Virus record (IMG/VR): IMGVR_UViG_3300036770_003943
Coordinates: 124,001 to 188,000 of that record
Strand: one strand, 5' to 3'
DNA length: 64,000 nucleotides
A model generated the notes under the pieces. It searched no databases. It was given only the letters and a program-made list of their open reading frames with translations, and was not told the DNA's origin. Both the position numbers and the translations under genes were made by a program. This document shows, piece by piece, positions 1 through 64,000 of the stretch. How positions within the stretch are numbered: the stretch's first letter is position 1; each line of letters starts with the position of its first letter.

Positions 1-871
1 GATTTAGCTTCCTACAATTGCTAGTATGCTGCGCTAGATCCTTATTATACTGCTTTAGTTCTTTTTCAGTTTGTTGCCATTTAGTTAATAGCTTATGATT
101 TTCAAGTTCTTGTTGAATGTCGATGTTTAATAGTTCGTTTATAGTAGCTTCAAGTTTTTCAATATCTTCTTCCTGTTTGGCCTGCCAAAGACGACTACGA
201 CGTTCGAGATCCTCAATAGATTTTTTAACTTTATTGTTTGCATCTGTTACTGCCTTTATTCGATATTCTTCTTCTTTAATTTGATCTTTGGTATTTTTGA
301 TTAGTTCTTTCAATAGGTCAGCCTTTTGACTTAACTGTGTTATACCTAAGAGTTGTTCAATAATGCTACGTTGATCATTTGTTTTTAGACTTAAAAAAGG
401 TTCAGTGTAGGTATTAAGAGCACAGATGTGCTTGAACATGTCATGACCTACTCCTAGTAAACGCTCAATTTCAGCCTGAGTTTCTCTATTTTCTCCCTGC
501 TGTTCCTCGGTTTCTTCTTTATTGTATTCTTTATTATCCATAATAAAACGTAATACATTAGGTTTGCGTCCACGTTCTATTTTGTAGCTATGACCATTTG
601 ATTCTAGTTCACAGGTAACTAACATGTTTTTATTATTGGTCTTATTAATGAGATTATCTTTTTTAATGTTAGTCAAGGCGTTGCCATATAGTACATAGCT
701 AAGAGCATTTACTATAGTAGTTTTGCCTGTGCCATTGCGACTACCATCTCCACCTAGGTCGAGATTATTGCCTAACACCAATGTTAGGCCGCTTTGATCA
801 AACTTCAAAGCCTGGGTTACATTGCCCACAGAAAGAAAGTTACGTACTGTTAAGTTTTTTATACGGATCAT
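1..871 (-). CDS. gp46: Rad50/SbcC-like recombination ATPase (T4 gp46-like), N-terminal part; runs off the left edge
   Basis: Not in the ORF track; translated by hand from ATG at 871: MIRIKNLTVRNFLSVGNVTQALKFDQSGLTLVLGNNLDLGGDGSRNGTGKTTIVNALSYVLYG. Walker A GxNGxGKT, then coiled coil; directly downstream of gp47. Confidence 0.92.
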   Translation of the reverse strand, partial: MIRIKNLTVRNFLSVGNVTQALKFDQSGLTLVLGNNLDLGGDGSRNGTGKTTIVNALSYVLYGNALTNIKKDNLINKTNNKNMLVTCELESNGHSYKIERGRKPNVLRFIMDNKEYNKEETEEQQGENRETQAEIERLLGVGHDMFKHICALNTYTEPFLSLKTNDQRSIIEQLLGITQLSQKADLLKELIKNTKDQIKEEEYRIKAVTDANNKVKKSIEDLERRSRLWQAKQEEDIEKLEATINELLNIDIQQELENHKLLTKWQQTEKELKQYNKDLAQHTSNCRKLN

Positions 872-878
872 AATTTTA

Positions 879-1901
879 TTATACAGTAAGACTGTTGTAA
901 ATGTCAACGAGAATTTGACGATCGACTACATCGCTTTCGATAGAACTTAGTTGTTTTATGACTATTTGATCTACACTTTCAAAATGTATATCACCGCTCC
1001 AATCTTGTGCGTGTTCTTCTTGTTTGGATGGGATCAAACTGAGTTCTCGGAGATTAAATGTTTCCTGCCAAGTTTCTTTTAAAAAGTTAGCTTCTTCAAA
1101 ACTAATATCAGCGTCACAGGTTACACGAAGAAAAGTATTTTTATTCATATAACGATCAGGGTCTTCGATCAATTTTGTTAGATTAATTGTTTTAAAACTA
1201 GGAGCATCAGGCCATGCTATGTATTCGGGTTCTTTATCCCATTCAAATATCATCATACCACGATTGTCATCCCACGCATCGGCATAATTATGGGGGAAAG
1301 CATTGCCTATATAGTGAACATTGCCTCTCTGCTGCCTTAGGTGAAAGTGTCCACTGAATACATATTCTTGATTAGGAAAATGATTAGAATTTAGGCCACC
1401 ATGATCAGGCATTTCTACCATGGCATTCATTTTAAAACTAGGTAGTTCAAAGTGTCCAAAAACATAACGACTGTCTAGTCGAGACATTTTAGTCCATTCA
1501 TCGCTTACAAGCCAAGGAACAAGACTAACCCCACCTTCAGAGTAGATTTCGTTTACCAAAACTACGTTATTTAAATGTCTAATAAACGGTAAACTATTTA
1601 AATCACGACGTTCTCGATAGTATAAGTCATGGTTACCAGGAATGAAAAAGAAACGCTCGAAGTGTTGACTAATATACTCTATGGCGTTAACAGTGTAATT
1701 CAGTGTACTGACGTTGACAGTGGCACGATGGTGATGCCAATCCCCTTGAAATATAGCAGTGTCGCAATCATGTTTATTAGCAGTTTCACAGAACCATTTA
1801 ACGAACTCCATACAGTCGTCGTTATGTGCTTTACTGTTTTGACGCATGCCAAAATGTATATCTGTAAATACTGCAGCTCGTTTAAACAATTGACTCATCA
1901 A
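879..1901 (-). CDS. gp47: Mre11/SbcD-like nuclease (T4 gp47-like)
   Basis: Metallophosphoesterase motifs DIH, GDWHH, GNHD, GHFE, GHFH; paired with gp46. Confidence 0.93.
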   Translation of the reverse strand: MMSQLFKRAAVFTDIHFGMRQNSKAHNDDCMEFVKWFCETANKHDCDTAIFQGDWHHHRATVNVSTLNYTVNAIEYISQHFERFFFIPGNHDLYYRERRDLNSLPFIRHLNNVVLVNEIYSEGGVSLVPWLVSDEWTKMSRLDSRYVFGHFELPSFKMNAMVEMPDHGGLNSNHFPNQEYVFSGHFHLRQQRGNVHYIGNAFPHNYADAWDDNRGMMIFEWDKEPEYIAWPDAPSFKTINLTKLIEDPDRYMNKNTFLRVTCDADISFEEANFLKETWQETFNLRELSLIPSKQEEHAQDWSGDIHFESVDQIVIKQLSSIESDVVDRQILVDIYNSLTV

Positions 1902-2755
1902 TAATCCTCTGTCTTTAGATTGGCTATACGTTCTCTTTCGTCACGCATCATGGCTTCGTGTTCGAATTGACGAGTAAAGCTGGGGTTGCTTCCTAGTTCA
2001 ATTAATAGGTCATCTCGTATCATTTGATTTTTCTTTTCTATATTAAGTATACGAGTAAAACTGTTATCAATAGCAGCAGTGTAGTAGGCAAATGGGTTTT
2101 GACTTTTCGATTCGTCAAACTGTAGTCCAATTTGACTCAATTGTAATAGTGCTTGACTACGCATTTCGTCTACATAGGTATAGCCGCGCCAGTTGAACCT
2201 CATACTATATCTTTCAACTAACATCATAAAACTACGAGCTAGTTTTGGAGTCATTTGCCCGTCTAGATTAAAGCGTCCTGTTGCTAGATCTCCGCGCCAA
2301 TGACTTTTACCTACACAAACTAGCTCATCATTATCATTAAACTTCCAATGTTGATAGGGAGGAAAATTTACTTTACAGTGATGATCTCCGCGACTCTTTG
2401 GTGTTTTTTTACGTCCCGGTTCCAGCGGAATATGATCGTGGGTCATGATTCTAAACACTACATCATTTTTAGATATCTTTTTATAGTCGATTTCGACATC
2501 AGCTAATCGTGATTTGGGATTAATTTTTTGAGCCTCGGCTAGCGCAATATGACTTAGTTTAATAGCTCTATTACGTTTGGCTTCAGCAATAGTGCGTATG
2601 TTAATTTTGCTAACATCAGCTAATATCAAATCATAATCACTGTATTCAGGTTGCGAATAACTGCTATATCTGTTTTTACTTAGGTGAATCTCTTTGAGTA
2701 ACTCTTTGTTAGTCAAATATTGTTTGGCTTGTGTTGTGGTGGTCATAGTAGGCAT
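1898..2755 (-). CDS. gp55: Late-transcription sigma factor, T4 gp55-like, with a large internal insertion
   Basis: YLTNKELL and RFNWRGYT..DEM...QFDESKSQNPFAYYT..NSF match gp55 blocks (YVNNKELL, RFNFSGYT, NFDETKYKNPHAYIT); located next to gp47/gp46 as in T4-like phages. Confidence 0.85.
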   Translation of the reverse strand: MPTMTTTTQAKQYLTNKELLKEIHLSKNRYSSYSQPEYSDYDLILADVSKINIRTIAEAKRNRAIKLSHIALAEAQKINPKSRLADVEIDYKKISKNDVVFRIMTHDHIPLEPGRKKTPKSRGDHHCKVNFPPYQHWKFNDNDELVCVGKSHWRGDLATGRFNLDGQMTPKLARSFMMLVERYSMRFNWRGYTYVDEMRSQALLQLSQIGLQFDESKSQNPFAYYTAAIDNSFTRILNIEKKNQMIRDDLLIELGSNPSFTRQFEHEAMMRDERERIANLKTEDY

Positions 2756-2784
2756 ATTTTAACATTTCCTTGTGGTAAAGTCAA
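2756..2784 (-). promoter_or_regulatory. sigma70-type promoter for the gp55-gp47-gp46 unit
   Basis: Minus strand TTGACT-17 nt-TAAAAT immediately before the first ATG. Confidence 0.55.
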
Positions 2785-2818
2785 TACTGAATAATTAAAA
2801 CTATACATTATTGTACGA

Positions 2819-2824
2819 TAAATA
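2819..2824 (+). promoter_or_regulatory. Putative late promoter (TAAATA, T4 TATAAATA-like)
   Basis: TAAATA followed by exactly 5 nt and the ATG at 2830. Confidence 0.6.
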
Positions 2825-2829
2825 TCATT

Positions 2830-3498
2830 ATGAGTGTATATTTACAGCCCAGAAATCCAGTAGGTAACTTAAGGAAACTAGAATTTCCTTATGTGCCTCA
2901 AATTGACTATAGTAATGACGTAAAGTATGATGCGTACAATTTAGTTCATACCAATTATCAACCATATGCTTATAGTAAAACAGAAAACCCTCAAATTAAT
3001 CTACAGGCCAAGTTCAGTGCTCATACCACTGAACACTTCAAATTGAGTGAATTTGCTTTGAGATTTCTTAGAACCTACACTAAAATGAACTATGGTAGAG
3101 AAGATGACCGTCGTGGACAACCTCCAAGAATACTTCGATTTTATGCTCACGGTACTCAGATATTCCATAATATACCTGTGGTGATTAGCAAATTTGGTGT
3201 AACCTTTCCTGAAGATGTAGACTATTACAAAGGCATATTTGATTCTAGCAGTAAGGTTACTAAAACTGAAGAAGTTGACTCAAAAAGAATTGCCACAAAC
3301 AGCGAGCCTAAAATGAGTGCCGAATCAGTTCCTCCTACTGTGGTAAATGGGGAGCCTCAAAATTCAATACTATATTTACCGGCAATATTTACTATTAATA
3401 TTAGTCTTTTGGTCCAGCAAAATATCTATAAAACAGTGAATCAATTTACCCTAGAAAACTTTGCTCAAGGCAAGCTATATAAGGATGGATATATCTGA
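2830..3498 (+). CDS. Putative baseplate/tail-tube initiator protein (gp48/gp54-like)
   Basis: FPYVPQIDYS...HTNYQPYAY...INLQAKF and PPRILRFYAHG..FHNIPVVIS pattern; first gene of the baseplate operon. Confidence 0.55.
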   Translation: MSVYLQPRNPVGNLRKLEFPYVPQIDYSNDVKYDAYNLVHTNYQPYAYSKTENPQINLQAKFSAHTTEHFKLSEFALRFLRTYTKMNYGREDDRRGQPPRILRFYAHGTQIFHNIPVVISKFGVTFPEDVDYYKGIFDSSSKVTKTEEVDSKRIATNSEPKMSAESVPPTVVNGEPQNSILYLPAIFTINISLLVQQNIYKTVNQFTLENFAQGKLYKDGYI

Positions 3499-3818
3499 TG
3501 GCTAAGAAAAGTCTAGCTAACCTTTATGATCAGCGTAGCTTTTTAAGGAATACTGGTCTTAGAAATAATTATCTTGGCAGCAGTAGATTACCAAGTCTAG
3601 ATACTAGTAAAGGTCAATATATTCAAGTACCAGTCGAGTGCGATAATAGAATGGATTTATTCAGTTATCAACAATACGGATCTAGTAGATTATGGTGGCT
3701 TATAGCAATAGCCAATGCCGATGTGATAAAAGATCCAATTTGGGACTTTCGGGCAGGCTTGTATGTTTTTGTTCCTGAAAACAGTGATCTATTAGAAAAA
3801 CTTGCCGAGGTTAACTGA
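3498..3818 (+). CDS. Baseplate wedge protein, gp53/LysM-like
   Basis: R.DLFSYQQYGSSRLWWLIAIAN...DP.WDF.AG...VP is the LysM-like gp53 pattern. Confidence 0.7.
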   Translation: MAKKSLANLYDQRSFLRNTGLRNNYLGSSRLPSLDTSKGQYIQVPVECDNRMDLFSYQQYGSSRLWWLIAIANADVIKDPIWDFRAGLYVFVPENSDLLEKLAEVN

Positions 3819-4537
3819 TGTCTTATAGTCCGCCTAATTCAGGATGTAGAACACCTAGTCCTGGCGGAGGAGAATTTGGTGCCTCTAGATTACGTATAAC
3901 CGGACCTGGAAAACACGATGGGTTAGACTTTACTACTCCAATTGGCACACCTCTTTACAATAAAACTCCGATGACTGTACAAAAAGTCAGTAACAAAATT
4001 AATGATGCTAGCGGAAAATATATGATCCTAAGAGACAGTTATGGTTCTGATTATGTTTACGCACACCTAGATAAAATTCCACCAGGTGTTAAGCAAGGTC
4101 AAAGTCTACCACCAGGAACTCTATTTGGCTATACTGGAAACAGTGGATTAAAGCCCGCTGGATCAGGCCCCGGACGAGTTGGTTACGCTCCTCATTTACA
4201 TTTTGAAGCGTGGCCTAATGGCTGGAAAAATGGCAAGGCATCTAACCCTGAAAATACAAACCCCAATACCGGAGCTCCGTATTGGGCTAACACAACCTAT
4301 AATCTAGACCAAGCAGGCAATCCAGTAAACGATTTAAGATATGGATGTGCGGGGAAAAATCCTAATGCTAAACCAAATACTCCTCCGCCTCCTACACGAG
4401 CTCCTACACCACCCAGACCTATACCAGATGAAAGAGTAGGCAATAACAGGCCTGATCAACAGGCACCAGTATCGGTACCAAGAGCACCAGCTGGCATATT
4501 AATAAACCCAAGGCATAAAATACATGATGGCGGATAA
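3818..4537 (+). CDS. M23 family Zn-metallopeptidase with Pro-rich C-terminal tail (putative tail-associated peptidoglycan endopeptidase)
   Basis: HDGLD (HxxxD), YAHL, GYTGNSG and PHLHFE (HxH) motifs are intact. Confidence 0.85.
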   Translation: MSYSPPNSGCRTPSPGGGEFGASRLRITGPGKHDGLDFTTPIGTPLYNKTPMTVQKVSNKINDASGKYMILRDSYGSDYVYAHLDKIPPGVKQGQSLPPGTLFGYTGNSGLKPAGSGPGRVGYAPHLHFEAWPNGWKNGKASNPENTNPNTGAPYWANTTYNLDQAGNPVNDLRYGCAGKNPNAKPNTPPPPTRAPTPPRPIPDERVGNNRPDQQAPVSVPRAPAGILINPRHKIHDGG

Positions 4538-4539
4538 CA

Positions 4540-6948
4540 ATGGCTGATACCTACTACGCAAGATTGTCAATGGTACATCCTCAAATGGTCAATAGATTAG
4601 ATCCTAGACTAGGACTTGTCATTTCCGAAACAGCTACCAGTGGCAGATTTATCATAGCTGATATTGATTGGGAAACTACAGTTAGTCCTAATGCTTTGAC
4701 CAGCGTGGCGTACAATGCTACTGGAAATATAAAAATTTATGAACCTTTAGGTATGGGCTTATTTGATTATATCAGAGCAGGAGCATATGAGTTAGGCATG
4801 AATAATCATCTAGATGCTAGATTTCTATTAGAGATAGAAATACTAGGAGAAAACGTGCCTAAAGAAGGTACTGACTTGAAATACATTTGGCCTATAATGT
4901 TGATAAGCACTGAAGTAAAAGGAAGTGTAAATGAAAAAGGTACAGAGTATAACTTAAAATTTATACACAGCGGGCATCATACCCAGACTGATTTGGTTCA
5001 GCCTGCCAAAGACACTACCAAAATCAGTGCCGGCACTCTCGGTGAGTATTTTGATAAACTACAAATCGAATTAGAACATAAAGAATTTTTGTATGCCGAA
5101 GCTAGACAAAAGGCAGGCGGTAAGGTAAAAGCCGGAGGATCTAATCCCGCTAGTAGTGATCAATATCATGATGAGTATCACTTTATTTTAGAGCCTGAGT
5201 TAAAAAAGTTTACCTTTACCAGTAAAGGAAAAAGCGACCCGGGTATACAAGAAGCATGGTTTGCTAATTTGTTTAGAGGTAATGGCAACAAAGTGTTTAA
5301 TATTACAATGAGACCAGGCACTACTTTGATTCAACAAATCAATAAGGTATTACAAAGTACTAACGAAATAAGCAGTTTACTACCTGGTAAAGATCGTCCG
5401 CAAACTGCCGCAGCACAAGGCAGCAGTCAAACTAACAGAGACAATCTCAAAAGTCAACTAGAAAAACCCTATCAATTTTTTAGAATAGAAACATTTACAG
5501 TTTACAAGGCCTATGACTATATTCGAGGTCGATATGCGGTAAAACATGTGTTTCTTATCTATCTAGCTGATCAGCCTAACATGTATAACTATCCTGATGA
5601 GATTGATTTGTTTAATCAACTTAATAATAAAGACAAAGTGGTATCTAGACTTCGATATTACATACAAGAAGGACTATTACGTAAGGTATACTATCACAAC
5701 TATACTGGATTAAACACAGATGTTTTGCGAGTGGATTTAAGTTTTAATCAAGCATACAGCTTGCCTAGCTTTCCTGTGATATGGTCGGATCGAGGTGAAA
5801 CTAGCGAAGGGTCAATGACACCAGCTAACTTTGGTCGAAGAGTTAGTCCTTTCGTCGGAGATAATGCTAGAGAAGCTGTACTAGAAATTAGACGTAATCA
5901 AAAAGCTAGTTTATTTTATAATCAAAGGCTATCAGAAGTAATTAAAATTAATTCTAAAAATATTCCTTTTCTACAAGGAAAATCAGTAGGTGATGTTGAA
6001 AAAATGATTGCTAATAGAGACAGCCGTCTCAGTCGTTATCCAGGATTTGTCAATGAATATAACGAAATTAAACGTGCCAGTGATTATTTTGCTTCGTTAG
6101 CTGATGAAAGACAAAAAGAATTAGACTCGACTGGAATGAGCCAGCAAAAAAATGTAAACACTATAAACAATCGTAGTGAATTATTAGTTCAGTTGAAAGA
6201 TAGATATTTGGAAGACATAACCGGGGAAGATTTTAAAGCCATACTAGAAGATTATATTAAAGCGGAATATCCTGGCCTAAGACCAAGGATGGAACCTGAT
6301 GCTATTGCTGACTATATTGACATTGCTAAAAGCGAAAATGAAAGAATGATGGAAAAAGTGTTTAGCGTGTTATTAAGCCCGCGGGATATCGTCGAGTTAG
6401 ACATGGAAATATTCGGAGACCCGTACTGGCTTTGCGTACCAAATATTATGAGTCAAGGTAGCCAAACACTAGATCGCATACAATTAAGTGCTAAAAATGA
6501 ACAAAGTGTAAAAGAAGAATTAAACAACAAAATGATTCAAATTGATCCTGATTGGTCTAATAGACAACCAACATGGGGCACTTACGGGGGCGCACAAATC
6601 TATAAAGGCAGTCCACTGTTTTATTTTACAAGTCAAATTCCCGAACCAAATTTTACTGCTGATGATCTGTTAACGTACACTCCGGGAGATCAAGTTGTAG
6701 GAATTTATCTTGTTAGATCTGTGATAAATGAATTCAAGGATGGAAAATGGACACAAAAATTACGCTCAGTCAAAGATATTACTATTCCCAGTCATGTTTT
6801 GCCTCGAGGTACTATTGGCACTCAAACTTTCGAAGAATACGTATCGTCAGTGATTGAAAGTCTAGATAGGGAATCTGAAAACGCACAAGAGAGGAAAGAA
6901 AACCTTGAAGCTGAAAGACAACGGCAAAAAACAGACAATGGTTTATAA
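4540..6948 (+). CDS. Putative baseplate hub protein
   Basis: 802 aa between M23 and the gp5-like spike; C-terminal 'ELDMEIFGDPYWL' and 'GIYLVRSVINEFKDGKWTQKL' resemble hub (gp27/gpD-like) proteins. Confidence 0.5.
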   Translation: MADTYYARLSMVHPQMVNRLDPRLGLVISETATSGRFIIADIDWETTVSPNALTSVAYNATGNIKIYEPLGMGLFDYIRAGAYELGMNNHLDARFLLEIEILGENVPKEGTDLKYIWPIMLISTEVKGSVNEKGTEYNLKFIHSGHHTQTDLVQPAKDTTKISAGTLGEYFDKLQIELEHKEFLYAEARQKAGGKVKAGGSNPASSDQYHDEYHFILEPELKKFTFTSKGKSDPGIQEAWFANLFRGNGNKVFNITMRPGTTLIQQINKVLQSTNEISSLLPGKDRPQTAAAQGSSQTNRDNLKSQLEKPYQFFRIETFTVYKAYDYIRGRYAVKHVFLIYLADQPNMYNYPDEIDLFNQLNNKDKVVSRLRYYIQEGLLRKVYYHNYTGLNTDVLRVDLSFNQAYSLPSFPVIWSDRGETSEGSMTPANFGRRVSPFVGDNAREAVLEIRRNQKASLFYNQRLSEVIKINSKNIPFLQGKSVGDVEKMIANRDSRLSRYPGFVNEYNEIKRASDYFASLADERQKELDSTGMSQQKNVNTINNRSELLVQLKDRYLEDITGEDFKAILEDYIKAEYPGLRPRMEPDAIADYIDIAKSENERMMEKVFSVLLSPRDIVELDMEIFGDPYWLCVPNIMSQGSQTLDRIQLSAKNEQSVKEELNNKMIQIDPDWSNRQPTWGTYGGAQIYKGSPLFYFTSQIPEPNFTADDLLTYTPGDQVVGIYLVRSVINEFKDGKWTQKLRSVKDITIPSHVLPRGTIGTQTFEEYVSSVIESLDRESENAQERKENLEAERQRQKTDNGL

Positions 6949-6962
6949 ATGGAGAATGTACG

Positions 6963-9308
6963 ATGAGTAGAGTAGGAAATCCATACGGACAAAAAAGAGT
7001 ACCTCGTGCCTATGACACGGGAGATTTTTCTCAAGGTCTAGCTCCAAGTCAAGGCATATTTATAGGTGTTGTAAAAAAGAATGATGATCCTCAACGCATG
7101 GGTAGGCTACAAGTATGGATCGAAGATTTTCACGGCGATCCCGATGATGAATCTAGTTGGATCAGTGTAAATTATGCTAGCCCTTTCGCAGGAACTACTA
7201 GCTTATATGATCAAGGTGCTAATGTAACAGAATATGATGATACTATCAAAAGCTATGGCTGGTGGGCAGTACCGCCTGATATTGACGCCAGGGTTCTAGT
7301 TGGCTTTGCTGGAGGTAAGCTAGATTTAGGTTATTGGTTTGCCTGTTTATATCAACGTGGTACACAGGTTACAGTACCTGGAATTCCAGCTCTTAAGACT
7401 TATGCCGGAGAAAATATACCAGCAGCACCTAAAAATAAAAGAGATCTTGATCAAGATCAAGACAAATATGTAGAACATAAACCCATGAGCAATGCTTTAA
7501 AAAAGCAAGGACTGGAAACAGACCGTCTAAGAGGTATTACTACTCACAGTGCTCTGAGAGAAAGTCCTAGTAAGGTGTTAGGTCTACTGACCCCGGGACA
7601 GCATCAATTTATTCTAGATGATGGAGATGCTCAAGGTAACAGCAAGTTAATCAGGTTGCGTACCACTAACGGCACGCAACTTTTATTAGATGATCAAGCT
7701 GGACATATTTACTTAATAAGCAAAAACGGAGAAAATTGGTTAGAATTAAGCGCAGATGGTCATGTACACTTGTATGCCAGTGGTGATATAAATGTACGCA
7801 GTCAAAACAATATAAACTTTTATGCCGATAATAATATTAATCTTGAAGCCGGCAATAGTGTAAATGTCAAAGCCCAAGGCAGCAATATCAATCTACAAGC
7901 AGGCACAGACGTAAACAGTTTTGCAGGTGGGACTACTAGGATTAGTAGCATAGAAACTAGTAATATCAATAGCGGAGTGGGTCATTTTGAAACTGCTGGT
8001 GTTATACATATGAACGGACCGACAGCAGAAATAGCCACTGGCATACAAACTTATCAGTTAGCCATTAACCAAGGTATAACAGAAAGTATTTGTAACACAG
8101 TACCAGAACACGAACCATGGCAAGGTCATAGCGGCCTTATTAATCCAGTTGGCTATGGTAATCAACAAATGAAAGAAGATCCTTCTCCTAGCCAACAACC
8201 AAGACAGCCTGAGCCAAGCGAATCTGGTAGTACCTTGATAACCAAAGAAGAACAAGGACCTACAGTTAATCTAACTCAAGCAAAAACATCAGATCAAGGA
8301 CGAGATTTAATTAAAGAACAAAATAGTTATAGCCCCGTCAACGTAAATGATAATGGAGTAAGTAGCGGAGGTTACGGAAGTGTGGTGATGAATCAAGAAG
8401 TTGAAACAACTACCACAGCTAAAGAATTGGCCAGTGCTAAAGGTACAGAAGCTGCTCAAAATTCTCCTTCGGTTGATGGTAAAACAAGAGGTTACGAAAC
8501 AGCCAATCAAGATAGTAAAGCAAGAATTAGTATTGACGAGAAAGCTCTTAAAGACTTTCAATCTGCGGTACAAGCAGCAGAAAATGCCTATAATCTAGAA
8601 AACATGGCACAAGGACAGATCGCAGCCGTGACTGGTGCTGATAAAAATTTACCCAAGTTAAGTTCAGCTGATAAAGTATTGGCGTCTAATTTAACTAGTT
8701 CGCTTAGTAACAGTGTAAAGTCTGGAGAGTTACTAGAAACATTAACTAAAGGTATTAGTGCCGACAAAGCTTCTAAACTTTTAAATACCGACTTGGCTAT
8801 CAATGAATCTGCTGTTAAGAATAGCCTTAGCAGTCTAGGTGTTCAAAAAATTCCACAGAATGTCTTTGACGGCTTGGTAAGTTTTCAAAATCAAACCGGA
8901 GATATAAATTATGCTTATGTTAACGGAGAAAAAATTGATTTGACTCAATTATATAGGTCTGGAGAATGGGATAGAGCTGCTGGATTTATTGCTGCTGATG
9001 AACGTGATAGGCCAAGACGAATAGCCGAAGCTACTTTAATGACTACTAATTCTTATGGAAATCCCCGTAGCGAAGATGATCTAGTTCAACAGGGCCTTAA
9101 CAGAGCTAATGAGCTTATTGCCAAAGGCAAACTTAATCAACAAACCGGCGCTCCTGCTACAGCACAACAAGCCTTAGCAGCAAGCTCAAGTTATTTTGAT
9201 CAAATCGGAAAAGTATTGCCGAATACTAAGTTTGTTTTCAATAATATAGTAACCAGTAATAGTTTGTTTAATAAGCTAAACAAACAACCGGGCCCATGGC
9301 CTTACTAA
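6963..9308 (+). CDS. Baseplate central spike (gp5/VgrG-like) with degenerate C-terminal GH24 lysozyme-like domain
   Basis: OB-fold start GVVKKNDDPQRMGRLQVWI, beta-repeat region, VPEHEPWQGH motif; later LIKEQNS..GGYG, IPQNVFDGLVSF and RRIAEA resemble phage lysozyme. Confidence 0.8.
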   Translation: MSRVGNPYGQKRVPRAYDTGDFSQGLAPSQGIFIGVVKKNDDPQRMGRLQVWIEDFHGDPDDESSWISVNYASPFAGTTSLYDQGANVTEYDDTIKSYGWWAVPPDIDARVLVGFAGGKLDLGYWFACLYQRGTQVTVPGIPALKTYAGENIPAAPKNKRDLDQDQDKYVEHKPMSNALKKQGLETDRLRGITTHSALRESPSKVLGLLTPGQHQFILDDGDAQGNSKLIRLRTTNGTQLLLDDQAGHIYLISKNGENWLELSADGHVHLYASGDINVRSQNNINFYADNNINLEAGNSVNVKAQGSNINLQAGTDVNSFAGGTTRISSIETSNINSGVGHFETAGVIHMNGPTAEIATGIQTYQLAINQGITESICNTVPEHEPWQGHSGLINPVGYGNQQMKEDPSPSQQPRQPEPSESGSTLITKEEQGPTVNLTQAKTSDQGRDLIKEQNSYSPVNVNDNGVSSGGYGSVVMNQEVETTTTAKELASAKGTEAAQNSPSVDGKTRGYETANQDSKARISIDEKALKDFQSAVQAAENAYNLENMAQGQIAAVTGADKNLPKLSSADKVLASNLTSSLSNSVKSGELLETLTKGISADKASKLLNTDLAINESAVKNSLSSLGVQKIPQNVFDGLVSFQNQTGDINYAYVNGEKIDLTQLYRSGEWDRAAGFIAADERDRPRRIAEATLMTTNSYGNPRSEDDLVQQGLNRANELIAKGKLNQQTGAPATAQQALAASSSYFDQIGKVLPNTKFVFNNIVTSNSLFNKLNKQPGPWPY

Positions 9309-9670
9309 ATTACAAAATTATTTAGAAACGGCGGCCGCCAACCTTCAGGCTTTAGTACTTTGCCATCCTCACGTTTGCGAACCTTGCCAGTAACTGGATC
9401 TACTTTAGCCATGTTAGTTCGCATGACTTCTTTCCAAGCCGCTTCTCCATCGGCACCCATGCTGTGAATAGCACCAATGGTAACAACTAGAATGTCAATG
9501 AGCGCATCCAGTGTTTCTACTCGATCATTATTATTAACGGCTTCTTTGAGTTCTTTTACTTCCTCGTCAATTAGGCTAGCATACATGACAAATTGCTGTA
9601 TGTTATATTCTTTAGTAGTTTGGTCGCAGGCTGTCATAAAGTCTGCTTGATCCTTAAAAGGGTTTGTCAT
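9305..9670 (-). CDS. MazG-like / HAD-associated nucleoside-triphosphate pyrophosphohydrolase
   Basis: LIDEEVKEL...E.LDALIDILVV..GA and KVRKREDGKVLKPEGW motifs. Confidence 0.85.
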   Translation of the reverse strand: MTNPFKDQADFMTACDQTTKEYNIQQFVMYASLIDEEVKELKEAVNNNDRVETLDALIDILVVTIGAIHSMGADGEAAWKEVMRTNMAKVDPVTGKVRKREDGKVLKPEGWRPPFLNNFVI

Positions 9671-9894
9671 AGTTTTAATGTTTCCATGAGTTGTTCTTCT
9701 GCGGTCATATAAGCCACAGGTTTAAGCCATCCTCGGTCTATACACTCTGAAATTACCATACGATATGATTGAGGACAGCCTGTACTGACTTCAAATCCAG
9801 CACGATGTGTCATTGTTAATCCGTCAATAATAGTAAACAAGGGATCGCCCTGTCGAATAGTTCGAATCTTACTTTGACGAGTAGTAATTTTCAT
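9667..9894 (-). CDS. Hypothetical protein (75 aa)
   Basis: ORF with overlapping start/stop coupling to both neighbours. Confidence 0.7.
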   Translation of the reverse strand: MKITTRQSKIRTIRQGDPLFTIIDGLTMTHRAGFEVSTGCPQSYRMVISECIDRGWLKPVAYMTAEEQLMETLKL

Positions 9895-10121
9895 TTCTTC
9901 ATCTGCTCCAACATGAATTCTTTGGCTTGATCTTCAAGTTGTTTTTCCTGTGCTGCTATCAAGACAGGAACCATGGTTTGAATAAGTTCACTCATTAGTC
10001 GTTCACCGTTTTCGGTAAGATGGCTGTAGCCTTTTATTGTACTGCGATGACAATAGATTCTATCATGGACAATATTACTCAGTGTTGATATTAAAACTTT
10101 GCCGACTTCATGTTCGTTCAT
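9891..10121 (-). CDS. Hypothetical protein; start placed at MNEHEV (10121) rather than 10241
   Basis: The later ATG removes the 113-nt overlap with the upstream ORF. Confidence 0.6.
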   Translation of the reverse strand: MNEHEVGKVLISTLSNIVHDRIYCHRSTIKGYSHLTENGERLMSELIQTMVPVLIAAQEKQLEDQAKEFMLEQMKK

Positions 10122-10128
10122 TCTGGTG

Positions 10129-10413
10129 TTAGCCTTTTTTAAGCATTTCCGTGAATATAATTCGGCCAATGCTGTCTCCAAAGTTCTCGTTATTTTCAAT
10201 AACATGAAGGCTTGAACTCCAGCGATCCGTTCTTTTATCATAGATTCTAGTTTCTAAAATTTTGCCACCATTAGCATTATACAAGGTAAATCTAATGGGA
10301 TCGTTTGCGTCTTCATCTATGCCCGAGTGAGCACGTAGGGTTCCTATATGACTCGGCTTAGATTCTTCATCGTATAAAAAATTGCGTAGTCGTTGTCTAA
10401 TCCAGTTTCGCAT
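10129..10413 (-). CDS. Hypothetical protein (94 aa)
   Basis: AAAGGAA SD and a consensus sigma70 promoter upstream. Confidence 0.75.
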   Translation of the reverse strand: MRNWIRQRLRNFLYDEESKPSHIGTLRAHSGIDEDANDPIRFTLYNANGGKILETRIYDKRTDRWSSSLHVIENNENFGDSIGRIIFTEMLKKG

Positions 10414-10433
10414 AATTGTTCCTTTGCCCTACA

Positions 10434-10462
10434 ATTATACAAAATTAGTATGACATTGTCAA
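10434..10462 (-). promoter_or_regulatory. Perfect sigma70 consensus promoter
   Basis: TTGACA-17 nt-TATAAT; the -35 overlaps the TGA stop of the upstream ORF. Confidence 0.8.
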
Positions 10463-10650
10463 GACTTTTGTCTTAGCTTTTCGTTAAATTTTTTCTGTAC
10501 CACCAAGTCATAGTAAAACTTGGGCAACGGACTGTCAGTATATAAGAAACTGCGACCAGGCCTTAGATCACAGGTAAATGATCTGCCTGCCTTTAGGGCA
10601 GGAGGATTGTCTCCAAAGTCAAAGTTAAAATCAAATGTGTTTGTGCTCAT
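10459..10650 (-). CDS. Hypothetical protein (63 aa)
   Basis: ATGA overlap with the ligase stop codon. Confidence 0.55.
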   Translation of the reverse strand: MSTNTFDFNFDFGDNPPALKAGRSFTCDLRPGRSFLYTDSPLPKFYYDLVVQKKFNEKLRQKS

Positions 10651-11939
10651 AGTTTTTCGCCAGCTTCGAATCCACGAAAACGTAGGAAACGTGGAAAGCG
10701 TAAACTATAGCTACCATCTTGGTTTTGTGTAATAGCATCAGCACGAACTTCTACCAACTGGCCAAGTAGTCTATCACGATTAAGCCAATACTCATCGCGA
10801 TTGTTGTCACTAAAACCGCTACCAACATTAACGCGAATGTCTCGTCCTCCGTCTCGCCCTTCGCAGATAAAGGCTCCAAGTCGTCTTTCATTTCGTCCAG
10901 TACCTTCTTCAACATCTTTAACCTCCAATGTAACTTCAATGAATGGCTTGAGCTTAAGCCAGCTAGTGCTACGCTTACATTCGTAAGGAGCTTTGGGATC
11001 CTTAATCATAAGGCCTTCGTAGCCAAGTTCTACTGCCTGTTTATTTACTTGCTTAAATTTCTCTTGCCCTTGTTCTGTGTCCAAATCAACAGCAACATGT
11101 TCAAGTACAGCAACATTAGGTAAATGTTGTTTATTGTACTCGTACCATACTTTTAGGTGATTTGAGCGAAATGCTTGATCACTAGCCCAACGACCAGACT
11201 CAAATTTAGATAAAGGCAAACTATCAAAGAGATGCAGAACAGCGTCCTTAGCATTAACATTGTCTTTCCTATGAACTTGCTTCATCAAGTCTTGAAAGCT
11301 ACTTGACATTACTTCACCATCAAAGACCCAGGGTTCTGTCAATCCATCTGCTACTTTAGCAAACTGGTTTTTGATATGACCAAAGTTTAATAGTTCCTTG
11401 CCATTGCGGCTAAACTGGTCTACTCTGCCCTCGGGATAGACGATTGTGATTACTCTCACTCCATCTAGCTTTACTTCTAGTAATTTTTGGCCGCTTAGTT
11501 TGGCTTCATGGTCTGTGCTGTCATGTGCTAGCTGGCAACTAAACACAGGCACGGTACCTTTGACAACTTTGTTGATAGTCTTTTCGCTGACACCGCAGCG
11601 TAGGTCCTTGATAAGAATGCGACGATACCAATTGTTCCATTGGTCATTGGTACTATTGCTCATCATTTCTGTGATCATATCCCTGGCTAAATTACCAGTA
11701 ACTTGTCTAGTTACAAAGCCTGTTAGGACTAGGACAAATGTATCCCAGTCTACACCTTTGCCATCTGGACCCCAACGTTCAGGAATCTGCTTGAGTCCAA
11801 AAGTAATCGTAGAGTCCAGTGCTAGCCTACAACCTTCTAAAAATTCCTCATTGTCGCGATTAGCGTTAATAATCTCTTCTTTGTTGGTACGTAGATTATG
11901 TACTTCTAGGTCGCGAATAATTTGCCACGGCTTATTCAT
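10647..11939 (-). CDS. lig: ATP-dependent DNA ligase
   Basis: Motif I KLDGVR, FDGE, EGLMIK, WLKLKP, VGSGF, LRFPRF. Confidence 0.95.
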   Translation of the reverse strand: MNKPWQIIRDLEVHNLRTNKEEIINANRDNEEFLEGCRLALDSTITFGLKQIPERWGPDGKGVDWDTFVLVLTGFVTRQVTGNLARDMITEMMSNSTNDQWNNWYRRILIKDLRCGVSEKTINKVVKGTVPVFSCQLAHDSTDHEAKLSGQKLLEVKLDGVRVITIVYPEGRVDQFSRNGKELLNFGHIKNQFAKVADGLTEPWVFDGEVMSSSFQDLMKQVHRKDNVNAKDAVLHLFDSLPLSKFESGRWASDQAFRSNHLKVWYEYNKQHLPNVAVLEHVAVDLDTEQGQEKFKQVNKQAVELGYEGLMIKDPKAPYECKRSTSWLKLKPFIEVTLEVKDVEEGTGRNERRLGAFICEGRDGGRDIRVNVGSGFSDNNRDEYWLNRDRLLGQLVEVRADAITQNQDGSYSLRFPRFLRFRGFEAGEKL

Positions 11940-12012
11940 TAATCAATGCCCTAATAGGAAGTTGACGGAAAACAATAGTATTCACATCTGTAATCTGTAT
12001 TTACATACTACA

Positions 12013-12041
12013 AGTATATGATATTTGGTAATTTGTGTCAA
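12013..12041 (-). promoter_or_regulatory. sigma70-type promoter upstream of the ligase
   Basis: TTGACA-17 nt-TATACT; the -35 begins right after the TAA of the upstream gene. Confidence 0.75.
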
Positions 12042-12509
12042 TTAAAATGTATCACTGAGTACCTTTTGGGGTAAAAGTCCAAAAAACTGTAGTGTTTCCG
12101 CCACTTCATTGGGTAGTTCTATCCTATGTAGTTTAGCAGTAATTTTTTGCCGCTCTTTGGTTTTATCTAATATCTTTATTTGTAGATCTTTAATACTAGT
12201 AGACAGTTGCTCTAGATCTATTTCATTGGCTTGTAGATAGAATTCTTTGAGTTGAGTTATTCTCAGATTTAAATACTCTAGCTCAAAGTCTAAAGCAGTT
12301 TTTCCTATTTCTACTTGCCAAAAACTACGCAGATTTCTAAGATGATATAATGACCTTAAACAGCGACTGGTATTGCCATCAGCAATCTTATAGTCATCAG
12401 ATGGATATAGTTTTTTAGCAGTTAGATGATTATTCTCTGCTAGCTTTTCTAGATGTTCTATAAAAATGTTCAGGTTATCAAAGGTAAAGTCAGTCCCAAT
12501 CAACTGCAT
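12042..12509 (-). CDS. Hypothetical coiled-coil protein (155 aa)
   Basis: ORF track; coupled to the upstream 69-aa gene. Confidence 0.65.
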   Translation of the reverse strand: MQLIGTDFTFDNLNIFIEHLEKLAENNHLTAKKLYPSDDYKIADGNTSRCLRSLYHLRNLRSFWQVEIGKTALDFELEYLNLRITQLKEFYLQANEIDLEQLSTSIKDLQIKILDKTKERQKITAKLHRIELPNEVAETLQFFGLLPQKVLSDTF

Positions 12510-12699
12510 TCATTAACTCGTATCGTTTTTTGTGCATTTTAGTCAGCTCGTCCTTTATTTTAAGTTTTTCTTTTTTGAGTTTTTCAGCTTCAAACTCATT
12601 CCAACTTTTTTGCTTGTATAACTTTTCTAAAGTTACTTCCAACAGGGTATGACGGTGGGTCAGTGTTTTAATATGATGATCCAGTGATTCGATATTCAT
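12490..12699 (-). CDS. Small coiled-coil protein, DUF465/YdcH-like
   Basis: H..L...L.....LKKEKLKIKDEL pattern; AGGAG SD. Confidence 0.65.
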   Translation of the reverse strand: MNIESLDHHIKTLTHRHTLLEVTLEKLYKQKSWNEFEAEKLKKEKLKIKDELTKMHKKRYELMNAVDWD

Positions 12700-12724
12700 C
12701 CTAGTCTCCTGGTGATTGCCAACG

Positions 12725-12772
12725 TTGACAATTCTTATTTAAGATTATATAATAATTTCTGATTATATTCAA
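12725..12772. promoter_or_regulatory. Two overlapping divergent sigma70 promoters
   Basis: Plus: TTGACA(12725)-17-TATAAT(12748). Minus: TTGAAT(12772)-17-TATAAT(12749). They share the palindrome ATTATATAAT. Confidence 0.65.
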
Positions 12773-12809
12773 GCCTATATTTTATCAAATAAATACACTT
12801 ATAACTAAA

Positions 12810-13352
12810 ATGTCTGATGTTCTTTTACTAAATCAAGATGGTAGTCCACTTAGTATGCTGCCTCCCAGCATAATTGATTGGACATATGCTATTAAACTAT
12901 ATTATCTTAACAAAGTATCTATTGTTAAGGAATACGATGATTGGCTTATACATAGTCAACGCATCACTATGAAGGTACCTAGCATAGTAATGACCAAGCG
13001 ATATGTCAAGCCAAGACAAAGAGTTTTATTCAATCGCAAAATGGTTTATTTGAGAGACAATTATACTTGTCAATATTGTGGAGATCAATTTACAGCTAAA
13101 GATTTAACTCTCGACCACGTTAAACCACGTAGTCTTGGCGGTATCAGCAGTTGGAGCAATTTGGTTACTTGTTGTGCTACCTGTAATTGGCTTAAAGGAA
13201 CTAAGGTTATTGAGCCATTAACTAAGCCTAAAGAGCCTAACTATTGGCAAATGGTAAAAGCAAATAAAAAGCACATTCATGCCCATAGCCAGCTTAGAGA
13301 CCCAGCTTGGGCAGAATATTTAGGCTACGAACAGCGTAGAGCAAGTGCTTAA
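12810..13352 (+). CDS. HNH endonuclease (McrA-like)
   Basis: RDNYTCQYCG..LTLDHVKPRS.GG...WSNLVTCC..CN..KG. Confidence 0.92.
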   Translation: MSDVLLLNQDGSPLSMLPPSIIDWTYAIKLYYLNKVSIVKEYDDWLIHSQRITMKVPSIVMTKRYVKPRQRVLFNRKMVYLRDNYTCQYCGDQFTAKDLTLDHVKPRSLGGISSWSNLVTCCATCNWLKGTKVIEPLTKPKEPNYWQMVKANKKHIHAHSQLRDPAWAEYLGYEQRRASA

Positions 13353-13564
13353 TTAGTATAGACTAGATCAAGTCCGCCCATTTTCCCCTCGTATATTCCA
13401 TTTAAATTTCGGCTAACTAGGGTAATTTTTACACCGGAAATGGCAGCGATTAACTGCCTTTCACTGAGGCTAATTACATCAGCTTCCATTTCACGTCCGT
13501 TGTTTTCGCAGATAATCTTTACACGGTCCGGTCTACGTGGTCGATTCCAATCATTTTTGTTCAT
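13349..13564 (-). CDS. Hypothetical protein (71 aa)
   Basis: ORF converging on the HNH gene. Confidence 0.6.
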   Translation of the reverse strand: MNKNDWNRPRRPDRVKIICENNGREMEADVISLSERQLIAAISGVKITLVSRNLNGIYEGKMGGLDLVYTN

Positions 13565-13605
13565 AGTAAGTGCTCTGGGTATTAACTACTTATATTATTC
13601 TATAA

Positions 13606-13611
13606 TAAATA
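13606..13611 (+). promoter_or_regulatory. Putative late promoter (TAAATA)
   Basis: TAAATA + 5 nt + ATG at 13617, the same geometry as at 2819. Confidence 0.6.
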
Positions 13612-13616
13612 TCAGT

Positions 13617-14003
13617 ATGAGAGTATTTAAAGGCTATAGTACAGTGGATAAAACATGGGGAAACTTCAAGTTATATGATGTTGACCTAGCCAAACGTGAT
13701 TTATTAAACGAAATGTATACTCGCAAGGGAGAGCGTTTAATGAGTCCACAGTTTGGTTATATTGTGTGGGATGTGTTATTTGATCCCTTAACAGAAGATA
13801 CTATTTCAATTATACGTGACGACACTTTGAGAATAGTAACAAAAGATCCACGTTTCAACCTAGAGCAGCTAGATGTTACCGAAAATATAGATGCTAGTAC
13901 AATTACTGTAGCTCTTGTATTAAGATATGTGCCCACTGCCACAGTGACCGATCTAGTAGCAGTGTTCACTAGAGATACCGCAGTGTCGAGACTTGAAGGA
14001 TAA
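13617..14003 (+). CDS. gp25: Baseplate wedge protein gp25-like; start at MRVFKG (13617)
   Basis: TRKGERLMSPQFG.IVWD.LFDP...DPR pattern of gp25/GPW; the longer ORF in the track starts inside the opposite-strand gene. Confidence 0.85.
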   Translation: MRVFKGYSTVDKTWGNFKLYDVDLAKRDLLNEMYTRKGERLMSPQFGYIVWDVLFDPLTEDTISIIRDDTLRIVTKDPRFNLEQLDVTENIDASTITVALVLRYVPTATVTDLVAVFTRDTAVSRLEG

Positions 14004-14006
14004 GCA

Positions 14007-17000
14007 ATGCCAAAAGCTATAAGACAAGAAAATTTGTATGGTGCTGAAGATTGGACTCTAGTTTATACCAGTTTTAAAAATGCTGAGTTTACTAGCTATG
14101 ATTTCGACACCCTGCGTGACAGCATGATTAACTACATGCAGGTTAATTATCCGGAAGAATTCAATGATTATACACAAAACAGCGAGTTCATTGCCCTATT
14201 AGACCTTGTGGCTTTTGTGGGTCAAAATCTAGCTTTTCGAATGGATTTAAATGCTAGAGAAAATATTTTAGACACTGCTGAAAAACGTGAGAGTGTACTA
14301 CGTATTGCTCGTATGCTTAGTTACAAACCAAAGCGTGTTAGACCGAGCTTAGGTTTTCTTAAAGTAACTGGTATAGTTACCACAGATCAAATAATTGATA
14401 GTACAGGAGCCAATCTTGCCAACAAGTCAATCTCATGGGGAAGCGATCCTAGCGAGCTTGATTATGAAAGATTTATAACTATACTAGATGCAGCCTTAAG
14501 TAGTAATAACAAGTTTGGTATGCCAGTTAAACGTAATCAAAACACTGCTAACAATACAATCTATGAAATTTACAATTTTAATAATGCGCTAGGGTTAACT
14601 AACTATCCGATTAATGCCACAGTAGATGGTGTGAATTTAAATTTTGATATTCTCCCAGTAACATTAGATACTAACAATTTACTCAGCCAGGCTGATCCTA
14701 GTTTTGATACAGCTTTTAGTTTAATGTATCGAAATGATGGCAAAGGAGTAGGCAGCACTAAAACCGGATTTTTCTTTTTAGCTAAACAAGGTTACATAGC
14801 TAACACTATTGAATCAGTTAGCAATCCAGTTGCTAATATGAGCATAGATATTGGTCAAAGTCAAAACATCAGTGAAGAAGATTTTTTTGTTCAAACATTA
14901 GATGACAACGGTTCAGTAGTAAAAACTTGGAAACGAGTGGGCACATTGGATTTTAGTAATATTGTAGTAAATGAATATAGTGGAGTTGATAAAGATGTAT
15001 ATGAAGTAATTTATAGCGATAACGATGTTACTAGCATTAAATTTGGTGATGGTACGTTTACTAACTTGCCTACAGGTAATATAAGAATTTGGTATCGTAC
15101 AGCAGAAAATAGAGTAATTAAAGTCAAAGCAGGTGAAGTAAGCAATATTAATTTTGATTTAAATTATTTTAACTCTGATAATCAAATTCAAACTCTAACA
15201 CTTACACTTGAACTACAAGATAACATGGTTACTGGTATACCTGCAGAAACAGTAGATGAAATAAAAATTAATGCACCTGAAGCATTTTATAGTAAAAATC
15301 GAATGGTTACCGGTGATGACTACAATGGTTTCTTGCCCAGCCTTAACAATGATGTTTTAATAATGAAGGCAGAAAATAGAACATTTAGTGGCCACAGTCG
15401 TTATGTAGATCTCAAGGATCCAACTGGAAAGAGTAGACCCTTAGTTGAATTCGCCGACGATGGATATTTATATAAGCAAGAATCATTAAAAAATATCTTT
15501 ATCGCCGACGATCCCACTCGACGTACTATAGATTTGCTAGACGAATACATAGAAAAACAACTTGGAGATTTAGGGCTGTTAAATTTCTATTACGGAAGAC
15601 TTAATTTAACAGGAATTACTGGAACAACTGCTCAAAAATATTTCGATGGTGTACCATTGGGTAAAACAATTTATTATAGCCCCACTGTCGCTAGTATCCT
15701 AGCGACAGGATCGGTCAGCAGTATTACGGTTAGTAGTATTAACACCAGCGCTGCCTACGATAATTTTGATGTAGACGGGGGACTTTTACAAATAGACAAC
15801 GAGTTGTTTAGCTACACTGGAATATCAGGTAGTACATTTACTGGGGTTACTAGAGCTCGTCAAGGAACTGCTGCAGCCGCTCATACAGCCGGTGCAAATG
15901 TTTATAAGGTCTATGATTATCGTTGGAGAGCAGCTTATTCGGATTTAACTACAAGCAATGGCTTTATCAGTGAAAGCAATATCAGCGCCGCACCACAAAA
16001 ATTAGGATTTACCACAGGCGGCCCATTGAGGTCATTGCGTCCTGGCAGCTTAGTTAAGTTTGAAGAATCGGATGGAGATCTTAAATGGGTAACTATTGTT
16101 GACATCAAAGGTGACGGGTTAGGTATAGAAAATACCAGTGATATCTACACCGGATTATTGATTGATGGTAGCGGTCCAGTTGAAATAAACAAACGAGTAA
16201 CCAGTCAAGACTTATTGAAATTTATTATACCTCCGTTTCCAAGAGTTTTTGATGATTTAACAAGGGCAGCTATTATAGATAAACTAGATTCAAATCAAAG
16301 TTTTGCCTTAAAGCTAGATAATATTACTCCTAAATGGGATATAATTACTACATCGGTTAGCTTAACCAGCGAATTTAATCGCAGCAGTAATAGCACAGCA
16401 TGGTTGATTTATGTTAAAAGAGAAACCAATGGCTGGACATTAACTTTTAGACAATTAGACTATATTTTTGGTAGCTTAGAGTTGATGCGATTTTATAATA
16501 TTAACTTTGCGCCTAGCTTTAATCCTAATTTTAAGTCAGTAAGCAAAGATGATATTGTAGTTCTTACACTTAATTCAAGCAATAAATTGACAGAACAAAA
16601 GAGATACAGAATTAGTGGCTATTATGTCTATGACGACGGGTATACTGACAATAGTAAAGTTAAAGTTACTCCATTAGATTTAGACAACGATTTTTTGCCT
16701 GACGATCCCGATCATTTTAACGAAATAGTAGGCACTAGTAGCTATATTCTACTAAACAGTTACCAAGAAGGCGATTTTACCTACAAGGTACCAGCAGCTG
16801 GAACTAGTAGTGATTTACCAGGAACTTTGAATCTTGCCTTTAAATGGGAGCATAATGTTGACATTGATCAAACACTTAATCCTAGCCTAACTAATATAAT
16901 TGATGTTTATGTACTAACAAAAAGTTACAATGAAGATTTTATGTCATGGAAGCGTCGCAATGATACCACTGTACAACAACCTTTGCCCGAAACAAGTGAA

Positions 17001-17450
17001 GAGTTGAGGTCTAGTTTTAATAACTTAATTAGTTATAAAATGATGACTGATGAAATCATTTTTCATCCAATCAAATTTAAACCGTTGTTTGGTTCGTTAG
17101 CCGAGCCCGAATTTCAAGCTCAATTTAAAGTTGTTAAAAGTTTTAAGAGTACTTTAACTGATAGTGAAATTAAAAGCAAGGTGATAAATGCCATCGATAC
17201 ATTTTTTACTCCCGGTAATTTTAGCTTCGGAGAAACATTTTATTTTACTGAACTAGCAGCCTATATTCATACTAGTTTAAGTAGAGATTTGAGCAGTGTG
17301 GTTATTGTTCCTACTAGCGAAACTAGTAAATTTGGAACACTGTTTCAGATCGAAAGCAGTCGCAATGAAATAGTAACTAGTGTAGCTTCGGTAAATGATG
17401 TAATAGTTATAAACGAAATAACTGACAATAACATTAGGATTGGACGATGA
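14007..17450 (+). CDS. gp6: Baseplate wedge protein gp6-like
   Basis: YDFDTLR...YPEEFND..SEFIALLD..A...L.FR.DLNARENILDTAE.RESV..IA.ML.Y.P, later KFGDG and RMVT..DY. Confidence 0.85.
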   Translation: MPKAIRQENLYGAEDWTLVYTSFKNAEFTSYDFDTLRDSMINYMQVNYPEEFNDYTQNSEFIALLDLVAFVGQNLAFRMDLNARENILDTAEKRESVLRIARMLSYKPKRVRPSLGFLKVTGIVTTDQIIDSTGANLANKSISWGSDPSELDYERFITILDAALSSNNKFGMPVKRNQNTANNTIYEIYNFNNALGLTNYPINATVDGVNLNFDILPVTLDTNNLLSQADPSFDTAFSLMYRNDGKGVGSTKTGFFFLAKQGYIANTIESVSNPVANMSIDIGQSQNISEEDFFVQTLDDNGSVVKTWKRVGTLDFSNIVVNEYSGVDKDVYEVIYSDNDVTSIKFGDGTFTNLPTGNIRIWYRTAENRVIKVKAGEVSNINFDLNYFNSDNQIQTLTLTLELQDNMVTGIPAETVDEIKINAPEAFYSKNRMVTGDDYNGFLPSLNNDVLIMKAENRTFSGHSRYVDLKDPTGKSRPLVEFADDGYLYKQESLKNIFIADDPTRRTIDLLDEYIEKQLGDLGLLNFYYGRLNLTGITGTTAQKYFDGVPLGKTIYYSPTVASILATGSVSSITVSSINTSAAYDNFDVDGGLLQIDNELFSYTGISGSTFTGVTRARQGTAAAAHTAGANVYKVYDYRWRAAYSDLTTSNGFISESNISAAPQKLGFTTGGPLRSLRPGSLVKFEESDGDLKWVTIVDIKGDGLGIENTSDIYTGLLIDGSGPVEINKRVTSQDLLKFIIPPFPRVFDDLTRAAIIDKLDSNQSFALKLDNITPKWDIITTSVSLTSEFNRSSNSTAWLIYVKRETNGWTLTFRQLDYIFGSLELMRFYNINFAPSFNPNFKSVSKDDIVVLTLNSSNKLTEQKRYRISGYYVYDDGYTDNSKVKVTPLDLDNDFLPDDPDHFNEIVGTSSYILLNSYQEGDFTYKVPAAGTSSDLPGTLNLAFKWEHNVDIDQTLNPSLTNIIDVYVLTKSYNEDFMSWKRRNDTTVQQPLPETSEELRSSFNNLISYKMMTDEIIFHPIKFKPLFGSLAEPEFQAQFKVVKSFKSTLTDSEIKSKVINAIDTFFTPGNFSFGETFYFTELAAYIHTSLSRDLSSVVIVPTSETSKFGTLFQIESSRNEIVTSVASVNDVIVINEITDNNIRIGR

Positions 17451-20400
17451 GTCGACAAGTTAGAAAACCCGCAGAGCAGCAGGCTACTAAAGTAAAAAAT
17501 ATTAACCTGCTGCCCGCAGTACTAGCCACTGACCCGAATAAAAAGATGCTGGACAGTACGGTTGATCTAATGACCAGTAAAGGCCAGTTAATTCCTTTTA
17601 GAGAAACTTTTGGATTACGCACAGCTAGTAACAAAACAACTGAATTTTTTAGACAAGAAACAGATCCAGTAAGAAAAGAAAGCACAGGTAACATCAGCTT
17701 GATTAGTAAATCCAGTACAGATGAGTACCTAGGAAAAGCAAGTTACCTAGACATTGAAAACTACCTTCGTGTAAAAGGTTGCGAACTAACCGACGGAGTA
17801 TTACTAGATAAGAATATTAATGTTTTAGATTTGCCAATTAATTCCAGTAAACTTACTGATTACCATTTTTACTATTGGGTACCAAATACCTTGCCCTACT
17901 GTAGATTACACTTTACGGAAGCTAGCGGAGGAGGCAATAAATTTAGTATTATCAATGACTTATTATATAAACCTTTTGCAACAATTGTCGACGATTTAAC
18001 TGGTAGACCACTAACCTTACATACCGGTATGGTTGTGTATTTTACTGGATTCATTGATACTGCTTATAAAACAACAGACTTAGATAATCCTTTACTGTAT
18101 TATGTAATTGGAGTGGGAGAATCTATTAATCTTATAGCAGTTTCTAGTTTCGATCGTCGTATACCTTATGCCTATAAAGTAAAAAGAAATTGGGACAGTG
18201 ATGATAGTTTAAATTTCCCTCCGCCAATCAATTGGGACAGTGAAGTATGGGACGGCAGTGAAATTATAGCCGGAGAGCCTGAATACATTGTACAAGATAG
18301 ATATAGCTCTAATGCTAATCATTGGCAAATGACTGATAATTGGTATCATATTAGTGTAATTAGAACAGTGGCAACATTTTTGAATATTAGCGCAGGCGAG
18401 ATAGCTAAAGCACAATATAAAGCGACTCGCCCAATTATTAGTTTTTTTAGAGGCACTAAACTATATAATTGGCCTAACACGCAAATTTCAGAAGTTAAAA
18501 GTCTATTACCAGGTCAACTCAGTGACTATACTGGTCAAGTTAATCTACAAGATCAATACGGATATACCTTTGTTAATAATGATAGAGTAGTGTTTGAAAA
18601 TACATCTGGTGTATATGCTATTAGTAATGTATCAACTGGGGCAACATTTACACTAATAGTTAACAGTTCAAATCTCGACGGAGTGTTAGTTACAGCAAAC
18701 AGTTCAATTCAATTTTATCGTTGTATCTACAAAAACAGTAAGTGGATATTTGCTCAAAACAAACTAAGTAAAAACCAAACTCCTCTGTATGAATTTTATG
18801 TAAGTGATGGAACACATCTGGAGTCATTTAATGAAACAAACTATCGCGGCGGCATAATTTTAGGCTACAAAGAAGGATCAGTAACTGACACAGTACTAGA
18901 CATAGATATTGAAATAAGTAGCATTGATTTTGATTTAATTGATGAAACCAACAGTAGCGCAATAAGTCCTAATCAAATAAAGTTTATAACTGATATTGAC
19001 AAAGAGTTTCATTATTACGATAGTGTCTCTGGAGAAAAGCTGGCTATTGTTGGTCCGTATGGTTACCGTTATAATTCAAGAATAGTTCCTTTCTATCAAC
19101 CTAGAAGCGGACTAGACTTTACTAAGCAGATACAAGATTTAGTCTATGAACAAAGTGAAACTACAACATGGTCAGCTGAAATAACTCCTCCTGCTCAAGG
19201 TTTTGATAGAATACATATTTTCCATGATAGTCAAAGTAATCTTAAGTTTTATTTTGAAATACAAGGGTATGGCCTTATTAGATTTAGCAGTCGTCGAGGA
19301 GTTCATATATTTGAACAAGTTCTTCCTTTAATTTCAGGAGGTCGTGTAGAAATTGTTTGTCATGACTTGCCGTTTGCTGTTACTTTTTTCAGATCTGATT
19401 TAGTTAATAATCTAACCAGACCTATTGCAATAGGTAGTCCATATGTTTTAAACAACGGAATAACCAATGGTGTCATTGAATTAGATCTTAGTCTAACCAT
19501 TGATCCGGGCAGCGGAAGTGTGTACAATATTATTGGCGCTGAAGATACAAGATTGTTCATTCGTTACGGTTCTAGCACTTGGAAAACAGCCATAGTTAAA
19601 AATATTAACAACTGGAATTTTATTCAAAATGTCTTTTTTAAAGATGATAGTAATCCCTTATACAATGAATATGATTTCACTATTGGAGATGTGTATGATA
19701 ACACCGGGTCTCTCAGTTATAATAGCAAAATAATTGAGGACAGTGGGATTCGTAAAAAACTAAATGACAAAGAAAAAATTTGTGTCAAAAGCATCATTGA
19801 ATATCCTATAGCAAAAACAGCACCGTTATCTCTAACAAGAAATCCATTAAATGAAAAATTAAGTACTATAAATTATTTTAGTATCTATCAACACGCAACA
19901 GATGTTAAGGCAAATAGTACAAATATTAGAAAGTATGTTGATCCGGAATTGATACTAACTACAAGTTCGCTGGGAGGTGGTACATTAATTAAACATAATG
20001 ATCCTATCAGTAAGTTTGCTATTATGACTACCAATATGCCTTTCGACTTTGGTGATGTAATTATCAAACAAGGTAAGCATTATGATTTGTTTTTAAATAA
20101 GTTAAAGTTTGAACTAGCTAATATAATTAACTCAACTACCCTTTCATCTTTATCGTCATTGGATGTTTTGAGTTTAGCTATTGCTCGAATATATCGATCA
20201 ATGACCAATAGCACAGGTTTTTGGCGACATAGTAACATGCTTGGTTGGGGAGAACAAACAGGCAATTATGTAGAACAACTTCATGTGATTAGTAGTTCTA
20301 GTAGAACCTGTTACTTATGGGATAAGTTGCTACCCATTCCTCACAGAGCAGGAAAAGAGTTACTAACTCATATTATATATGACAATAAGATTTTACTCAG

Positions 20401-23400
20401 GGGACAGGACTACGATTTTATCAGTGAAGGTAACTATTATACCGCAATTGAATTTGATGCTTCATTGGATGGAAATACAGTTAAAGTTTTACAATGGAAC
20501 AAAGACTTTGACAGTCAGATTCCTGCTAGCTTGGCTAAAATTGGATTAGCGCCTATTTACAGACCCGAAATATATTTAGATACAACCAATGGTTATCGAT
20601 ATCTAGTAAGACATGACGGCACACGCTATTATCTAGAAGATGGTGTTGATGTGAACAATTATCCATCCAATCTTGTTGAACAATACTTATTTGAATATGA
20701 AAAAGCAGTGTTCAGCAGCATTGCTTATGATATTGAGAACAATGGTTTTACTAATTTAATAACCAGTATGCCGGGATATTTTAGAACTAAAGATAAGCTC
20801 TATAATGCTGCCAGACAAACTGTTATAAACGAATTTAGAAAATGGCAATTAGAAAATAACATTTATACAATGCCTAATACAACCTATGACAGCGGGGATG
20901 ACTTTACTAAAATTTATCAATTGGGAACCGGAGACGATGACAGTGTAATAATAGGCTCATGGAGATTAATTTATAAATTCTTATACGATACAGATAGACC
21001 TCATAGTCATCCATGGGAAATGATGGGCTATACTATCAAACCAATTTGGTGGGATACGCATTACAATTGGACAGACAGCACTAAGCGCAGCAATTTGATT
21101 CGAGCCCTTAGAGTTGGTAATTTTACTGAACCTACTAACAAATTAGTAAATCCGGATTTAAGCAGAATCAGAGATATTACTGTTCCTGAAACTTTTCCAG
21201 TAGACACATTAGGTAATCTTTTACCTCCTACTAGTTTGTCTTGGCTGCCTGCCATTGAATTAGATAGTGATACCATGTGGAGTCCGGGCAACTACGGTCC
21301 GTATGAACAAGTATTTTCTAATACCAATCATGGTCTAGCAGCATGGTCGAGACAGTTATTTTTATTGAATCCAACACAGTATGTCAATAATAATTGGGTA
21401 CCTGGTCAAATTAAATCTAATGCTTGGGGACAACGTATAGACATATCAACTGGATTTTGGAATCAAGGTACTATTAATCACTATTATCATAGACAGTTAG
21501 TTACAGGACAGGACACTGACATACCTCTTAATAGTGAAGAATGGGGCGGTGCTTTAGTAGTTGAAGGCGAATTAGCTTCAGGTGTTGTTAGTCCTTTATT
21601 TTCTGCTGAAGTTACGCCAATTTACACTCCAATGGAACCTACCATACTAAATGGGTACTATGTTGATGGTAGTGTATCTGAAAATGTAATTAGAGATCTC
21701 AATGTAGAAGTTAGTGTATATACTGCAGGCATTGAAAGTCTCATGGTTGAATTTTGTGTATTGTATAATAAAGATTATGCTACTGAAATTATCAGCAAGT
21801 TTAATAATCTTGTTGTAAACAAAGAATTTTTACTCAATGGGTTTACTAATAAAGATAATGTAAGAATTGAAAGTACTAGTATAAACAGTCAAAGGCAAAC
21901 ATTGTTTGTTCCTGAAGAAAGTTATAGTGTACGGACGGTTAAACATTATCCTCACAAAGAAATGTTTTTCTCCGGCATAAGAATTATTTGGGATGGTAAT
22001 GAATATAGTTTAAATGGCTTTGCCAACGAATATGGATTATTTCCGTATTTTAGTCCATCACCAACATCACCAACAGCTACAAGACAAATAGGAGAATCGA
22101 GTATCAAGGAAAAGCTGTATTACAATACTAGTTCGATTAATTATATTCCTTACGGTGCTAGTTTTACTAATAGACAAGAAATTTATGATTTCTTAATAGG
22201 CTACGGAAAGTATTTAGAAAATCAAGGATTTGAGTTTAATGAAGTTGAAGGCTCGGACATAAGAAATTGGCAGTTAAGTGCTAAACAGTTTATATTTTGG
22301 AGTAATGATTTACTTGCTCCTGGAAACTATATTGACCTTAATCCTTTCGCTGACGTTATTCAATTAGTTAATCAACCCGGCCAATTGGAAAATCTTGAGG
22401 GGACTAACGAAAATGTCGGTCAAATTGTGAATAGATCAAATCGAGCTTTATTTGGCAAAGACTTATTGGTTTCTCGCAATGATGATTATATTACTATCAG
22501 GCCGAAGCTAAAAGAAAACAGCATATATGGTATCAAGTTAACCTTTGTCGTATACGAAACTGTGGTACACTTAGATAGTACAAGTATTTTCAATGACAAC
22601 TATTTTGTACCAAGCCAAAGCACCAGTAAAAGAAGTTTTGTTATTGGTGGTAAACGTAGCCAAGATTGGTCAGGAAGATACTTTGTTCCTGGTTATGTTT
22701 TCAACGGCGCAAATTTATTACCGAACTATGACAGTATGTCGGAAGTGGGTCGTAATTTACTTGATATTGAAAATGTTGTTTTCGACCAAACTATTCTTGG
22801 TGCCAGTAGAAATCAATTTGGTCTAAATAGAAATAGTGAACTAAGACAGCTATTCTTAGAAGAAGACAACGAAATATTGTTTAAAAACAGTATAACTTAT
22901 AATAAAGGTACAGTACAGGTATTCAATAGTCTGAATCCATTGACACATAAAGATGGTAGTAGTACTCGCGCCTATGAAGAATATATGGTACGCACCGGCG
23001 AAGTTGGTAATACCAAAAATATAGAGTATTTTGAGTTTGAATTATACAACGACGATATTACAGAAAATAATCAAGTAATTAAGTTTATTTCTGATGGAGA
23101 CACTGAGGTTAGTAATAGAATATTGTATGTTAAAGATAGCAGCGAACGCTGGGTTCATAAGCCAATTAATGTCGATCTACGATTTAATACATATTCCGGT
23201 CAATTAGCTGCCTTAGATAAAAATAGCCCTATAATTGAAGGCGATACTACACTAATAGTTGATAATCTAGATCAGCTATCAAAAATATATGATAAGTTTG
23301 TAGATTTATGGAGTATTCCAGCTTATAGCGCTACAATTAGCTATAAAACCAATGACCAAGTAAGAATCAATGGTAGACTTTATTATGCTATAACCACTGT

Positions 23401-26053
23401 TAGTCCAAATACATGGACTAACAACAGTGATAAATTTACTGAAATTGGAGAACCTAGTTTGCCTAATATCTTTGTCAAGGACTACACAATTAAAAATCCT
23501 GATATTAGTCTAACCGGATCTGGTATATGTGATCCAGGTACTTGGGCTGGAACTTGGCAAGTCCTACAAACGACTGATAGGAATGTTGCTATAACTGAAA
23601 TATGTCCAGGAATTGATGACACTAACCGTGCTAGAGTAACTTGTAATAAGGAACATAAATTAACCATTGGTGATTATGTCTTACTCATTAATGCAGATGG
23701 AGACAGTACTAGCGCAAACGGTATTTGGCGTGTAACTGGTTTGGAAACAGGCAACGCTACACAATTTTATATTGATACAAGAATAGTAAACAACATAACC
23801 AGTGGAAAACTGTTTACTTTTAAGCCCGTACGATTCCGAAACCTTACAGAACTAAACTTAGCTACTGGAAGTTCAGCTGACACGTATGGCTATAGCTGGA
23901 AAAAGAAATATAATCCTTTTACTAATGCCAAAGGAGATACTGTAATTCCTCAAATTAGTACACCTAGCGGATACAACAATACTTGGCCAATAGCCATAAT
24001 ACAAGATACCGCACAGTGTGGTTACTATAGAGTCTATGTAGTCTATACTCAAGGGACGAGTGTAAACAAAGCTATAGCTAAAGAAGACAGTGCTATAGTA
24101 GATCCAAGTAATATTGAACATCTTATCATATATGATTATGCTGCTAATATGACTTTGGCTAAGGTTGAATTATATGATCCAAAAAAACTATATCTACCTC
24201 AGGTGTTAAAAGATGATATAGATATTATAGGTCGTGTAGACCCAGCACGATATAATAGAACTAGCGATCCAAATAAGAGCGTGTATACTAGTCTAGGATG
24301 GTATGAAGAATTTGTAGGACGCCGTTGGTGGGATACTAGCACTATGATTTACAATGATTACGATCATGGACCTGATTTAACTAAAGCACAGTACTGGGGC
24401 ACAGTAATTGAAAACACCACCGCTGATGTTTATGAATGGACTAAGAGCACAGTACACCCCAGTCAGTGGCAAAAACTAGTAGCACAAGGTACAGAAGTAT
24501 TCGGAGAAACTGCCAGCGGTACAGCCTATGTTGAACGTGTACAAGGCGTAGATTATTACCATTGGGTGGAAGAAGTAGATTATCTAAACGGACGTAATTT
24601 TATTGTTTACTATTTTTGGGTAAAAGATAAAAATATTATACCAGTTGAAAGTAAACATAAAAGAATTTATAGCACTGGTCAATTAGGAAACGCTCTAATT
24701 AATCCAAGTAGTATTGGATTGCCATGGTACGCTCCTATAGGCACTGATGCTATTGTAGTAAAAGGCATCAAGCAGTATTTAAACAACTCTAGCACAGTGG
24801 TTCAAATTAAGAAAAAAATCAAAGGCAATGATAAGCATCACCAGTGGGTGTTTGTCAGTGAAGAAAATACTGCCGAAACTATTCCGCAATGGCTACATGT
24901 TAGACTACGAGACAGTATAGCAGGACAAATTGTCTATAATAGAACAGCAGCTTACACTAATTACTCAGCGACAGAAATTTATAGTCAAGGTAGTATTGTC
25001 AAGTACTCGGGAAATTTTTATGGCTGTAAAGTTAATATGACTTCGCCAGCTGGATCATTCAACCTTAGCCAATGGCAATTATTGACTGCTGTATATGAAA
25101 TGACTGGATCATTGATAGGTACTATCGACATAGAAGTCACAGATCCTCTGCGTGTATATTTTAAAGTTAGTAAAAGTGTGCCAAATTTAGTTGACCTACA
25201 TCCTTATAATAGACTAGGAAATACTGTACGTCCTTACATACAAAGTTGGTTCATGGATGTGCTAGAAGCTAGACGTACTATGATCAAACGGTTAAATGAA
25301 ATCATGATCAATATTGACTTGATTAGTCAACCAAATTGGGGGCTAACTGCTTTAAACAATGCTATGTATGCCATTGACGGAGAAACTTTAGATATGACTA
25401 CTTTTTGGTCTTATTCAGATTATCGAAGTGAAGACTATGATTCTGGCATTGTAGTAGGTTATTCTGTTTCAACATTACCTGAAATGTATACGCTGCCAGC
25501 TGTTGCGGGCAGCTATATTAGAGTTAATTCTGGCATGACTGAATATACCATATATGAAAAAATAGCAGACGGTAGTTACAAGGTAGTATACAGAAAAAAT
25601 GGTACAGTACAGTTTAGTGAACTACTATACAGTAACTTAGGTTACAGTGGATGGGATACAGCAGTTTGGGATAGTACACGAATTACTTGGGATTTTAATT
25701 TAAATTCTGTATTTTTTGTATTACTAAATTCTTTAAGAACAGAAATATTCATTGGTCGATATCAAAAATATTATAGCAGTATAATGTGTACTATGCTAAG
25801 ATATGTTCTCAGTGAACAGGTTAATGTTGATTGGTTGACTAAATCCAGTACTATTGAACCAATTAATCTAGCCGGCAGCAATTTGGCTAATAGAGATACT
25901 TTAACTAGAGATGAGATTACTGTATTAAGCACATTTTATACCAGTGTTAAAAGTTTCAGAGATAAACTTCGTGGAGGCACAGTAAATAAATCCAGTGAAG
26001 AAAATGCTGATTTTGACATAACAGAAACACTAACTATCACAGATATTACATAA
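17447..26053 (+). CDS. Very large virion structural protein (2868 aa), probable gp7-like baseplate wedge component
   Basis: Directly follows gp6; Trp/Asp motifs (WDSEVWD, GWDTAVWD); two CBM5/12-like segments; no intein signature recognised. Confidence 0.6.
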   Translation: MSRQVRKPAEQQATKVKNINLLPAVLATDPNKKMLDSTVDLMTSKGQLIPFRETFGLRTASNKTTEFFRQETDPVRKESTGNISLISKSSTDEYLGKASYLDIENYLRVKGCELTDGVLLDKNINVLDLPINSSKLTDYHFYYWVPNTLPYCRLHFTEASGGGNKFSIINDLLYKPFATIVDDLTGRPLTLHTGMVVYFTGFIDTAYKTTDLDNPLLYYVIGVGESINLIAVSSFDRRIPYAYKVKRNWDSDDSLNFPPPINWDSEVWDGSEIIAGEPEYIVQDRYSSNANHWQMTDNWYHISVIRTVATFLNISAGEIAKAQYKATRPIISFFRGTKLYNWPNTQISEVKSLLPGQLSDYTGQVNLQDQYGYTFVNNDRVVFENTSGVYAISNVSTGATFTLIVNSSNLDGVLVTANSSIQFYRCIYKNSKWIFAQNKLSKNQTPLYEFYVSDGTHLESFNETNYRGGIILGYKEGSVTDTVLDIDIEISSIDFDLIDETNSSAISPNQIKFITDIDKEFHYYDSVSGEKLAIVGPYGYRYNSRIVPFYQPRSGLDFTKQIQDLVYEQSETTTWSAEITPPAQGFDRIHIFHDSQSNLKFYFEIQGYGLIRFSSRRGVHIFEQVLPLISGGRVEIVCHDLPFAVTFFRSDLVNNLTRPIAIGSPYVLNNGITNGVIELDLSLTIDPGSGSVYNIIGAEDTRLFIRYGSSTWKTAIVKNINNWNFIQNVFFKDDSNPLYNEYDFTIGDVYDNTGSLSYNSKIIEDSGIRKKLNDKEKICVKSIIEYPIAKTAPLSLTRNPLNEKLSTINYFSIYQHATDVKANSTNIRKYVDPELILTTSSLGGGTLIKHNDPISKFAIMTTNMPFDFGDVIIKQGKHYDLFLNKLKFELANIINSTTLSSLSSLDVLSLAIARIYRSMTNSTGFWRHSNMLGWGEQTGNYVEQLHVISSSSRTCYLWDKLLPIPHRAGKELLTHIIYDNKILLRGQDYDFISEGNYYTAIEFDASLDGNTVKVLQWNKDFDSQIPASLAKIGLAPIYRPEIYLDTTNGYRYLVRHDGTRYYLEDGVDVNNYPSNLVEQYLFEYEKAVFSSIAYDIENNGFTNLITSMPGYFRTKDKLYNAARQTVINEFRKWQLENNIYTMPNTTYDSGDDFTKIYQLGTGDDDSVIIGSWRLIYKFLYDTDRPHSHPWEMMGYTIKPIWWDTHYNWTDSTKRSNLIRALRVGNFTEPTNKLVNPDLSRIRDITVPETFPVDTLGNLLPPTSLSWLPAIELDSDTMWSPGNYGPYEQVFSNTNHGLAAWSRQLFLLNPTQYVNNNWVPGQIKSNAWGQRIDISTGFWNQGTINHYYHRQLVTGQDTDIPLNSEEWGGALVVEGELASGVVSPLFSAEVTPIYTPMEPTILNGYYVDGSVSENVIRDLNVEVSVYTAGIESLMVEFCVLYNKDYATEIISKFNNLVVNKEFLLNGFTNKDNVRIESTSINSQRQTLFVPEESYSVRTVKHYPHKEMFFSGIRIIWDGNEYSLNGFANEYGLFPYFSPSPTSPTATRQIGESSIKEKLYYNTSSINYIPYGASFTNRQEIYDFLIGYGKYLENQGFEFNEVEGSDIRNWQLSAKQFIFWSNDLLAPGNYIDLNPFADVIQLVNQPGQLENLEGTNENVGQIVNRSNRALFGKDLLVSRNDDYITIRPKLKENSIYGIKLTFVVYETVVHLDSTSIFNDNYFVPSQSTSKRSFVIGGKRSQDWSGRYFVPGYVFNGANLLPNYDSMSEVGRNLLDIENVVFDQTILGASRNQFGLNRNSELRQLFLEEDNEILFKNSITYNKGTVQVFNSLNPLTHKDGSSTRAYEEYMVRTGEVGNTKNIEYFEFELYNDDITENNQVIKFISDGDTEVSNRILYVKDSSERWVHKPINVDLRFNTYSGQLAALDKNSPIIEGDTTLIVDNLDQLSKIYDKFVDLWSIPAYSATISYKTNDQVRINGRLYYAITTVSPNTWTNNSDKFTEIGEPSLPNIFVKDYTIKNPDISLTGSGICDPGTWAGTWQVLQTTDRNVAITEICPGIDDTNRARVTCNKEHKLTIGDYVLLINADGDSTSANGIWRVTGLETGNATQFYIDTRIVNNITSGKLFTFKPVRFRNLTELNLATGSSADTYGYSWKKKYNPFTNAKGDTVIPQISTPSGYNNTWPIAIIQDTAQCGYYRVYVVYTQGTSVNKAIAKEDSAIVDPSNIEHLIIYDYAANMTLAKVELYDPKKLYLPQVLKDDIDIIGRVDPARYNRTSDPNKSVYTSLGWYEEFVGRRWWDTSTMIYNDYDHGPDLTKAQYWGTVIENTTADVYEWTKSTVHPSQWQKLVAQGTEVFGETASGTAYVERVQGVDYYHWVEEVDYLNGRNFIVYYFWVKDKNIIPVESKHKRIYSTGQLGNALINPSSIGLPWYAPIGTDAIVVKGIKQYLNNSSTVVQIKKKIKGNDKHHQWVFVSEENTAETIPQWLHVRLRDSIAGQIVYNRTAAYTNYSATEIYSQGSIVKYSGNFYGCKVNMTSPAGSFNLSQWQLLTAVYEMTGSLIGTIDIEVTDPLRVYFKVSKSVPNLVDLHPYNRLGNTVRPYIQSWFMDVLEARRTMIKRLNEIMINIDLISQPNWGLTALNNAMYAIDGETLDMTTFWSYSDYRSEDYDSGIVVGYSVSTLPEMYTLPAVAGSYIRVNSGMTEYTIYEKIADGSYKVVYRKNGTVQFSELLYSNLGYSGWDTAVWDSTRITWDFNLNSVFFVLLNSLRTEIFIGRYQKYYSSIMCTMLRYVLSEQVNVDWLTKSSTIEPINLAGSNLANRDTLTRDEITVLSTFYTSVKSFRDKLRGGTVNKSSEENADFDITETLTITDIT

Positions 26054-26075
26054 AACACAAACTTAATAATACGAG

Positions 26076-26081
26076 TAAATA
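26076..26081 (+). promoter_or_regulatory. Putative late promoter (TAAATA)
   Basis: Motif in the short intergenic gap before a structural gene. Confidence 0.45.
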
Positions 26082-26098
26082 ATGTATAAGGATAAATC

Positions 26099-26680
26099 AT
26101 GCCACAAACAATGAACCTATCAATTGAAGGACATGTCAAAATTGTTGATCTAACAGCAAATCGAGTGTTATTCGAAGGGCATAACGCCATCAACTCTGAA
26201 ACAATGAGTATAGTTATTGCCAACATGTTGAAAGGAAACCTAAGTAATTACATCAGCGAATTACATATTGGCAATGGCGGCACAGTAATCGACGAAGACG
26301 GTAATATCACATATAAGGATGTTGTTGAAAACTTAGAATTAGGGACCCTAGCTGAGTTGTATAATCCATTATACTATAAGATAGTAGATGAATTAGATAC
26401 TGCTGCCAATGATGATCCAACACGTAATTTCTTGTCAGTTGTTCATAGTGAGGGTCTTAGCTATACAGATTTGACAATTACCTGTACCTTGGAAGAAGAT
26501 CAGCCCAGTTTACCAGGTAGCAGTGCAGGCGAAGTAATATTCAATGAACTAGGATTAAAAAATCGCAATCGTACAGGCCTAAACTCGGGATATTTACTTA
26601 GTCATGTAGTATTTGAGCCAGTTACTAAGAATGCTGGTAGAGTTGTTCAAATTGTTTATACTCTACGAATACGGTTATAG
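26099..26680 (+). CDS. Virion structural protein (baseplate/fibre-junction type)
   Basis: EGHVKI.D...H.NAI, G.GG and 'FNELGLK...LLSHVVF.PV.K...R..QI.YTLRI' pattern seen in myophage baseplate regions. Confidence 0.55.
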   Translation: MPQTMNLSIEGHVKIVDLTANRVLFEGHNAINSETMSIVIANMLKGNLSNYISELHIGNGGTVIDEDGNITYKDVVENLELGTLAELYNPLYYKIVDELDTAANDDPTRNFLSVVHSEGLSYTDLTITCTLEEDQPSLPGSSAGEVIFNELGLKNRNRTGLNSGYLLSHVVFEPVTKNAGRVVQIVYTLRIRL

Positions 26681-26687
26681 CTTGAAC

Positions 26688-26693
26688 TAAATA
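26688..26693 (+). promoter_or_regulatory. Putative late promoter (TAAATA)
   Basis: Intergenic, followed by an AAGGA SD and the fibre gene. Confidence 0.5.
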
Positions 26694-26714
26694 TAACATA
26701 AAGGAATTGAGCAG

Positions 26715-27641
26715 ATGGCATATGATGTAACTAAAACAGATGGAACTAGACTAACCATAGTCGCAGATCGTACCATAGATACAACTAGTCCTATCAAATT
26801 AGTCGGTAAAAACTACGCAGGCTACGGAGAAATAATGGCTGAAAATCTAGTTCAATTATTAGAAAATTTCAGTAATCCCTCGGCACCTGCTAACCCTATA
26901 ATAGGACAATTATGGTATAACAGCAGTCTTGGTATTTTAGGTGTGTATACTTCGGGCGGGTGGGCACCTATAGGCGGCCTGGGCATAATTGGCGGCAGCG
27001 TAACAGGATTCAGCACTGCTACTATTAAAGATACTGGTGGAGTATTTCATCAGGCTATAAAAATTCGTGTTAACAGTGTCAATGTTGCTATTATTAGCAG
27101 CGATGCAGGAACCTACACACCGGCATTGGAAACAGGATTACAAAGTGCTTTCCCTACCATTGGACAAGGTATTAATTTAAATCAAAGCGGTACTGCTGAT
27201 GTAGGCGAAGAAGCAGGTGGAAACTTTAAAATCCGTGGACGAGCAGTAGAAGCTGAATTTGCTGATATGGCAGAAATTTACCTAAGCGACACGGAGTTGG
27301 TTCCAGGAAATCTAGTTAAACTAGGTGGCCAAGCAGAGATTACTAAAACTGAATGCGAATTCGATGATGAAATTTTTGGAGTGATCAGTACAGCTCCAGG
27401 ATTTTTGTTAAACGCTAAAGAAAAATTTACTGAACTAGCTTATCCAGTAGCTCTTAAAGGTCGTGTTCCTTGTTTGGTCACAGGCCCAGTTAAAAAAGGT
27501 GAGCGCATTGTAGCCAGCAGTATACCAGGTGTTGGTATGGCAGCTGAACGTTATGATCCTCGAGCAATTATTGGTAGAGCGATTTCAGCAAAAGCACATC
27601 AGGGCCTGGGCACTATTGAATTAGCAGTAGGTAATAAATGA
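26715..27641 (+). CDS. Tail-fibre-type protein with C-terminal intramolecular-chaperone (Peptidase G2/S74-like) domain
   Basis: N-terminal LVGKNYAGYGE...ENLVQLLENF..P.NP..GQLWY; C-terminal ADMAE.Y..D....PG..V..GG..EIT...GVIST.PG...PVALKGRVPC. Confidence 0.7.
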   Translation: MAYDVTKTDGTRLTIVADRTIDTTSPIKLVGKNYAGYGEIMAENLVQLLENFSNPSAPANPIIGQLWYNSSLGILGVYTSGGWAPIGGLGIIGGSVTGFSTATIKDTGGVFHQAIKIRVNSVNVAIISSDAGTYTPALETGLQSAFPTIGQGINLNQSGTADVGEEAGGNFKIRGRAVEAEFADMAEIYLSDTELVPGNLVKLGGQAEITKTECEFDDEIFGVISTAPGFLLNAKEKFTELAYPVALKGRVPCLVTGPVKKGERIVASSIPGVGMAAERYDPRAIIGRAISAKAHQGLGTIELAVGNK

Positions 27642-28609
27642 CCATTGGTGTTGGTAAAAAGGTTTCGGCCAGCGATTTTAATTCATTGGTAATTCAGACC
27701 AATAAGATTTTCTCCGATAATTATCCTAACGTAGTCCCCCCTACAAATACTACAGAAAAGAATAATCAAAGTTTTGGATGGGGAAATTCGGAAGCTAATA
27801 TCATTACAGCAGGGCAAAAAATTACAGCCGCATCAATGAATCAATTGGTACATAGGCTAAACATAGCCAGTGATCATACTGGTGGAGTATATGAGCTTAC
27901 TCCAGTAATACAAGGACAAAAAATTACAGCGGCAATTTGGACAGATGTTCAAACAGTAATAGCATCAGTCACTCCAAACAAAAATTTGGCAGGATCAGGA
28001 CAAACAGCTCTAACTACACTAGGCTCATTGACTAGAGTTGGTAGTTTTAGCACCACATTAACCTACACTGTAAATATTGATTTTGCTGATTATGATCGTG
28101 CTAGATATTTCTTTAATAGCGGCAGTGAAATTAGATTAAGCCTTAGTAAAACTGGAGGAGGTACTACTGATAATGATTGGCAGTCAGTCTATAATCGATT
28201 TGGTGTAGTAAAGCTAGGCGTAGCCAATACCTTAAGCACCAGCTCTAATGTAATTAGTGAAGGCAAAGGTTTTCTCGATCTTAACAGTTCGGAACAGTTG
28301 TTGCTTACTTGTAATGCGGTAGCTGGGGGTTACGGTTATGGCTATGGCTATGGCTACGGTTATGGCTACGGTTACTATGGTTCAGCTAGAAATATTAAAG
28401 TATACGGCAGAATTATAGCTACGGGTGTAAACTATGTCACTGGCCCGGTTAGATTAATCATGAGAACTACTCTTTCAACACTGGATACAGCTACAGCAAC
28501 AGGAACTCATGTGCTTAGTATCGTTAGCAACAAGGCCACTAATAAAACACAAGGTGGTGTCACATTCAGTATAACTCAACCAACATATTCAGGCAGTGTA
28601 GCTGTTTAA
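27638..28609 (+). CDS. Virion structural/fibre-associated protein with a (Gly-Tyr)8 insertion
   Basis: Repeated 'GQKITAA' motif, RYFFNSGSEIR block; contains GG(YG)7YYG. Confidence 0.6.
   Translation: MTIGVGKKVSASDFNSLVIQTNKIFSDNYPNVVPPTNTTEKNNQSFGWGNSEANIITAGQKITAASMNQLVHRLNIASDHTGGVYELTPVIQGQKITAAIWTDVQTVIASVTPNKNLAGSGQTALTTLGSLTRVGSFSTTLTYTVNIDFADYDRARYFFNSGSEIRLSLSKTGGGTTDNDWQSVYNRFGVVKLGVANTLSTSSNVISEGKGFLDLNSSEQLLLTCNAVAGGYGYGYGYGYGYGYGYYGSARNIKVYGRIIATGVNYVTGPVRLIMRTTLSTLDTATATGTHVLSIVSNKATNKTQGGVTFSITQPTYSGSVAV
28328..28381 (+). repeat. In-frame 6-nt tandem repeat GGYTAY x8, encoding (Gly-Tyr)8-Tyr-Gly
   Basis: GGT TAC GGT TAT GGC TAT GGC TAT GGC TAC GGT TAT GGC TAC GGT TAC TAT GGT; units vary only at synonymous positions. 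Confidence 0.95.
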
Positions 28610-28625
28610 TTGCGTTTTACTATCA

Positions 28626-28631
28626 TAAATA
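28626..28631 (+). promoter_or_regulatory. Putative late promoter heading the GT/radical-SAM cluster
   Basis: TAAATA, then AAACTAGTATATAAT and a GGAG SD before ATG 28661. Confidence 0.55.
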
Positions 28632-28660
28632 GATTAAACTAGTATATAATGGAGTTCTGA

Positions 28661-29014
28661 ATGGATGACAAGCTAAAAGCAGCTTTGGAATTTAGTAACT
28701 ATAGACTTACGCTAAACAATCAAAAACAAAACCTTAAGCAACGTATGATAACCATGTTAACCATTGGTTATGCCAGTGCGTTGTTTACAGCTCGTCCTGA
28801 GCTTATTGTATTTGTCAAACAGTTAGTAGACTCAAATGTAGAAAAATTTGTTCTATTAGATGATAATGATAATCCTGTTTTGATCAGTGACTTAGCGGAT
28901 TTTCATAGTAAATTAATCAGTGCTTATTCCGAAGCTATGAATGAATATTACACCGAATCACAAAATCTAAAAAAACACCGCGACACAAAAAGTTTAATTG
29001 GAATAAATGGCTAA
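28661..29014 (+). CDS. Hypothetical protein, possibly fibre-assembly chaperone-like
   Basis: 117-aa helical ORF with SD; first gene of the cluster. Confidence 0.65.
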   Translation: MDDKLKAALEFSNYRLTLNNQKQNLKQRMITMLTIGYASALFTARPELIVFVKQLVDSNVEKFVLLDDNDNPVLISDLADFHSKLISAYSEAMNEYYTESQNLKKHRDTKSLIGING

Positions 29015-29903
29015 CATGGACAAGGGTGTTTTATTGATTGCCTATAATAATGACTATATTGCCTACGAAAAGTTAGCAGCATTAGCAGCGAGATCTGTCA
29101 AACAAAATATGTTGGTTAATCATGTTACATTGCTAACAGATACTCCTACTTTTGCTGCGGTCAAGAGAGAATTCAGTGAATCGGAAATACTAGACACATT
29201 TGATCATATTATTGTAGAAGATATAAAACATGAACCAAACAGTCGAGCTCATAGAGATAGCCCATGGTACGAATTTTTAACACAGTTTAATAACAAAAAC
29301 AAACACAGCATATTTGAAAAAAGTCCGTATCGTCAAACTTTAATGATCGATGTTGATTATTTTATCGGCAATAATAGCTTAGACGCAGTATTCGACACTG
29401 ACTACGAACTAGCCATGTACAAAGACGCAATCAGTGTAAGAAACTATCAGCCTAGAATCTGGGAACGAAAGCTTCAACCGAATGGAATTGATATGTGGTG
29501 GAGTACCGTGATATATTGGCGCAATGATAGTGAAACTGCTCGATTATTTTTTGATTTGTGGCAACATGTCAAAGAAAACTATCAATACTATAAATGGGTA
29601 TACAAATTTCCAGGCGCTTTATTCAGAACAGACTATGCTGTTAGCATAGCCAGTCATATCTTAAACGGTCAAATTGGCCACGGACTGATACAAGAATTAC
29701 CAGGCCGTACTATGCGGTTCAGTGAACAAATTGATGATATTGTGGAGTTTTCTAGCTTGAATGACTATGTTTTACTTTGTCCTGATCCAAAAGAATTATG
29801 GAAAAATATTTGTAGCCGAATACGTAGAGAAAACGTACATTTAATGAACAAAATGGCCATACTCAGGCACTATCATAAATTAAAAGAACTAGCTTATGAA
29901 TGA
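29007..29903 (+). CDS. Nucleotide-diphospho-sugar transferase (GT-A fold, GT8-like)
   Basis: GVLLIAYN start, SPY..TLMIDVDY (DxD), WSTVIYW, RTDYAVSIA.H. Confidence 0.65.
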   Translation: MANMDKGVLLIAYNNDYIAYEKLAALAARSVKQNMLVNHVTLLTDTPTFAAVKREFSESEILDTFDHIIVEDIKHEPNSRAHRDSPWYEFLTQFNNKNKHSIFEKSPYRQTLMIDVDYFIGNNSLDAVFDTDYELAMYKDAISVRNYQPRIWERKLQPNGIDMWWSTVIYWRNDSETARLFFDLWQHVKENYQYYKWVYKFPGALFRTDYAVSIASHILNGQIGHGLIQELPGRTMRFSEQIDDIVEFSSLNDYVLLCPDPKELWKNICSRIRRENVHLMNKMAILRHYHKLKELAYE

Positions 29904-30738
29904 AGGTTATTTAATCATTGGTGCTAACAAAGACACAGTTAGGCAAACCAATTTGTTAATCAGTAGCATACGCTATAATGATCCCACACGTCCAGTAGCA
30001 GTAGCTACACAAGACAAATCTATACAAAAAGAATTTACTGCTGACACAGTAGTTGTTGTACCTTATGAAGATGATATTACCACTGTGTTTAAATCTTATC
30101 TTTTAAGTCCTTATGAAAAAACCATAGCATTTCAAACTAATCAACTGCTAACAGATTTTACACCAAGTGTTTGGGAAAATCTAAGAGGTATGAATAGCAT
30201 AGTTATTTTGAAAACAAGACATAGCCACTGTATGTCAGCAATTGATCCAATGGTCTACTATAAATCATCAACTGAACAAAAAAGTTTTTCCACACATAGT
30301 TTAATTAATGCGATATATTTTAACAAAGAACAAGGATCAGATTATGTGTTTGGTTTAGCTGTAGTAATTGCCAGTAATTATGATCAAAACTTGTTAATCG
30401 ACTATTTCAGTAACAAAGAAAATAGCATGCCTGCTTTTCCTAAGTATATATGGCCTGAATGGTTAATGAGTTTGTTTTACCAATGTTTAGAATACAAAAT
30501 TGTCAAGTATGACTTTGTTAGACTAATAGACCTACGTCGACGAGAAATGATTGATCAACAAGACGATTGGAATAGCAGTAATTGGCAGGATTTTTTAACT
30601 TATTGGGTAACACAAGACGGACTAGTTAAAATAGAAAATTTTATACAACTAGGTCTTATTCAGTTTAGAGGGGACGAATGGTTAGATGATCGATACATCA
30701 AACATCTAGAATCTAGATTTGCCAATGGAAAATCTTGA
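29896..30738 (+). CDS. Degenerate paralog of the preceding GT8-like protein (no DxD)
   Basis: EGYLII start and SPYEKTIAFQTNQ align with SPYRQTLMIDVD. Confidence 0.5.
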   Translation: MNEGYLIIGANKDTVRQTNLLISSIRYNDPTRPVAVATQDKSIQKEFTADTVVVVPYEDDITTVFKSYLLSPYEKTIAFQTNQLLTDFTPSVWENLRGMNSIVILKTRHSHCMSAIDPMVYYKSSTEQKSFSTHSLINAIYFNKEQGSDYVFGLAVVIASNYDQNLLIDYFSNKENSMPAFPKYIWPEWLMSLFYQCLEYKIVKYDFVRLIDLRRREMIDQQDDWNSSNWQDFLTYWVTQDGLVKIENFIQLGLIQFRGDEWLDDRYIKHLESRFANGKS

Positions 30739-31696
30739 ACTAGAAGATGGCGAATTTGATGTACAAAAAACTATTCTTAGGACTCGATCTCCTAAGAATA
30801 TAACGTACTATATTGAGTATGATAAACTAACCGGCGGTGTGCTGACTATTAGCCCAGAGGTTATTCAAACAGATAGTCCTCGAACTCTGGTACTAGAACA
30901 ACCAGCAAATGAAATAATAACTAATGTATTTGGCAGTAAAGTGCCCATGGCCAGCCTGCGAGTTGTCTACGATCAAAAAACAAAAACTAAATTACTAACC
31001 AAGCAGTCGGATTTGGTTTACAATGAGTTCGCTTATAGTCATCCAGATAGTGAGCTTAAACAATTTGTACACTTGAATGTTGATGTCGTATCCAAAAGAA
31101 TAAGAGTTAAATTACGCTCAGATCAATTTAAAGAACAAATAACCAATGAACTTTTAAACGAAACAGAAATAGCACAATACCCAGATTATCTAGACGTTTA
31201 TTGCTATAATACCTATGATTCTAGTATTTTATATGACAAGCTATCCATTAGATTAAGAGACTTGTTTATGGGTAAGGATATCTTTTTCAACTGCTCTTGG
31301 CTACCAAATACTAAATCAGACTTTGCGAACTACAATTTTGTCTACTATGGCAAGGGCTTAAAGATAACTGTAAGCTGTAACGATATTTATGAAACTCAAA
31401 GACGTCAAGTACACAAACCATTAATTGTCTATAAACAAAGAAGAAAAACCATTATGCTTCAAAGTCTCATGAGTAATCATGAATTTTATTATATAAACAA
31501 CGCAATAACTTTTTACTGTATGAAAGAATCAGACCCTGACATCTTGCTAGATACCATTACAGTTACTAGTGATCAATTAAACGATTTTAACATGATAAAG
31601 ATGTCAGTTAGCTTCACTGAACCCGTAAAAATAATAAGTAATTATTCCCATATACACATGGAACACACAGATGAAAATTCCTATTACCAATTTTGA
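30719..31696 (+). CDS. Hypothetical protein (325 aa)
   Basis: Long ORF translationally coupled within the cluster. Confidence 0.7.
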   Translation: MPMENLELEDGEFDVQKTILRTRSPKNITYYIEYDKLTGGVLTISPEVIQTDSPRTLVLEQPANEIITNVFGSKVPMASLRVVYDQKTKTKLLTKQSDLVYNEFAYSHPDSELKQFVHLNVDVVSKRIRVKLRSDQFKEQITNELLNETEIAQYPDYLDVYCYNTYDSSILYDKLSIRLRDLFMGKDIFFNCSWLPNTKSDFANYNFVYYGKGLKITVSCNDIYETQRRQVHKPLIVYKQRRKTIMLQSLMSNHEFYYINNAITFYCMKESDPDILLDTITVTSDQLNDFNMIKMSVSFTEPVKIISNYSHIHMEHTDENSYYQF

Positions 31697-32639
31697 TATA
31701 GTTTTTATCAGTTATGATGAACCTAACGCCGATAAAAACTACAGTGATTTGTTAAACAAAGCACCATGGGCTAAAAGAATTCATGGAGTAAAAGGGTTCG
31801 ACAGCGCACATAAAGCAGCAGGGCAGGCTGCTGAAACAGATAGATTTATTACAGTAGATGCTGACAATATAGTACATGATGAGTTTTTTAATGTAGAATT
31901 AGAAATGGATAAGATTGGTCGACATGATACTATAAGCTGGGCAGGTAAGAATATGATAAATGGATTAGTTTATGGAAACGGCGGCATAAAAATTTGGAGC
32001 AAGAATGTAGTTGAACAGATGAGAACTCATGAATTAGCCGACGACGATAAAAGTAAAGTAGATTTTTGTTGGGATATTTACTACCATCAAATGAATAATA
32101 TCTACAGTGATGTTTACAATAATGCCAGTGCTTATCAGGCCTATAGGGCAGGATTTCGAGAAGGTGTAAAATTACTACTTGATGGAGGTCAACAAGTCGA
32201 TCCTGTCAACATACGAACTCTAGTTCATGATCGTAATTACAAAAGAGTCTTAGTATGGGCCAGTGTCGGATCAGATGTAGATAATGGTCTATGGGCTATG
32301 TATGGAACACGATTAGGCATACAAATGGCTAACTTTGATAAAAACTTTGATTTTACCTTGGTAAGAGATTTTGATTGGCACAGTGATTTTTGGAAACGAG
32401 AAATAGCTGACAAATTCAAAGGACAAGATGGTTTATGTAAGGGCACTGGATGGACTTATAGTATAGAAAAACTAAAACAGGAAATATACAAGCTAGGGCA
32501 AGATCTTAGAAATAGATTGGATTTAGAAATAGCTGAATTAGATCAAAACGGGAGTAGATTTTTCAAAGAGAGTTTTATCAATCCACCCAGACTGGGTGCA
32601 ATGGTAAAAGAATCACATGTAAATAATACCATAGCATGA
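31671..32639 (+). CDS. GT-A-fold glycosyltransferase-like protein, paralog 1 of 4
   Basis: FISYDEPNAD.NY, RIHGVKG..SAH, VDAD (DxD), NGLVYGNGGIK, FREGVK. Confidence 0.6.
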   Translation: MKIPITNFDIVFISYDEPNADKNYSDLLNKAPWAKRIHGVKGFDSAHKAAGQAAETDRFITVDADNIVHDEFFNVELEMDKIGRHDTISWAGKNMINGLVYGNGGIKIWSKNVVEQMRTHELADDDKSKVDFCWDIYYHQMNNIYSDVYNNASAYQAYRAGFREGVKLLLDGGQQVDPVNIRTLVHDRNYKRVLVWASVGSDVDNGLWAMYGTRLGIQMANFDKNFDFTLVRDFDWHSDFWKREIADKFKGQDGLCKGTGWTYSIEKLKQEIYKLGQDLRNRLDLEIAELDQNGSRFFKESFINPPRLGAMVKESHVNNTIA

Positions 32640-33583
32640 ATCACAACTATATTAAATTAGAACATAAAAATCCTGACAATCTAGATTGGTTCGTGGTCAA
32701 TTGGTGCTTGGGCAATGTCTGTAACTATAGTTGTAGTTACTGTCCAGAGTATCTACACAATTCTACCAAGCCTTGGCCCTTACCGGATGTCATAAAAAAG
32801 TTTATTATACAGATAAAGAATCATTTTTTTGACAAACAGATATATTTTGAATTTACCGGTGGCGAAGTTACCATGTACAAGCATTTTGAAAGCATAGCTA
32901 AATTTTGCCATAGTATAGGTATCAGAGTAGGTTTAATCAGTAACGGATCAAGGACCATAAGATATTGGCAAGAAAATAAACAGTATTTTGATCATATCTG
33001 CTTGAGCTTCCATAGCGAGTTTGCTGACGCCGATCATTTTGTAAATGTAGTAAAAACTGTACACATGGATGTGAAGACTCATGTCAACATCATGATGAAC
33101 CCAAATCATTTTGATCTAGGACTCAACGTAGCTAGACGATGTAGGGAATTAGGTAATCTCAGTCTTGCCCTACAACCTTTATTACATGATATGAATCGGG
33201 GTCTTTTTGAATATAGCGACAATCAAAAAACTGTTCTAGACAATCAATATGAACTAATTACTAAAAATATTCCTATCTATAAACAGTATGATTACTATCG
33301 TGGAGCCATGCGTAAAGTTCGAACAGATGGATCGAGTGAAATAGCCAATACCTACGATTTTATTAATGAAAAAAGCAATGACTGGAGTGGGTGGAATTGC
33401 TATGCTGGCCTTGAACAAATAGTAGTTGACACTGACGGAACTGTGTTTAGGGGATGGTGTAAGCAAGGCGGCGAAATAGGCAACATTCATGCTGAAGTAC
33501 ATTTGCCTGAACTGCCAGTATTGTGTGCCAGTACTAACTGTGCTTGTGGTCTAGATATTATGTGTACGAAAGAAAAGATATGA
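32636..33583 (+). CDS. Radical SAM protein with C-terminal Twitch/SPASM-like Cys cluster (rSAM 1)
   Basis: CNYSCSYC, TGGEV, SNGS; C-terminal WNCYAG...DG..WC...C...C.C..D. Confidence 0.9.
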   Translation: MNHNYIKLEHKNPDNLDWFVVNWCLGNVCNYSCSYCPEYLHNSTKPWPLPDVIKKFIIQIKNHFFDKQIYFEFTGGEVTMYKHFESIAKFCHSIGIRVGLISNGSRTIRYWQENKQYFDHICLSFHSEFADADHFVNVVKTVHMDVKTHVNIMMNPNHFDLGLNVARRCRELGNLSLALQPLLHDMNRGLFEYSDNQKTVLDNQYELITKNIPIYKQYDYYRGAMRKVRTDGSSEIANTYDFINEKSNDWSGWNCYAGLEQIVVDTDGTVFRGWCKQGGEIGNIHAEVHLPELPVLCASTNCACGLDIMCTKEKI

Positions 33584-34971
33584 CTGAACAGTTAGACATA
33601 ACTCAAACTATTTGTCGATATGCTTGGGATTACCCAGTGGTAAACTTCAGCAGACACGAGCTAAGAAACTGCTGTAGAACTTCGGGTTCCTACGTAAGTA
33701 AAGAAGATTTGGCTCTAGGCCCTGATTTGTTTAAAAAATTTAAGCCAATCATCGAAATTAAAACCGACCTCCTTCGAGGTATTAGATCTAGTCAATGCGA
33801 AACCTGTTGGATTACTGAAAGAGCTGGAAGTCAAAGTCCAAGACTTGGCTTTGAACATTTTGTATCATTGGTACAGAAAAAATACCCCAACTTAACTAGG
33901 CTAGAATTAGTAGAAAAACTTAAAAATCTTACTGACAGTGAGATTCAAGAGCTGGCTAATTGGGAAAGTCCTAATAGGATTGAAATCATGCTGAGTAACA
34001 CCTGTGATTTAAAATGTCTTTATTGTAATCATGTGTTCAGTAGCCAATGGGCAGCGGAAAAATTAAAGTATAGGGAAATAACTGACAATGAAATTCACAA
34101 GCCAATTTCCAACGAATTTGAATCAGTTTGGTGGGAATGGTTTCATAAATCAGCAGTCAAAACAGTCAAACATATTACATTTGTAGGTGGTGAACCTTTA
34201 CTTAACGAAAAAACTTATGAATGGCTAGATAGATTATTGAACTTCTATAATAATCAAACCGACTATACAGCTGACTTGTTTATTGTTACTAATTTTAATT
34301 GTACTGAAAAACTTTTTAATAGATTTATGAAATTCGTAGAGAGAATAGCTGATCCACAAAGTAAAATGGATTTAGGTATTGGTATTAGTTTTGAAAGTAT
34401 CGGCGACAAAAATGAATTTATTCGTACAGGATTAGACTGGGATAGATTTGATTCGAATATTAAAAAATTATTAGAATACCTTAGGGTAAACCAGGTATCT
34501 TGGGATAAAATTTTTATTAATGCTTTGCCTGCCTTTAATTGCCTTAGCCTAAGTGATTTACCAAACTATATTACCTACATAAGAAGTCTAAATGAAAAAT
34601 ATAGGTTAACCGACTTACCACGCAAACATAGACCTTCCTCTGGAATAGAAATAAGTTTTACTCACGTGGCTAATCCTGAAAGATTATCTCCTTTTATATT
34701 AACTAATGATTATATCAAACACATTGATCATGCTATTAATCTTGTCAAGGAATTAAACCAATTGGATATCTATAAAAGAGATTTTGTAAATTATCTGCTT
34801 ACACTAAAAGATGGCATCGTTAATAACAATGAAAAACTCGATAAGCAGGTCTATTTAAGAAAACGATTTATCGACGATATTACTCAAATCTCAGCAAGAA
34901 GAAATCTAGATTTACATTCTACATTTCCAGAGATGCAGGAGTTCTTTGATCTTTGTAAAAGCTATGCTTGA
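33580..34971 (+). CDS. Radical SAM protein with N-terminal Cys-rich domain (rSAM 2); start at MTEQLD
   Basis: N-terminal C..AW...CC...C..C; core CDLKCLYC, VGGEP, VTN. Confidence 0.9.
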   Translation: MTEQLDITQTICRYAWDYPVVNFSRHELRNCCRTSGSYVSKEDLALGPDLFKKFKPIIEIKTDLLRGIRSSQCETCWITERAGSQSPRLGFEHFVSLVQKKYPNLTRLELVEKLKNLTDSEIQELANWESPNRIEIMLSNTCDLKCLYCNHVFSSQWAAEKLKYREITDNEIHKPISNEFESVWWEWFHKSAVKTVKHITFVGGEPLLNEKTYEWLDRLLNFYNNQTDYTADLFIVTNFNCTEKLFNRFMKFVERIADPQSKMDLGIGISFESIGDKNEFIRTGLDWDRFDSNIKKLLEYLRVNQVSWDKIFINALPAFNCLSLSDLPNYITYIRSLNEKYRLTDLPRKHRPSSGIEISFTHVANPERLSPFILTNDYIKHIDHAINLVKELNQLDIYKRDFVNYLLTLKDGIVNNNEKLDKQVYLRKRFIDDITQISARRNLDLHSTFPEMQEFFDLCKSYA

Positions 34972-35710
34972 TATATTTTTTCTAAGTTACAACGAACCTT
35001 ATGCTGACGACAATTACAAAAAATTGTTACAGCGATTTCCTACTGCTAAACGGGTAAATGGCATAACGGGTTTTAGAGCGGCACATCAAGAATGTGCTCG
35101 ATTAAGCATGACTGAAAACTTTTATGTAGTAGACAGCGACGCAATAATACAGGATGATTTTAACTTTAGTTTCAAACCTAGCAAGTTTATGCGTTGGTGG
35201 GATATACCGCAAACCAAGTTTATTTGTCTTTTTCAAAGTGTAAATCCCATTAATGGATTGATTTATGGTCATGGAGGTGTTAAAATACTACCTAAGCAGG
35301 GCATACTTGAATCGGATACTAATAGCGTAGATTTTACTACGGGATCAAATTTACCAATTAAAATGTTTGATCAAGTCAGCAATGTTACTAAGTTTAACCA
35401 TGATGAGTTTAGTACTTGGCGCTGCGCCTATAGGGAAGCAGTTAAGTTAGTCATGAACTTGAATAATCAAAGTATATACTACAAATTAAATGATGATGTG
35501 CTGATCAATCAATATTTTAAGGACAGTAAGGACCGTCTAAGAGTATGGTGTAGTCTGGGTAAAAATAAGCCTTATGGGGAATACTGTATAGAAGGTGCTC
35601 GGCAGGGTAAATTCTACGCCCAGTCGAACAAAGACAATAATGACGCATTGTCTCTAATAAACGATTTAGAATGGATGAAAAATGAGTTTGATAAATTCAT
35701 TAAATCATAG
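34964..35710 (+). CDS. GT-A-fold glycosyltransferase-like protein, paralog 2; start at MLDIFF
   Basis: FLSYNEPYADDNY, KRVNG, VDSD, NGLIYGHGGVK, REAVK. Confidence 0.6.
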   Translation: MLDIFFLSYNEPYADDNYKKLLQRFPTAKRVNGITGFRAAHQECARLSMTENFYVVDSDAIIQDDFNFSFKPSKFMRWWDIPQTKFICLFQSVNPINGLIYGHGGVKILPKQGILESDTNSVDFTTGSNLPIKMFDQVSNVTKFNHDEFSTWRCAYREAVKLVMNLNNQSIYYKLNDDVLINQYFKDSKDRLRVWCSLGKNKPYGEYCIEGARQGKFYAQSNKDNNDALSLINDLEWMKNEFDKFIKS

Positions 35711-36674
35711 ACAGATAGAATTTGGCAAAGTACCAGTAGTTTTTATCAGCTACGACGAACCTAACGCCGATGAAAATTATCAACATCTTCGAGATAATCA
35801 TCCCAACCCTTCAATGATATCTAGAGTACACGGTGTTAAAGGTTTTGACTCTGCTCATAAATGCGCTGCTAGACAAGCTGACTTTGACAGATTTTTCAGC
35901 ATTGATGGTGATTGTCAAGTTGATCCAGCATTATGGCAGAAACGATTGACCTTAGATAGAGATCATCAATCAGCTACTCTAAGTTGGAGCAGTAGAAATC
36001 TAGTAAATGGGCTAGTTTATGGTAATGGTAGTGTAAAACTATGGCATAGTGAATATGTACTAGCCATGCGTAGCCATGAAGCAGCAGATCCAAATGACAG
36101 CCAAAATAACATCGACTTTTGCTGGGACGCTGATAATTACAAATTAATGAACAATACCTACGGGCTTATCTTTAATAATGCCAGTCCTAAACAGGCATTT
36201 CGTTCAGGCTTTAGAGAAGGCATAAAAATGGGCCTAAACCAAGGAGTTAAGATACTGCCTAAAAATTTTGCCAAAGAAATGTATCCTGCTAATTATGCTC
36301 GTTGGTTAATATGGATGACAGTGGGTAGAGATGTAGCCAATGGCAATTGGGTTATGTACGGTGCTAGATTAGCAGCCAGTTTACTCTACATAGAAGGCTT
36401 TGACTATAGTTTAATTGCTGATTATGATTGGTTTGATGAGTTATGGGAACAACAATTAGACGCACTAGACGATGGAGAATATCTAGAACATCACAGTCGA
36501 AATCTTGCTAATCAGCTTAAAGAACAGCTAGATCTTCCTGTGGAAGAACTTACCAGTGAACAAAGCATATGGTTTAAACACTGTAATTTTAGCCCTCTTA
36601 AAGGCACACCATGGTCTGTGTTATTAAATCAAAGCTCATTGCCTTTATTTGGATTTGAAACACCAAACTTTTAA
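35682..36674 (+). CDS. GT-A-fold glycosyltransferase-like protein, paralog 3
   Basis: FISYDEPNADENY, RVHGVKG..SAH, IDGD, NGLVYGNG, FREGIK. Confidence 0.6.
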   Translation: MSLINSLNHRQIEFGKVPVVFISYDEPNADENYQHLRDNHPNPSMISRVHGVKGFDSAHKCAARQADFDRFFSIDGDCQVDPALWQKRLTLDRDHQSATLSWSSRNLVNGLVYGNGSVKLWHSEYVLAMRSHEAADPNDSQNNIDFCWDADNYKLMNNTYGLIFNNASPKQAFRSGFREGIKMGLNQGVKILPKNFAKEMYPANYARWLIWMTVGRDVANGNWVMYGARLAASLLYIEGFDYSLIADYDWFDELWEQQLDALDDGEYLEHHSRNLANQLKEQLDLPVEELTSEQSIWFKHCNFSPLKGTPWSVLLNQSSLPLFGFETPNF

Positions 36675-36675
36675 T

Positions 36676-37359
36676 ATGATTCCTGTATATTTTTTATTCA
36701 CTAACGAAGCTAACGCTCAAGAAAACTTTGAAAGATTGTGCGATAAGTATGAAAATGTAATACCGGTTGAAGGCACTAACAGCATATTTCTAAGTCATAA
36801 ACGAATAGCAGATCAGTGTGACTACGATAGGTTTTATGTAGTAGATGCTGATTGTTGGCTAGTAGATAATTTTAAATTTCAACACAATATTGAATTAAGA
36901 TCAGGTAGTGTAGCAGTATTTAGAGCAAAAAATCCTATCAATGGTTTGGTTTATGGACACGGCGGAGTAAAATTGTTTAGTAAAGATTGTTTTAGTTTAG
37001 CCAGGCTAGAACGTCCTGATATGACAACCAGCTTGGCTGACGAATATATTAAGGTCAATATATTGGCCAGCGAACATAGATTTAATTATAGTCCTTATAG
37101 CACCTGGAGAACTGCCTTTAGAGAAGCTGTTAAGTTAAGTGCTGGATTGAATAAAAATAACAATGACCAAGAAAGTAAAGATCGATTGGCCATGTGGTCT
37201 ACAGCAGGCATAGAAAATCTCTATGGATATTTCAGTATACAAGGGGCAAAACAAGGAATTGACTTCGCTCATGATCCAGGCAATGATCCTAATAAAGTAA
37301 ATGATTTTGAGTATCTTAGATCTAGATTTGTAGCATGGACTGGCATCAATGACCAATGA
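36676..37359 (+). CDS. GT-A-fold glycosyltransferase-like protein, paralog 4; start at MIPVYF
   Basis: VDAD, NPINGLVYGHGGVK, WRTAFREAVK. Confidence 0.6.
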   Translation: MIPVYFLFTNEANAQENFERLCDKYENVIPVEGTNSIFLSHKRIADQCDYDRFYVVDADCWLVDNFKFQHNIELRSGSVAVFRAKNPINGLVYGHGGVKLFSKDCFSLARLERPDMTTSLADEYIKVNILASEHRFNYSPYSTWRTAFREAVKLSAGLNKNNNDQESKDRLAMWSTAGIENLYGYFSIQGAKQGIDFAHDPGNDPNKVNDFEYLRSRFVAWTGINDQ

Positions 37360-38200
37360 TGTTTCATGGCTAGTGGGATTAGAAAAATATTTTCGATTTG
37401 TTAACCAAGTCGAACAAGCTCAGTTTGTCAAACATATCAGTAGCTTATTCTATACCAGTCAATTAGATAAACCATGGACATTAAAACATCTAATAGCCGA
37501 TGACTACGAAAATTTTACCAGCAGTAATAGAAATTTAAGGTCTGCTTTTTATGTTAAACTATTCAATGCCACAGAACTATCAGCCAAAGAGTTTTTGGAT
37601 ACAATGAAGTCTATATGGCCCAGTGATATTTTCATTGATAATCTAATCAAACTAAACAATATAAACGACAGAATATTACAGACTGTTTTTGCCAAAAGTC
37701 AAGTGTTAAGTAAAATATGGCTATCTGAAATTTTAGAAAAGAATGAAACAACGTTTGATCACATTCTTCTACTTGGCGGGTGGCTAACACAGCATACCTT
37801 ATATTTTCGTAATATAAAATATAATAAGTTGTTTAGTATAGACATGGATAAAGAAACGAATACTTTGGCCAAGATACTTAATCCGTTCGCAGTTATCTTA
37901 GACAACGATTGTAATAGTTGTTTTGACGAATCTAATAACATAGTAATCATGGATAAAGTTCTTGAACCTGATTTGATAATTAATACCAGCGCCGAACACA
38001 TGGCCGATGACTGGTTTCATAAACTTAAACCCGGCACACGAGTAATTGTACAGAGCAACGATACTGCTCTAGAAGATCACATTAATTATTGTAGAGATTT
38101 CAATGACTTTTTACGCAAGTATCCTGTTGACACTGTGATATATAGAGGAGAGCTAGTAATGAGTAAATATACAAGATTCATGCTATACGGAATAAAATAA
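37349..38200 (+). CDS. Class I SAM-dependent methyltransferase-like protein
   Basis: ILLLGGW (motif I), SIDMD, LIINTSAEHM, VIVQSN..DHIN. Confidence 0.65.
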   Translation: MTNDVSWLVGLEKYFRFVNQVEQAQFVKHISSLFYTSQLDKPWTLKHLIADDYENFTSSNRNLRSAFYVKLFNATELSAKEFLDTMKSIWPSDIFIDNLIKLNNINDRILQTVFAKSQVLSKIWLSEILEKNETTFDHILLLGGWLTQHTLYFRNIKYNKLFSIDMDKETNTLAKILNPFAVILDNDCNSCFDESNNIVIMDKVLEPDLIINTSAEHMADDWFHKLKPGTRVIVQSNDTALEDHINYCRDFNDFLRKYPVDTVIYRGELVMSKYTRFMLYGIK

Positions 38201-39372
38201 TGTATAAGTATCACCAAATTGAAGTAGTACATTTAGAAATGACAGAAGCCTGTAATGCCAGCTGCCCTATGTGTGCTCGTAACCTAAATGGAGGGGAAGT
38301 TAATCCGTATTTAGACAACAGAGAGCTTAGTATAGAAGATATACATAAAATATTTTCTCATGACTTTGTTAGACAATTGAAGCGTATTTACATGTGCGGC
38401 AATTACGGAGATCCTGCTGTGGCTCGTGATACACTGGCAGCATTTAAGTATTTTAGAAGCACAAATCCTCAGATTAATCTTAGTATGCACACTAATGGTT
38501 CAATGAAAAAACCCGAATGGTGGGCAGAACTAGCCCAGGTAATTAATCGAAAAGGATATGTGGTATTTGGTCTAGACGGACTTGAAGATACTAATCATCT
38601 ATATAGACAAGGCACAGTGTGGGCTCGTATAATGGAAAATGTAGCAGCCTTTATTGCCGCTGGCGGCCGAGCTAGATGGGATTTCATCGTCTTTGCTCAT
38701 AATGAACATCAAGTTGAAGAAGCTAAAAAGCTGTCTAACCAAATGGGCTTTGAACGTTTTCAATACAAAAAATCTGCTAGGTTTTTTAGCAATACCAAAG
38801 CTAGTACAAAGGATCAACATCAAGCACAAAACCGTCGAGGATTTACTACTTTATTACAAGCACCTACTAATCCTAAATATAGAAACTCTGTGTTAGATCA
38901 ACTCACCAAGCAGGCTAGCTCATCTGTACAGAATATTACAGTAGATAATATCGTACGTCGAGAAAATCTAGATCAAGTACAAGGCTATCAAACGTTTAGT
39001 CTAGATCCCGCCAAGAAAAAACCAATAGAACCTGTATGGGATGAAGCAGTAATTGATTGTAAAGTAGCCAAAGAAGGTAATTTGTACGTCACAGCTGAAG
39101 GTGTACTACAACCATGCTGCTGGACGGCAGGACAGATGTACCTTTGGTATTATCGACCGCAGGGTAGTCAGATGTGGCAGTTTATCAATCAAGTCGGAGT
39201 AGATAATCTAAATGCTAAAAATCACAGTGTTGAATCTATAGTGAACGGTGATTTCTTTCAGAAAGTAATTCCCGAATCATGGGCCAAACCTAGCTGTGCT
39301 GAAGGAAAAAGTGCTATGTGTGCTAAAATATGCGGCACTAAATATGATGCGTTTCAGGAACAGTTTAAATGA
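38200..39372 (+). CDS. Radical SAM protein with C-terminal Twitch domain (rSAM 3)
   Basis: CNASCPMC, CGNYGDP, HTNG; C-terminal C...YVTAEG..QPCC...C...C. Confidence 0.92.
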   Translation: MYKYHQIEVVHLEMTEACNASCPMCARNLNGGEVNPYLDNRELSIEDIHKIFSHDFVRQLKRIYMCGNYGDPAVARDTLAAFKYFRSTNPQINLSMHTNGSMKKPEWWAELAQVINRKGYVVFGLDGLEDTNHLYRQGTVWARIMENVAAFIAAGGRARWDFIVFAHNEHQVEEAKKLSNQMGFERFQYKKSARFFSNTKASTKDQHQAQNRRGFTTLLQAPTNPKYRNSVLDQLTKQASSSVQNITVDNIVRRENLDQVQGYQTFSLDPAKKKPIEPVWDEAVIDCKVAKEGNLYVTAEGVLQPCCWTAGQMYLWYYRPQGSQMWQFINQVGVDNLNAKNHSVESIVNGDFFQKVIPESWAKPSCAEGKSAMCAKICGTKYDAFQEQFK

Positions 39373-40445
39373 AGCACTACCTACCAAAGCCTAAGGTAAT
39401 TCAATTTGAACTAAGTTCGGTATGTAATCTACTTTGTCTTGGTTGTGTACGCACAGATCCCGGCAGCTTTAACACCGCTAAATCTTTTATTAATCGTAAT
39501 GAATATCTTAGCAAAGAAACTTTTTTGAAAATTTTATCAAGTGATTTTTTTAGTCCAGTTGAAAAGCTAGATTTTTGTGGAACTATAGATGATCCACTTA
39601 CTCATCCTGACTTTTTAACCATGCTAGATATGTCTTTAACAGTTAAACAATATGAAGTTATTATTCATACAAATGCCAGCTTAAGAACACCTGAATATTT
39701 TGTAAAATTGGCTAAAGTTTTAGGCAAGCATAGACAACATACTGTACACTTTAGTATTGATGGACTGGAAGATACTAATCATTTATATAGGCAAGGTAGT
39801 TCATGGTCTAAGATTATGGAGAATGCTCAGGCCTTTATTGCCGCTGGCGGCCATGCCATGTGGCAATTTTTAGTATTTCCATGGAACAAACACCAAATTG
39901 ATCTAGCTAGGCAAAAAAGTAAAGACATGGGATTTCGTTTATTTCAGCTTAGGCATGATCGTAGTCTTATCACTAAAATAGGCCTAGAAAAAGTTCAACA
40001 GCGTAAACTAATCAATAAGGTAAGCATATCAGAGCCTGGAGATTTTCATGACTTTACTCGAAGTTTAGATGTTAGACTTGCTGAGCCTGTACTGTGTAAT
40101 ACACAAAAATATAGTCAGTATTTCATAGGTCATGATGGTCGCATATGGCCGTGTTGTTTTATACATAACGGTTTTCTGGCTACTGATTCAGCTAAAACGT
40201 CTTCGCTTAAGCAAAGACTTTACACAGTCTATAACGATACTGATTGGAATAATGTAAATAATCATGAAGTTGACGATATTATACAGCATAGATTTTATGC
40301 CGAAGATTTAGTGGATAGCTGGCAGTCAACTCAGCATGGAACAGCTATGAAAGATAGAATATTTAGATGTACTGAAGTTTGTAGTAAAACCAATATAACT
40401 GAGTTACCAATTGGTAATCATGAAGTAGAAACCTTAAATGTCTGA
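39369..40445 (+). CDS. Radical SAM protein, tandem paralog of rSAM 3 (rSAM 4)
   Basis: CNLLCLGC, CGTIDDP, HTNAS, SIDGLEDTNHLYR; C-terminal DG.IWPCC. Confidence 0.9.
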   Translation: MKHYLPKPKVIQFELSSVCNLLCLGCVRTDPGSFNTAKSFINRNEYLSKETFLKILSSDFFSPVEKLDFCGTIDDPLTHPDFLTMLDMSLTVKQYEVIIHTNASLRTPEYFVKLAKVLGKHRQHTVHFSIDGLEDTNHLYRQGSSWSKIMENAQAFIAAGGHAMWQFLVFPWNKHQIDLARQKSKDMGFRLFQLRHDRSLITKIGLEKVQQRKLINKVSISEPGDFHDFTRSLDVRLAEPVLCNTQKYSQYFIGHDGRIWPCCFIHNGFLATDSAKTSSLKQRLYTVYNDTDWNNVNNHEVDDIIQHRFYAEDLVDSWQSTQHGTAMKDRIFRCTEVCSKTNITELPIGNHEVETLNV

Positions 40446-41847
40446 AAATAAATCACCTAGTAAAACATTTTGTATATTACCCTGGGTACACCTAAGTACT
40501 AGACCAAATGGTCATATGAGGGTCTGTTGTACTGCCAATGCCAGTAGTGTAGGACCTACCAATGATAAGAGTCACGGCGGTGAAATTGGCGTACTCAAGC
40601 AGGCAAATGGTAAACCTGCTAATCTTAATCAAACAGATTTTCTTACTAGTTGGAATAATCAGTACATGAAAAATGTTCGAATACAGATGTTAAATGGTCT
40701 AGAACCTCCTAGCTGTACCAAATGCTACAAAGAAGAACGTGCAGGTCATCAAAGTAAACGCCAATGGGAAACAAGGTATTGGAGTGAACGGGTTGATGTC
40801 GATCAACTAATAGCTAACACAGCTGAAGATGGTAGTGTACCTCCACAGGTAACCTATATTGACATGAGATTCGGGACTAAATGTAATCTAGCCTGTGTAA
40901 TGTGTAGCCCCCATGACAGTAGTTTATGGATACCTGAATGGCAAAAATTGTATCCTAAGTTTCGTAATGTCAGTTTAAAGGAAACCATGCAATGGGACAA
41001 TAAAGGACAAGTAAACGGAGCTAGCTACAATTGGCACAAAAACAATCCTAAGTTTTGGGAACAATTATGGGAGCAGGTCCCCAACATGAAACAGTTGTAT
41101 TTTGCTGGTGGTGAACCATTGATTATTGACGAACACTATGATATACTGGAAGAATGTATTCGTCAGGGATATGCCAAAGATATGGAAATACGCTATAACA
41201 GCAATGGGGTAGAATGGCGAGAAGATCTGTTTGATTTATGGCGACAGTTTAAGTTAGTTAGATTCCATTACAGTGTAGATGCCTACGGAGAAAGAAATGA
41301 TTACATTCGTTATCCTAGCAAGTGGAGTCGAAACCTAGAAGCGTTTCGTCAACTCGATACTGAAACCAGCAATAATGTTGAAGTTACCATAGCCTGTGCT
41401 GTACAAGCTCTAAATATATATTACATTCCAGAATTCTTACGTTGGAAACTTGAACACGGCTTTAAAAAAATTAACATGTGGCCTTTTGGGGCTGGGGGTA
41501 TAAACTACCATTTTGTTTATCATCCTCCGCACCTAAATGTCAAAGTTTTACCTATGTGGTTTAAAGATGAAATTGAACGCAAATACGAAGAATTTATACC
41601 ATGGTGGATTGAGAATTGGGAACTAGGTGTACCTACATGGTACAGAGGTAAGGTAACAAAAGAAAAATGGCTGGCAGCAGACTATGGCATTAGTAGACTA
41701 CGAGGTATGGTTCGTTTCGCAAAAAGCGAAGATTGGAGTTTACGCTTGCCAGAAACACAGGAATACTTAGAATTATTAGATCAACAACGAGGTACAAACT
41801 TTTATACTAGTTTTCCAGAAATGAAAGACATATTTAAAGATGTTTAA
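40438..41847 (+). CDS. Radical SAM protein with N-terminal Twitch-like domain (rSAM 5)
   Basis: FCILPW...G..RVCC, C.KC; core CNLACVMC, FAGGEP, YNSNG. Confidence 0.92.
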   Translation: MSENKSPSKTFCILPWVHLSTRPNGHMRVCCTANASSVGPTNDKSHGGEIGVLKQANGKPANLNQTDFLTSWNNQYMKNVRIQMLNGLEPPSCTKCYKEERAGHQSKRQWETRYWSERVDVDQLIANTAEDGSVPPQVTYIDMRFGTKCNLACVMCSPHDSSLWIPEWQKLYPKFRNVSLKETMQWDNKGQVNGASYNWHKNNPKFWEQLWEQVPNMKQLYFAGGEPLIIDEHYDILEECIRQGYAKDMEIRYNSNGVEWREDLFDLWRQFKLVRFHYSVDAYGERNDYIRYPSKWSRNLEAFRQLDTETSNNVEVTIACAVQALNIYYIPEFLRWKLEHGFKKINMWPFGAGGINYHFVYHPPHLNVKVLPMWFKDEIERKYEEFIPWWIENWELGVPTWYRGKVTKEKWLAADYGISRLRGMVRFAKSEDWSLRLPETQEYLELLDQQRGTNFYTSFPEMKDIFKDV

Positions 41848-43099
41848 CAGTAAAACTTTTTGTATAATGCCCTTTATACATCAGAATATAAAACAAGAAG
41901 GTAAGGTCAGTGCTTGTTGGCGTTATCCGGATAGGATCGGCGATTATCGCAAACAGACTTTGCCAGAAATTTGGAACAGCGAACAAACCAAAGAACTAAG
42001 ACGTAGTTTGCTTAATAATGAGCGACCGCAAGGATGTCGTAGTTGTTGGGATTTCGAAGATAGCCGAGTTCCTAGTACTAGACAAACTTGTTTGGATACT
42101 TATAAAGAACAGTATAAAATAAATTTTGATCAGATTATTGCCAAAGTAAACGATGATTACTCTATGCCTTACCAGCCACGTTCAATTGAAATACGCTTTG
42201 ATAATACCTGTAATTTTAGATGTAGACACTGCAGCCCTACTTATAGCAGCCAGTGGGAAAATTTGGCTTTTCAAAATTCCGAAGTAAAACAATTTTTTGA
42301 TCAACATGAAGTAGGCAGGTTAGAAAAAAAGCATATTAGTTTGCCCGATACAACCATGGAGGAATTCATTACAGCAATTCCTTATCTTAAAGAAGTTCTT
42401 ATCGCAGGAGGAGAACCGTTACAGCAACTAAGACATTGGCGTGCTATGGATGCTATGTTACCCTATGCTGAGAACATAACTCTTAGCTATAATAGCAATC
42501 TTAGTTCGTTAGGTATAAAAAATTATAATGTCTTAGACTATTGGCCGAAGTTTCACAAAGTTGTTCTTAGAGTAAGCATAGACGGTGATTCAAGTACCTT
42601 TAGTTATTTTAGAACCAATGGACAGCTTGATCTAGTACTGGCCAATGTTGAACAACTACATAAGTTAACCAACTTAGAAATGAGTCTAACTACCACTGTA
42701 AGCATATATAATATATCTAGACTAATTGATATAGTTAAGCTGGTAAATCAAGCAGGGGGATACTTTCATACCAGTCTTGTTCAATATCCTAGGCCCATTA
42801 ATCCTAAAGTATTACCCAAGCACATCAAAGAAAAAATTTCTGATGAATGGTATTCTTTTACCAAAACCTTGAAAGAAAACACTAGACTTTGGGAGCATGA
42901 CATTTGGCTCAATGAGGATCTAGTTGAAAAACAATGTAAACGTATCAATTGGTACGGTCACTATGTAATAAAATATATGAATGCCGAAGATTATTCCAAC
43001 AGCCTACCAAAAACTAAAGAGTACATTAGGTTCTTGGATCAACTTAACAATACTAGTTTTGCTGATGTTTATCCTGAACTTGCTGAGTTAATAAATTGA
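41840..43099 (+). CDS. Radical SAM protein with N-terminal Twitch-like domain (rSAM 6)
   Basis: FCIMPF...G..SAC, C.SC; core CNFRCRHC, AGGEP, YNSN. Confidence 0.92.
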   Translation: MFNSKTFCIMPFIHQNIKQEGKVSACWRYPDRIGDYRKQTLPEIWNSEQTKELRRSLLNNERPQGCRSCWDFEDSRVPSTRQTCLDTYKEQYKINFDQIIAKVNDDYSMPYQPRSIEIRFDNTCNFRCRHCSPTYSSQWENLAFQNSEVKQFFDQHEVGRLEKKHISLPDTTMEEFITAIPYLKEVLIAGGEPLQQLRHWRAMDAMLPYAENITLSYNSNLSSLGIKNYNVLDYWPKFHKVVLRVSIDGDSSTFSYFRTNGQLDLVLANVEQLHKLTNLEMSLTTTVSIYNISRLIDIVKLVNQAGGYFHTSLVQYPRPINPKVLPKHIKEKISDEWYSFTKTLKENTRLWEHDIWLNEDLVEKQCKRINWYGHYVIKYMNAEDYSNSLPKTKEYIRFLDQLNNTSFADVYPELAELIN

Positions 43100-45105
43100 T
43101 GTAAGTTAGCCAGTAAAATAGGATTTACATCGGCTAATTTGTTTGATCTTATCTTTTCCATTTTTTCAATATAGGTCATAAATTGTTCTGCCAGCTTATG
43201 ATTGCCTTTTGAACCACTACATAGTTTGCGTATTTTTTTAACACTGACTAATATAGATTCTGGTAAACTAGTATATCTAGGATGTATGGAGGTAAAATTG
43301 GCTTGATAATTATCGCACCAGTCAATAATGTTTTTGTAATAAGACTTAGGCAGTATGTTAACAGACAGATATGATGGGTCAAACGCTGGCTGTATTTTAA
43401 AAAATCCGTCATATTCTACACTGTCTAAGGAACAAGGGTTATCTTCATTAAAGTAATTTCTGTATTGATTAGTCCACCAAGTAATCAAGTCTTGAATGTT
43501 ATAGACATTTAATACGCTAAGAGTGGTGCTCATTATAATTAAAAAGTTATCGTTCTGTCGACTAATCTCAAGCCAGTAGGTTAAGGCACTGCTGACAGAA
43601 TGTTTTTCTCCTGACCAAATACTGGGATAACGTATGTAATCGTTCAATGACCCATAGCCATCTATGCTTAAATTAAGGTATATTTTTTTGAATCTATTCA
43701 AGTTGGCTAGTAATCGAGCACTTGGTATATAGCTACAGTTAGTGTATATTTCTAAACTGACCTGTTCGGGCTTTCCTTGCTCGCATATCTGGTCAATGAA
43801 CTTGACAAACTCAGGATTAATCATTGGCTCTCCGCCAGTAAATTTTACTAGATTAACCGTGAGTAAGGACTGTTTACTGAGTTTAAATTGTAAATTGTCT
43901 AATTTTGGATAGACTATTCTTTTTAAGTTCGAGTCTTTTTCTGACAACATACTGTTTAATTTTAGTTCGTCATCGTGCCAAGTTGTGCTAAGGTTGCTGT
44001 TACAAGTCAGGCAGGCCATATTACAGTAGTTCCCAAATCCTACTTCAAGAAATTCTAATCTTGGATTAGGAAACTTTGGCCTACGATGCAGATAACCATG
44101 GTTATACAATATATTTGAGCCTAATCTCATGCTCAATCCTACATCAGTTTCGTTATCAGCTTGTTCTTCTTTGTAGCATTTGTGGCAACCTTCTAAGGAT
44201 TGATTGTTTAATATATGCTGTCTTGCTGTTTGCCAATAAGGGCTGGTATAAAATACACTGTCTATATCTTGTTGACGTATACTGGGTCGTTGATCAGTCA
44301 ACTTCATATAGTCATTAATATGATCATGATTGGTGATCTTTTCATAGACACTGCGTTTATAGACTGTGTCATAACGACAACATAGTTTACTTTGACCGTC
44401 TGGCTTGTACTGTATATGATTCCATGGAAGTATACAAAAAACTGGATTCAGTTGAGCATATAACTTGCCAGCATAATTTTCATAGTGGCTATTAGTTGAA
44501 TCAACTAGTTCTATCAGTGTATTGTGGAATCTCCATCCAATGGTCCAGTTCCTATGTAGTATTTCGTTCAAGGCAAAATCAAATTTTGAGTCTTTGTACT
44601 TGGATCTATTGAAACCCATGTACATGTATTGATTTTTATTGTTGTCTAATTTAGTTAGTTTGCTTAGTATAGCTAAAAATTTATTTGTGTCGTCGACTAG
44701 GTCTACATGATGAAATTCAAATTTTGATTGACGAAATGCTTGCCAGCAGGCCTTAAAAAATTCTATATTATAGAAGTTTTCTGGTATATGTTTTTGGTAA
44801 TTATCAAGGTCAATTACCATTGGTGTTGAAAATTTTTCTTCGGCAGACAACGTTAGTTCGAACAAACTGTTGAGATCTCCGTCCCATGATAAAAGATATT
44901 TGAATATATCTATATTATTTTGATTTTTATCGTAGACAACGAATTCGGGACGATAGCCTTGTAGATCTACTGGGCTTCGATGACCAAAAGATCTTAGGAA
45001 TAATCTAAATAGGCTGTCTCCTGTACCTATGTATCTTAGAAAATTATTAGTACATCGGCCTCGTTTTTGATTAAGCAAAGCCTGGTTAATAAGAAAATAA
45101 CTCAT
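43069..45105 (-). CDS. Radical SAM protein with ~220-aa extra N-terminal domain, inverted orientation (rSAM 7)
   Basis: FCILPW...DG...CC, C.KC; core CNMACLTC, TGGEP, YTN. Confidence 0.9.
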   Translation of the reverse strand: MSYFLINQALLNQKRGRCTNNFLRYIGTGDSLFRLFLRSFGHRSPVDLQGYRPEFVVYDKNQNNIDIFKYLLSWDGDLNSLFELTLSAEEKFSTPMVIDLDNYQKHIPENFYNIEFFKACWQAFRQSKFEFHHVDLVDDTNKFLAILSKLTKLDNNKNQYMYMGFNRSKYKDSKFDFALNEILHRNWTIGWRFHNTLIELVDSTNSHYENYAGKLYAQLNPVFCILPWNHIQYKPDGQSKLCCRYDTVYKRSVYEKITNHDHINDYMKLTDQRPSIRQQDIDSVFYTSPYWQTARQHILNNQSLEGCHKCYKEEQADNETDVGLSMRLGSNILYNHGYLHRRPKFPNPRLEFLEVGFGNYCNMACLTCNSNLSTTWHDDELKLNSMLSEKDSNLKRIVYPKLDNLQFKLSKQSLLTVNLVKFTGGEPMINPEFVKFIDQICEQGKPEQVSLEIYTNCSYIPSARLLANLNRFKKIYLNLSIDGYGSLNDYIRYPSIWSGEKHSVSSALTYWLEISRQNDNFLIIMSTTLSVLNVYNIQDLITWWTNQYRNYFNEDNPCSLDSVEYDGFFKIQPAFDPSYLSVNILPKSYYKNIIDWCDNYQANFTSIHPRYTSLPESILVSVKKIRKLCSGSKGNHKLAEQFMTYIEKMEKIRSNKLADVNPILLANLHQFINSASSG

Positions 45106-45117
45106 TGTGTTTTGTGT

Positions 45118-45131
45118 GATAAATATTTATC
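45118..45131. promoter_or_regulatory. Perfect 14-bp palindrome carrying TAAATA on both strands (putative bidirectional late promoter)
   Basis: GATAAATATTTATC lies in the 41-bp gap between divergent starts 45105(-) and 45147(+). Confidence 0.55.
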
Positions 45132-45146
45132 TTAGTATATAATGAT

Positions 45147-45374
45147 ATGCCAGATCTTAAAGAACTATCCCTAAGACAGCTACAACGTGAAGCAGCTAGA
45201 GTAATCAGCAGCATGCCGGCTACCAATGATAATATTTATAAGTTTAATAAAGCCAGCAGACATAATAGTCAAGGATGGTATATAGCGGCCATAGAATGGT
45301 ATATTAATGAATATGGTGGTCTGCCCAGCGAATGTGGACCAGGCAAAGATGTAACATTTATCATGGAGGAATAA
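45147..45374 (+). CDS. Hypothetical protein (75 aa)
   Basis: ORF after the palindrome; contains the GGAGG SD for the next gene. Confidence 0.7.
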   Translation: MPDLKELSLRQLQREAARVISSMPATNDNIYKFNKASRHNSQGWYIAAIEWYINEYGGLPSECGPGKDVTFIMEE

Positions 45375-45375
45375 T

Positions 45376-46038
45376 ATGGAAGAAATGTTTTGGAAAGAAT
45401 TGATTAAAAGTAGAGCTCAAAATTTTACATGGGATATGACTGCAGAAGTTGATAAAGAATTAATTGAAAGCATTGCTACCGACATACATCACAGAGCACC
45501 TAGTAAACAAAATAGAGTACAGTATCAGATGCATATCTTTGATTGGAGTGATAGTGAATTTAGAAATGATTTTTATCAATTTGCCGTAGATAGAGATAAT
45601 CCTAATCCAAGATATAATCCACAGACTCTCGCTCACTACTTGTTTGTTTTTGTTGGCAGAAGTCCTGGGTATTTTGCCAATAGTTTTAGTAATTGGGGTC
45701 CTGGCATTCACCCACAAATCAGCCATTTAGAAATTGGTCTTGCCAGTCATATGCTTATACATGGTGCGTTTGTTAGAGGGTTAGCCTCTGGATTTTGTAG
45801 ATGCTTTGATCACAATTATACTAAGGCACCAGCTATTGCGACGAAATTAAACTTACCATCAAACAAGTCTGATCATATATTTTTAAGTGTGGGCGTTGGT
45901 ATTGAAAGCTATAATAAATTTCAAACATTTAATCCATTTACAAATTCCATGATTCCAGTATCTAAAAACAGCGGAACCATTTGGTACCATGAACCAAAAC
46001 CTGATCCTGCTGAATACATTGTTTATCATACCGCATGA
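45376..46038 (+). CDS. Nitroreductase-family (FMN) protein
   Basis: LIKSR...V..ELI......APSKQNRVQY and GLASGFCRCF match the nitroreductase N-terminus and core. Confidence 0.65.
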   Translation: MEEMFWKELIKSRAQNFTWDMTAEVDKELIESIATDIHHRAPSKQNRVQYQMHIFDWSDSEFRNDFYQFAVDRDNPNPRYNPQTLAHYLFVFVGRSPGYFANSFSNWGPGIHPQISHLEIGLASHMLIHGAFVRGLASGFCRCFDHNYTKAPAIATKLNLPSNKSDHIFLSVGVGIESYNKFQTFNPFTNSMIPVSKNSGTIWYHEPKPDPAEYIVYHTA

Positions 46039-47201
46039 CTGATTTAACTACTAGCGAATACGATTTTACTAAGATTCCCTATAAAGACATAGTGCGAGTT
46101 GGTCAACGCACTATGTTATATAGAGATATGTTTACAGTGAGCTGGCTATTGGGTCGCTACTGTAATTACCGTTGTAGCTACTGCTGGCCCTATGCTCGTA
46201 GTGATACCAAAGATCATCGTCCTACTCCTTTGATGTTACACACAGTAAATGAAATTAAACGTCAAGCTAGAGAACGTGGGTTTAATAGTTTTCATTTTAG
46301 TCTAAGTGGCGGAGAACCTACTTTTCATCCTTCTTACATACCCATCTTGAACCATCTCAATGAAGATGCTGCCAATACTAACTATACCAGCGTACATATG
46401 ACCAGTAACATGAGCAGACCTATTCGATGGTTTGAAAATGAATATGTTCCAGCAGTACGTAATTTTCATCGTGCTAGTATTACAGCCAGTTATCATCGAG
46501 AACATGTTAATAGTAAAGAAAAAATGGCTGAGTTTGCTGACAAGTTAATCTTATGCCAAGAATATGATACTCAAATTACCATAAACATGGTAATGGTACC
46601 AGAAAACTTTGATCAGTTATATGAAGAAGCTCTTTATTTTCATGAACGTGGAATTAATGTTACCCTAAAGCCACAGAGCGATCCTACTGCCAGTCGTGTA
46701 GTCGATGGATATACCAAAGACATGTATAAAAAATTACATAATGGTATGCCGCAACGTGCCTTTACTGAATATAAGGCCAGACGAGCCGGTCTAGTGGAAA
46801 GGCCTCGCCCAACCTATATGATTGATCGCGCCGATCCTCTTAGAGAACAACAGGCTGCTATCTCAGCTCACTATCAAATTGAGTTTATAGATAAAAATGG
46901 TCAGTCATGGTACATGGATCAAGCCGAACGGTTTAATGCTTTTAACTTTAACAATTTTAAAGATTGGGAGTGTAGCAGTGGATATCGAAGTATTATTATT
47001 CGTGAACCAGACGGCACAATTAAGCGTAGCTACAGTTGTGCCGAAGTACCCTTAGGGCATATCGAAACCGGCTTTAAGTTATATGACAAACCCATGCCAT
47101 GTGGTAGTTCTAGTTGCGTAAGTAGCGCAGATAGCAAAATACCTAAACGTGCCCCTGGAACTAAGTTACCCTTATTTCCAGTTGATCGAACTTATGAGTG
47201 A
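46035..47201 (+). CDS. Radical SAM protein with C-terminal Cys cluster, paralog of rSAM 1 (rSAM 8)
   Basis: CNYRCSYC, SGGEP, TSN; C-terminal WECSSG...DG...SC...C...C..SAD. Confidence 0.92.
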   Translation: MTDLTTSEYDFTKIPYKDIVRVGQRTMLYRDMFTVSWLLGRYCNYRCSYCWPYARSDTKDHRPTPLMLHTVNEIKRQARERGFNSFHFSLSGGEPTFHPSYIPILNHLNEDAANTNYTSVHMTSNMSRPIRWFENEYVPAVRNFHRASITASYHREHVNSKEKMAEFADKLILCQEYDTQITINMVMVPENFDQLYEEALYFHERGINVTLKPQSDPTASRVVDGYTKDMYKKLHNGMPQRAFTEYKARRAGLVERPRPTYMIDRADPLREQQAAISAHYQIEFIDKNGQSWYMDQAERFNAFNFNNFKDWECSSGYRSIIIREPDGTIKRSYSCAEVPLGHIETGFKLYDKPMPCGSSSCVSSADSKIPKRAPGTKLPLFPVDRTYE

Positions 47202-48510
47202 TACTTTTTGTCCAATCCCTTGGATATTTCAAGCTGTACGTAACAACGGCGATATTCGTATCTGTTGTCAAGCCAACGTGACTGAAAATCAAGGAGTAGT
47301 ACGCAAGGAAGATGGAACCCCATTTAATGCTGGTAAAGATGTGATGGAAGAGGCACGCAATGCCGAATTGATGCGAGCAGTTAGGCTTAACATGCTCGAG
47401 GGACAATGGAGTACAGAATGCGGTCGTTGTCAGCAGGAAGAAGCCAGCGGGCTTAGTAGTAGACGACAATATGAAAAGGAAAATTGGAAGTTTAATATCG
47501 AAGCTGCCAAAAAAATTACTAATCAGGATGGATCAGTTACTGGTCCGAAATTAGAATACTACGATCTACGGTTTGGTAACCTGTGTAATCTAGCCTGTCG
47601 TATGTGCGGACCAACTGACAGTCATACATGGTACGAGCAATGGACAGACTATCATGGATCTCACAGTTATACTGATACTCATGGCACAGTTAAATTAACA
47701 CGTAACGACAATGGAAGATTGACTACCAATGACTATGATTGGCACGGCAGCGAAACATTTTGGCAGCAGTTAGAAGCCAACATTCTTAATATACGACATG
47801 TATATATGGCAGGCGGTGAACCCATGATGATAGAACGCCACTATGAGTTTTTACAGCGTTGTATTGATCAAGGCCAATCAAGCAAGATGATTTTAGAATA
47901 TAATACCAACATGACAAACTTGCCTAACCGTGTTCTAGACATGTGGACTAAGTTCTTACAAGTCCGTGTAGGTGCTAGTATTGATGGTATAGAAAATGTC
48001 TTAGAATATCAGCGTTGGCCACTAAAATGGAATCAAGCCTACAAAAATCTACAAAAATTAGATCAATACGCAATAGATAATAAAAACATACTAGCTTGGC
48101 TTGCCTGTACTATAACTGCTTACAATGTATGGCACATACCTGAATTCATGCGATGGAAACTTGAACAAAGTGGTTTTAAGAAAATTAATAGTACTCTAAA
48201 ACGCCCAATAATTACTCATCATGTAGCCCATGGACCCAAGCGTGTTAATATAAGAATTTTACCAGATGGGCTAAAACAAGATTTATCCAAATTCTATGAG
48301 AAGCATGGAAACTATTTTGCCAGCAAATATTCAAGTGAAATAAGCCAATCCGCTACAATGATATTGAATAGCATACTTAAGTACACAACCACTGGCAACT
48401 ATTCTGATAAATTAACTGAATTTGTTAAGTTTACTAGGTACTTAGACAAAGCAAGAAATAACAATATTCTAGATATTGTCCCACAGTATAGAGCCTTATT
48501 TGACCAATGA
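47194..48510 (+). CDS. Radical SAM protein with N-terminal Twitch-like domain (rSAM 9); start at MSDTFC
   Basis: FCPIPW...GDIRICC, C.RC; core CNLACRMC, AGGEP, YNTN. Confidence 0.92.
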   Translation: MSDTFCPIPWIFQAVRNNGDIRICCQANVTENQGVVRKEDGTPFNAGKDVMEEARNAELMRAVRLNMLEGQWSTECGRCQQEEASGLSSRRQYEKENWKFNIEAAKKITNQDGSVTGPKLEYYDLRFGNLCNLACRMCGPTDSHTWYEQWTDYHGSHSYTDTHGTVKLTRNDNGRLTTNDYDWHGSETFWQQLEANILNIRHVYMAGGEPMMIERHYEFLQRCIDQGQSSKMILEYNTNMTNLPNRVLDMWTKFLQVRVGASIDGIENVLEYQRWPLKWNQAYKNLQKLDQYAIDNKNILAWLACTITAYNVWHIPEFMRWKLEQSGFKKINSTLKRPIITHHVAHGPKRVNIRILPDGLKQDLSKFYEKHGNYFASKYSSEISQSATMILNSILKYTTTGNYSDKLTEFVKFTRYLDKARNNNILDIVPQYRALFDQ

Positions 48511-49064
48511 AAATTTTAATATCAGGTAATTCAAAATTAAATTTTGCTCATTCATTGAACAAAGTACTGATTGATCATGACTTGAAGTTCATAAGTCGTG
48601 CTAGCTCAGGTCATGATTTGACTAGACATGATGATCAACTAGCTTTTGCTAAATTAGCCTGCGAGTTTGACGTTGTTATTATTAATAGTGCTTTATGGAA
48701 ATTTAATCAAACTGTTTTACTTGATTATGTCTATAAAGCCTGTGTCGAAGCCAAACATAGAAACTATATCATTTGTATAGGTAGCACAACGGATCGAGTT
48801 AAAAAAGGAGGAGCTTGGTTATATAATGCTGAAAAAAAAGCTCTGCGTGACTATTGTAATACACTAGGATTAAATGGTGTTTGGGAAAGTGGCCCAAGAA
48901 TAACCTTAGTTAGTTTAGGCACACTTACTAATAATCAAGCTAAACATCCTACAAGACGTTGTATGGATATTGACTTGGCTGCTGGTTATATAAAATGGGT
49001 TATTGAACAACCAGCTGGAGTTCATGTAAATGAACTCAGTATAGATCCTTTACAGAATCCCTAA
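48507..49064 (+). CDS. Short-chain dehydrogenase/reductase-like protein
   Basis: MKILISG start, DVVIINS, ICIGS, YNAEK (YxxxK). Confidence 0.7.
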   Translation: MKILISGNSKLNFAHSLNKVLIDHDLKFISRASSGHDLTRHDDQLAFAKLACEFDVVIINSALWKFNQTVLLDYVYKACVEAKHRNYIICIGSTTDRVKKGGAWLYNAEKKALRDYCNTLGLNGVWESGPRITLVSLGTLTNNQAKHPTRRCMDIDLAAGYIKWVIEQPAGVHVNELSIDPLQNP

Positions 49065-49922
49065 TTTTGTTTTAAATTCAGCAAGTTCTCGTTGTCCGAG
49101 ATTAAATTCTCTGGCTAGAGACTTTTCATCTCCGTGAGCTGCCACTATTCCCTCAAAGCGACTTGAATTTAATAGTTGTTTGAGTAAGTCAAATTCTTTA
49201 GCACTGAACTTAACTGAGTTTACAGCATAATCTTCAAATGCAGAACATGCTTCAGGAAACAACGGTTTTGCTAGATCATACATAGCACGAGCATATTCTT
49301 GAATCTCCCATTGAGCATGACGGTCCATACGTAAGCGAGCCATGTGTAAGAAATTCTTTAGGTTAGCTTTCCAGTATAATTCAGTATATCCGCTTACTGG
49401 CAGCACACTTCTTGCCAACTCCCTTGCCATACCCTCGTTGAGTAATTGTTCATAATCGCTATAATTTGTTTCAAAGAAGACTTCAAAACGTTGCTGTAGT
49501 TTTTGCTTCTTGGCAGTGTCCCAGTCTGATTCTTCTCTACCTTGCTTGTTAGTAGTGCTTTGTTTTTGTAATTGTTCCAGTTCAGGAATATAAAACTCAT
49601 CCGTTAATATGCTATAACGAGCACTATATTCATTGATACTAGCAGTGCGATGGCGTACCAGTTGCCTCATGACAAAGATAGGCAGTTTAATGTGAAACTT
49701 TAGTTCACACATTTCAAATGGTGTAGTATGTTCATGACGCATTAGGTAACGAATAAGGTTACGGTCATCTTGAACTTGCTTTGTGCCGGCACCATAACTA
49801 ACACGAGCTGCTTGGACAATGGCACTGTCATCGCCCATTGAATCTACTAGACCTACAAAACCATGATCTAGTACTGGAACATAATTGGTATTATCAAAAT
49901 CTATATCTTGTCTAAGTGTCAT
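49050..49922 (-). CDS. thyX: FAD-dependent thymidylate synthase
   Basis: AARVSY, HTTPFE, RQLVRHRTASINEYSARY (RHRx7S). Confidence 0.96.
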   Translation of the reverse strand: MTLRQDIDFDNTNYVPVLDHGFVGLVDSMGDDSAIVQAARVSYGAGTKQVQDDRNLIRYLMRHEHTTPFEMCELKFHIKLPIFVMRQLVRHRTASINEYSARYSILTDEFYIPELEQLQKQSTTNKQGREESDWDTAKKQKLQQRFEVFFETNYSDYEQLLNEGMARELARSVLPVSGYTELYWKANLKNFLHMARLRMDRHAQWEIQEYARAMYDLAKPLFPEACSAFEDYAVNSVKFSAKEFDLLKQLLNSSRFEGIVAAHGDEKSLAREFNLGQRELAEFKTKLGIL

Positions 49923-50224
49923 CTTTCTTCGCCGAACTGTGTTTGTAGTAGTGATTTAACATAATGGATTACTCTAGACTTTATTTTTGTACTGTCAATA
50001 AAAACTTCTATGTCAGCTACCTTTTCTCTAAGATGTTCTAATCCCTGTGCCTTTAATACTTCTCTAGCATCTTTCATTCCAACTAATTCTTCTTGACTAA
50101 ATTCCAATACTTCTCCATTGGTCAACTTTAATTGAATGTGTGTAATGTACTCTATTGGAACTTCTTCCATGACCACATCTTTAAGGATTTCTTCAAAACT
50201 TCTATCCTTTCTCCTAATCGCCAT
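49919..50224 (-). CDS. Hypothetical protein (101 aa)
   Basis: ORF with AAGGA SD, coupled to thyX. Confidence 0.7.
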   Translation of the reverse strand: MAIRRKDRSFEEILKDVVMEEVPIEYITHIQLKLTNGEVLEFSQEELVGMKDAREVLKAQGLEHLREKVADIEVFIDSTKIKSRVIHYVKSLLQTQFGEER

Positions 50225-50240
50225 GTCCTTGCGTCCTTAG

Positions 50241-50840
50241 TTACTTTTTTTTAGTGTACTTCCTCTTGGGCTTATCCACTGTAGTTTCTGTTATTACACT
50301 AGTATTTACTGCTTTCGTAGGATCTAGTGATTCTGCCTCTTTCAATAATCGTTCTGCTTCTTTATGAAAATAGGCTGCTTGACTACGCATTTGATTGGCT
50401 ATCTGAGTATCACTTAATGTGCCTGGACTGTTGTCCTGAGCAGGTGTAGCATTGATGTCACCGCTGGTTGTACGACCTTCGCTTTTCATTGAGTCAAGTT
50501 GATCATTAAGTAGATTTAACTTAATGGTAGCTTCTCTAGTTGGTAGCATGGTTACTTCGGTAGTGTTAACTTTTCTTAACCAACCACTAAGGTGAAGAGC
50601 TTCTAACATGTTACGGCCATCATGGAAACTGGTTCTACTTAGATAAGGATAAAAATCAACCTCACGCTGAGCACCTTCACTTTCCACAGCAGTAATAATA
50701 TCATCATGATATTGCCGTGGAAGTGATTCGGTTTCGACAACTAAACAACTATTATTTTCACCTGGCACTTGTCTAAATACCACAACACACTTCTGGCCAG
50801 TAGCGTCAACTTGCCCTACGTGTTTTAAAAACTGGGGCAT
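50241..50840 (-). CDS. Hypothetical protein (199 aa)
   Basis: ORF with AGGAG SD; basic C-terminus KPKRKYTKKK. Confidence 0.75.
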   Translation of the reverse strand: MPQFLKHVGQVDATGQKCVVVFRQVPGENNSCLVVETESLPRQYHDDIITAVESEGAQREVDFYPYLSRTSFHDGRNMLEALHLSGWLRKVNTTEVTMLPTREATIKLNLLNDQLDSMKSEGRTTSGDINATPAQDNSPGTLSDTQIANQMRSQAAYFHKEAERLLKEAESLDPTKAVNTSVITETTVDKPKRKYTKKK

Positions 50841-50851
50841 AACGACTCCTA

Positions 50852-51079
50852 TTAGGCTTTAGCGTCAGCAACTGGCTGAGCTTGTTCGGCAGATGCTGCT
50901 TGCTCACCTTGAGCTTCTTTTTCTGCTTTTTCTGCTTGCTCACGGGCATCATTTAAAAAGGCGGTTAGCTTTTCACTTACTGCGCCTACTTGTTGAATTT
51001 CAAGTATACTAAATGCGCCTCTTTTTACTGCTAATTCAACAGCGGCTAGCAAAATTGTCATATCATTAATGGTCATCAT
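50852..51079 (-). CDS. Hypothetical protein (75 aa)
   Basis: AGGAG SD and a TAAATA motif upstream. Confidence 0.7.
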   Translation of the reverse strand: MMTINDMTILLAAVELAVKRGAFSILEIQQVGAVSEKLTAFLNDAREQAEKAEKEAQGEQAASAEQAQPVADAKA

Positions 51080-51106
51080 AATCTCCTGTAAATTATATAC
51101 CTAGTT

Positions 51107-51112
51107 TATTTA
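51107..51112 (-). promoter_or_regulatory. Putative late promoter (ATAAATAAACTAG)
   Basis: The same 13-mer recurs at 58361-58373. Confidence 0.5.
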
Positions 51113-51137
51113 TTGTATAAGTTCGTATTATACAGAT

Positions 51138-51165
51138 AAAAAAAGGCAGAGTCAAGCTCTGCCTT
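51138..51165 (-). terminator. Intrinsic terminator after the vWA gene
   Basis: Minus strand GGCAGAG-CTTGA-CTCTGCC followed by a T run. Confidence 0.8.
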
Positions 51166-51180
51166 AATCGTTTTAAGTAT

Positions 51181-52368
51181 TTAGGTTTTCTTAAATGTAT
51201 AATGAGCAGTTAACCCAAATGGTGCTGTAATAGTTTCATTGCCATGAACTACGAACAAGGTGTCGCAGTAGTTCTCATCACCCCAGCTTCCAAAAGGACA
51301 ACCATCTGTAAACATAATAAACTGCTTGGGCGAGATGTCATTATCTTTCATGTAAGTCCAGCAAGCCTCGAAGTCAGTACCACCTCCGCCTTGAGCATCA
51401 TAGTCAGCAATATCCTCGCCATTGTCATCAGTAAACACTACCGGGTTATAAACTTCAGTGTCAAAACTAAACACTAAGATGCTGTAAGTAGTATACATAT
51501 CCATCATGCCCTTGACTTCGCTGAGAAAGTCTCGCACCATGTCATCGCTAATACTGCCCGAAGTATCAATACCAACTACAATATCCAAATGTTCTGCTGG
51601 TAACATGCCAGGTAATACTGCTCCAGTGTGCCAACTTTTACGACTGGGACGCATAAACGAATAGTTATTCTTGAGACTGGACTCCAACTGAATACGCAAC
51701 AAATCTTGCCAACGCAATTTTGGAGCAGTAAATTGCTGAATTAAGCGACGAATACCTGCGGGAGTATTGCCTGCTCCTGCGGCTTGAGCACTTTGAAGAA
51801 CAGCCTCCTTGATCTCATCACGGATCTTCTTCATAGTTTCTTCGTCAATCTTAATGCCGCTTGACTTACTTTTACCGTCGCTGCCTTTGCCGTCTTCGCT
51901 TTCCTTGCCCTCCCCGTCTAGGTGCATGTCCAAAGTTACTTGGATTTCTACAGCGTTCTCCATGAGCTTGTCATAGACTTCTTCTGCGGTCATGTTGCGA
52001 TATTGAACATCCCACAGGATAGGAACTTTATTGATCTTTTTACCTACGTTATTTTCAATAAGCATGTCATTGACAAGATAGTCACCTGCCATGTTCCAAA
52101 TTTGGGGATGGCGTTCACCTCGGCGGCTCATGTGATTGTAGACGCAGTGTCCTACTTCGTGTCCAAACAAAAACACCAACTCGTCGTCATCTAACTTGTT
52201 GATGAATTCACTGCTGTAATAAAAATTACGTCCATCTGTTGCCGCAGTCTTGCACCAATCACTGGACTCTATTAATTTCAATCGAGTAGCAAGATTGCCC
52301 CAAAATGGATGCTTAAGCAGCATCTTAACACGAGCTTTAGTTAGTCTGTCCCGTACATCTAGTGTCAT
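51181..52368 (-). CDS. Metallopeptidase-like + vWA domain protein (DUF2201-type), partner of the MoxR ATPase
   Basis: TAATDG, HEVGH (HExxH), MIDAS DTSGS, GGGGTDF. Confidence 0.85.
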   Translation of the reverse strand: MTLDVRDRLTKARVKMLLKHPFWGNLATRLKLIESSDWCKTAATDGRNFYYSSEFINKLDDDELVFLFGHEVGHCVYNHMSRRGERHPQIWNMAGDYLVNDMLIENNVGKKINKVPILWDVQYRNMTAEEVYDKLMENAVEIQVTLDMHLDGEGKESEDGKGSDGKSKSSGIKIDEETMKKIRDEIKEAVLQSAQAAGAGNTPAGIRRLIQQFTAPKLRWQDLLRIQLESSLKNNYSFMRPSRKSWHTGAVLPGMLPAEHLDIVVGIDTSGSISDDMVRDFLSEVKGMMDMYTTYSILVFSFDTEVYNPVVFTDDNGEDIADYDAQGGGGTDFEACWTYMKDNDISPKQFIMFTDGCPFGSWGDENYCDTLFVVHGNETITAPFGLTAHYTFKKT

Positions 52369-52392
52369 TGTTCACTCCTATATAATATACTT

Positions 52393-52421
52393 ATTATATG
52401 ACACATAATATATTGTGTCAA
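52393..52421 (-). promoter_or_regulatory. Perfect sigma70 consensus promoter
   Basis: TTGACA-17-TATAAT; the -35 abuts the upstream TAA. Confidence 0.8.
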
Positions 52422-52754
52422 TTAATTGCCAAAGTGTAGCCTAAACAAAAAGGCATCATGTGGATTTCGAAACCATATTAGCATGGCACTGTTAAATGGA
52501 ACATGGTAGTCTAAACCACGTAGATTAGTCTTTTTGGTCCAACCAAAGATTTCACTGTTACTGATGCCGTACCTGCTGATACTAGTCCATTCTTTTTTGG
52601 CACGTTCAAAGTATTCGTGCATTAAGGCTCTTGTCACATGGTCAGTACCTAGCACACTTCTCACATAATCCATGTCACCATAGACTAACTCTAACACAGT
52701 GTTAGAAAAGGGGATCAAGTCCCCTTCTTTTGCTAAGAACTTAGTTGCTGACAT
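52422..52754 (-). CDS. Hypothetical protein (110 aa) between the ATPase and vWA genes
   Basis: Coupled to the ATPase; ends WFRNPHDAFLFRLHF. Confidence 0.65.
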   Translation of the reverse strand: MSATKFLAKEGDLIPFSNTVLELVYGDMDYVRSVLGTDHVTRALMHEYFERAKKEWTSISRYGISNSEIFGWTKKTNLRGLDYHVPFNSAMLIWFRNPHDAFLFRLHFGN

Positions 52755-53847
52755 CGACTACCAAGTGAGCGTAACGCTTGAAGAACTCTGGGAAGTTCTT
52801 GAGCTTCTTGTGGTCGAAGGGCAAGTTGTAATTCTTGAGCGCAGTATGAGCACCCATAATTACCATCTCGGGTTCAAAATTATCCATCATATACTGGATA
52901 AAGTTTTCGCACTGACTATGCCATTTGTCTACCTTATTATTCTTGCGAGCATCTTCGTAGCCATCCTTGAGCTCATAGCACAGGCTAGTGGTCAAACTAT
53001 ACATAGCACTGACTTCTTTGACCTTTAAGTCCTTGACCTTGCCAGCAAGAATATCTGCTGGGTTGGGTAAGTCTGCGGCAATCTTACGATGTGCCATAAA
53101 CTTAATAGCAAGTCCTTCACCAATAGTGCCAGCAGCCATATCAGTCTGCTCGTTCTCAGTCATAGTGTCGTCAATAAGGTCACTAAGGAAAGCCCAACTA
53201 CGAGGAGTAGCAAAACTGCGGTCATGCACTGCGGGATCAAAGTTAAACAAGTCACTCTTGGCCCAGTTCAAGTAGCCTACAATATCTGAATGAATACGAT
53301 TTTGCAGAGCCCATACGTTCCAGTCAGCAAAGTCAACACGCAGTTCAAAGTGAACAAAACGGTTAGCCAACGGAGTAGGCATGCGATACGTCACACCCTT
53401 GTCAGTCATACGATTACCTGCTGCCATAATAACTACATTATCGGGCAGTCGATAAGTACCAACACGGCGGTTAAGAATAAGTTGGTAAGCCGCAGCCTGA
53501 ACAGCGGGAGGAGCACCTGCAAGCTCATCTAAGAACAGTAACACCACAGGATGTTTACTGGCGAATTCTTCGCTGGGCAGTTCTGCTGGAGGAGCCCACT
53601 CCATAGTGTTAGAACCGGCATTGTAAAAAGGAATGCCTTTGATGTCAGTGGGTTCCCACAAGTTCAAACGAACATCAATAAGAGCACCACCTAGATCCTC
53701 TGCCAATTGTGCGGCAATATCACTTTTGCCTACACCTGGGGGACCCCACAACATAACAGGTCGGCGAACATTCATAGCCCTGCGGATTAAACGCTTGGCT
53801 TCAGTAATCTTTACTGTACGACCTTCAATTTTTTCTTGCTTTGCCAT
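52741..53847 (-). CDS. MoxR-like AAA+ ATPase
   Basis: Walker A GPPGVGKS, Walker B LLFLDE, AAGN, arginine finger NRF. Confidence 0.9.
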   Translation of the reverse strand: MAKQEKIEGRTVKITEAKRLIRRAMNVRRPVMLWGPPGVGKSDIAAQLAEDLGGALIDVRLNLWEPTDIKGIPFYNAGSNTMEWAPPAELPSEEFASKHPVVLLFLDELAGAPPAVQAAAYQLILNRRVGTYRLPDNVVIMAAGNRMTDKGVTYRMPTPLANRFVHFELRVDFADWNVWALQNRIHSDIVGYLNWAKSDLFNFDPAVHDRSFATPRSWAFLSDLIDDTMTENEQTDMAAGTIGEGLAIKFMAHRKIAADLPNPADILAGKVKDLKVKEVSAMYSLTTSLCYELKDGYEDARKNNKVDKWHSQCENFIQYMMDNFEPEMVIMGAHTALKNYNLPFDHKKLKNFPEFFKRYAHLVVDVSN

Positions 53848-53875
53848 CTCAAACTCCTTGTTAAGTAATATGGCT

Positions 53876-53904
53876 ATTATATGTTAGTCTGTATTTTGTG
53901 TCTA
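53876..53904 (-). promoter_or_regulatory. sigma70-type promoter
   Basis: TAGACA-17-TATAAT; the -35 abuts the upstream TAA. Confidence 0.7.
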
Positions 53905-54252
53905 TTAAACTTCTTCGGCCGCACGTTGAGCCATGAGTTTCATGTCCATCTCCACACTTTTGGGACGTCGTGGAACATGAGCTTTGATTGGAATATCCGC
54001 AGTCTGCGGAGTATCCCCAAATTCTTGTCTTACATAAAAATTAATAAGTTGTCGCATGACGATACCAACTAAACCTTCAGGTCCATGTTCGTCAGGGCAG
54101 ATGAATCTTACTGGGCACCGTCCCCAAGTTTTGGTAATAAGGAATTCATGAAAGTAAGCACGATGGTCCTTGTCCTCAGCATCAAAAGCAACTAAAGGAC
54201 GCTGATAATATTCTAGTCTACTCATTGTAATCCTAATAAAAAGGTGGGGCAC
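53905..54252 (-). CDS. Hypothetical protein (115 aa; probable start MSRLEY)
   Basis: AGGA SD before MSRLEY; FDA.DKDHR..F..F...TWG.CP.RF pattern. Confidence 0.7.
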   Translation of the reverse strand: MPHLFIRITMSRLEYYQRPLVAFDAEDKDHRAYFHEFLITKTWGRCPVRFICPDEHGPEGLVGIVMRQLINFYVRQEFGDTPQTADIPIKAHVPRRPKSVEMDMKLMAQRAAEEV

Positions 54253-54345
54253 CTTATCGGTTATTTAAGACTGGCCCGTCTGTGAGCACTGTCCCCTTGC
54301 CTTCACACGGCAGTTAATCTTGCGGGGCATTGCACCCCGCCGAGT
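54240..54345 (-). ncRNA. Candidate structured RNA element (family not recognised)
   Basis: GC-rich ~100-nt gap with hairpins GCGGGG/CCCCGC, TGCC/GGCA, AGAC/GTCT and AAGGTG/CACCTT followed by a T run. Confidence 0.3.
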
Positions 54346-54355
54346 TATACGTTAA

Positions 54356-54616
54356 TCACTCGCCCTGTGCGGCGGCAACTACGTCTTCAGCAGAAGCATC
54401 AGTGTCTGCTGGCACTGCGAACAACTTGTTCGCACGAGCGAATTCAATACCTGCCTCTTTGGTCATTGCTTGGGGCAGTTCGAACAGCTCAACATCAGTG
54501 TGACCGTTCTTAACAAGATTCTTAATACGAGTTGCCAAGTCATTGGCAAAACGAACCTTAGTCTTGCCGTTAAGAGTTGAAACACCAATTACCTTAAAAA
54601 CTTTATTAGTAGCCAT
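54356..54616 (-). CDS. Hypothetical protein (86 aa)
   Basis: GAGAGG SD and own promoter. Confidence 0.75.
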   Translation of the reverse strand: MATNKVFKVIGVSTLNGKTKVRFANDLATRIKNLVKNGHTDVELFELPQAMTKEAGIEFARANKLFAVPADTDASAEDVVAAAQGE

Positions 54617-54671
54617 TTTAAAAATTACCTCTCTCTGTGTAAAAACATGGTAAAAAACTTACCATACCATT

Positions 54672-54700
54672 ATAGTAGCACTACTACCATTTTGTGTCAA
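54672..54700 (-). promoter_or_regulatory. sigma70-type promoter
   Basis: TTGACA-17-TACTAT(AAT), with the shared TTGACACAAAAT extension. Confidence 0.6.
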
Positions 54701-54842
54701 CGTCCCGCTTGTCCGTTTTCTTGCGGTTGTAGACCTTGGCACTAGGAACTACCTGTGGGCGAAATTGCCCGTTATGGAACAGAAAATCAGCACGTCTGCG
54801 ACTGTGAGCAATCTGCATTGTAAACTTCATAATCTGTTTCAT
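54684..54842 (-). CDS. Small basic protein (52 aa), below the ORF-track cutoff
   Basis: MKQIMKFTMQIAHSRRRADFLFHNGQFRPQVVPSAKVYNRKKTDKRDVDTKW; AAGGAG SD and promoter upstream. Confidence 0.65.
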   Translation of the reverse strand: MKQIMKFTMQIAHSRRRADFLFHNGQFRPQVVPSAKVYNRKKTDKRDVDTKW

Positions 54843-54872
54843 AACAATCTCCTTGTTACTTACTATACCTAT

Positions 54873-54901
54873 AGTATAGTATCAACTCAATTTTGTGTCA
54901 A
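54873..54901 (-). promoter_or_regulatory. sigma70-type promoter
   Basis: TTGACA-17-TATACT; the -35 abuts the upstream TAA. Confidence 0.75.
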
Positions 54902-55162
54902 TTATTTACCGCGAATTCGATTTATCACCTCCTCAACTTCAGTGCCTTCAAAGTTCTTGAAATCTTCAAATAATGCGTCCTGAACTGCTAAGACCAGCAG
55001 TTGTTCGCAAGTTTTTGCCAGTTCTAGTTCACGTTCGTCTAAGCAGGCCTTAAAACTTTCTAACTCTCCTTCAGTATCAATGCTGTATAATACATCCAAC
55101 ATTTCAACCGCTTCAGCAGTTAAGCCTTCAATATTGATCTTTAGGTCTCGTTGAGACTTCAT
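54902..55162 (-). CDS. Hypothetical acidic protein; start at MKSQRD
   Basis: The later ATG avoids overlap with the upstream ORF. Confidence 0.65.
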   Translation of the reverse strand: MKSQRDLKINIEGLTAEAVEMLDVLYSIDTEGELESFKACLDERELELAKTCEQLLVLAVQDALFEDFKNFEGTEVEEVINRIRGK

Positions 55163-55164
55163 GC

Positions 55165-55446
55165 TTATTTCCGCTCCATAACATAAGTTGATAAGATCCA
55201 CTTGGCACGATTCAACAATTGACGTTGGTCTTCCAGGATGTTAGCCAGTGTATCGCTGTCATAAGGGCCATAGCTGACCATTTCTTGTGCGTCGCTCATC
55301 ATGCTCATGGCATACATAGCAGCACCACTAAAACGATAAGTCAAACTTTGTTCTACTGCTTCACGCATTTGAGCTTCAGTACATCCATACATACGGACTT
55401 CACGGCGTTGCTGTTCAGTTAATGCTTGGTAAGTCGCTGTAGTCAT
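55165..55446 (-). CDS. Hypothetical protein (93 aa)
   Basis: AGGAG SD; REVRMYGC motif. Confidence 0.7.
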   Translation of the reverse strand: MTTATYQALTEQQRREVRMYGCTEAQMREAVEQSLTYRFSGAAMYAMSMMSDAQEMVSYGPYDSDTLANILEDQRQLLNRAKWILSTYVMERK

Positions 55447-55471
55447 TCGGTACTCCTAATTAGTCGTTGAG

Positions 55472-55824
55472 TTCGTACTGCTCATCATACCATGAATCGT
55501 TGTCAAACCACAGTTCAGCATAAGCCTGTATAGAGGTTCTTAAACCAAAACTCATCTCCACGGGCTTCAGCATACCGCTCTGCTCTTTGTAGAAACTCCA
55601 CTCTACTCTCCTTCAACTAAGTAGTCTCTCAAGTATTCTTTAGGGCATTGAGCTAGTAGGATCTCCAAGTCCTCGGTCTGTCCCAACTCAAAGTCCCACT
55701 TGATCTGCTCTATAACCTTTTCAATTAACTCTACAAGTTCTGTATCCATCTCTCACTCCATGTCCAATTCGTACTGCTCATCATACCATGAATCGTTGTC
55801 AAACCATAATTCAGCATAAGCCTG
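55472..55824. repeat. 57-bp direct repeat (55472-55528 and 55768-55824; 55/57 identical)
   Basis: Both copies encode QAYAELWFDNDSWYDEQYE on the minus strand; the two mismatches convert CTG to TTA (both Leu). Confidence 0.9.
55603..55749 (-). CDS. Small acidic protein (48 aa), below the ORF-track cutoff
   Basis: MDTELVELIEKVIEQIKWDFELGQTEDLEILLAQCPKEYLRDYLVEGE; GGAG upstream. Confidence 0.6.
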   Translation of the reverse strand: MDTELVELIEKVIEQIKWDFELGQTEDLEILLAQCPKEYLRDYLVEGE

Positions 55825-55953
55825 CAACATATTAGAATAAGCCTGCCATACCCAATCGATGGGTACATTGAAGTAGTCGGCAACATCCTCAACGCTAGAG
55901 CCACGCTCTAACATCTCCTGCATCTCAATGTCCAAGTCGCTCATTCTGCTCAT
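55753..55953 (-). CDS. Small acidic protein (66 aa); start at MSRMSD
   Basis: GGAG SD; follows the stop of the 46-aa ORF. Confidence 0.7.
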   Translation of the reverse strand: MSRMSDLDIEMQEMLERGSSVEDVADYFNVPIDWVWQAYSNMLQAYAELWFDNDSWYDEQYELDME

Positions 55954-55954
55954 A

Positions 55955-56095
55955 TTATTGACTCCAAAAAGATTCACTATCTACACGGCAACTCCAGGGA
56001 GTGTCCACGGGCTGCTGGATCCACTGCTCTGTCATCAAGTTCCAAACCCACTCATATCCTTCTTGGGGCTGCTCTAGGGGTTTCTCTGGTTTCAT
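55955..56095 (-). CDS. Small Trp-rich protein (46 aa), below the ORF-track cutoff
   Basis: MKPEKPLEQPQEGYEWVWNLMTEQWIQQPVDTPWSCRVDSESFWSQ; AGGAG SD and promoter upstream. Confidence 0.65.
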   Translation of the reverse strand: MKPEKPLEQPQEGYEWVWNLMTEQWIQQPVDTPWSCRVDSESFWSQ

Positions 56096-56125
56096 CGCTG
56101 ACTCCTAATTGCTTACTATAACCAT

Positions 56126-56154
56126 AGTATACTGCCAAACCGATTTTGTGTCAA
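56126..56154 (-). promoter_or_regulatory. sigma70-type promoter
   Basis: TTGACA-17-TATACT; the -35 abuts the upstream TAA. Confidence 0.75.
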
Positions 56155-56403
56155 TTAACGGTATTTTGCCATAATTTCAGCGTGTTGTTGTTTCATTTCC
56201 TCAGTGCTACGCTCGGTTTCTAGCCGATTTAGGTTAATCTGGTAAATCATGTAGATACAAAATGCTATGAAAAACCATGTTAGTCCTGTAGATATTTCAT
56301 CTGGGCTAAAACGACTACCCAAAACTTGTAACGTAATTACTGCGGCATTGACGCCTAAAATAAAGGCTCCAACTTGGAGAGCTGCTTTTAACTTCAAGTT
56401 CAT
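56155..56403 (-). CDS. Small membrane protein (two hydrophobic segments)
   Basis: AALQVGAFILGVNAAVITL and WFFIAFCIYMIY. Confidence 0.7.
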   Translation of the reverse strand: MNLKLKAALQVGAFILGVNAAVITLQVLGSRFSPDEISTGLTWFFIAFCIYMIYQINLNRLETERSTEEMKQQHAEIMAKYR

Positions 56404-56427
56404 TTTTTCCCTTTCATATTATGCCAT

Positions 56428-56456
56428 ATTATAGCAATTTTACCATTTTATGTCAA
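56428..56456 (-). promoter_or_regulatory. Perfect sigma70 consensus promoter
   Basis: TTGACA-17-TATAAT directly after a terminator T run. Confidence 0.8.
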
Positions 56457-56457
56457 T

Positions 56458-56483
56458 AAAAAACAAGCCGCATTGCGCGGCTT
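56458..56483 (-). terminator. Intrinsic terminator
   Basis: AAGCCGC-GCAAT-GCGGCTT followed by GTTTTTT. Confidence 0.8.
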
Positions 56484-56493
56484 CAGTACGACC

Positions 56494-56760
56494 CTATCCC
56501 AGGGTTGTAGTTTTTTCGAACTTCAATATGGCTAATAATCTAGCTAACTTGAGTCGACTTTTCACATAATCACTTAATTCTTCGTTTTTATTGTTGGTAT
56601 TTAGTTCTTGTATTTCTAATCTTCTTAGATTACGACCTAAATCGAGCTCTAGAGCAATAACGTTAGAATCTAGATCGCCATCGTCGAGATTACTTCTTAG
56701 CAGTCTCTGCTGGTTTCTTTTCGTCCTTGGCAGGAGCAGCAGCAGGTGCTTTTGCGTCAC
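56494..56760 (-). CDS. Possible overlapping ORF (+1 frame of the secreted-protein gene); start uncertain
   Basis: Fills the gap up to the terminator, but the only start (GTG 56760) lies 71 nt inside the upstream gene. Confidence 0.35.
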   Translation of the reverse strand: MTQKHLLLLLPRTKRNQQRLLRSNLDDGDLDSNVIALELDLGRNLRRLEIQELNTNNKNEELSDYVKSRLKLARLLAILKFEKTTTLG

Positions 56761-56956
56761 TTTTAGTATCGGCTTTTTTGCTATCTGCTTTGGCAGCTTC
56801 TTTCTTAGCAGGTTTTTCTACTTTTGGCATTTCCTTTGGAGTAGCGGGTGCTTCAACTTTAGCTGGAGCTACAGCTTTTTCGTCTTTCTTAGCGTCGGCG
56901 GCATAGACTGAAGTAGCCAAGGCAGCCGTAATTACTAGAGCGATAAATGATTTCAT
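56690..56956 (-). CDS. Secreted/periplasmic low-complexity Ala/Lys/Pro-rich protein
   Basis: Signal peptide MKSFIALVITAALATSVYA|AD; AGGAG SD; TAAATA at 57006-57011 upstream. Confidence 0.75.
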   Translation of the reverse strand: MKSFIALVITAALATSVYAADAKKDEKAVAPAKVEAPATPKEMPKVEKPAKKEAAKADSKKADTKSDAKAPAAAPAKDEKKPAETAKK

Positions 56957-57024
56957 ATTAATCTCCTATAAATTCGAAATCTAAGCAAAATTAACTTGCT
57001 TACTATATTTAACGCCTTAGGAGC

Positions 57025-57744
57025 CTAAACAGTTGACAAACTTGGTAAACCTGTAAAGATATTGTCAACCTGTCGCATTTTTGCCGCCATGGTCTGGCTG
57101 GTTATGTGTATCAATAAGGCTCTTCTATTTTGATTGGTTATATTTGGCATAGTGCTGTGTAGAAGTTTTGGATGATATACTAATACATCTCCAGGTCCTA
57201 TACTTGGTTGTATCATGTCTTTTAAAAAGATATCATTATATAAACCCTTATAGCTATCCGCAACTATCCAAGTTTTTCGATGGCTCCCTGGAAGAATACC
57301 AGTGCCTCCATTGAATTTGGTAAATTCACACAAAGGTAATATACACTGTAGGCCTAATAATTCTTCGCTAGCGTGCCATTCTTTGAACCTATAAGGACTG
57401 TCGATATGTGGTTTAATGTACTTATTTTTTGGGGTATTGGATATTATGTCAGCAACATAAACACAAGGATCATCGAACAAATCACCTAAAGTATTAATTA
57501 AAAGATTTGAAATTTGCTGAACCTGTACCCAATGAGTCAACTGTTGACTCCACCAAAGAGCCAATTCAGGGCAGGTTTCGATTACATTTTGGTTAAAGTA
57601 TTTGTTATCTACACCATGCCCACGTTGAGGAATCAATTCTGCTTGTCTTCGATCCAAGCTATAAATTAAAGAGGGATCAATTAGATCCCTGAAAATTATA
57701 TATCCTTGTGAAAAGAAAATATCTTTTAACTCTTGTTGGCCCAT
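57025..57744 (-). CDS. PhyH-like 2-oxoglutarate/Fe(II) dioxygenase
   Basis: PHIDSPY (HxD), GGTGILPGSH, PGDVLVYHPKLLHSTMPN...RRAL. Confidence 0.85.
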   Translation of the reverse strand: MGQQELKDIFFSQGYIIFRDLIDPSLIYSLDRRQAELIPQRGHGVDNKYFNQNVIETCPELALWWSQQLTHWVQVQQISNLLINTLGDLFDDPCVYVADIISNTPKNKYIKPHIDSPYRFKEWHASEELLGLQCILPLCEFTKFNGGTGILPGSHRKTWIVADSYKGLYNDIFLKDMIQPSIGPGDVLVYHPKLLHSTMPNITNQNRRALLIHITSQTMAAKMRQVDNIFTGLPSLSTV

Positions 57745-58061
57745 AAGTTAATGTCACCTTGATAAAGACTAAATTCGAAAGCGTCCATTTCGTTGAACAA
57801 TACTAGTTTTGTATTACTTAGATAATAAGGCCATGTCATACGTTGATCTAGCATAACCAATGCTTTGTTTTTCACTACGGTGCCTTTTTGAATACGTACA
57901 ACATAGATAGTCCATATTTTTTGAGCTAATTCGTAGCCCAGTCTGGTAAACCGTGTTCCTTTTGGATTTTTGAATACACTGAAAAATTCCAATGGTTTTT
58001 CACTGTGTTTACCTAGTTCGCTTAACACAAGATCACTTATCTGATTTTTTGATAATGTCAT
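57726..58061 (-). CDS. Hypothetical protein (111 aa)
   Basis: ORF coupled in the operon. Confidence 0.7.
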   Translation of the reverse strand: MTLSKNQISDLVLSELGKHSEKPLEFFSVFKNPKGTRFTRLGYELAQKIWTIYVVRIQKGTVVKNKALVMLDQRMTWPYYLSNTKLVLFNEMDAFEFSLYQGDINLWANKS

Positions 58062-58350
58062 GCTCTTTTACAGGCACGCCGGATCTAAGTTCAACCACTG
58101 TGAAATCACTACACTTGAATAATAAGTTTAGCTTTTCCATTAGATTAAAAGCATGTCCAGGATTGCTAAAGCTAACTTTTTTGTATTTTGGCCCTGGATA
58201 ATCCTGTAGACTATTTAGATGTGTGCGTAGATTAAAAGGCTTGTTTTTGTAAAACACAGCATAGATGGCATCGGCCTCCAATATCTCTTCGCTTTTGAAG
58301 GTAGTCGAATCAACGTGAGTTAGTAAGATTGTAGGTTTCGGCCTTGCCAT
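58033..58350 (-). CDS. Hypothetical protein (105 aa, MARPKP start)
   Basis: GGAG SD and a late-type motif upstream. Confidence 0.75.
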   Translation of the reverse strand: MARPKPTILLTHVDSTTFKSEEILEADAIYAVFYKNKPFNLRTHLNSLQDYPGPKYKKVSFSNPGHAFNLMEKLNLLFKCSDFTVVELRSGVPVKEHDIIKKSDK

Positions 58351-58366
58351 GTGTATCTCCCTAGTT

Positions 58367-58372
58367 TATTTA
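58367..58372 (-). promoter_or_regulatory. Putative late promoter (ATAAATAAACTAG)
   Basis: Identical 13-mer to the site at 51101-51113. Confidence 0.5.
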
Positions 58373-58397
58373 TCAGAGATACACATTAAATACCGTT

Positions 58398-58865
58398 TTA
58401 ATCTTCTATGATATCGCCGTCTTTCTTTTGATTTAGGACAACTTTAAGATCCATTTTAGTTTTATACGGACCGACATGTTGATTAGTTTTAATGGTACTT
58501 AGCCTGGGGCATAGGCTACATACCCAACCATTCTTAAATTTTAATCCGTACCAACCTGCCACATGAGTGCTTTTGCTAGCGGCTTTTTTAGTAAATGTTG
58601 GATAGCCTTCGATTTCTTTTACATTAAAAACTTCTTCTTGATCAGTAGGATAGCCCATAACTTCAAGATGTCCGCCATGAGTATAGTCTCTTACTACGAT
58701 TTCTATGCCAAGATTTTTAAGTTCTTTAGTATCTCTGGCTAGATAATCTTTACGTTTAAGACTGATAACATAATTGTCATCTTTGAAATTCATCATACCT
58801 ACACGTTTGGCATTTTCTTCTAAGATCCAGAATTTATCTTTTATTACATTTTTTGCTAAAATCAT
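58398..58865 (-). CDS. Hypothetical protein (155 aa)
   Basis: ORF coupled to RNase H. Confidence 0.7.
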   Translation of the reverse strand: MILAKNVIKDKFWILEENAKRVGMMNFKDDNYVISLKRKDYLARDTKELKNLGIEIVVRDYTHGGHLEVMGYPTDQEEVFNVKEIEGYPTFTKKAASKSTHVAGWYGLKFKNGWVCSLCPRLSTIKTNQHVGPYKTKMDLKVVLNQKKDGDIIED

Positions 58866-59851
58866 TTATAGCTTGCTCCTAAATAGTCACTATGTTCAGT
58901 CATTTTGTCCGCAATATTAGTTAGTTGAAATTTTCCACAAAACCTAACAAAATGTAAACCAACCTGACTTATTCTTTCTTTTTGACTGGCTGTTGTAATA
59001 ACAGTATCAAGTGCTAGTTTAATATCTTCTGGCTGTTCTGTCAAGTCGATTAGTGTTTTATTGAACTGATATCTGTCACGAACTCTATGTTCTTCACCAT
59101 TATGATCAACCCAACGCTGTAACATCATATTATTCCAGTTATAGCCTTTGGAATTTCGATCAGCGAAGGCTTCGCGTAGACCAACTTTGTTTTTAGTACC
59201 TTTTTCACGCACACCTGGAAAAGCACTAAAAATATTATCTGTACTATCTCCACGCATACATTTTTCAAATAGTAGCCAAGCCGGATCTGGAGCAGGTAAT
59301 GGTTCTTTAGTTTTTTTATCTACTACAGCACGACCCTTTTCGTCAAATACACCTTCTACTGTGATTAGTTGTTTAGTAATACCATTAAACTGCCTAACAT
59401 TAGGTGCCAGTAATTGATAGAAATCACTATCGCTGCTAACAATAACATGATTATCATTAGGATGATTTTGTATCCAGCGAGCAATGAAATCATCTGCTTC
59501 ACAGCGTTCATGCCGTAATACTGTACAGTTAGTCTTGTCGGAAAAATAGTTTTTTAGTTCATCAAAGGCTTGCCAAAAAACTCGATCCTCTTCAGCTTCT
59601 TTAGGACTAAGAGCAGCACGAGCATCTTGACGATTACGTTTATATCCTTCGTAAACATCCTTTCGCCAACTACGCCCTTCTAAACAGATAACAACATGAC
59701 TGCCTTTAAAGTCACGCCATACCTTGTTAATACTGTTAAACATAATGTGATAGGCCATGCCTACTTTGGTTTCAGGATCTTCCCCTCGCACAACATGTCT
59801 GGCACGAAAGAACAGGTTAGCGGCGTCAACTAGTAGATACATTTTAGTCAT
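58862..59851 (-). CDS. rnh: T4 RNase H-like 5'-3' exonuclease (FEN family)
   Basis: LVDAAN, EADD, IVSSDSDFYQL, GDSTDNI motifs. Confidence 0.92.
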   Translation of the reverse strand: MTKMYLLVDAANLFFRARHVVRGEDPETKVGMAYHIMFNSINKVWRDFKGSHVVICLEGRSWRKDVYEGYKRNRQDARAALSPKEAEEDRVFWQAFDELKNYFSDKTNCTVLRHERCEADDFIARWIQNHPNDNHVIVSSDSDFYQLLAPNVRQFNGITKQLITVEGVFDEKGRAVVDKKTKEPLPAPDPAWLLFEKCMRGDSTDNIFSAFPGVREKGTKNKVGLREAFADRNSKGYNWNNMMLQRWVDHNGEEHRVRDRYQFNKTLIDLTEQPEDIKLALDTVITTASQKERISQVGLHFVRFCGKFQLTNIADKMTEHSDYLGASYK

Positions 59852-60056
59852 TTAAATAAGATTCAATTAATTTTTGGTCAATCTGTTCGCGAAATACTGA
59901 ATTAAATTCCTGTAACAGGCTCATCCACTCCGTATATTCTCTTACTGTAAATAGGAATTCTTCCCAATCATTGTTTTCTTGCGTTTTATATGAAACTAAT
60001 ATATGATCGGAGCCAACCCAATTTACACGAAAGCTCCAGCGTAGTTTACTGGTCAT
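59844..60056 (-). CDS. Hypothetical protein; start at MTSKLR
   Basis: The later ATG reduces overlap with the upstream ORF. Confidence 0.6.
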   Translation of the reverse strand: MTSKLRWSFRVNWVGSDHILVSYKTQENNDWEEFLFTVREYTEWMSLLQEFNSVFREQIDQKLIESYLND

Positions 60057-60372
60057 CGGATTTTTTGTCAACTTTTTTACGTCGTTTTGGTAAAATGTCC
60101 GCATCAGCTACGAATTTGCTTTCTTCGTCTATCTGTGCTCCTATATTTTTACAAAGATCTGTAAACCAACGATCCACTATTTCTTCGTCGTTTTTTCCGC
60201 TATAGCCATGGGTTTTTAGAAACTCAATGAAAGCATTGTTCCATTCTAATTCCATAAAGCCTTGTCTTGGATTGTTTTCATCAAAATCGGTATTGATTAC
60301 GTTAACCCAAGGTTCATTAGACTCTTTGGGATTTTTTGTTTTGCTGAATAGTTTTTTAATTTTTTCTAACAT
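60046..60372 (-). CDS. Hypothetical protein (108 aa)
   Basis: EPWV.V...G..ELEWN..F...GY.G..DEEIVD.WF pattern. Confidence 0.7.
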   Translation of the reverse strand: MLEKIKKLFSKTKNPKESNEPWVNVINTDFDENNPRQGFMELEWNNAFIEFLKTHGYSGKNDEEIVDRWFTDLCKNIGAQIDEESKFVADADILPKRRKKVDKKSDDQ

Positions 60373-60373
60373 A

Positions 60374-60667
60374 TTATTTCATTGTTTTAGCATGTGTGCT
60401 TAGGACTGCTGCAAGTTTTTCTGTAGTTTTCTTGTCCAACAATATTTCTTGGAAAGCACCATAATCACACTGATGACCTAGAATATACTTGACAGCATAT
60501 TGTACTCTATTCCAAAATTTCTTTTTTGATAAATGAATGTTCACGTATATATGATCATTCCATCCAGGATCTGGGTCGTAGTTTATTACAAATTGATGTT
60601 CAAGACTACCGCAATCACAGACAAATAGTTTATTTTCCACTACATTTTCCAAAAGTTGTTTTGCCAT
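60374..60667 (-). CDS. Hypothetical protein; start at MAKQLL
   Basis: CDCGSLEH Cys/His motif. Confidence 0.6.
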   Translation of the reverse strand: MAKQLLENVVENKLFVCDCGSLEHQFVINYDPDPGWNDHIYVNIHLSKKKFWNRVQYAVKYILGHQCDYGAFQEILLDKKTTEKLAAVLSTHAKTMK

Positions 60668-60833
60668 CCTGACAAAGTAACACATACTCTACACCAGCAG
60701 CACCACCCACATATTCTTTTTCTGTTCGAGGAGTTTCGGTTCTATCAATCCTGGTCCAATCTGCTCTTAGAGCCTGCGATGATACCATGATGATAAATGC
60801 TGCTAGTAATATGTTAGTATAAGTTCTGAACAT
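60630..60833 (-). CDS. Small exported hypothetical protein; start at MFRTYT
   Basis: TAATG coupling to queE; hydrophobic N-terminus. Confidence 0.5.
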   Translation of the reverse strand: MFRTYTNILLAAFIIMVSSQALRADWTRIDRTETPRTEKEYVGGAAGVEYVLLCQDGKTTFGKCSGK

Positions 60834-61687
60834 TATTTGCCCCAACCATTGCTCCAAATATCTACATGAAGTCTTGGACTGTAACGATAGCCACGCTCTA
60901 GAGCCATATCTGCTACCTGCTTGTTATTAGCAAAATAACTTTCATCGGTGCCACCAATACTCATAACATATATTTGTCCACGAAAACCTTCATGCCGATA
61001 TTCTTGGACTACTTGATCTACTTCATCAAAATCTTCCTTAGTGCTAACAACAAATTTAAGATAAACATGACCTACGTCTTGATAATCAATAATTATACTA
61101 GGCTTAATTGCCTGTTCTTTTGTTTCACCACTGCTACTGAGTTTCGGGCTGACACTAAATGTAATATTATCTTTGTTTAAGTGACATTGATTTTTGAGAT
61201 AATCTTTAAAATCTTTATGTAGCAACTGGGTACCATTAGTTTCGAATGTTAAGTTAGATAAGTCACGCATAGCAGCATGGCTTAACAGCTCGGGATATAA
61301 GTATTGCCATGCCAACAAAGGTTCGCCGCCAGTGATAACAAGATGAACGTCATTGCCATTATCTTGAACCCAACGGTGATTGGGTGTAAGTTTAAGCATG
61401 GCGCTAATACTTTCTTCTATAGTGTATCGAGGACTAAATTTTCTAAAGTTTGGATGCCAGCTAGCATAACTATCACATCCATGTTTTACCAAAGGTAAAT
61501 CCATAAAATTAGCATATTTACTAGGATCAATTTCATCAGGCTCTGTAGTTTTTTGTCCTCGAGGCAAGCCAAAACCCGCACACTGGAAATTACAGCCAAA
61601 TGTTCTAAAAAACACACTGGGAACTCCTGTAAATCGTCCTTCTCCCTGTGCGCTGTAAAAAATTTCACTTACTTTAAACGTTTCCAA
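60833..61687 (-). CDS. queE: 7-carboxy-7-deazaguanine synthase (radical SAM) with an expanded Cys motif
   Basis: SEIFYSAQGEGRFTGVPSVFFRTFGCN, ITGGEP, FETNG, SVSPKL, YSPRLH. Confidence 0.88.
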   Translation of the reverse strand: METFKVSEIFYSAQGEGRFTGVPSVFFRTFGCNFQCAGFGLPRGQKTTEPDEIDPSKYANFMDLPLVKHGCDSYASWHPNFRKFSPRYTIEESISAMLKLTPNHRWVQDNGNDVHLVITGGEPLLAWQYLYPELLSHAAMRDLSNLTFETNGTQLLHKDFKDYLKNQCHLNKDNITFSVSPKLSSSGETKEQAIKPSIIIDYQDVGHVYLKFVVSTKEDFDEVDQVVQEYRHEGFRGQIYVMSIGGTDESYFANNKQVADMALERGYRYSPRLHVDIWSNGWGK

Positions 61688-61904
61688 ATCTTATTCCACT
61701 CCTAATTTTATCACCATACTTGAGTCTAAGTAGACACTCAAACTCTGTATCAATTGGGCCTTCTAGAGCATACCATTCTTCGGACTCCGGCGGACTCCAG
61801 GTGTCATACAATACTCTGATTTTAACATCAGGATAATTGTCTGTCAACCAGTATTCTAATTGTTTACTTTCCCAAAAGTTAAGAGTCAGAAGTATTTGAC
61901 TCAT
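61674..61904 (-). CDS. Hypothetical protein; start at MSQILL
   Basis: The later ATG reduces overlap with the HIT gene. Confidence 0.55.
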   Translation of the reverse strand: MSQILLTLNFWESKQLEYWLTDNYPDVKIRVLYDTWSPPESEEWYALEGPIDTEFECLLRLKYGDKIRSGIRFGNV

Positions 61905-62313
61905 ATTGTGTATAGTCACCTTTTCCTGGTATGACATGCCGTACTCCACCTTTTGGATTTTCGCAATCACCATTTTTTCTTAAAATAAGATGTATATGCG
62001 GCCACATCACAGTTTGTCCAGCCGCTTCGCCATAGTTTATGCCAACATTGAAACCATCGCAGTGTTCTTCATCTACCATTTGTACTCCTTGTCGCACCGC
62101 AGCAATTAAACATTCAGCCACATCATCCATATCATTGGTTTTTGGTACGTACAAGTAATGACCAGCAGCACTTACAGGAAAACTATCTTTATAGACAACC
62201 ATACTGCCATTGTCTTTAATTGGATCCCGCCAGGGATAATTTTCTGGAATATAGTTTTCCACACCATACTTAATGATAACTTCTGATTGTTTACCGGCTC
62301 GTTTTCTTTTCAT
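61879..62313 (-). CDS. HIT-family nucleotide hydrolase
   Basis: DSFPVSAGHYLYVP, GFNVGIN.GEAAGQTV.WPHIHLI; first triad His replaced by Trp. Confidence 0.9.
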   Translation of the reverse strand: MKRKRAGKQSEVIIKYGVENYIPENYPWRDPIKDNGSMVVYKDSFPVSAAGHYLYVPKTNDMDDVAECLIAAVRQGVQMVDEEHCDGFNVGINYGEAAGQTVMWPHIHLILRKNGDCENPKGGVRHVIPGKGDYTQYESNTSDS

Positions 62314-62887
62314 TCTTTTTCCCTACAAATGGTTCTTCCCATGGAAACACTACCCATGGATCAACAAGAGGATCCTTATTGTGTATGGTATAATCAACTT
62401 TACGTTGAAAAAAACTAGCCGGATTATTCCATAGCGTAGCAAATCGAACATTATCGTTCCAAACGTCATTCCACCTAGGATTACTAGGAAGAGTTTGCTC
62501 AGGTAAGTTTTCAATTATGTAATTAAACGTAGCACCACTGTCGTTGATGTCATCACAAATCAGTATTTTTTTACTGCGCTTCTTGTAATCCGCTCGATAT
62601 GAACTGTTGTTATGCGACAACTGAGTATCTTCAACATGAGCATTGTACCAACCAAAAGCGTCATCTGCTATAGTTTTATCCATATCAATACGCACATGAT
62701 CTCGCAGACTAATTGATATTACCCTTAAAGGTATGTCCATATAATTACTCAAACTTACTCCTAGGGGTAATCCACCTCGAGTTATTCCAACTAGATAATC
62801 TGGAATCCATTTACTTTTAGTGATTTGATTAAACAGTTTAACAACGTCTTTATCAAAATCTTTCCATGTGTAATAAATTTTATTCAC
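62291..62887 (-). CDS. Type I phosphoribosyltransferase (Gpt/Hpt-like); probable GTG start at 62887
   Basis: LVGITRGGL and PRPP-binding ILICDDINDSGAT; ends WVVFPWE. Confidence 0.88.
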   Translation of the reverse strand: MNKIYYTWKDFDKDVVKLFNQITKSKWIPDYLVGITRGGLPLGVSLSNYMDIPLRVISISLRDHVRIDMDKTIADDAFGWYNAHVEDTQLSHNNSSYRADYKKRSKKILICDDINDSGATFNYIIENLPEQTLPSNPRWNDVWNDNVRFATLWNNPASFFQRKVDYTIHNKDPLVDPWVVFPWEEPFVGKKNEKKTSR

Positions 62888-63245
62888 TTTTCTTTTTTTT
62901 AGCCTTAGATGGTTCGCTAGTAATGATAGCGCCTTCGTATCCTGGGTGATAGGGAGCTTCTTCAACTAATTTGCTACGTTTATGTTCTTCTATCGCCTGC
63001 TCTACATTCGTAGCCAACTTGTCCCAATCAATAGTAAGATCAACTCGTCCGTCACTGTAAACAGTGCGTACACTATAGTTGCCAATATGTACGCCTGGTT
63101 CTTCGGGCTTAATGTCAAACAACTTAGTTTCTTTCTTTATGCCCTTAGGTTTGACTGCGGAGTCTTTTAATTTTTTTACTGTCTTTTTAGACAAAGCACC
63201 ATCATCCTTGGGATATGCTGGTTTGGTAGATTTTTTAGTTGCCAT
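62880..63245 (-). CDS. Hypothetical protein with Lys-rich termini (121 aa)
   Basis: AAGGA SD. Confidence 0.65.
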   Translation of the reverse strand: MATKKSTKPAYPKDDGALSKKTVKKLKDSAVKPKGIKKETKLFDIKPEEPGVHIGNYSVRTVYSDGRVDLTIDWDKLATNVEQAIEEHKRSKLVEEAPYHPGYEGAIITSEPSKAKKKKSE

Positions 63246-63253
63246 ACTTTTCC

Positions 63254-63493
63254 TTATTCAATGTATTTTTCTGCTTCTTCAGATTTGGTTTTTAATAAGT
63301 AATTGTTGTTAATTCTTTTATTAAATTCATCAGGTATGCTAAGTAAGTCTTTAATTTGAATTTGCTGTTCTTCTGATAGTAAAGGCATTATTTCTGATGC
63401 GGTAAGCCATACAAGTCGTTCAAGTCTAGTACGCTCATAAGTGTTACTAAATCCAGCTCGATATATTAATTTTTCTAATCGATTGTTATTCAT
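63254..63493 (-). CDS. Hypothetical protein (79 aa)
   Basis: ORF coupled in the operon. Confidence 0.6.
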   Translation of the reverse strand: MNNNRLEKLIYRAGFSNTYERTRLERLVWLTASEIMPLLSEEQQIQIKDLLSIPDEFNKRINNNYLLKTKSEEAEKYIE

Positions 63494-63842
63494 TTTTAAG
63501 TGAATCCATTAACCAAGAATGAGCAAACTCAGTTACATCGGGCATTTTTTTAGACAACTCTTTATCATTGGCTATATTAATTGCCATAATTTTCATGATC
63601 TTAACTACTCTGAACAAATCGTCAATTTTAATAATTTGTCCTTGATGCTCTAGTGTACCATTAGAATTTACCTTTAGTACCGCCTCTCCTGCCGATGATG
63701 TAACTGCTAGGAGGGCTGTGTTTGCTGTTATTGTACCGTTATTTACATTGGTTAGAGTGGTATTTGTATGACTTAGTGTACCACCAGATCCACCAGATCC
63801 AGTAACTACATTATGAACTATAAAAGGTTTATGAGTAGTCAT
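63486..63842 (-). CDS. Hypothetical protein (118 aa)
   Basis: ORF coupled in the operon. Confidence 0.6.
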   Translation of the reverse strand: MTTHKPFIVHNVVTGSGGSGGTLSHTNTTLTNVNNGTITANTALLAVTSSAGEAVLKVNSNGTLEHQGQIIKIDDLFRVVKIMKIMAINIANDKELSKKMPDVTEFAHSWLMDSLKNE

Positions 63843-64000
63843 GTGATTGAATAATACTAGTGACAGATATTAGTGTGGGTTTTATGTTGCTATCTCGACC
63901 TACCGTTAGTTGTATAATGACATCATGATCATGTAAGCTAGACATGATACCGTTAGCTTCCTCGAGCTTTGTTTTTAGTTGACTCACTAAATCAGATACT
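63829..64000 (-). CDS. 3' end of a hypothetical gene entering from the right edge
   Basis: Open frame ...VSDLVSQLKTKLEEANGIMSSLHDHDVIIQLTVGRDSNIKPTLISVTSIIQSHDYS*. Confidence 0.55.
   Translation of the reverse strand, partial: VSDLVSQLKTKLEEANGIMSSLHDHDVIIQLTVGRDSNIKPTLISVTSIIQSHDYS

What the first reader, a model, noticed from the sequence alone, without database searches (positions are those of the whole stretch)
28328..28381. (Gly-Tyr)8 tract in the virion protein just upstream of the cluster: possible modification substrate
Seen: G(GY)8YG in an otherwise ordinary Thr/Ser-rich structural protein, ~280 bp before the cluster. Codons alternate GGT/GGC and TAT/TAC, so it looks maintained at protein level rather than being a fresh microsatellite expansion. 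Established: rSAM-SPASM spliceases (PlpX type) act on Tyr-Gly motifs, cyclophane-forming rSAMs cross-link aromatic residues, and Tyr can be O-glycosylated. Gly/aromatic-rich loops are also receptor-contacting in T-even gp38 adhesins. Inference: a multivalent acceptor loop for the neighbouring enzymes, or an aromatic adhesion/self-assembly strip.
Basis: partly seen in the sequence, partly recalled or inferred. Interest (0 to 1): 0.66.

Follow-up and report, generated by a model that had tools for sequence, protein, structure and literature searches.

The report
Gly-Tyr loop in phage baseplate protein
The run of eight Gly-Tyr pairs is real and is an old, conserved loop in a tail-baseplate protein family of uncultured jumbo phages, but it does not track the neighbouring radical-SAM and sugar-transferase genes, so it is more likely a sticky contact loop than an enzyme substrate.

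Summary
Observation confirmed. ORF 27638-28609 (+), 323 aa, carries (GY)8 at residues 231-246 (nt 28328-28375), followed by YG. It is the only G/Y tract in the 231.8-kb phage record.

The protein belongs to a large, unannotated, virus-only family. A homolog in Pseudomonas phage PA5oct (gp360) is flagged as detected in virions by mass spectrometry. The gene lies at the end of a jumbo-myophage baseplate operon.

AlphaFold (pLDDT 92) gives an N-terminal helical domain and a C-terminal beta-sandwich. The tract is the only low-confidence loop, between two consecutive strands. G/Y-rich inserts sit at this same site in 136 of 197 relatives. Length and pattern vary, and codon usage is fully scrambled, so the tract is maintained at protein level.

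The modification-substrate idea is not supported:
- On the family tree the tract maps to one deep split plus three secondary losses, and rSAM genes occur on both sides (18 of 43 rSAM-bearing loci lack the tract).
- The putative glycosyltransferase block is near-universal regardless of tract.
- The five rSAMs that reach a curated family cut-off are N-terminal-twitch type, not splicease or cyclophane type.

Best reading: an exposed, Tyr-studded hairpin or loop acting as an adhesive contact surface. This function is inferred, not shown.

The parts
27638..28609 (+). Gene for the 323-aa G/Y-tract protein (P0001). It belongs to an unannotated, virus-only family homologous to PA5oct gp360.
   Evidence: ORF and translation. 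174 homologs. No Pfam or PHROG hit. Family HMM hits PA5oct gp360 at E=1.5e-32. ESM Atlas nearest clusters are 100% viral.
28328..28381 (+). (GY)8 (28328-28375) plus YG. This is the only low-confidence loop of the model, lying between beta-strands 220-226 and 251-261.
   Evidence: AlphaFold pLDDT is below 50 for residues 232-238 and 242-247, against a mean of 92. Same insertion site in homologs.
27638..27991 (+). N-terminal helical domain (residues 1-118) with three internal repeats of a 'G-x-K-I-T-A-x-x-x-N-x-L' helix.
   Evidence: Sequence, conserved columns, helices 11-25, 64-80 and 98-114.
27998..28606 (+). C-terminal beta-sandwich domain (residues 121-323) that carries the tract.
   Evidence: AlphaFold secondary structure. 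VIA-align gives only generic sandwich matches: Csp jelly-roll Z 7.6, galectins Z 5-6.
26715..27641 (+). Upstream 308-aa tail-fibre or gp10-like protein. Its stop overlaps the start of the G/Y gene.
   Evidence: PHROG tail fiber and virion structural hits, plus a weak Peptidase_G2 hit. phmmer hits PA5oct gp358 ('T4-like gp10') and gp359.
26099..26680 (+). 193-aa conserved baseplate-module protein.
   Evidence: phrog_11259 at E=1e-44. Homologs in PA5oct (gp357, MS-detected) and Atu_ph07.
17447..26053 (+). Giant 2868-aa virion structural protein that follows the gp6-like baseplate wedge gene (14007-17450).
   Evidence: phrog_10938 and phrog_10646. Same gene order in Atu_ph07 and PA5oct.
28661..29014 (+). 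117-aa conserved protein of unknown function, immediately downstream in nearly all relatives.
29007..30738 (+). Two paralogous proteins of about 290 aa (298 and 280 aa) with an invariant DxD motif. Putative GT-A glycosyltransferases (a lead only).
   Evidence: hhalign A5 against A3 gives prob 99.6%, E=5e-24. D115 and D117 are invariant. Atlas feature lead to GT8/Mannosyl_trans3. No Pfam or PDB sequence hit.
30719..31696 (+). 325-aa protein of unknown function, detected only in the closest clade.
31671..32639 (+). 322-aa GT-A-fold putative glycosyltransferase. Paralogs lie at 34946-35710, 35682-36674 and 36649-37359.
   Evidence: AlphaFold pLDDT 83. Foldseek PDB hits are hyaluronan synthase, BcsA, SunS, PBCV-1 A64R and TarP at E 1e-4 to 1e-3, prob above 0.9. 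D63 and D65 invariant. Paralogy by BLAST.
32636..48510 (.). Cluster with nine radical-SAM genes: 32636-33583, 33544-34971, 38200-39372, 39369-40445, 40438-41847, 41840-43099, 43069-45105 (-), 46035-47201, 47149-48510.
   Evidence: Pfam Radical_SAM and SPASM hits. Five exceed the NCBIfam NF033640 N_Twi_rSAM cut-off.

Best explanation
The (GY)8 run is the local version of an ancient, family-wide G/Y-rich insertion. It sits between two consecutive beta-strands of the C-terminal beta-sandwich of a peripheral baseplate virion protein of an uncultured jumbo myophage (PA5oct gp360 family).

Shown:
- The tract is real and in frame.
- It is the only such tract in the genome.
- It lies at a fixed insertion site.
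- It is kept G/Y-pure while synonymous sites are randomised.
- It varies in length and pattern between relatives.
- It arose or was lost at one deep split of the family.
- It is independent of rSAM and GT content.

Inferred: the insert protrudes from the sandwich as a flexible loop or two-stranded ribbon. In many relatives two GY blocks are separated by an Asn-Gly-type turn or by a 15-30-residue tip. It would present a row of Tyr side chains spaced by Gly.

I propose that it works unmodified as a low-specificity adhesive surface, with Tyr stacking and hydrogen-bonding to host envelope glycans during initial or baseplate-level attachment. Gly supplies backbone flexibility, and length changes by occasional slippage tune reach and avidity.
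For: - Reality and uniqueness of the tract.
- Same site in homologs: 136 of 197 non-identical members have at least one G/Y block, and 67 have two or more blocks split by NGGNS, NGGD or NC turns or by 15-30-aa inserts.
- Variants such as (GGY)n and GEYGG at the same site show that composition, not an exact motif, is what is kept.
- Codon usage in tracts equals the rest of the gene: GGT/GGC/GGA/GGG 0.38/0.31/0.28/0.04 against 0.41/0.28/0.27/0.04, and TAT/TAC 0.67/0.33 against 0.67/0.33. Perfect period-6 DNA runs are only 9-35 nt.
- The model has pLDDT 92 and pTM 0.90, with the tract as the only segment below 50, flanked by strands 220-226 and 251-261.
- Position in the operon: gp6-like wedge, giant protein, 193-aa protein, gp10-like protein, then this gene.
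- The PA5oct homolog carries the ESI-MS/MS note, which in that study marks proteins found in virions.
- From general knowledge, not tested here: Tyr and Gly dominate minimalist antibody paratopes and many carbohydrate-binding sites.
Against: - No direct evidence that the sandwich domain or the loop faces the host.
- No solved homolog, and fold matches are generic (Z no higher than 7.6).
- Receptor-contact loops usually vary in composition, whereas this one stays G/Y. That fits a generic physical role, or a structural one, as well as it fits adhesion.
- The hairpin idea has only weak support. Block-length matching gives Spearman 0.08; the permutation test on mean |difference| gives p=0.003 but is not corrected for phylogeny. 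AlphaFold predicts no strands in the tract.
- Three lineages lost the G/Y blocks and the GY-minus half of the family does without them, so the tract is not essential to the protein.
- Oligomeric state could not be tested because complex prediction was unreachable.
Confidence: 0.42

Rival explanations
1. Structural or self-assembly element. The G/Y hairpins of neighbouring subunits, or a partner protein, zip together through Tyr stacking. They would form part of an inter-subunit sheet or barrel that locks the protein onto the baseplate, with no role in host contact.
For: - The two-residue periodicity suits beta-strands with all Tyr on one face.
- Paired G/Y blocks are separated by turn-like NGG, NC or NGN linkers.
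- The strictly conserved composition is more typical of a structural constraint than of a receptor loop.
- Low monomer pLDDT is expected for segments that fold only in an assembly.
Against: - Half of the family and three secondary-loss lineages lack the blocks yet keep the same domain and gene order. PA5oct gp360 enters virions without a tract.
- Tract length ranges from about 6 to more than 50 residues, and the period switches between 2 (GY) and 3 (GGY). That is hard to reconcile with a fixed interface.
- The homo-oligomer prediction could not be run.
Confidence: 0.2
2. Post-translational modification substrate. Tyr residues of the tract would be cross-linked or spliced by the radical-SAM enzymes, or O-glycosylated by the adjacent GT-A-like enzymes, during virion maturation.
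For: - The gene order (G/Y-family gene, 117-aa gene, GT-like genes, rSAM genes) holds in relatives down to about 27% identity.
- The 322-aa neighbour has a GT-A fold whose matches include peptide- and capsid-glycosylating enzymes SunS and PBCV-1 A64R.
- A naive 2x2 test is nominally positive (25/2 against 18/8, Fisher p=0.039).
- From general knowledge: Tyr O-glycosylation (glycogenin, S-layer proteins) and rSAM chemistry on Tyr-Gly motifs exist.
Against: - The association collapses on the tree. There is one deep GY+/GY- split with rSAMs on both sides, three secondary tract losses all keep rSAMs, and independent pairs show no co-change.
- 18 of 43 rSAM-positive loci lack the tract.
- Tract length against rSAM count gives rho 0.14 (p 0.31), and against GT-like count rho 0.12.
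- The GT-like block is present in tract-less relatives.
- There are nine rSAMs but only one G/Y tract in the genome.
- Five rSAMs are NF033640 N-terminal-twitch proteins. The best peptide-maturase hit (YhhB) scores 27.5 bits against a cut-off of 445.
- The tract is internal to a folded protein with no leader peptide.
- Of 94 other viral loci with (GY)6 or longer tracts, none has a homolog of these rSAMs in the fetched DNA.
Confidence: 0.1
3. Functionally neutral low-complexity expansion. A permissive surface loop tolerates slippage-generated G/Y repeats that drift in length without selective value.
For: - Length and pattern are highly variable.
- The blocks were lost at least three times without loss of the gene.
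- AlphaFold sees no structure there.
- G-X dipeptide arrays are common in other viral ORFs.
Against: - Tracts stay almost purely G/Y across lineages that share only 30-55% identity elsewhere, while their synonymous sites are at equilibrium. This indicates purifying selection on the residues rather than recent slippage.
- Perfect DNA repeats are short.
- The tract is retained in 27 of the 30 sequences on the GY+ side of the family tree.
Confidence: 0.15

Closest known systems
Pseudomonas phage PA5oct gp360 (YP_010678854.1), a hypothetical protein detected in virions by ESI-MS/MS
   Same: Homologous over residues 3-228 (family HMM E=1.5e-32). It has the same position at the end of the baseplate operon, after the gp6-like wedge, the giant protein, the roughly 200-aa protein and the gp10-like proteins.
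   Different: No G/Y tract at the equivalent site. It has a longer, different C-terminal part. The PA5oct genome has no Radical_SAM hit and no GT-like block downstream.
Gly-rich motifs of T-even gp38 tail-fibre adhesins (Salmonella phage S16 gp38; Dunne et al. 2018, cited in PMC8409303)
   Same: A glycine-rich, aromatic-containing segment in a phage tail-associated protein. In gp38 such segments shape the receptor-binding tip.
   Different: gp38 motifs are Gly runs forming polyglycine-II helices in a three-layer sandwich. Here the repeat is a strict G-Y dipeptide inserted in a beta-sandwich. No sequence or fold match to gp38 appeared in any search. The gene is in the baseplate operon, not at a long-tail-fibre tip.
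Spliceotide (PlpA/PlpX) and three-residue cyclophane RiPP precursors
   Same: Repeated Tyr-Gly or aromatic motifs close to several radical-SAM genes with auxiliary Fe-S domains.
   Different: Those substrates are short leader-plus-core peptides. This tract is an internal loop of a folded 323-aa virion protein. The five rSAMs that pass a curated cut-off have an N-terminal twitch domain (NF033640), and none reaches a peptide-maturase cut-off. There is no co-variation.
High glycine-tyrosine structural and adhesive proteins (hair keratin-associated HGT proteins, plant Gly-rich wall proteins)
   Same: The same two-letter composition, used for Tyr-mediated packing or adhesion (general knowledge; HGT-KAP is mentioned in PMC8409303).
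   Different: No homology. Those are whole low-complexity proteins, whereas this is a 16-50-residue insert in a globular domain.
Virion glycosylation systems (mycobacteriophage capsid and tail-tube glycosylation, Freeman et al. 2023 as cited in PMC12619734; chlorovirus PBCV-1 A64R)
   Same: GT-A-fold genes encoded beside structural genes.
   Different: Known acceptors are C-terminal Ser/Thr-rich extensions or Asn of capsid proteins, not Tyr loops. No glycan evidence exists here, and the GT block does not depend on the tract.

Membership tests
PA5oct gp360-like baseplate-module virion protein family (unnamed) | Sequence homology across the N-terminal helical domain and the start of the beta-sandwich | tested here: met
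   The HMM of 115 homologs hits PA5oct gp360 at E=1.5e-32, profile positions 3-228.
PA5oct gp360-like baseplate-module virion protein family (unnamed) | Position downstream of the gp6-like wedge, giant structural protein, roughly 200-aa protein and gp10-like protein | tested here: met
   This order holds in the window, in PA5oct, and in nearly all of the 85 fetched metagenomic and viral loci where upstream DNA was available.
PA5oct gp360-like baseplate-module virion protein family (unnamed) | Physical presence in virions | not testable with these tools
   Known only for PA5oct, from the record note 'ESI-MS/MS' and its meaning in PMC7318152.
Spliceotide precursor / PlpX splicease system | Substrate is a short precursor with an N-terminal leader and C-terminal core bearing XYG motifs | tested here: not met
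   The tract lies at residues 231-248 of a 323-aa protein that folds with pLDDT 92 on both sides.
Spliceotide precursor / PlpX splicease system | Cognate rSAM with C-terminal SPASM domain of the PlpX type (plus a PlpY partner) | tested here: inconclusive
   Five rSAMs pass NF033640 with the twitch/SPASM hit N-terminal to the rSAM core. No PlpX-specific model was available, and the other four rSAMs reach no curated cut-off.
Spliceotide precursor / PlpX splicease system | Tyramine excision detectable in the product | not testable with these tools
   Needs MS/MS.
Three-residue cyclophane (YhhB/XyeB-type) RiPP system | rSAM/SPASM maturase of that family next to the substrate | tested here: not met
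   The best hit is NF041707 YhhB at 27.5 bits against a cut-off of 445, for the 678-aa rSAM.
T-even gp38-type adhesin | Polyglycine-II sandwich built from Gly-rich motifs, detectable by sequence or fold | tested here: not met
   No gp38 chain appears among the Foldseek or VIA-align matches, or in the profile search of PDB sequences. The repeat here is a G-Y dipeptide.
Enzyme-substrate pair with the neighbouring rSAM/GT cluster (any chemistry) | Phyletic co-variation of tract and enzymes | tested here: not met
   Counts are GY+/rSAM+ 25, GY-/rSAM+ 18, GY-/rSAM- 8, GY+/rSAM- 2. On the tree there is one deep split plus 3 losses, all retaining rSAM. Independent pairs show no co-change, and length correlations are not significant. 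Caveat: contigs are fragments, so 'rSAM-' calls are unreliable.
GT-A glycosyltransferases (for the 322-aa neighbour) | GT-A fold with a DxD motif | tested here: met
   Foldseek prob 0.9-1.0 to GT2-type enzymes. D63-x-D65 is invariant in 25 homologs. The Pfam Glycos_transf_2 hit is only marginal (3 of 25 members, best E 0.011).

The most novel reading that the evidence does not exclude
In the GY+ half of this phage family, the G/Y hairpin could be a dedicated multivalent acceptor on the virion surface for Tyr-directed chemistry. That chemistry could be O-glycosylation by the adjacent GT-A-like enzymes, or C-C/C-O cross-linking by the N-terminal-twitch radical-SAM enzymes. Tract-less relatives would use another acceptor. 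This would be the first rSAM- or Tyr-glycan-modified phage structural protein.
Probability: 0.08. Interest if true: 0.8.

Novelty: new variant of a known kind. Interest (0 to 1): 0.33.

Why it matters
The tract marks an abundant but unannotated baseplate-protein family of aquatic jumbo phages. It offers a simple handle for asking how these phages contact their hosts: a pure Tyr/Gly loop at a fixed site whose length varies.

The analysis also separates two things that looked linked. The conserved block of GT-like and N-twitch radical-SAM genes next to the baseplate operon is a feature of the lineage in its own right. Its target is still unknown, and it should not be assumed to be this loop.

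If the loop were nevertheless shown to be modified, it would open a new class of virion post-translational chemistry.

Tried and rejected
- megablast of 26000-34000 and tblastn of the protein against 50,697 phage records found nothing. tblastn with PA5oct gp360 finds only PA5oct-like phages, so no cultured phage with a G/Y tract was found.
- Pfam, PHROGs and a profile search of PDB sequences gave nothing for the G/Y protein. Foldseek against PDB had no hit at E of 0.001 or better. VIA-align gave only generic sandwich matches.
- Hairpin test by matching lengths of paired G/Y blocks: Spearman 0.08. The permutation test on mean |difference| gives p=0.003 but is not corrected for relatedness, so I treat it as weak.
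- The naive Fisher association of tract with rSAM (p=0.039) is rejected as phylogenetic pseudo-replication. It also rests on unreliable negatives: L038 has rSAM genes just beyond the 10-kb horizon.
- T4-type late promoter TATAAATA: 3 matches against 10.7 expected, so no signal.
- The 298-aa family gave no Pfam or PDB sequence hit. Its GT assignment rests on a DxD motif and an Atlas feature lead only.
- PHROG scan of eight other viral G-X repeat proteins: uninformative.
- Complex prediction (homotrimer of the protein) was unreachable in five tries, so there is no verdict on oligomeric state.
- The large representative-protein search was not used, because the word search already gave 174 relatives.

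Full report
**1. The observation**

The window carries an ORF at 27638-28609 (+) that encodes 323 residues. Residues 231-246 are eight consecutive Gly-Tyr pairs (nt 28328-28375). A Gly-Gly precedes them and Tyr-Gly follows, up to nt 28381.

Gly codons alternate GGT/GGC and Tyr codons alternate TAC/TAT. Tandem Repeats Finder sees only an imperfect period-6/12 array with 84-87% matches. The protein is rich in Thr (41) and Ser (31).

I translated all six frames of the complete 231,776-bp virus record that holds the window, which lies at 124001-188000 of it. This is the only G/Y-rich stretch in that record.

**2. What the gene is**

The window is part of a jumbo myophage. Genes upstream match these functions:
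- a gp25-like wedge protein;
- a gp5-like hub/lysozyme;
- a gp6-like wedge of 1147 aa (phrog_10646, E=6e-261);
- a 2868-aa virion structural protein.

The gp6-like protein is 36-41% identical to those of Agrobacterium phage Atu_ph07, Pseudomonas phage PA5oct and Rak2-like phages.

After the giant protein come three genes:
- a 193-aa protein (phrog_11259);
- a 308-aa protein with tail-fibre/virion PHROG hits;
- the G/Y protein, whose start overlaps the previous stop.

The G/Y protein itself has no Pfam or PHROG hit and no BLAST match in 50,697 phage records. It does have 174 metagenomic homologs, and its nearest ESM-Atlas clusters are 100% viral.

A profile of 115 homologs hits PA5oct gp360 at E=1.5e-32. 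gp360 lies at the equivalent position, after the gp10-like gp358 and gp359. So 'virion protein' is a reasonable inference by homology and position. It is not shown for this phage.

**3. Structure**

AlphaFold2 with the 115-sequence alignment gives a confident model (mean pLDDT 92.2, pTM 0.90). Residues 1-118 form a helical domain built from three repeats of a 'GxKITAxxxNxL' helix. Residues 121-323 form a beta-sandwich.

The only segments with pLDDT below 50 are 232-238 and 242-247, which is the tract. It lies between strands 220-226 and 251-261.

Foldseek finds no solved structure at E of 0.001 or better. VIA-align gives only generic sandwich matches: the Csp jelly-roll at Z 7.6 and galectins at Z 5-6. 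A profile search of PDB sequences finds nothing.

**4. The tract across the family**

In the closest 26 homologs (39-59% identity), the same alignment position holds G/Y-rich inserts of varying length.

Among 197 non-identical family members, 136 have at least one pure G/Y block after residue 150, and 67 have two or more. In the window's clade the blocks are typically split by turn-like linkers such as NGGNS, NGGD, NC or NGN. In a more distant clade, two blocks flank a 15-30-residue insert.

Other variants at the same site are (GGY)n, with more than 15 repeats in L020, and GEYGG repeats. So composition is conserved rather than an exact motif.

Codon usage inside tracts of 36 loci is indistinguishable from the rest of the gene, and perfect period-6 DNA runs are only 9-35 nt. 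The tracts are therefore old and held by selection on the residues.

The two-block architecture suggests a two-stranded ribbon projecting from the sandwich. Support for this is weak: AlphaFold predicts no strands there, and block lengths match only loosely.

**5. Test of the modification-substrate idea**

The gene order is G/Y-family gene, 117-aa gene, genes of about 300 aa, then radical-SAM genes. It holds in five assemblies, reached from family members as little as 26% identical to P0001, and in most of the 80 IMG/VR loci. Adjacency is therefore real, but it is a property of the whole lineage.

I scored 53 non-identical loci that have at least 9 kb downstream for tract presence and for rSAM genes within 10 kb:

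| | rSAM+ | rSAM- |
|---|---|---|
| GY+ | 25 | 2 |
| GY- | 18 | 8 |

I then built a tree of the family with the tract masked:
- The sequences fall into a GY- half (23 rows, 15 with rSAM) and a GY+ half (30 rows).
- The GY+ half contains three secondary losses (L018, L065, L025), and all three keep rSAM genes.
- The tract state changes about 4 times. Independent contrasts show no matching change in rSAM.

The nominal Fisher p of 0.039 reflects that single deep split. It also rests on unreliable negatives, because at least one 'rSAM-' contig has rSAM genes just beyond the 10-kb horizon and all contigs are fragments.

Further points against the idea:
- Tract length does not correlate with the number of rSAM genes (rho 0.14) or GT-like genes (rho 0.12).
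- PA5oct has the protein but no tract and no Radical_SAM hit. Atu_ph07 has four rSAM matches next to its baseplate module, but no family member in the fetched region.
- The window has nine rSAM genes, and five exceed the cut-off of NCBIfam NF033640, 'twitch domain-containing radical SAM protein'. In these the auxiliary-cluster domain is N-terminal to the rSAM core.
- No peptide-maturase model comes near its cut-off. The best is YhhB at 27.5 bits against 445.
- The tract is an internal loop of a folded protein, not a leader-plus-core peptide.
- A DNA-pattern scan of IMG/VR for (GY)6 found 117 in-frame tracts. Twenty-six are in this family. Ninety-one are in unrelated short ORFs with long G-[Y/D/S/N] dipeptide arrays. 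None of the 94 non-family stretches has a homolog of these rSAMs in the fetched DNA.

**6. The neighbours**

The 322-aa protein (31671-32639) and its three paralogs have a predicted GT-A fold. Foldseek matches include hyaluronan synthase, BcsA, the peptide S-glycosyltransferase SunS, the PBCV-1 capsid glycosyltransferase A64R and TarP. A DxD motif is invariant.

The 298-aa and 280-aa proteins are paralogs of each other (hhalign E=5e-24). They also carry an invariant DxD. Their glycosyltransferase assignment rests otherwise only on an Atlas feature lead.

These genes occur with or without the tract. They suggest a glycan-related function for the cluster as a whole, but its target is unknown.

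Earlier work has noted T4-like marine viral genomes with up to 12 rSAM genes (PMC5332604) and Campylobacter phages with 11-12 (PMC2853527). Neither study assigned a function.

**7. Verdict**

The tract is best read as an exposed, Tyr-studded, Gly-spaced loop or ribbon on the C-terminal sandwich of a peripheral baseplate protein. It most likely serves as a generic adhesive contact, either with host surface glycans (my preferred reading, confidence about 0.4) or with neighbouring virion subunits (about 0.2). A neutral low-complexity expansion (about 0.15) and an enzyme substrate (about 0.1) are less likely.

No experiment bears on any of these readings.

This is a modestly interesting, real feature. 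It is a new variant of the known theme of Gly/aromatic-rich loops in phage tail proteins, and it lies in a family with no annotation.

Noticed in passing
window 32636-48510: Nine radical-SAM genes lie in 16 kb. Five pass the NCBIfam NF033640 'N-terminal twitch' cut-off. GT-A-like paralogs are interleaved with them. Function and substrate are unknown. Similar clusters follow the baseplate operon in most relatives.
   Followed up: partly
window 29007-32639 and 34946-38200: Two families of putative GT-A glycosyltransferases have no Pfam hit at the gathering threshold. One comprises the 298-aa and 280-aa paralogs (hhalign E=5e-24). The other comprises the 322-, 330-, 254- and 236-aa paralogs, and the 322-aa member has a GT2-like predicted fold. 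At least one member of each family is present in almost every relative with enough downstream DNA.
   Followed up: partly
window 27638-27991: The N-terminal domain of the G/Y protein contains three internal repeats of a 'G-x-K-I-T-A-x-x-[FYW]-N-x-L' helix. This is a pseudo-threefold arrangement within one chain.
   Followed up: no
L089-L208 (IMG/VR), e.g. L163:6486-7184, L128:2348-3409: A separate, apparently widespread class of short viral ORFs consists largely of G-X dipeptide arrays (X = Y, D, S, N; e.g. ...GYGYGYGDGDGSGSG...). Some have a conserved C-terminal 'IKS(I/V)N...Y(I/V)VD' end. They are unrelated to this family and have no informative PHROG hit.
   Followed up: partly
L020:10001-11173, L049, L023, L081: At the same insertion site some relatives carry (GGY)n (more than 15 repeats in L020) or GEYGG repeats instead of (GY)n.
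   Followed up: no
L064 and L083: Two tandem copies of the G/Y-family gene lie in one locus. Several GY- loci also carry three tandem copies of the 308-aa gp10-like gene upstream.
   Followed up: no
L007 (Agrobacterium phage Atu_ph07) 41855-43591 and record 116645-123042: This cultured jumbo phage has four radical-SAM matches a few kb downstream of its baseplate wedge and giant-protein operon. No G/Y-family member was found in the fetched region.
   Followed up: partly
window 12810-13352 and 10647-11939 (-): An HNH endonuclease gene and an ATP-dependent DNA ligase gene interrupt the baseplate gene series.
   Followed up: no
L013:8003-10972: My ORF caller reads the family member here as a 989-aa frame, open from far upstream. 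This could be a fusion with the preceding gp10-like gene or a start-codon artefact.
   Followed up: no
L006:15105-17211: In one tract-less relative, DHFR, thymidylate synthase and a sugar-nucleotide enzyme (CTP_transf_like / MannoseP_isomer / Cupin_2) sit between the GT-like block and the rSAM genes.
   Followed up: no

Follow-up and report, generated by a model that had tools for sequence, protein, structure and literature searches.

What does a jumbo phage build with a 20-kb island of six glycosyltransferase-like genes, a methyltransferase and nine radical-SAM (rSAM) enzymes of uncharacterised families, placed directly behind its tail-fibre genes? The question arises from a 64,000-nucleotide stretch (hereafter, the window; positions 124,001 to 188,000 of IMG/VR record IMGVR_UViG_3300036770_003943), in which a preliminary description had noted such a block and interpreted it as a late-expressed assembly line that builds and modifies a glycan or cross-link on virion proteins. 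The gene content described there was confirmed by our analysis, whereas the proposed interpretation is supported only in part. The features are listed in Table 1, and genes are referred to below by their first coordinate.

Table 1. Features of the island and its upstream border, with the observations on which each assignment rests. FamA is our name for a new family with a predicted GT-A fold; L numbers designate individual related loci.
Position	Strand	Assignment	Supporting observations
27638..28609	+	Last fibre-like gene (323 aa), with a (GY)8 run at residues 231-247; conserved upstream neighbour of the module and candidate substrate	Homologs directly precede the module in about 32 related loci, in L001 and L005 (shared D.AR.FFN.GG motif) and in RsoM2USA (ORF355); only viral relatives in the Atlas
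28625..28650	+	Promoter-like composite: ATAAATA, 11 nt, then TATATAAT, ending 10 nt before the ATG	Composite occurs exactly three times in the window, each directly upstream of a start codon
28661..29014	+	Conserved 117-aa protein at the head of the module; possibly a fibre chaperone or adaptor; does not look like a precursor peptide	33-73% identical in related loci, 36% to RsoM2USA ORF354; conserved along its whole length; no Cys
29007..29903	+	GT8-like glycosyltransferase A	Placed by the Atlas next to GT8 clusters (features 0.96; structure TM 0.64/0.57); orthologs in all related loci
29896..30738	+	GT8-like glycosyltransferase B, a remote paralog of 29007	hhalign probability 99.1%, E 1e-18; positional orthologs in all loci
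30719..31696	+	Three tandem beta-sandwich (FN3/Ig-like) domains; non-enzymatic; candidate scaffold or acceptor	AlphaFold pLDDT 82.6; Foldseek matches to tandem FN3 domains, macroglobulin domains and N4 tail proteins and, among viral models, to uncharacterised Caudovirales proteins and minor tail proteins
31671..32639	+	FamA type 1, with a DxD motif	See text
32636..33583	+	rSAM subfamily iii (C-terminal Cys cluster)	PF04055 E 1.4e-11
33580..34971	+	N-terminal-twitch rSAM; the 'core' type that accompanies FamA in RsoM2USA, L001 and L005	NF033640 at 190 bits; best match of the module rSAM in L001, L004 and L005
34946..35710	+	FamA type 2	Corresponds to the C-terminal half of the roughly 530-aa fused homologs
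35682..36674	+	FamA type 1, second copy	41% identical to 31671
36649..37359	+	FamA type 2, second copy	33% identical to 34946
37349..38200	+	Class-I SAM-dependent methyltransferase fold (residues 105-283) behind an N-terminal extension	Atlas structure TM 0.5-0.74 to methyltransferase clusters; conserved in L001, L004, L005, L007 and many loci
38200..39372	+	rSAM subfamily ii (C-terminal Cys cluster)	PF04055 E 7.5e-12; orthologs 44-46% identical in many loci
39369..40445	+	rSAM subfamily ii, with a SPASM-like C-terminus	PF04055; PF13186 at 19.6 bits, just under its cut-off
40438..41847	+	N-terminal-twitch rSAM, very highly conserved	NF033640 at 427 bits; orthologs 72-92% identical in more than 120 protein clusters
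41840..43099	+	N-terminal-twitch rSAM	NF033640 at 315 bits; N-terminal PF13186 E 2.5e-10
43069..45105	-	N-terminal-twitch rSAM with a roughly 215-aa N-terminal extension; convergent with the first operon	NF033640 at 240 bits over residues 221-663
45119..45143		Intergenic palindrome ATAAATATTTAT followed by TAGTATATAAT; promoter-like element for 45147 (+)	The ATAAATA also reads toward 45105 (-)
45147..45374	+	Conserved 75-aa protein that heads rSAM arrays in relatives	51-61% identical in L088, L090, L098 and L099, always just upstream of rSAM genes
45376..46038	+	Nitroreductase-fold (flavin) protein	9 of 21 homologs carry PF00881; the protein itself has no Pfam hit
46035..47201	+	rSAM subfamily iii	PF04055 E 4.5e-13; orthologs 55-69% identical in many loci
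47194..48510	+	N-terminal-twitch rSAM	NF033640 at 371 bits
48507..49064	+	Small Rossmann-like protein, possibly a truncated SDR; last gene before the convergent thyX	Only faint SDR signals; homologs 41-55% identical lie inside rSAM arrays elsewhere
60833..61687		Tenth, QueE-like rSAM, outside the block

Are the genes what they appeared to be? Each of the nine rSAM open reading frames has exactly one CxxxCxxC motif and matches PF04055, and BLASTP comparison divides them into the three subfamilies that had been proposed. The first (33580, 40438, 41840, 43069 and 47194) shares four invariant N-terminal Cys, and all five members score above the curated cut-off of 170 bits for NCBIfam NF033640 (N_Twi_rSAM). 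The members of the second (38200 and 39369) are 28% identical and those of the third (32636 and 46035) 23% identical, with the additional Cys clusters in both cases located toward the C-terminus. The two GT8-like paralogs were likewise confirmed, as were four GT-A-like paralogs (31671, 34946, 35682 and 36649), which are 24-41% identical and share an invariant DxD. The AlphaFold model of this FamA family has a pLDDT of 90.8, and its only neighbours in the PDB are GT-A glycosyltransferases and sugar nucleotidyltransferases, although these matches are weak (E about 1e-3, TM 0.3-0.37) and FamA could be a nucleotidyltransferase. The class-I methyltransferase fold and the nitroreductase-fold protein were also confirmed, whereas the SDR assignment is only faintly supported.

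Junctions within the block overlap by 1-29 nt almost everywhere, in keeping with the tight coupling noted at the outset. However, the gene at 43069 lies on the minus strand, so that there are three transcription units, and the gene at 30719 encodes a predicted triple FN3/Ig-like protein and not an enzyme.

Is the association with the fibre genes an accident of this genome? It is not: the order of fibre genes, 117-aa gene, GT8-like gene and FamA is conserved in about 45 related contigs and in Ralstonia phage RsoM2USA, and the longer order of huge fibre protein, 26099, 26715, 27638, 28661, 29007 and onward to FamA holds in every long related locus and in RsoM2USA. In more distant phages the fibre-like gene still travels with the module even where the rest of the fibre block is elsewhere; in L001 and L005 the module follows DHFR-ThyA-epimerase, yet a gene resembling 27638 directly precedes it. 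Conserved synteny among relatives is partly inheritance and is not proof of a functional link.

Do the rSAM enzymes belong to a single assembly line with the glycosyltransferases? This part of the earlier proposal is too strong, as the rSAMs are an accessory and highly variable addition to a glycosyltransferase/methyltransferase core. Of 42 related phage loci, 17 keep the core and have no rSAM, and the others have from 1 to at least 8. More distant phages swap in B12-rSAM, Rieske, fatty-acid-desaturase-type and Asp/Arg-hydroxylase genes. Arrays of the same rSAM families also occur in Bdellovibrionota chromosomes with neither glycosyltransferases nor fibres, and across 18 chromosomal loci the common neighbours are further rSAM/SPASM genes rather than sugar genes. 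In cultured Bdellovibrio and Halobacteriovorax, on the other hand, remote relatives of the N-terminal-twitch family adjoin genes for UDP-sugar dehydrogenase, epimerase and DegT aminotransferase.

Late expression, which had been inferred from a TAAATA motif shared with baseplate genes, is not shown by the promoter evidence. The motif is indeed found at both proposed positions (as ATAAATA at 28625 and 45119), and TAAATA is conserved upstream of the first gene in 46 of 56 relatives, against a background of 2.6%. However, the same composite also precedes the 75aa-199aa-101aa-ThyX operon, and in 21 of 56 relatives a sigma-70-like TTGAC-N15-19-TAnnnT is present in front of the module as well.

Our preferred explanation, held tentatively, is that the block is a hypervariable glycan-building and glycan-tailoring island, genetically tied to the distal tail-fibre genes of a lineage of aquatic jumbo myophages. 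In this view a constant core, which we take to be present in every relative, comprises the 117-aa protein, the two GT8-like transferases, the FN3-like protein, type-1 plus type-2 FamA transferases (duplicated here) and the class-I methyltransferase. This core would assemble a short methylated oligosaccharide from host nucleotide-sugars in the cytoplasm, on a phage-encoded protein, for which the most likely acceptors are the fibre-like product of 27638 and/or the FN3-like product of 30719. The variable shell, here the nine rSAMs with auxiliary Fe-S clusters, the nitroreductase-fold flavoprotein and the small SDR-like protein, would remodel the sugar units by radical chemistry such as C-methylation, epimerisation, dehydration or oxidation, and the flavoprotein may act as reductant or as a redox tailoring enzyme. 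The analysis itself establishes the gene content, folds, paralogy, synteny and variability, together with the absence of membrane, RiPP and DNA-precursor parts from the block; the acceptor, the chemistry and the timing of expression are inferences, and sequence alone does not distinguish a virion protein from any other target.

Several lines of evidence are supportive of this view. Six of the 21 genes have glycosyltransferase-type folds and one a methyltransferase fold, and a structural-type FN3-like protein sits between the glycosyltransferase genes. No protein of the cluster has a hydrophobic segment (maximum KD19 1.52), which argues against Und-P-linked or envelope pathways. The rSAM 40438 is far more conserved across relatives than the fibre proteins, which are 27-57% identical, and this fits a small conserved substrate such as a sugar. 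The persistent fibre-gene order, the behaviour of the rSAMs as tailoring add-ons and the nucleotide-sugar genes beside their remote relatives in Bdellovibrio and Halobacteriovorax also count in its favour. Against it, there is no direct evidence of any glycan or of the acceptor, FamA matches GT-A structures only weakly, the bacterial rSAM arrays do without glycosyltransferases, and the other border of the island is thyX, whose operon shares the composite promoter motif.

Two alternatives survive about equally, and both appear unlikely. In the first, the rSAM/SPASM-twitch enzymes install cross-links or other modifications directly on a virion protein or a small peptide, as RiPP maturases and anSME do, with the glycosyltransferases acting separately. 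Most characterised SPASM/twitch rSAMs act on peptides or proteins, weak NCBIfam side-hits point to peptide maturases, and in bacteria the N-terminal-twitch rSAMs cluster mainly with other rSAM/SPASM genes. The Tyr/Gly-rich loop of 27638 is one possible site, as the (GY)8 run lies where homologs have a Tyr-rich loop; the nearest named family in the Atlas for this protein is PF27846 ('modification target Cys-rich repeat'), but with a score of only 0.69 this is no more than a lead. However, no Cys-rich repeat ORF, precursor-like peptide, RRE, leader protease or exporter was found in the window or in 160 loci. The small proteins 28661 and 45147 are conserved along their whole length and lack Cys-rich or Ser/Thr-rich cores, the rSAMs are far more conserved than the fibre proteins, and relatives without rSAMs keep the same fibre gene.

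In the second, the island makes a soluble glycoside, modified nucleotide-sugar or similar small molecule, or remodels a host glycan or protein (for example, for superinfection exclusion or takeover) rather than decorating the virion. All of the proteins are soluble, and the architecture of glycosyltransferases, a methyltransferase, many rSAMs and redox partners, with interchangeable oxygenases in relatives, resembles a secondary-metabolite cluster. The rSAM arrays exist on their own in Bdellovibrionota chromosomes, and the sigma-70-type promoter found in some relatives would allow expression before late genes. Nevertheless, the block holds no scaffold-forming enzyme (cyclase, NRPS/PKS, sugar-nucleotide synthase), no exporter and no self-resistance gene, and both the persistent linkage to the distal fibre gene and the embedded FN3 protein speak against this reading.

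The weakest alternative is DNA hypermodification, in which the GT-fold enzymes would glycosylate a modified base, and the methyltransferase and rSAMs tailor the appended sugar, to give a variable decoration that evades restriction. Phage DNA glycosyltransferases with GT-A folds do exist and cluster with thymidylate-synthase-like genes (bioRxiv 10.1101/2023.12.21.572611), the island abuts thyX here and ThyA/DHFR in L001 and L005, L001 carries a weak QueC-like gene inside its cluster, and hypervariability is typical of anti-restriction traits. This reading is nonetheless improbable, as the neighbour is a canonical ThyX (PF02511, E 6e-59) and ThyA sits with DHFR in relatives, all of which make ordinary dTMP; profile searches of the block returned no hydroxymethylase, nucleotide kinase, 5mYOX, DpdA or DNA-binding domain; FamA has D.D and not the R...DDD...EDY/F motif of the described DNA GT-A enzymes; the FN3-like protein and the fibre-like gene are hard to place in a DNA pathway; and the QueE-like rSAM elsewhere in the window is a separate DNA-modification candidate.

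How does the island compare with known systems? Five of its genes score above the cut-off of NF033640 over the full length, but this family has no assigned function, none is described by any paper in the library searched, and we found no report of arrays of up to five in one phage island. Sugar-modifying rSAM enzymes with auxiliary clusters (the twitch dehydrogenase BtrN, BlsE, DesII and AprD4), toward which there are weak NCBIfam side-hits, likewise combine an rSAM core and an auxiliary Fe-S cluster in the neighbourhood of glycosyl-transfer and sugar genes. In five of the nine enzymes here, however, the auxiliary Cys cluster is N-terminal, none reaches the cut-off of any characterised family, and searches returned no close solved structures.

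Phage DNA glycosylation clusters (T4 alpha/beta-GT; the 5hmC and 5hoC glycosyl/arabinosyl systems of bioRxiv 10.1101/2023.12.21.572611 and PMC13326640) also place several glycosyltransferases in one variable cluster near thymidylate-synthase-type genes, but they contain the base-precursor enzyme (hydroxymethylase or 5mYOX), a kinase and a dCTPase, none of which lies in this block, and they lack rSAM arrays and structural-type proteins. By analogy, and not on grounds of homology, the fibril glycosylation clusters of giant viruses (Mimivirus/Megavirinae) are large virus-encoded assemblies of glycosyltransferases, methyltransferases and sugar-modifying enzymes that decorate surface fibrils and vary in content between clades; those viruses infect eukaryotes, encode their own NDP-sugar synthesis and are not known to have arrays of rSAM/SPASM-twitch enzymes. 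The closest precedent is mycobacteriophage virion glycosylation (Freeman et al. 2023, Cell Host Microbe, as cited in PMC12619734), in which phage-encoded glycosyltransferases sit next to structural genes and the proposed cytoplasmic glycosylation of virion proteins alters interactions with the outside world. That system has one or two ordinary GT2/GT4-type enzymes, with no rSAM, methyltransferase or redox tailoring, and targets the capsid and tail tube of small siphophages, whereas here, where no glycan has been shown, six divergent GT-fold genes and up to nine rSAMs lie beside the fibre genes of a jumbo myophage.

The window is bases 124001–188000 of the 231,776-bp IMG/VR contig IMGVR_UViG_3300036770_003943, which belongs to a jumbo myophage distantly related to the Rak2 / PA5oct / Atu_ph07 group, its baseplate wedge protein being 36–41% identical to theirs. 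A megablast search of the whole block against GenBank phages returned no match, and relatives were found only by tblastn, namely Ralstonia phage RsoM2USA, the Vibrio phages K566 and K567 and a marine SAG virus. Upstream of the island lie a gp25-like baseplate protein, the wedge protein, a 2868-aa fibre-type protein and three smaller fibre-like genes. Downstream, on the opposite strand, lie thyX (PF02511, E 6e-59), three small genes, a DUF2201/VWA metallopeptidase-like gene and a MoxR-type AAA gene. The features are collected in the table below, and genes are named by their start coordinates in the window.

Features of the island and its surroundings (positions in the window; genes for which a single position is given are listed by start)
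Position	Strand	Feature
12810-13352 and 10647-11939 (-)		Free-standing HNH endonuclease (PF14279, E 4e-16) between an ATP-dependent DNA ligase and the gp25-like baseplate gene, with its own ATAAATA motif 14 nt upstream
14007-17450		Baseplate wedge protein
17447-26053		2868-aa fibre-type protein with a chitin/carbohydrate-binding CBM_5_12 module at residues 1959-1994 (E 2.9e-7)
26099		Smaller fibre-like gene
26715		Smaller fibre-like gene
27638-28609		Last fibre-like gene
28328-28378		Perfect (Gly-Tyr)8 run, residues 231-247 of the 27638 product, encoded by an imperfect 6-nt DNA repeat
28625		ATAAATA, start of the composite promoter-like motif before 28661
28661		117-aa gene
29007		GT8-like gene
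29896		GT8-like gene, remote paralog of 29007
30719-31696		Predicted string of three beta-sandwich FN3/Ig-like domains
31671		FamA (predicted GT-A fold)
32636		rSAM with C-terminal Cys cluster (pair with 46035)
33580		N-terminal-twitch rSAM, NF033640 190 bits (scored under the start 33544)
34946		FamA
35682		FamA
36649		FamA
37349		Predicted class-I methyltransferase fold, residues 105-283
38200		rSAM with C-terminal Cys cluster (pair with 39369)
39369		rSAM with C-terminal Cys cluster (pair with 38200)
40438-41847		N-terminal-twitch rSAM, NF033640 427 bits
41840		N-terminal-twitch rSAM, NF033640 315 bits
43069-45105	-	N-terminal-twitch rSAM, 678 aa, NF033640 240 bits
45119		ATAAATA, start of the composite motif before 45147
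45147		75-aa gene
45376		Nitroreductase-like gene
46035		rSAM with C-terminal Cys cluster (pair with 32636)
47194		N-terminal-twitch rSAM, NF033640 371 bits (scored under the start 47149)
48507		Small Rossmann-like protein, 185 aa, with faint SDR traces
28661>43099		First transcription unit
45105<43069		Second transcription unit
45147>49064		Third transcription unit
51085-51113	-	Composite promoter-like motif (ATAAATA, spacer, AGGTATATAAT) upstream of 50852-51079, heading the operon 75aa-199aa-101aa-thyX
51181-53847	-	MoxR-type AAA ATPase plus a DUF2201_N/DUF2201 (VWA-like, metallopeptidase-like) pair
57025-57744	-	Phytanoyl-CoA dioxygenase (PhyH) family 2OG-Fe(II) oxygenase (E 5.5e-12) among replication-type genes, another possible modifying enzyme outside the island
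60833-61687, with 61879-62313 and 62291-62965	-	Tenth radical-SAM gene, QueE-like (TIGR03963 E 1e-14, below cut-off), next to HIT-like and phosphoribosyltransferase-like genes

The gene content reported in the preliminary description was confirmed, with three corrections. The rSAM gene at 43069-45105 lies on the minus strand, so that the block comprises three transcription units; the product of 30719 is not an enzyme; and a tenth rSAM gene is located outside the block, where it may be part of a 7-deazaguanine-type DNA modification module such as is suspected for PA5oct (bioRxiv 10.1101/2025.03.31.646159). Gene junctions overlap by 1–29 nt nearly throughout.

Each of the nine rSAM proteins of the block carries one CxxxCxxC motif and matches PF04055, with E-values from 4.5e-13 to 8.7e-6, five above the gathering score and four slightly below it. 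By BLASTP they fall into the three subfamilies that had been named. Five pass, over their full length, the curated cut-off of 170 bits for NCBIfam NF033640 (N_Twi_rSAM, 'twitch domain-containing radical SAM protein'), while the other four score 35–55 bits and are not members. In all five, invariant C12, C30, C93 and C96 (40438 numbering) lie upstream of C149/C153/C156, and N-terminal PF13186 hits occur in 40438 and 41840. C-terminal Cys clusters are present in the remaining four, although only 39369 touches the SPASM model (PF13186 / TIGR04085), at 19.6 bits against a PF13186 cut-off of 21.5. Sequence searches of the PDB gave nothing useful for 40438 or 46035, and for 38200 only NifB at E 8e-4; no solved structure is close to any of the subfamilies.

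Pfam, PHROGs and NCBIfam searches gave nothing for 11 of the non-rSAM proteins. Neither 29007 nor 29896 matches the Glyco_transf_8 profile (CAZy GT8 / PF01501), and they are GT8-like by features and putative fold only. For 29007 the ESM Atlas gives a feature score of 0.96 to a GT8 cluster, and the model of its nearest cluster, rather than of the protein itself, aligns to a GT8 cluster at TM 0.64/0.57. The 29896 family is linked to it by hhalign (probability 99.1%, E 1e-18). The four FamA paralogs share an invariant DxD, with D63 and D65 invariant in 30 sequences, and a few homologs carry PF00535. The AlphaFold model of 31671 is confident (pLDDT 90.8), and its PDB neighbours are exclusively GT-A glycosyltransferases (WrtF, RmlT, SpsA, K4CP, TarS) and sugar nucleotidyltransferases (RmlA, HddC), but these matches are weak (best E 1.1e-3, TM at most 0.37), and a PDB sequence search with the FamA profile gave nothing useful. 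FamA is thus a strongly divergent member of the nucleotide-sugar-binding GT-A fold class, which glycosyltransferases share with nucleotidyltransferases of the RmlA/HddC type.

For 37349, the Atlas model (pTM 0.80) aligns over the methyltransferase-like region to several class-I methyltransferase clusters at TM 0.5–0.74, with no Pfam or PDB sequence hits. The product of 45376 has no Pfam hit and no useful PDB match, but 9 of 21 homologs at 42–53% identity carry PF00881 (Nitroreductase). The call of an SDR at 48507 was not borne out: there are no Pfam or PDB hits, the only signals being a 27-residue C-terminal match to NF038213 (E 5e-4) and a 22-residue match to an adh_short protein of the distant phage locus L001, and the protein is short for an SDR. 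The model of the 30719 product (pLDDT 82.6) has as structural neighbours tandem FN3 domains, macroglobulin domains, phage N4 tail proteins and minor tail proteins.

FamA has at least 8000 homologs in metagenomes, most of them fused type-1 + type-2 proteins of about 530 aa on phage-like contigs of up to 355 kb. Among cultured phages only RsoM2USA has it. In that phage the order is wedge, huge protein, fibres, then ORF354 (117-aa homolog), ORF353 (GT8-like), ORF352 and ORF351, ORF350 (FamA type 1), ORF349 (N_Twi rSAM), ORF348 (FamA type 2) and ORF347 (methyltransferase), which is the same order as in the window; the minimal module spans ORF347-355, where ORF355 encodes the 27638-like protein and ORF351 is the positional equivalent of 30719. 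The RsoM2USA paper analysed only the most abundant virion bands and says nothing on these ORFs. In about 45 long IMG/VR loci the order 17447 > 26099 > 26715 > 27638 > 28661 > 29007 > two positional genes > FamA is invariant, whereas what follows varies widely. In 17 of 42 loci with enough downstream sequence there is no rSAM at all, and FamA and methyltransferase genes run straight into thyX; the other loci have 1–8 rSAMs within 10 kb.

More distant phages differ further. Loci L001 and L005 place the module after DHFR-ThyA-epimerase rather than after the fibre block, yet a 27638-like gene with the shared D.AR.FFN.GG motif still sits immediately upstream of it, its product having a shorter Tyr/aromatic-rich loop at about the place of the (Gly-Tyr)8 run. 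The relative order AAA, DUF2201, small genes, thymidylate synthase, module is kept in L001, L005 and a further distant locus, L003. L001, L005 and another such locus, L007, carry other tailoring enzymes: a B12-binding rSAM, Rieske, fatty-acid-desaturase-type and Asp/Arg-hydroxylase genes, and methyltransferases. The cultured 255-kb Vibrio phage K566 has an array of at least three rSAM genes (OZ196521.1 161548-165950), including N_Twi relatives at 22% identity, with no FamA and no annotated fibre gene in the 19-kb stretch examined. The anatomy is thus a constant GT/methyltransferase core tied to the distal fibre gene, plus an interchangeable shell of redox and radical tailoring enzymes.

Orthologs of 40438 are 72–92% identical in more than 120 protein clusters at the 90% level, and this rSAM is unusually conserved, much more so than the fibre proteins encoded a few kb away (27–57%). 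A scan of one genome per prokaryotic species gave two kinds of hit. Close copies (52–72%) lie on MAG contigs, many binned as Bdellovibrionales or Pseudobdellovibrionaceae and one of 936 kb, together with FamA, the methyltransferase, the 75-aa gene and the other two rSAM subfamilies; these are probably phage contigs of the same lineage. Remote copies (25–36%) lie in genuine Bdellovibrionota chromosomes. In a 2.49-Mb Bdellovibrionales chromosome, five rSAMs of the same three subfamilies lie between yceG/gltB and AdoHcy hydrolase, with no GT. In cultured Bdellovibrio sp. HCB2-146 the N_Twi rSAM is followed, with overlapping stops and starts, by a UDP-glucose/GDP-mannose dehydrogenase, an NAD-epimerase/dehydratase and a DegT aminotransferase, and in Halobacteriovorax marinus it adjoins two DegT genes. 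However, in a pooled Pfam scan of 149 neighbours at 18 further chromosomal loci, the only recurrent neighbours were more rSAM/SPASM genes (22 of 149), so the sugar context is suggestive rather than general. The repeated binning of close relatives of the island into Bdellovibrionales/Pseudobdellovibrionaceae MAGs and the remote arrays of the same three rSAM subfamilies in genuine Bdellovibrionota chromosomes (L094-L097, L104, L110, L116, L118 and L122 from this search, and L115, L121, L133, L147 and L160) may be a clue to the host, or to the donor of the rSAM toolkit.

The TAAATA motif noted in front of the island is real and conserved. Besides the two sites of the island, (A)TAAATA also precedes structural genes at 2830, 12810, 26099 and 26715, and TAAATA occurs within 80 nt upstream of the 117-aa gene in 46 of 56 distinct relatives, against 2.6% of random 80-mers. 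Two results nevertheless forbid calling the island 'late'. The fuller composite, ATAAATA-N7-11-(T)AGGTATATAAT, occurs exactly three times in the window: before 28661, before 45147 and before the 75aa-199aa-101aa-thyX operon at 51079(-). Moreover, in 21 of 56 relatives the module is also preceded by a sigma-70-like TTGAC-N15-19-TAnnnT (background 1.1%), the promoter type reported for PA5oct (PMC7318152). A generic scan for sigma-70 promoters and terminators was at chance level.

The preliminary interpretation of a late-expressed assembly line that modifies virion proteins is partly supported: the gene content and the conserved linkage of GT-type genes to the fibre genes agree with it, whereas the late timing is not established. 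What the analysis itself establishes is the gene content, the order and its variation; the mechanism, including glycosyl transfer by any of these proteins, the attachment of a glycan to a virion protein and the radical chemistry, is inferred, and none of its steps has been observed. In the reading that we tentatively favour, although it falls short of being more likely than not, the core enzymes would use host nucleotide-sugars in the cytoplasm, since all the proteins are soluble, to build a short, methylated oligosaccharide on a phage protein. The best acceptor candidates are the fibre-like 27638 product, which always travels with the module, and the FN3-like 30719 product, which is encoded among the GT genes. 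The rSAM shell, with the putative nitroreductase-fold flavoprotein and the small Rossmann-like protein, would then alter the sugars by radical chemistry. No cluster protein has a hydrophobic 19-mer above KD 1.52, and the block accordingly lacks the membrane-embedded flippase, GT or polymerase components of phage serotype-conversion or LPS-modifying modules (Gtr, O-antigen).

It is possible, though less likely than not, that the island encodes a new class of virion glycoconjugate pathway, in which the phage-specific FamA family and the GT8-like enzymes put an oligosaccharide on a fibre-associated protein, and a combinatorial array of up to nine N-terminal-twitch and SPASM-like rSAM enzymes then performs sugar radical chemistry not yet described for any virus. 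The resulting lineage-specific surface chemistry would set host range or shield the fibres, and the same rSAM toolkit would be shared with Bdellovibrionota chromosomes.

Other explanations appear unlikely. Direct radical modification of a protein or peptide fits the general habits of SPASM/twitch enzymes and the odd (GY)8 loop of 27638. The nearest named family for the 27638 product in the Atlas is PF27846 ('tSAM_targ_Cxxx_rpt, modification target Cys-rich repeat', found in Uroviricota), at a score of only 0.69, so that a curated family of phage proteins thought to be rSAM targets does exist. No Cys-rich repeat ORF was found, however, in the window or in any of the relatives' loci retrieved, all candidates being antisense artefacts; the small proteins are conserved throughout, there is no precursor peptide or RRE, and no peptidase or ABC domain lies in the block, so that the criteria of a RiPP biosynthetic cluster are not fulfilled. 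A host-directed or small-molecule product, about equally unlikely, fits the secondary-metabolite look of the cluster and the free-standing bacterial rSAM arrays, but there is no scaffold enzyme and no exporter. DNA hypermodification is the least likely: although favoured by the thyX/ThyA neighbourhood and by the hypervariability, it is weakened by the lack of any base-precursor enzyme (dNMP hydroxymethylase, 5mYOX, DpdA) and of an accompanying kinase within 28661-49064, by the canonical ThyX and ThyA+DHFR, by the structural-type proteins in the module, and by the separate QueE-type candidate elsewhere in the window.

Nine radical-SAM enzymes in one phage operon set is exceptional. Five belong to a family with thousands of members and no known reaction, and the four FamA genes belong to a glycosyltransferase-fold family that Pfam and PHROGs do not model. 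The island is a conserved yet hypervariable locus next to the receptor-binding apparatus of a widespread lineage of aquatic jumbo phages. If it decorates the virion, it would extend phage glycobiology from simple glycosylation to radical-tailored glycans, give function to several large orphan enzyme families and name a new determinant of phage-host specificity, a question that RsoM2USA, as a cultured carrier of the minimal module, makes directly accessible. Literature searches found no description of the island, of its enzyme families or of a function for N_Twi rSAMs. Virion glycosylation by phage GTs is known from mycobacteriophages, and DNA glycosylation clusters are known as well; the island could be seen as a variation on such systems, with real potential to be more than that, as neither contains anything like this rSAM array, the FamA family or the embedded FN3-like protein.
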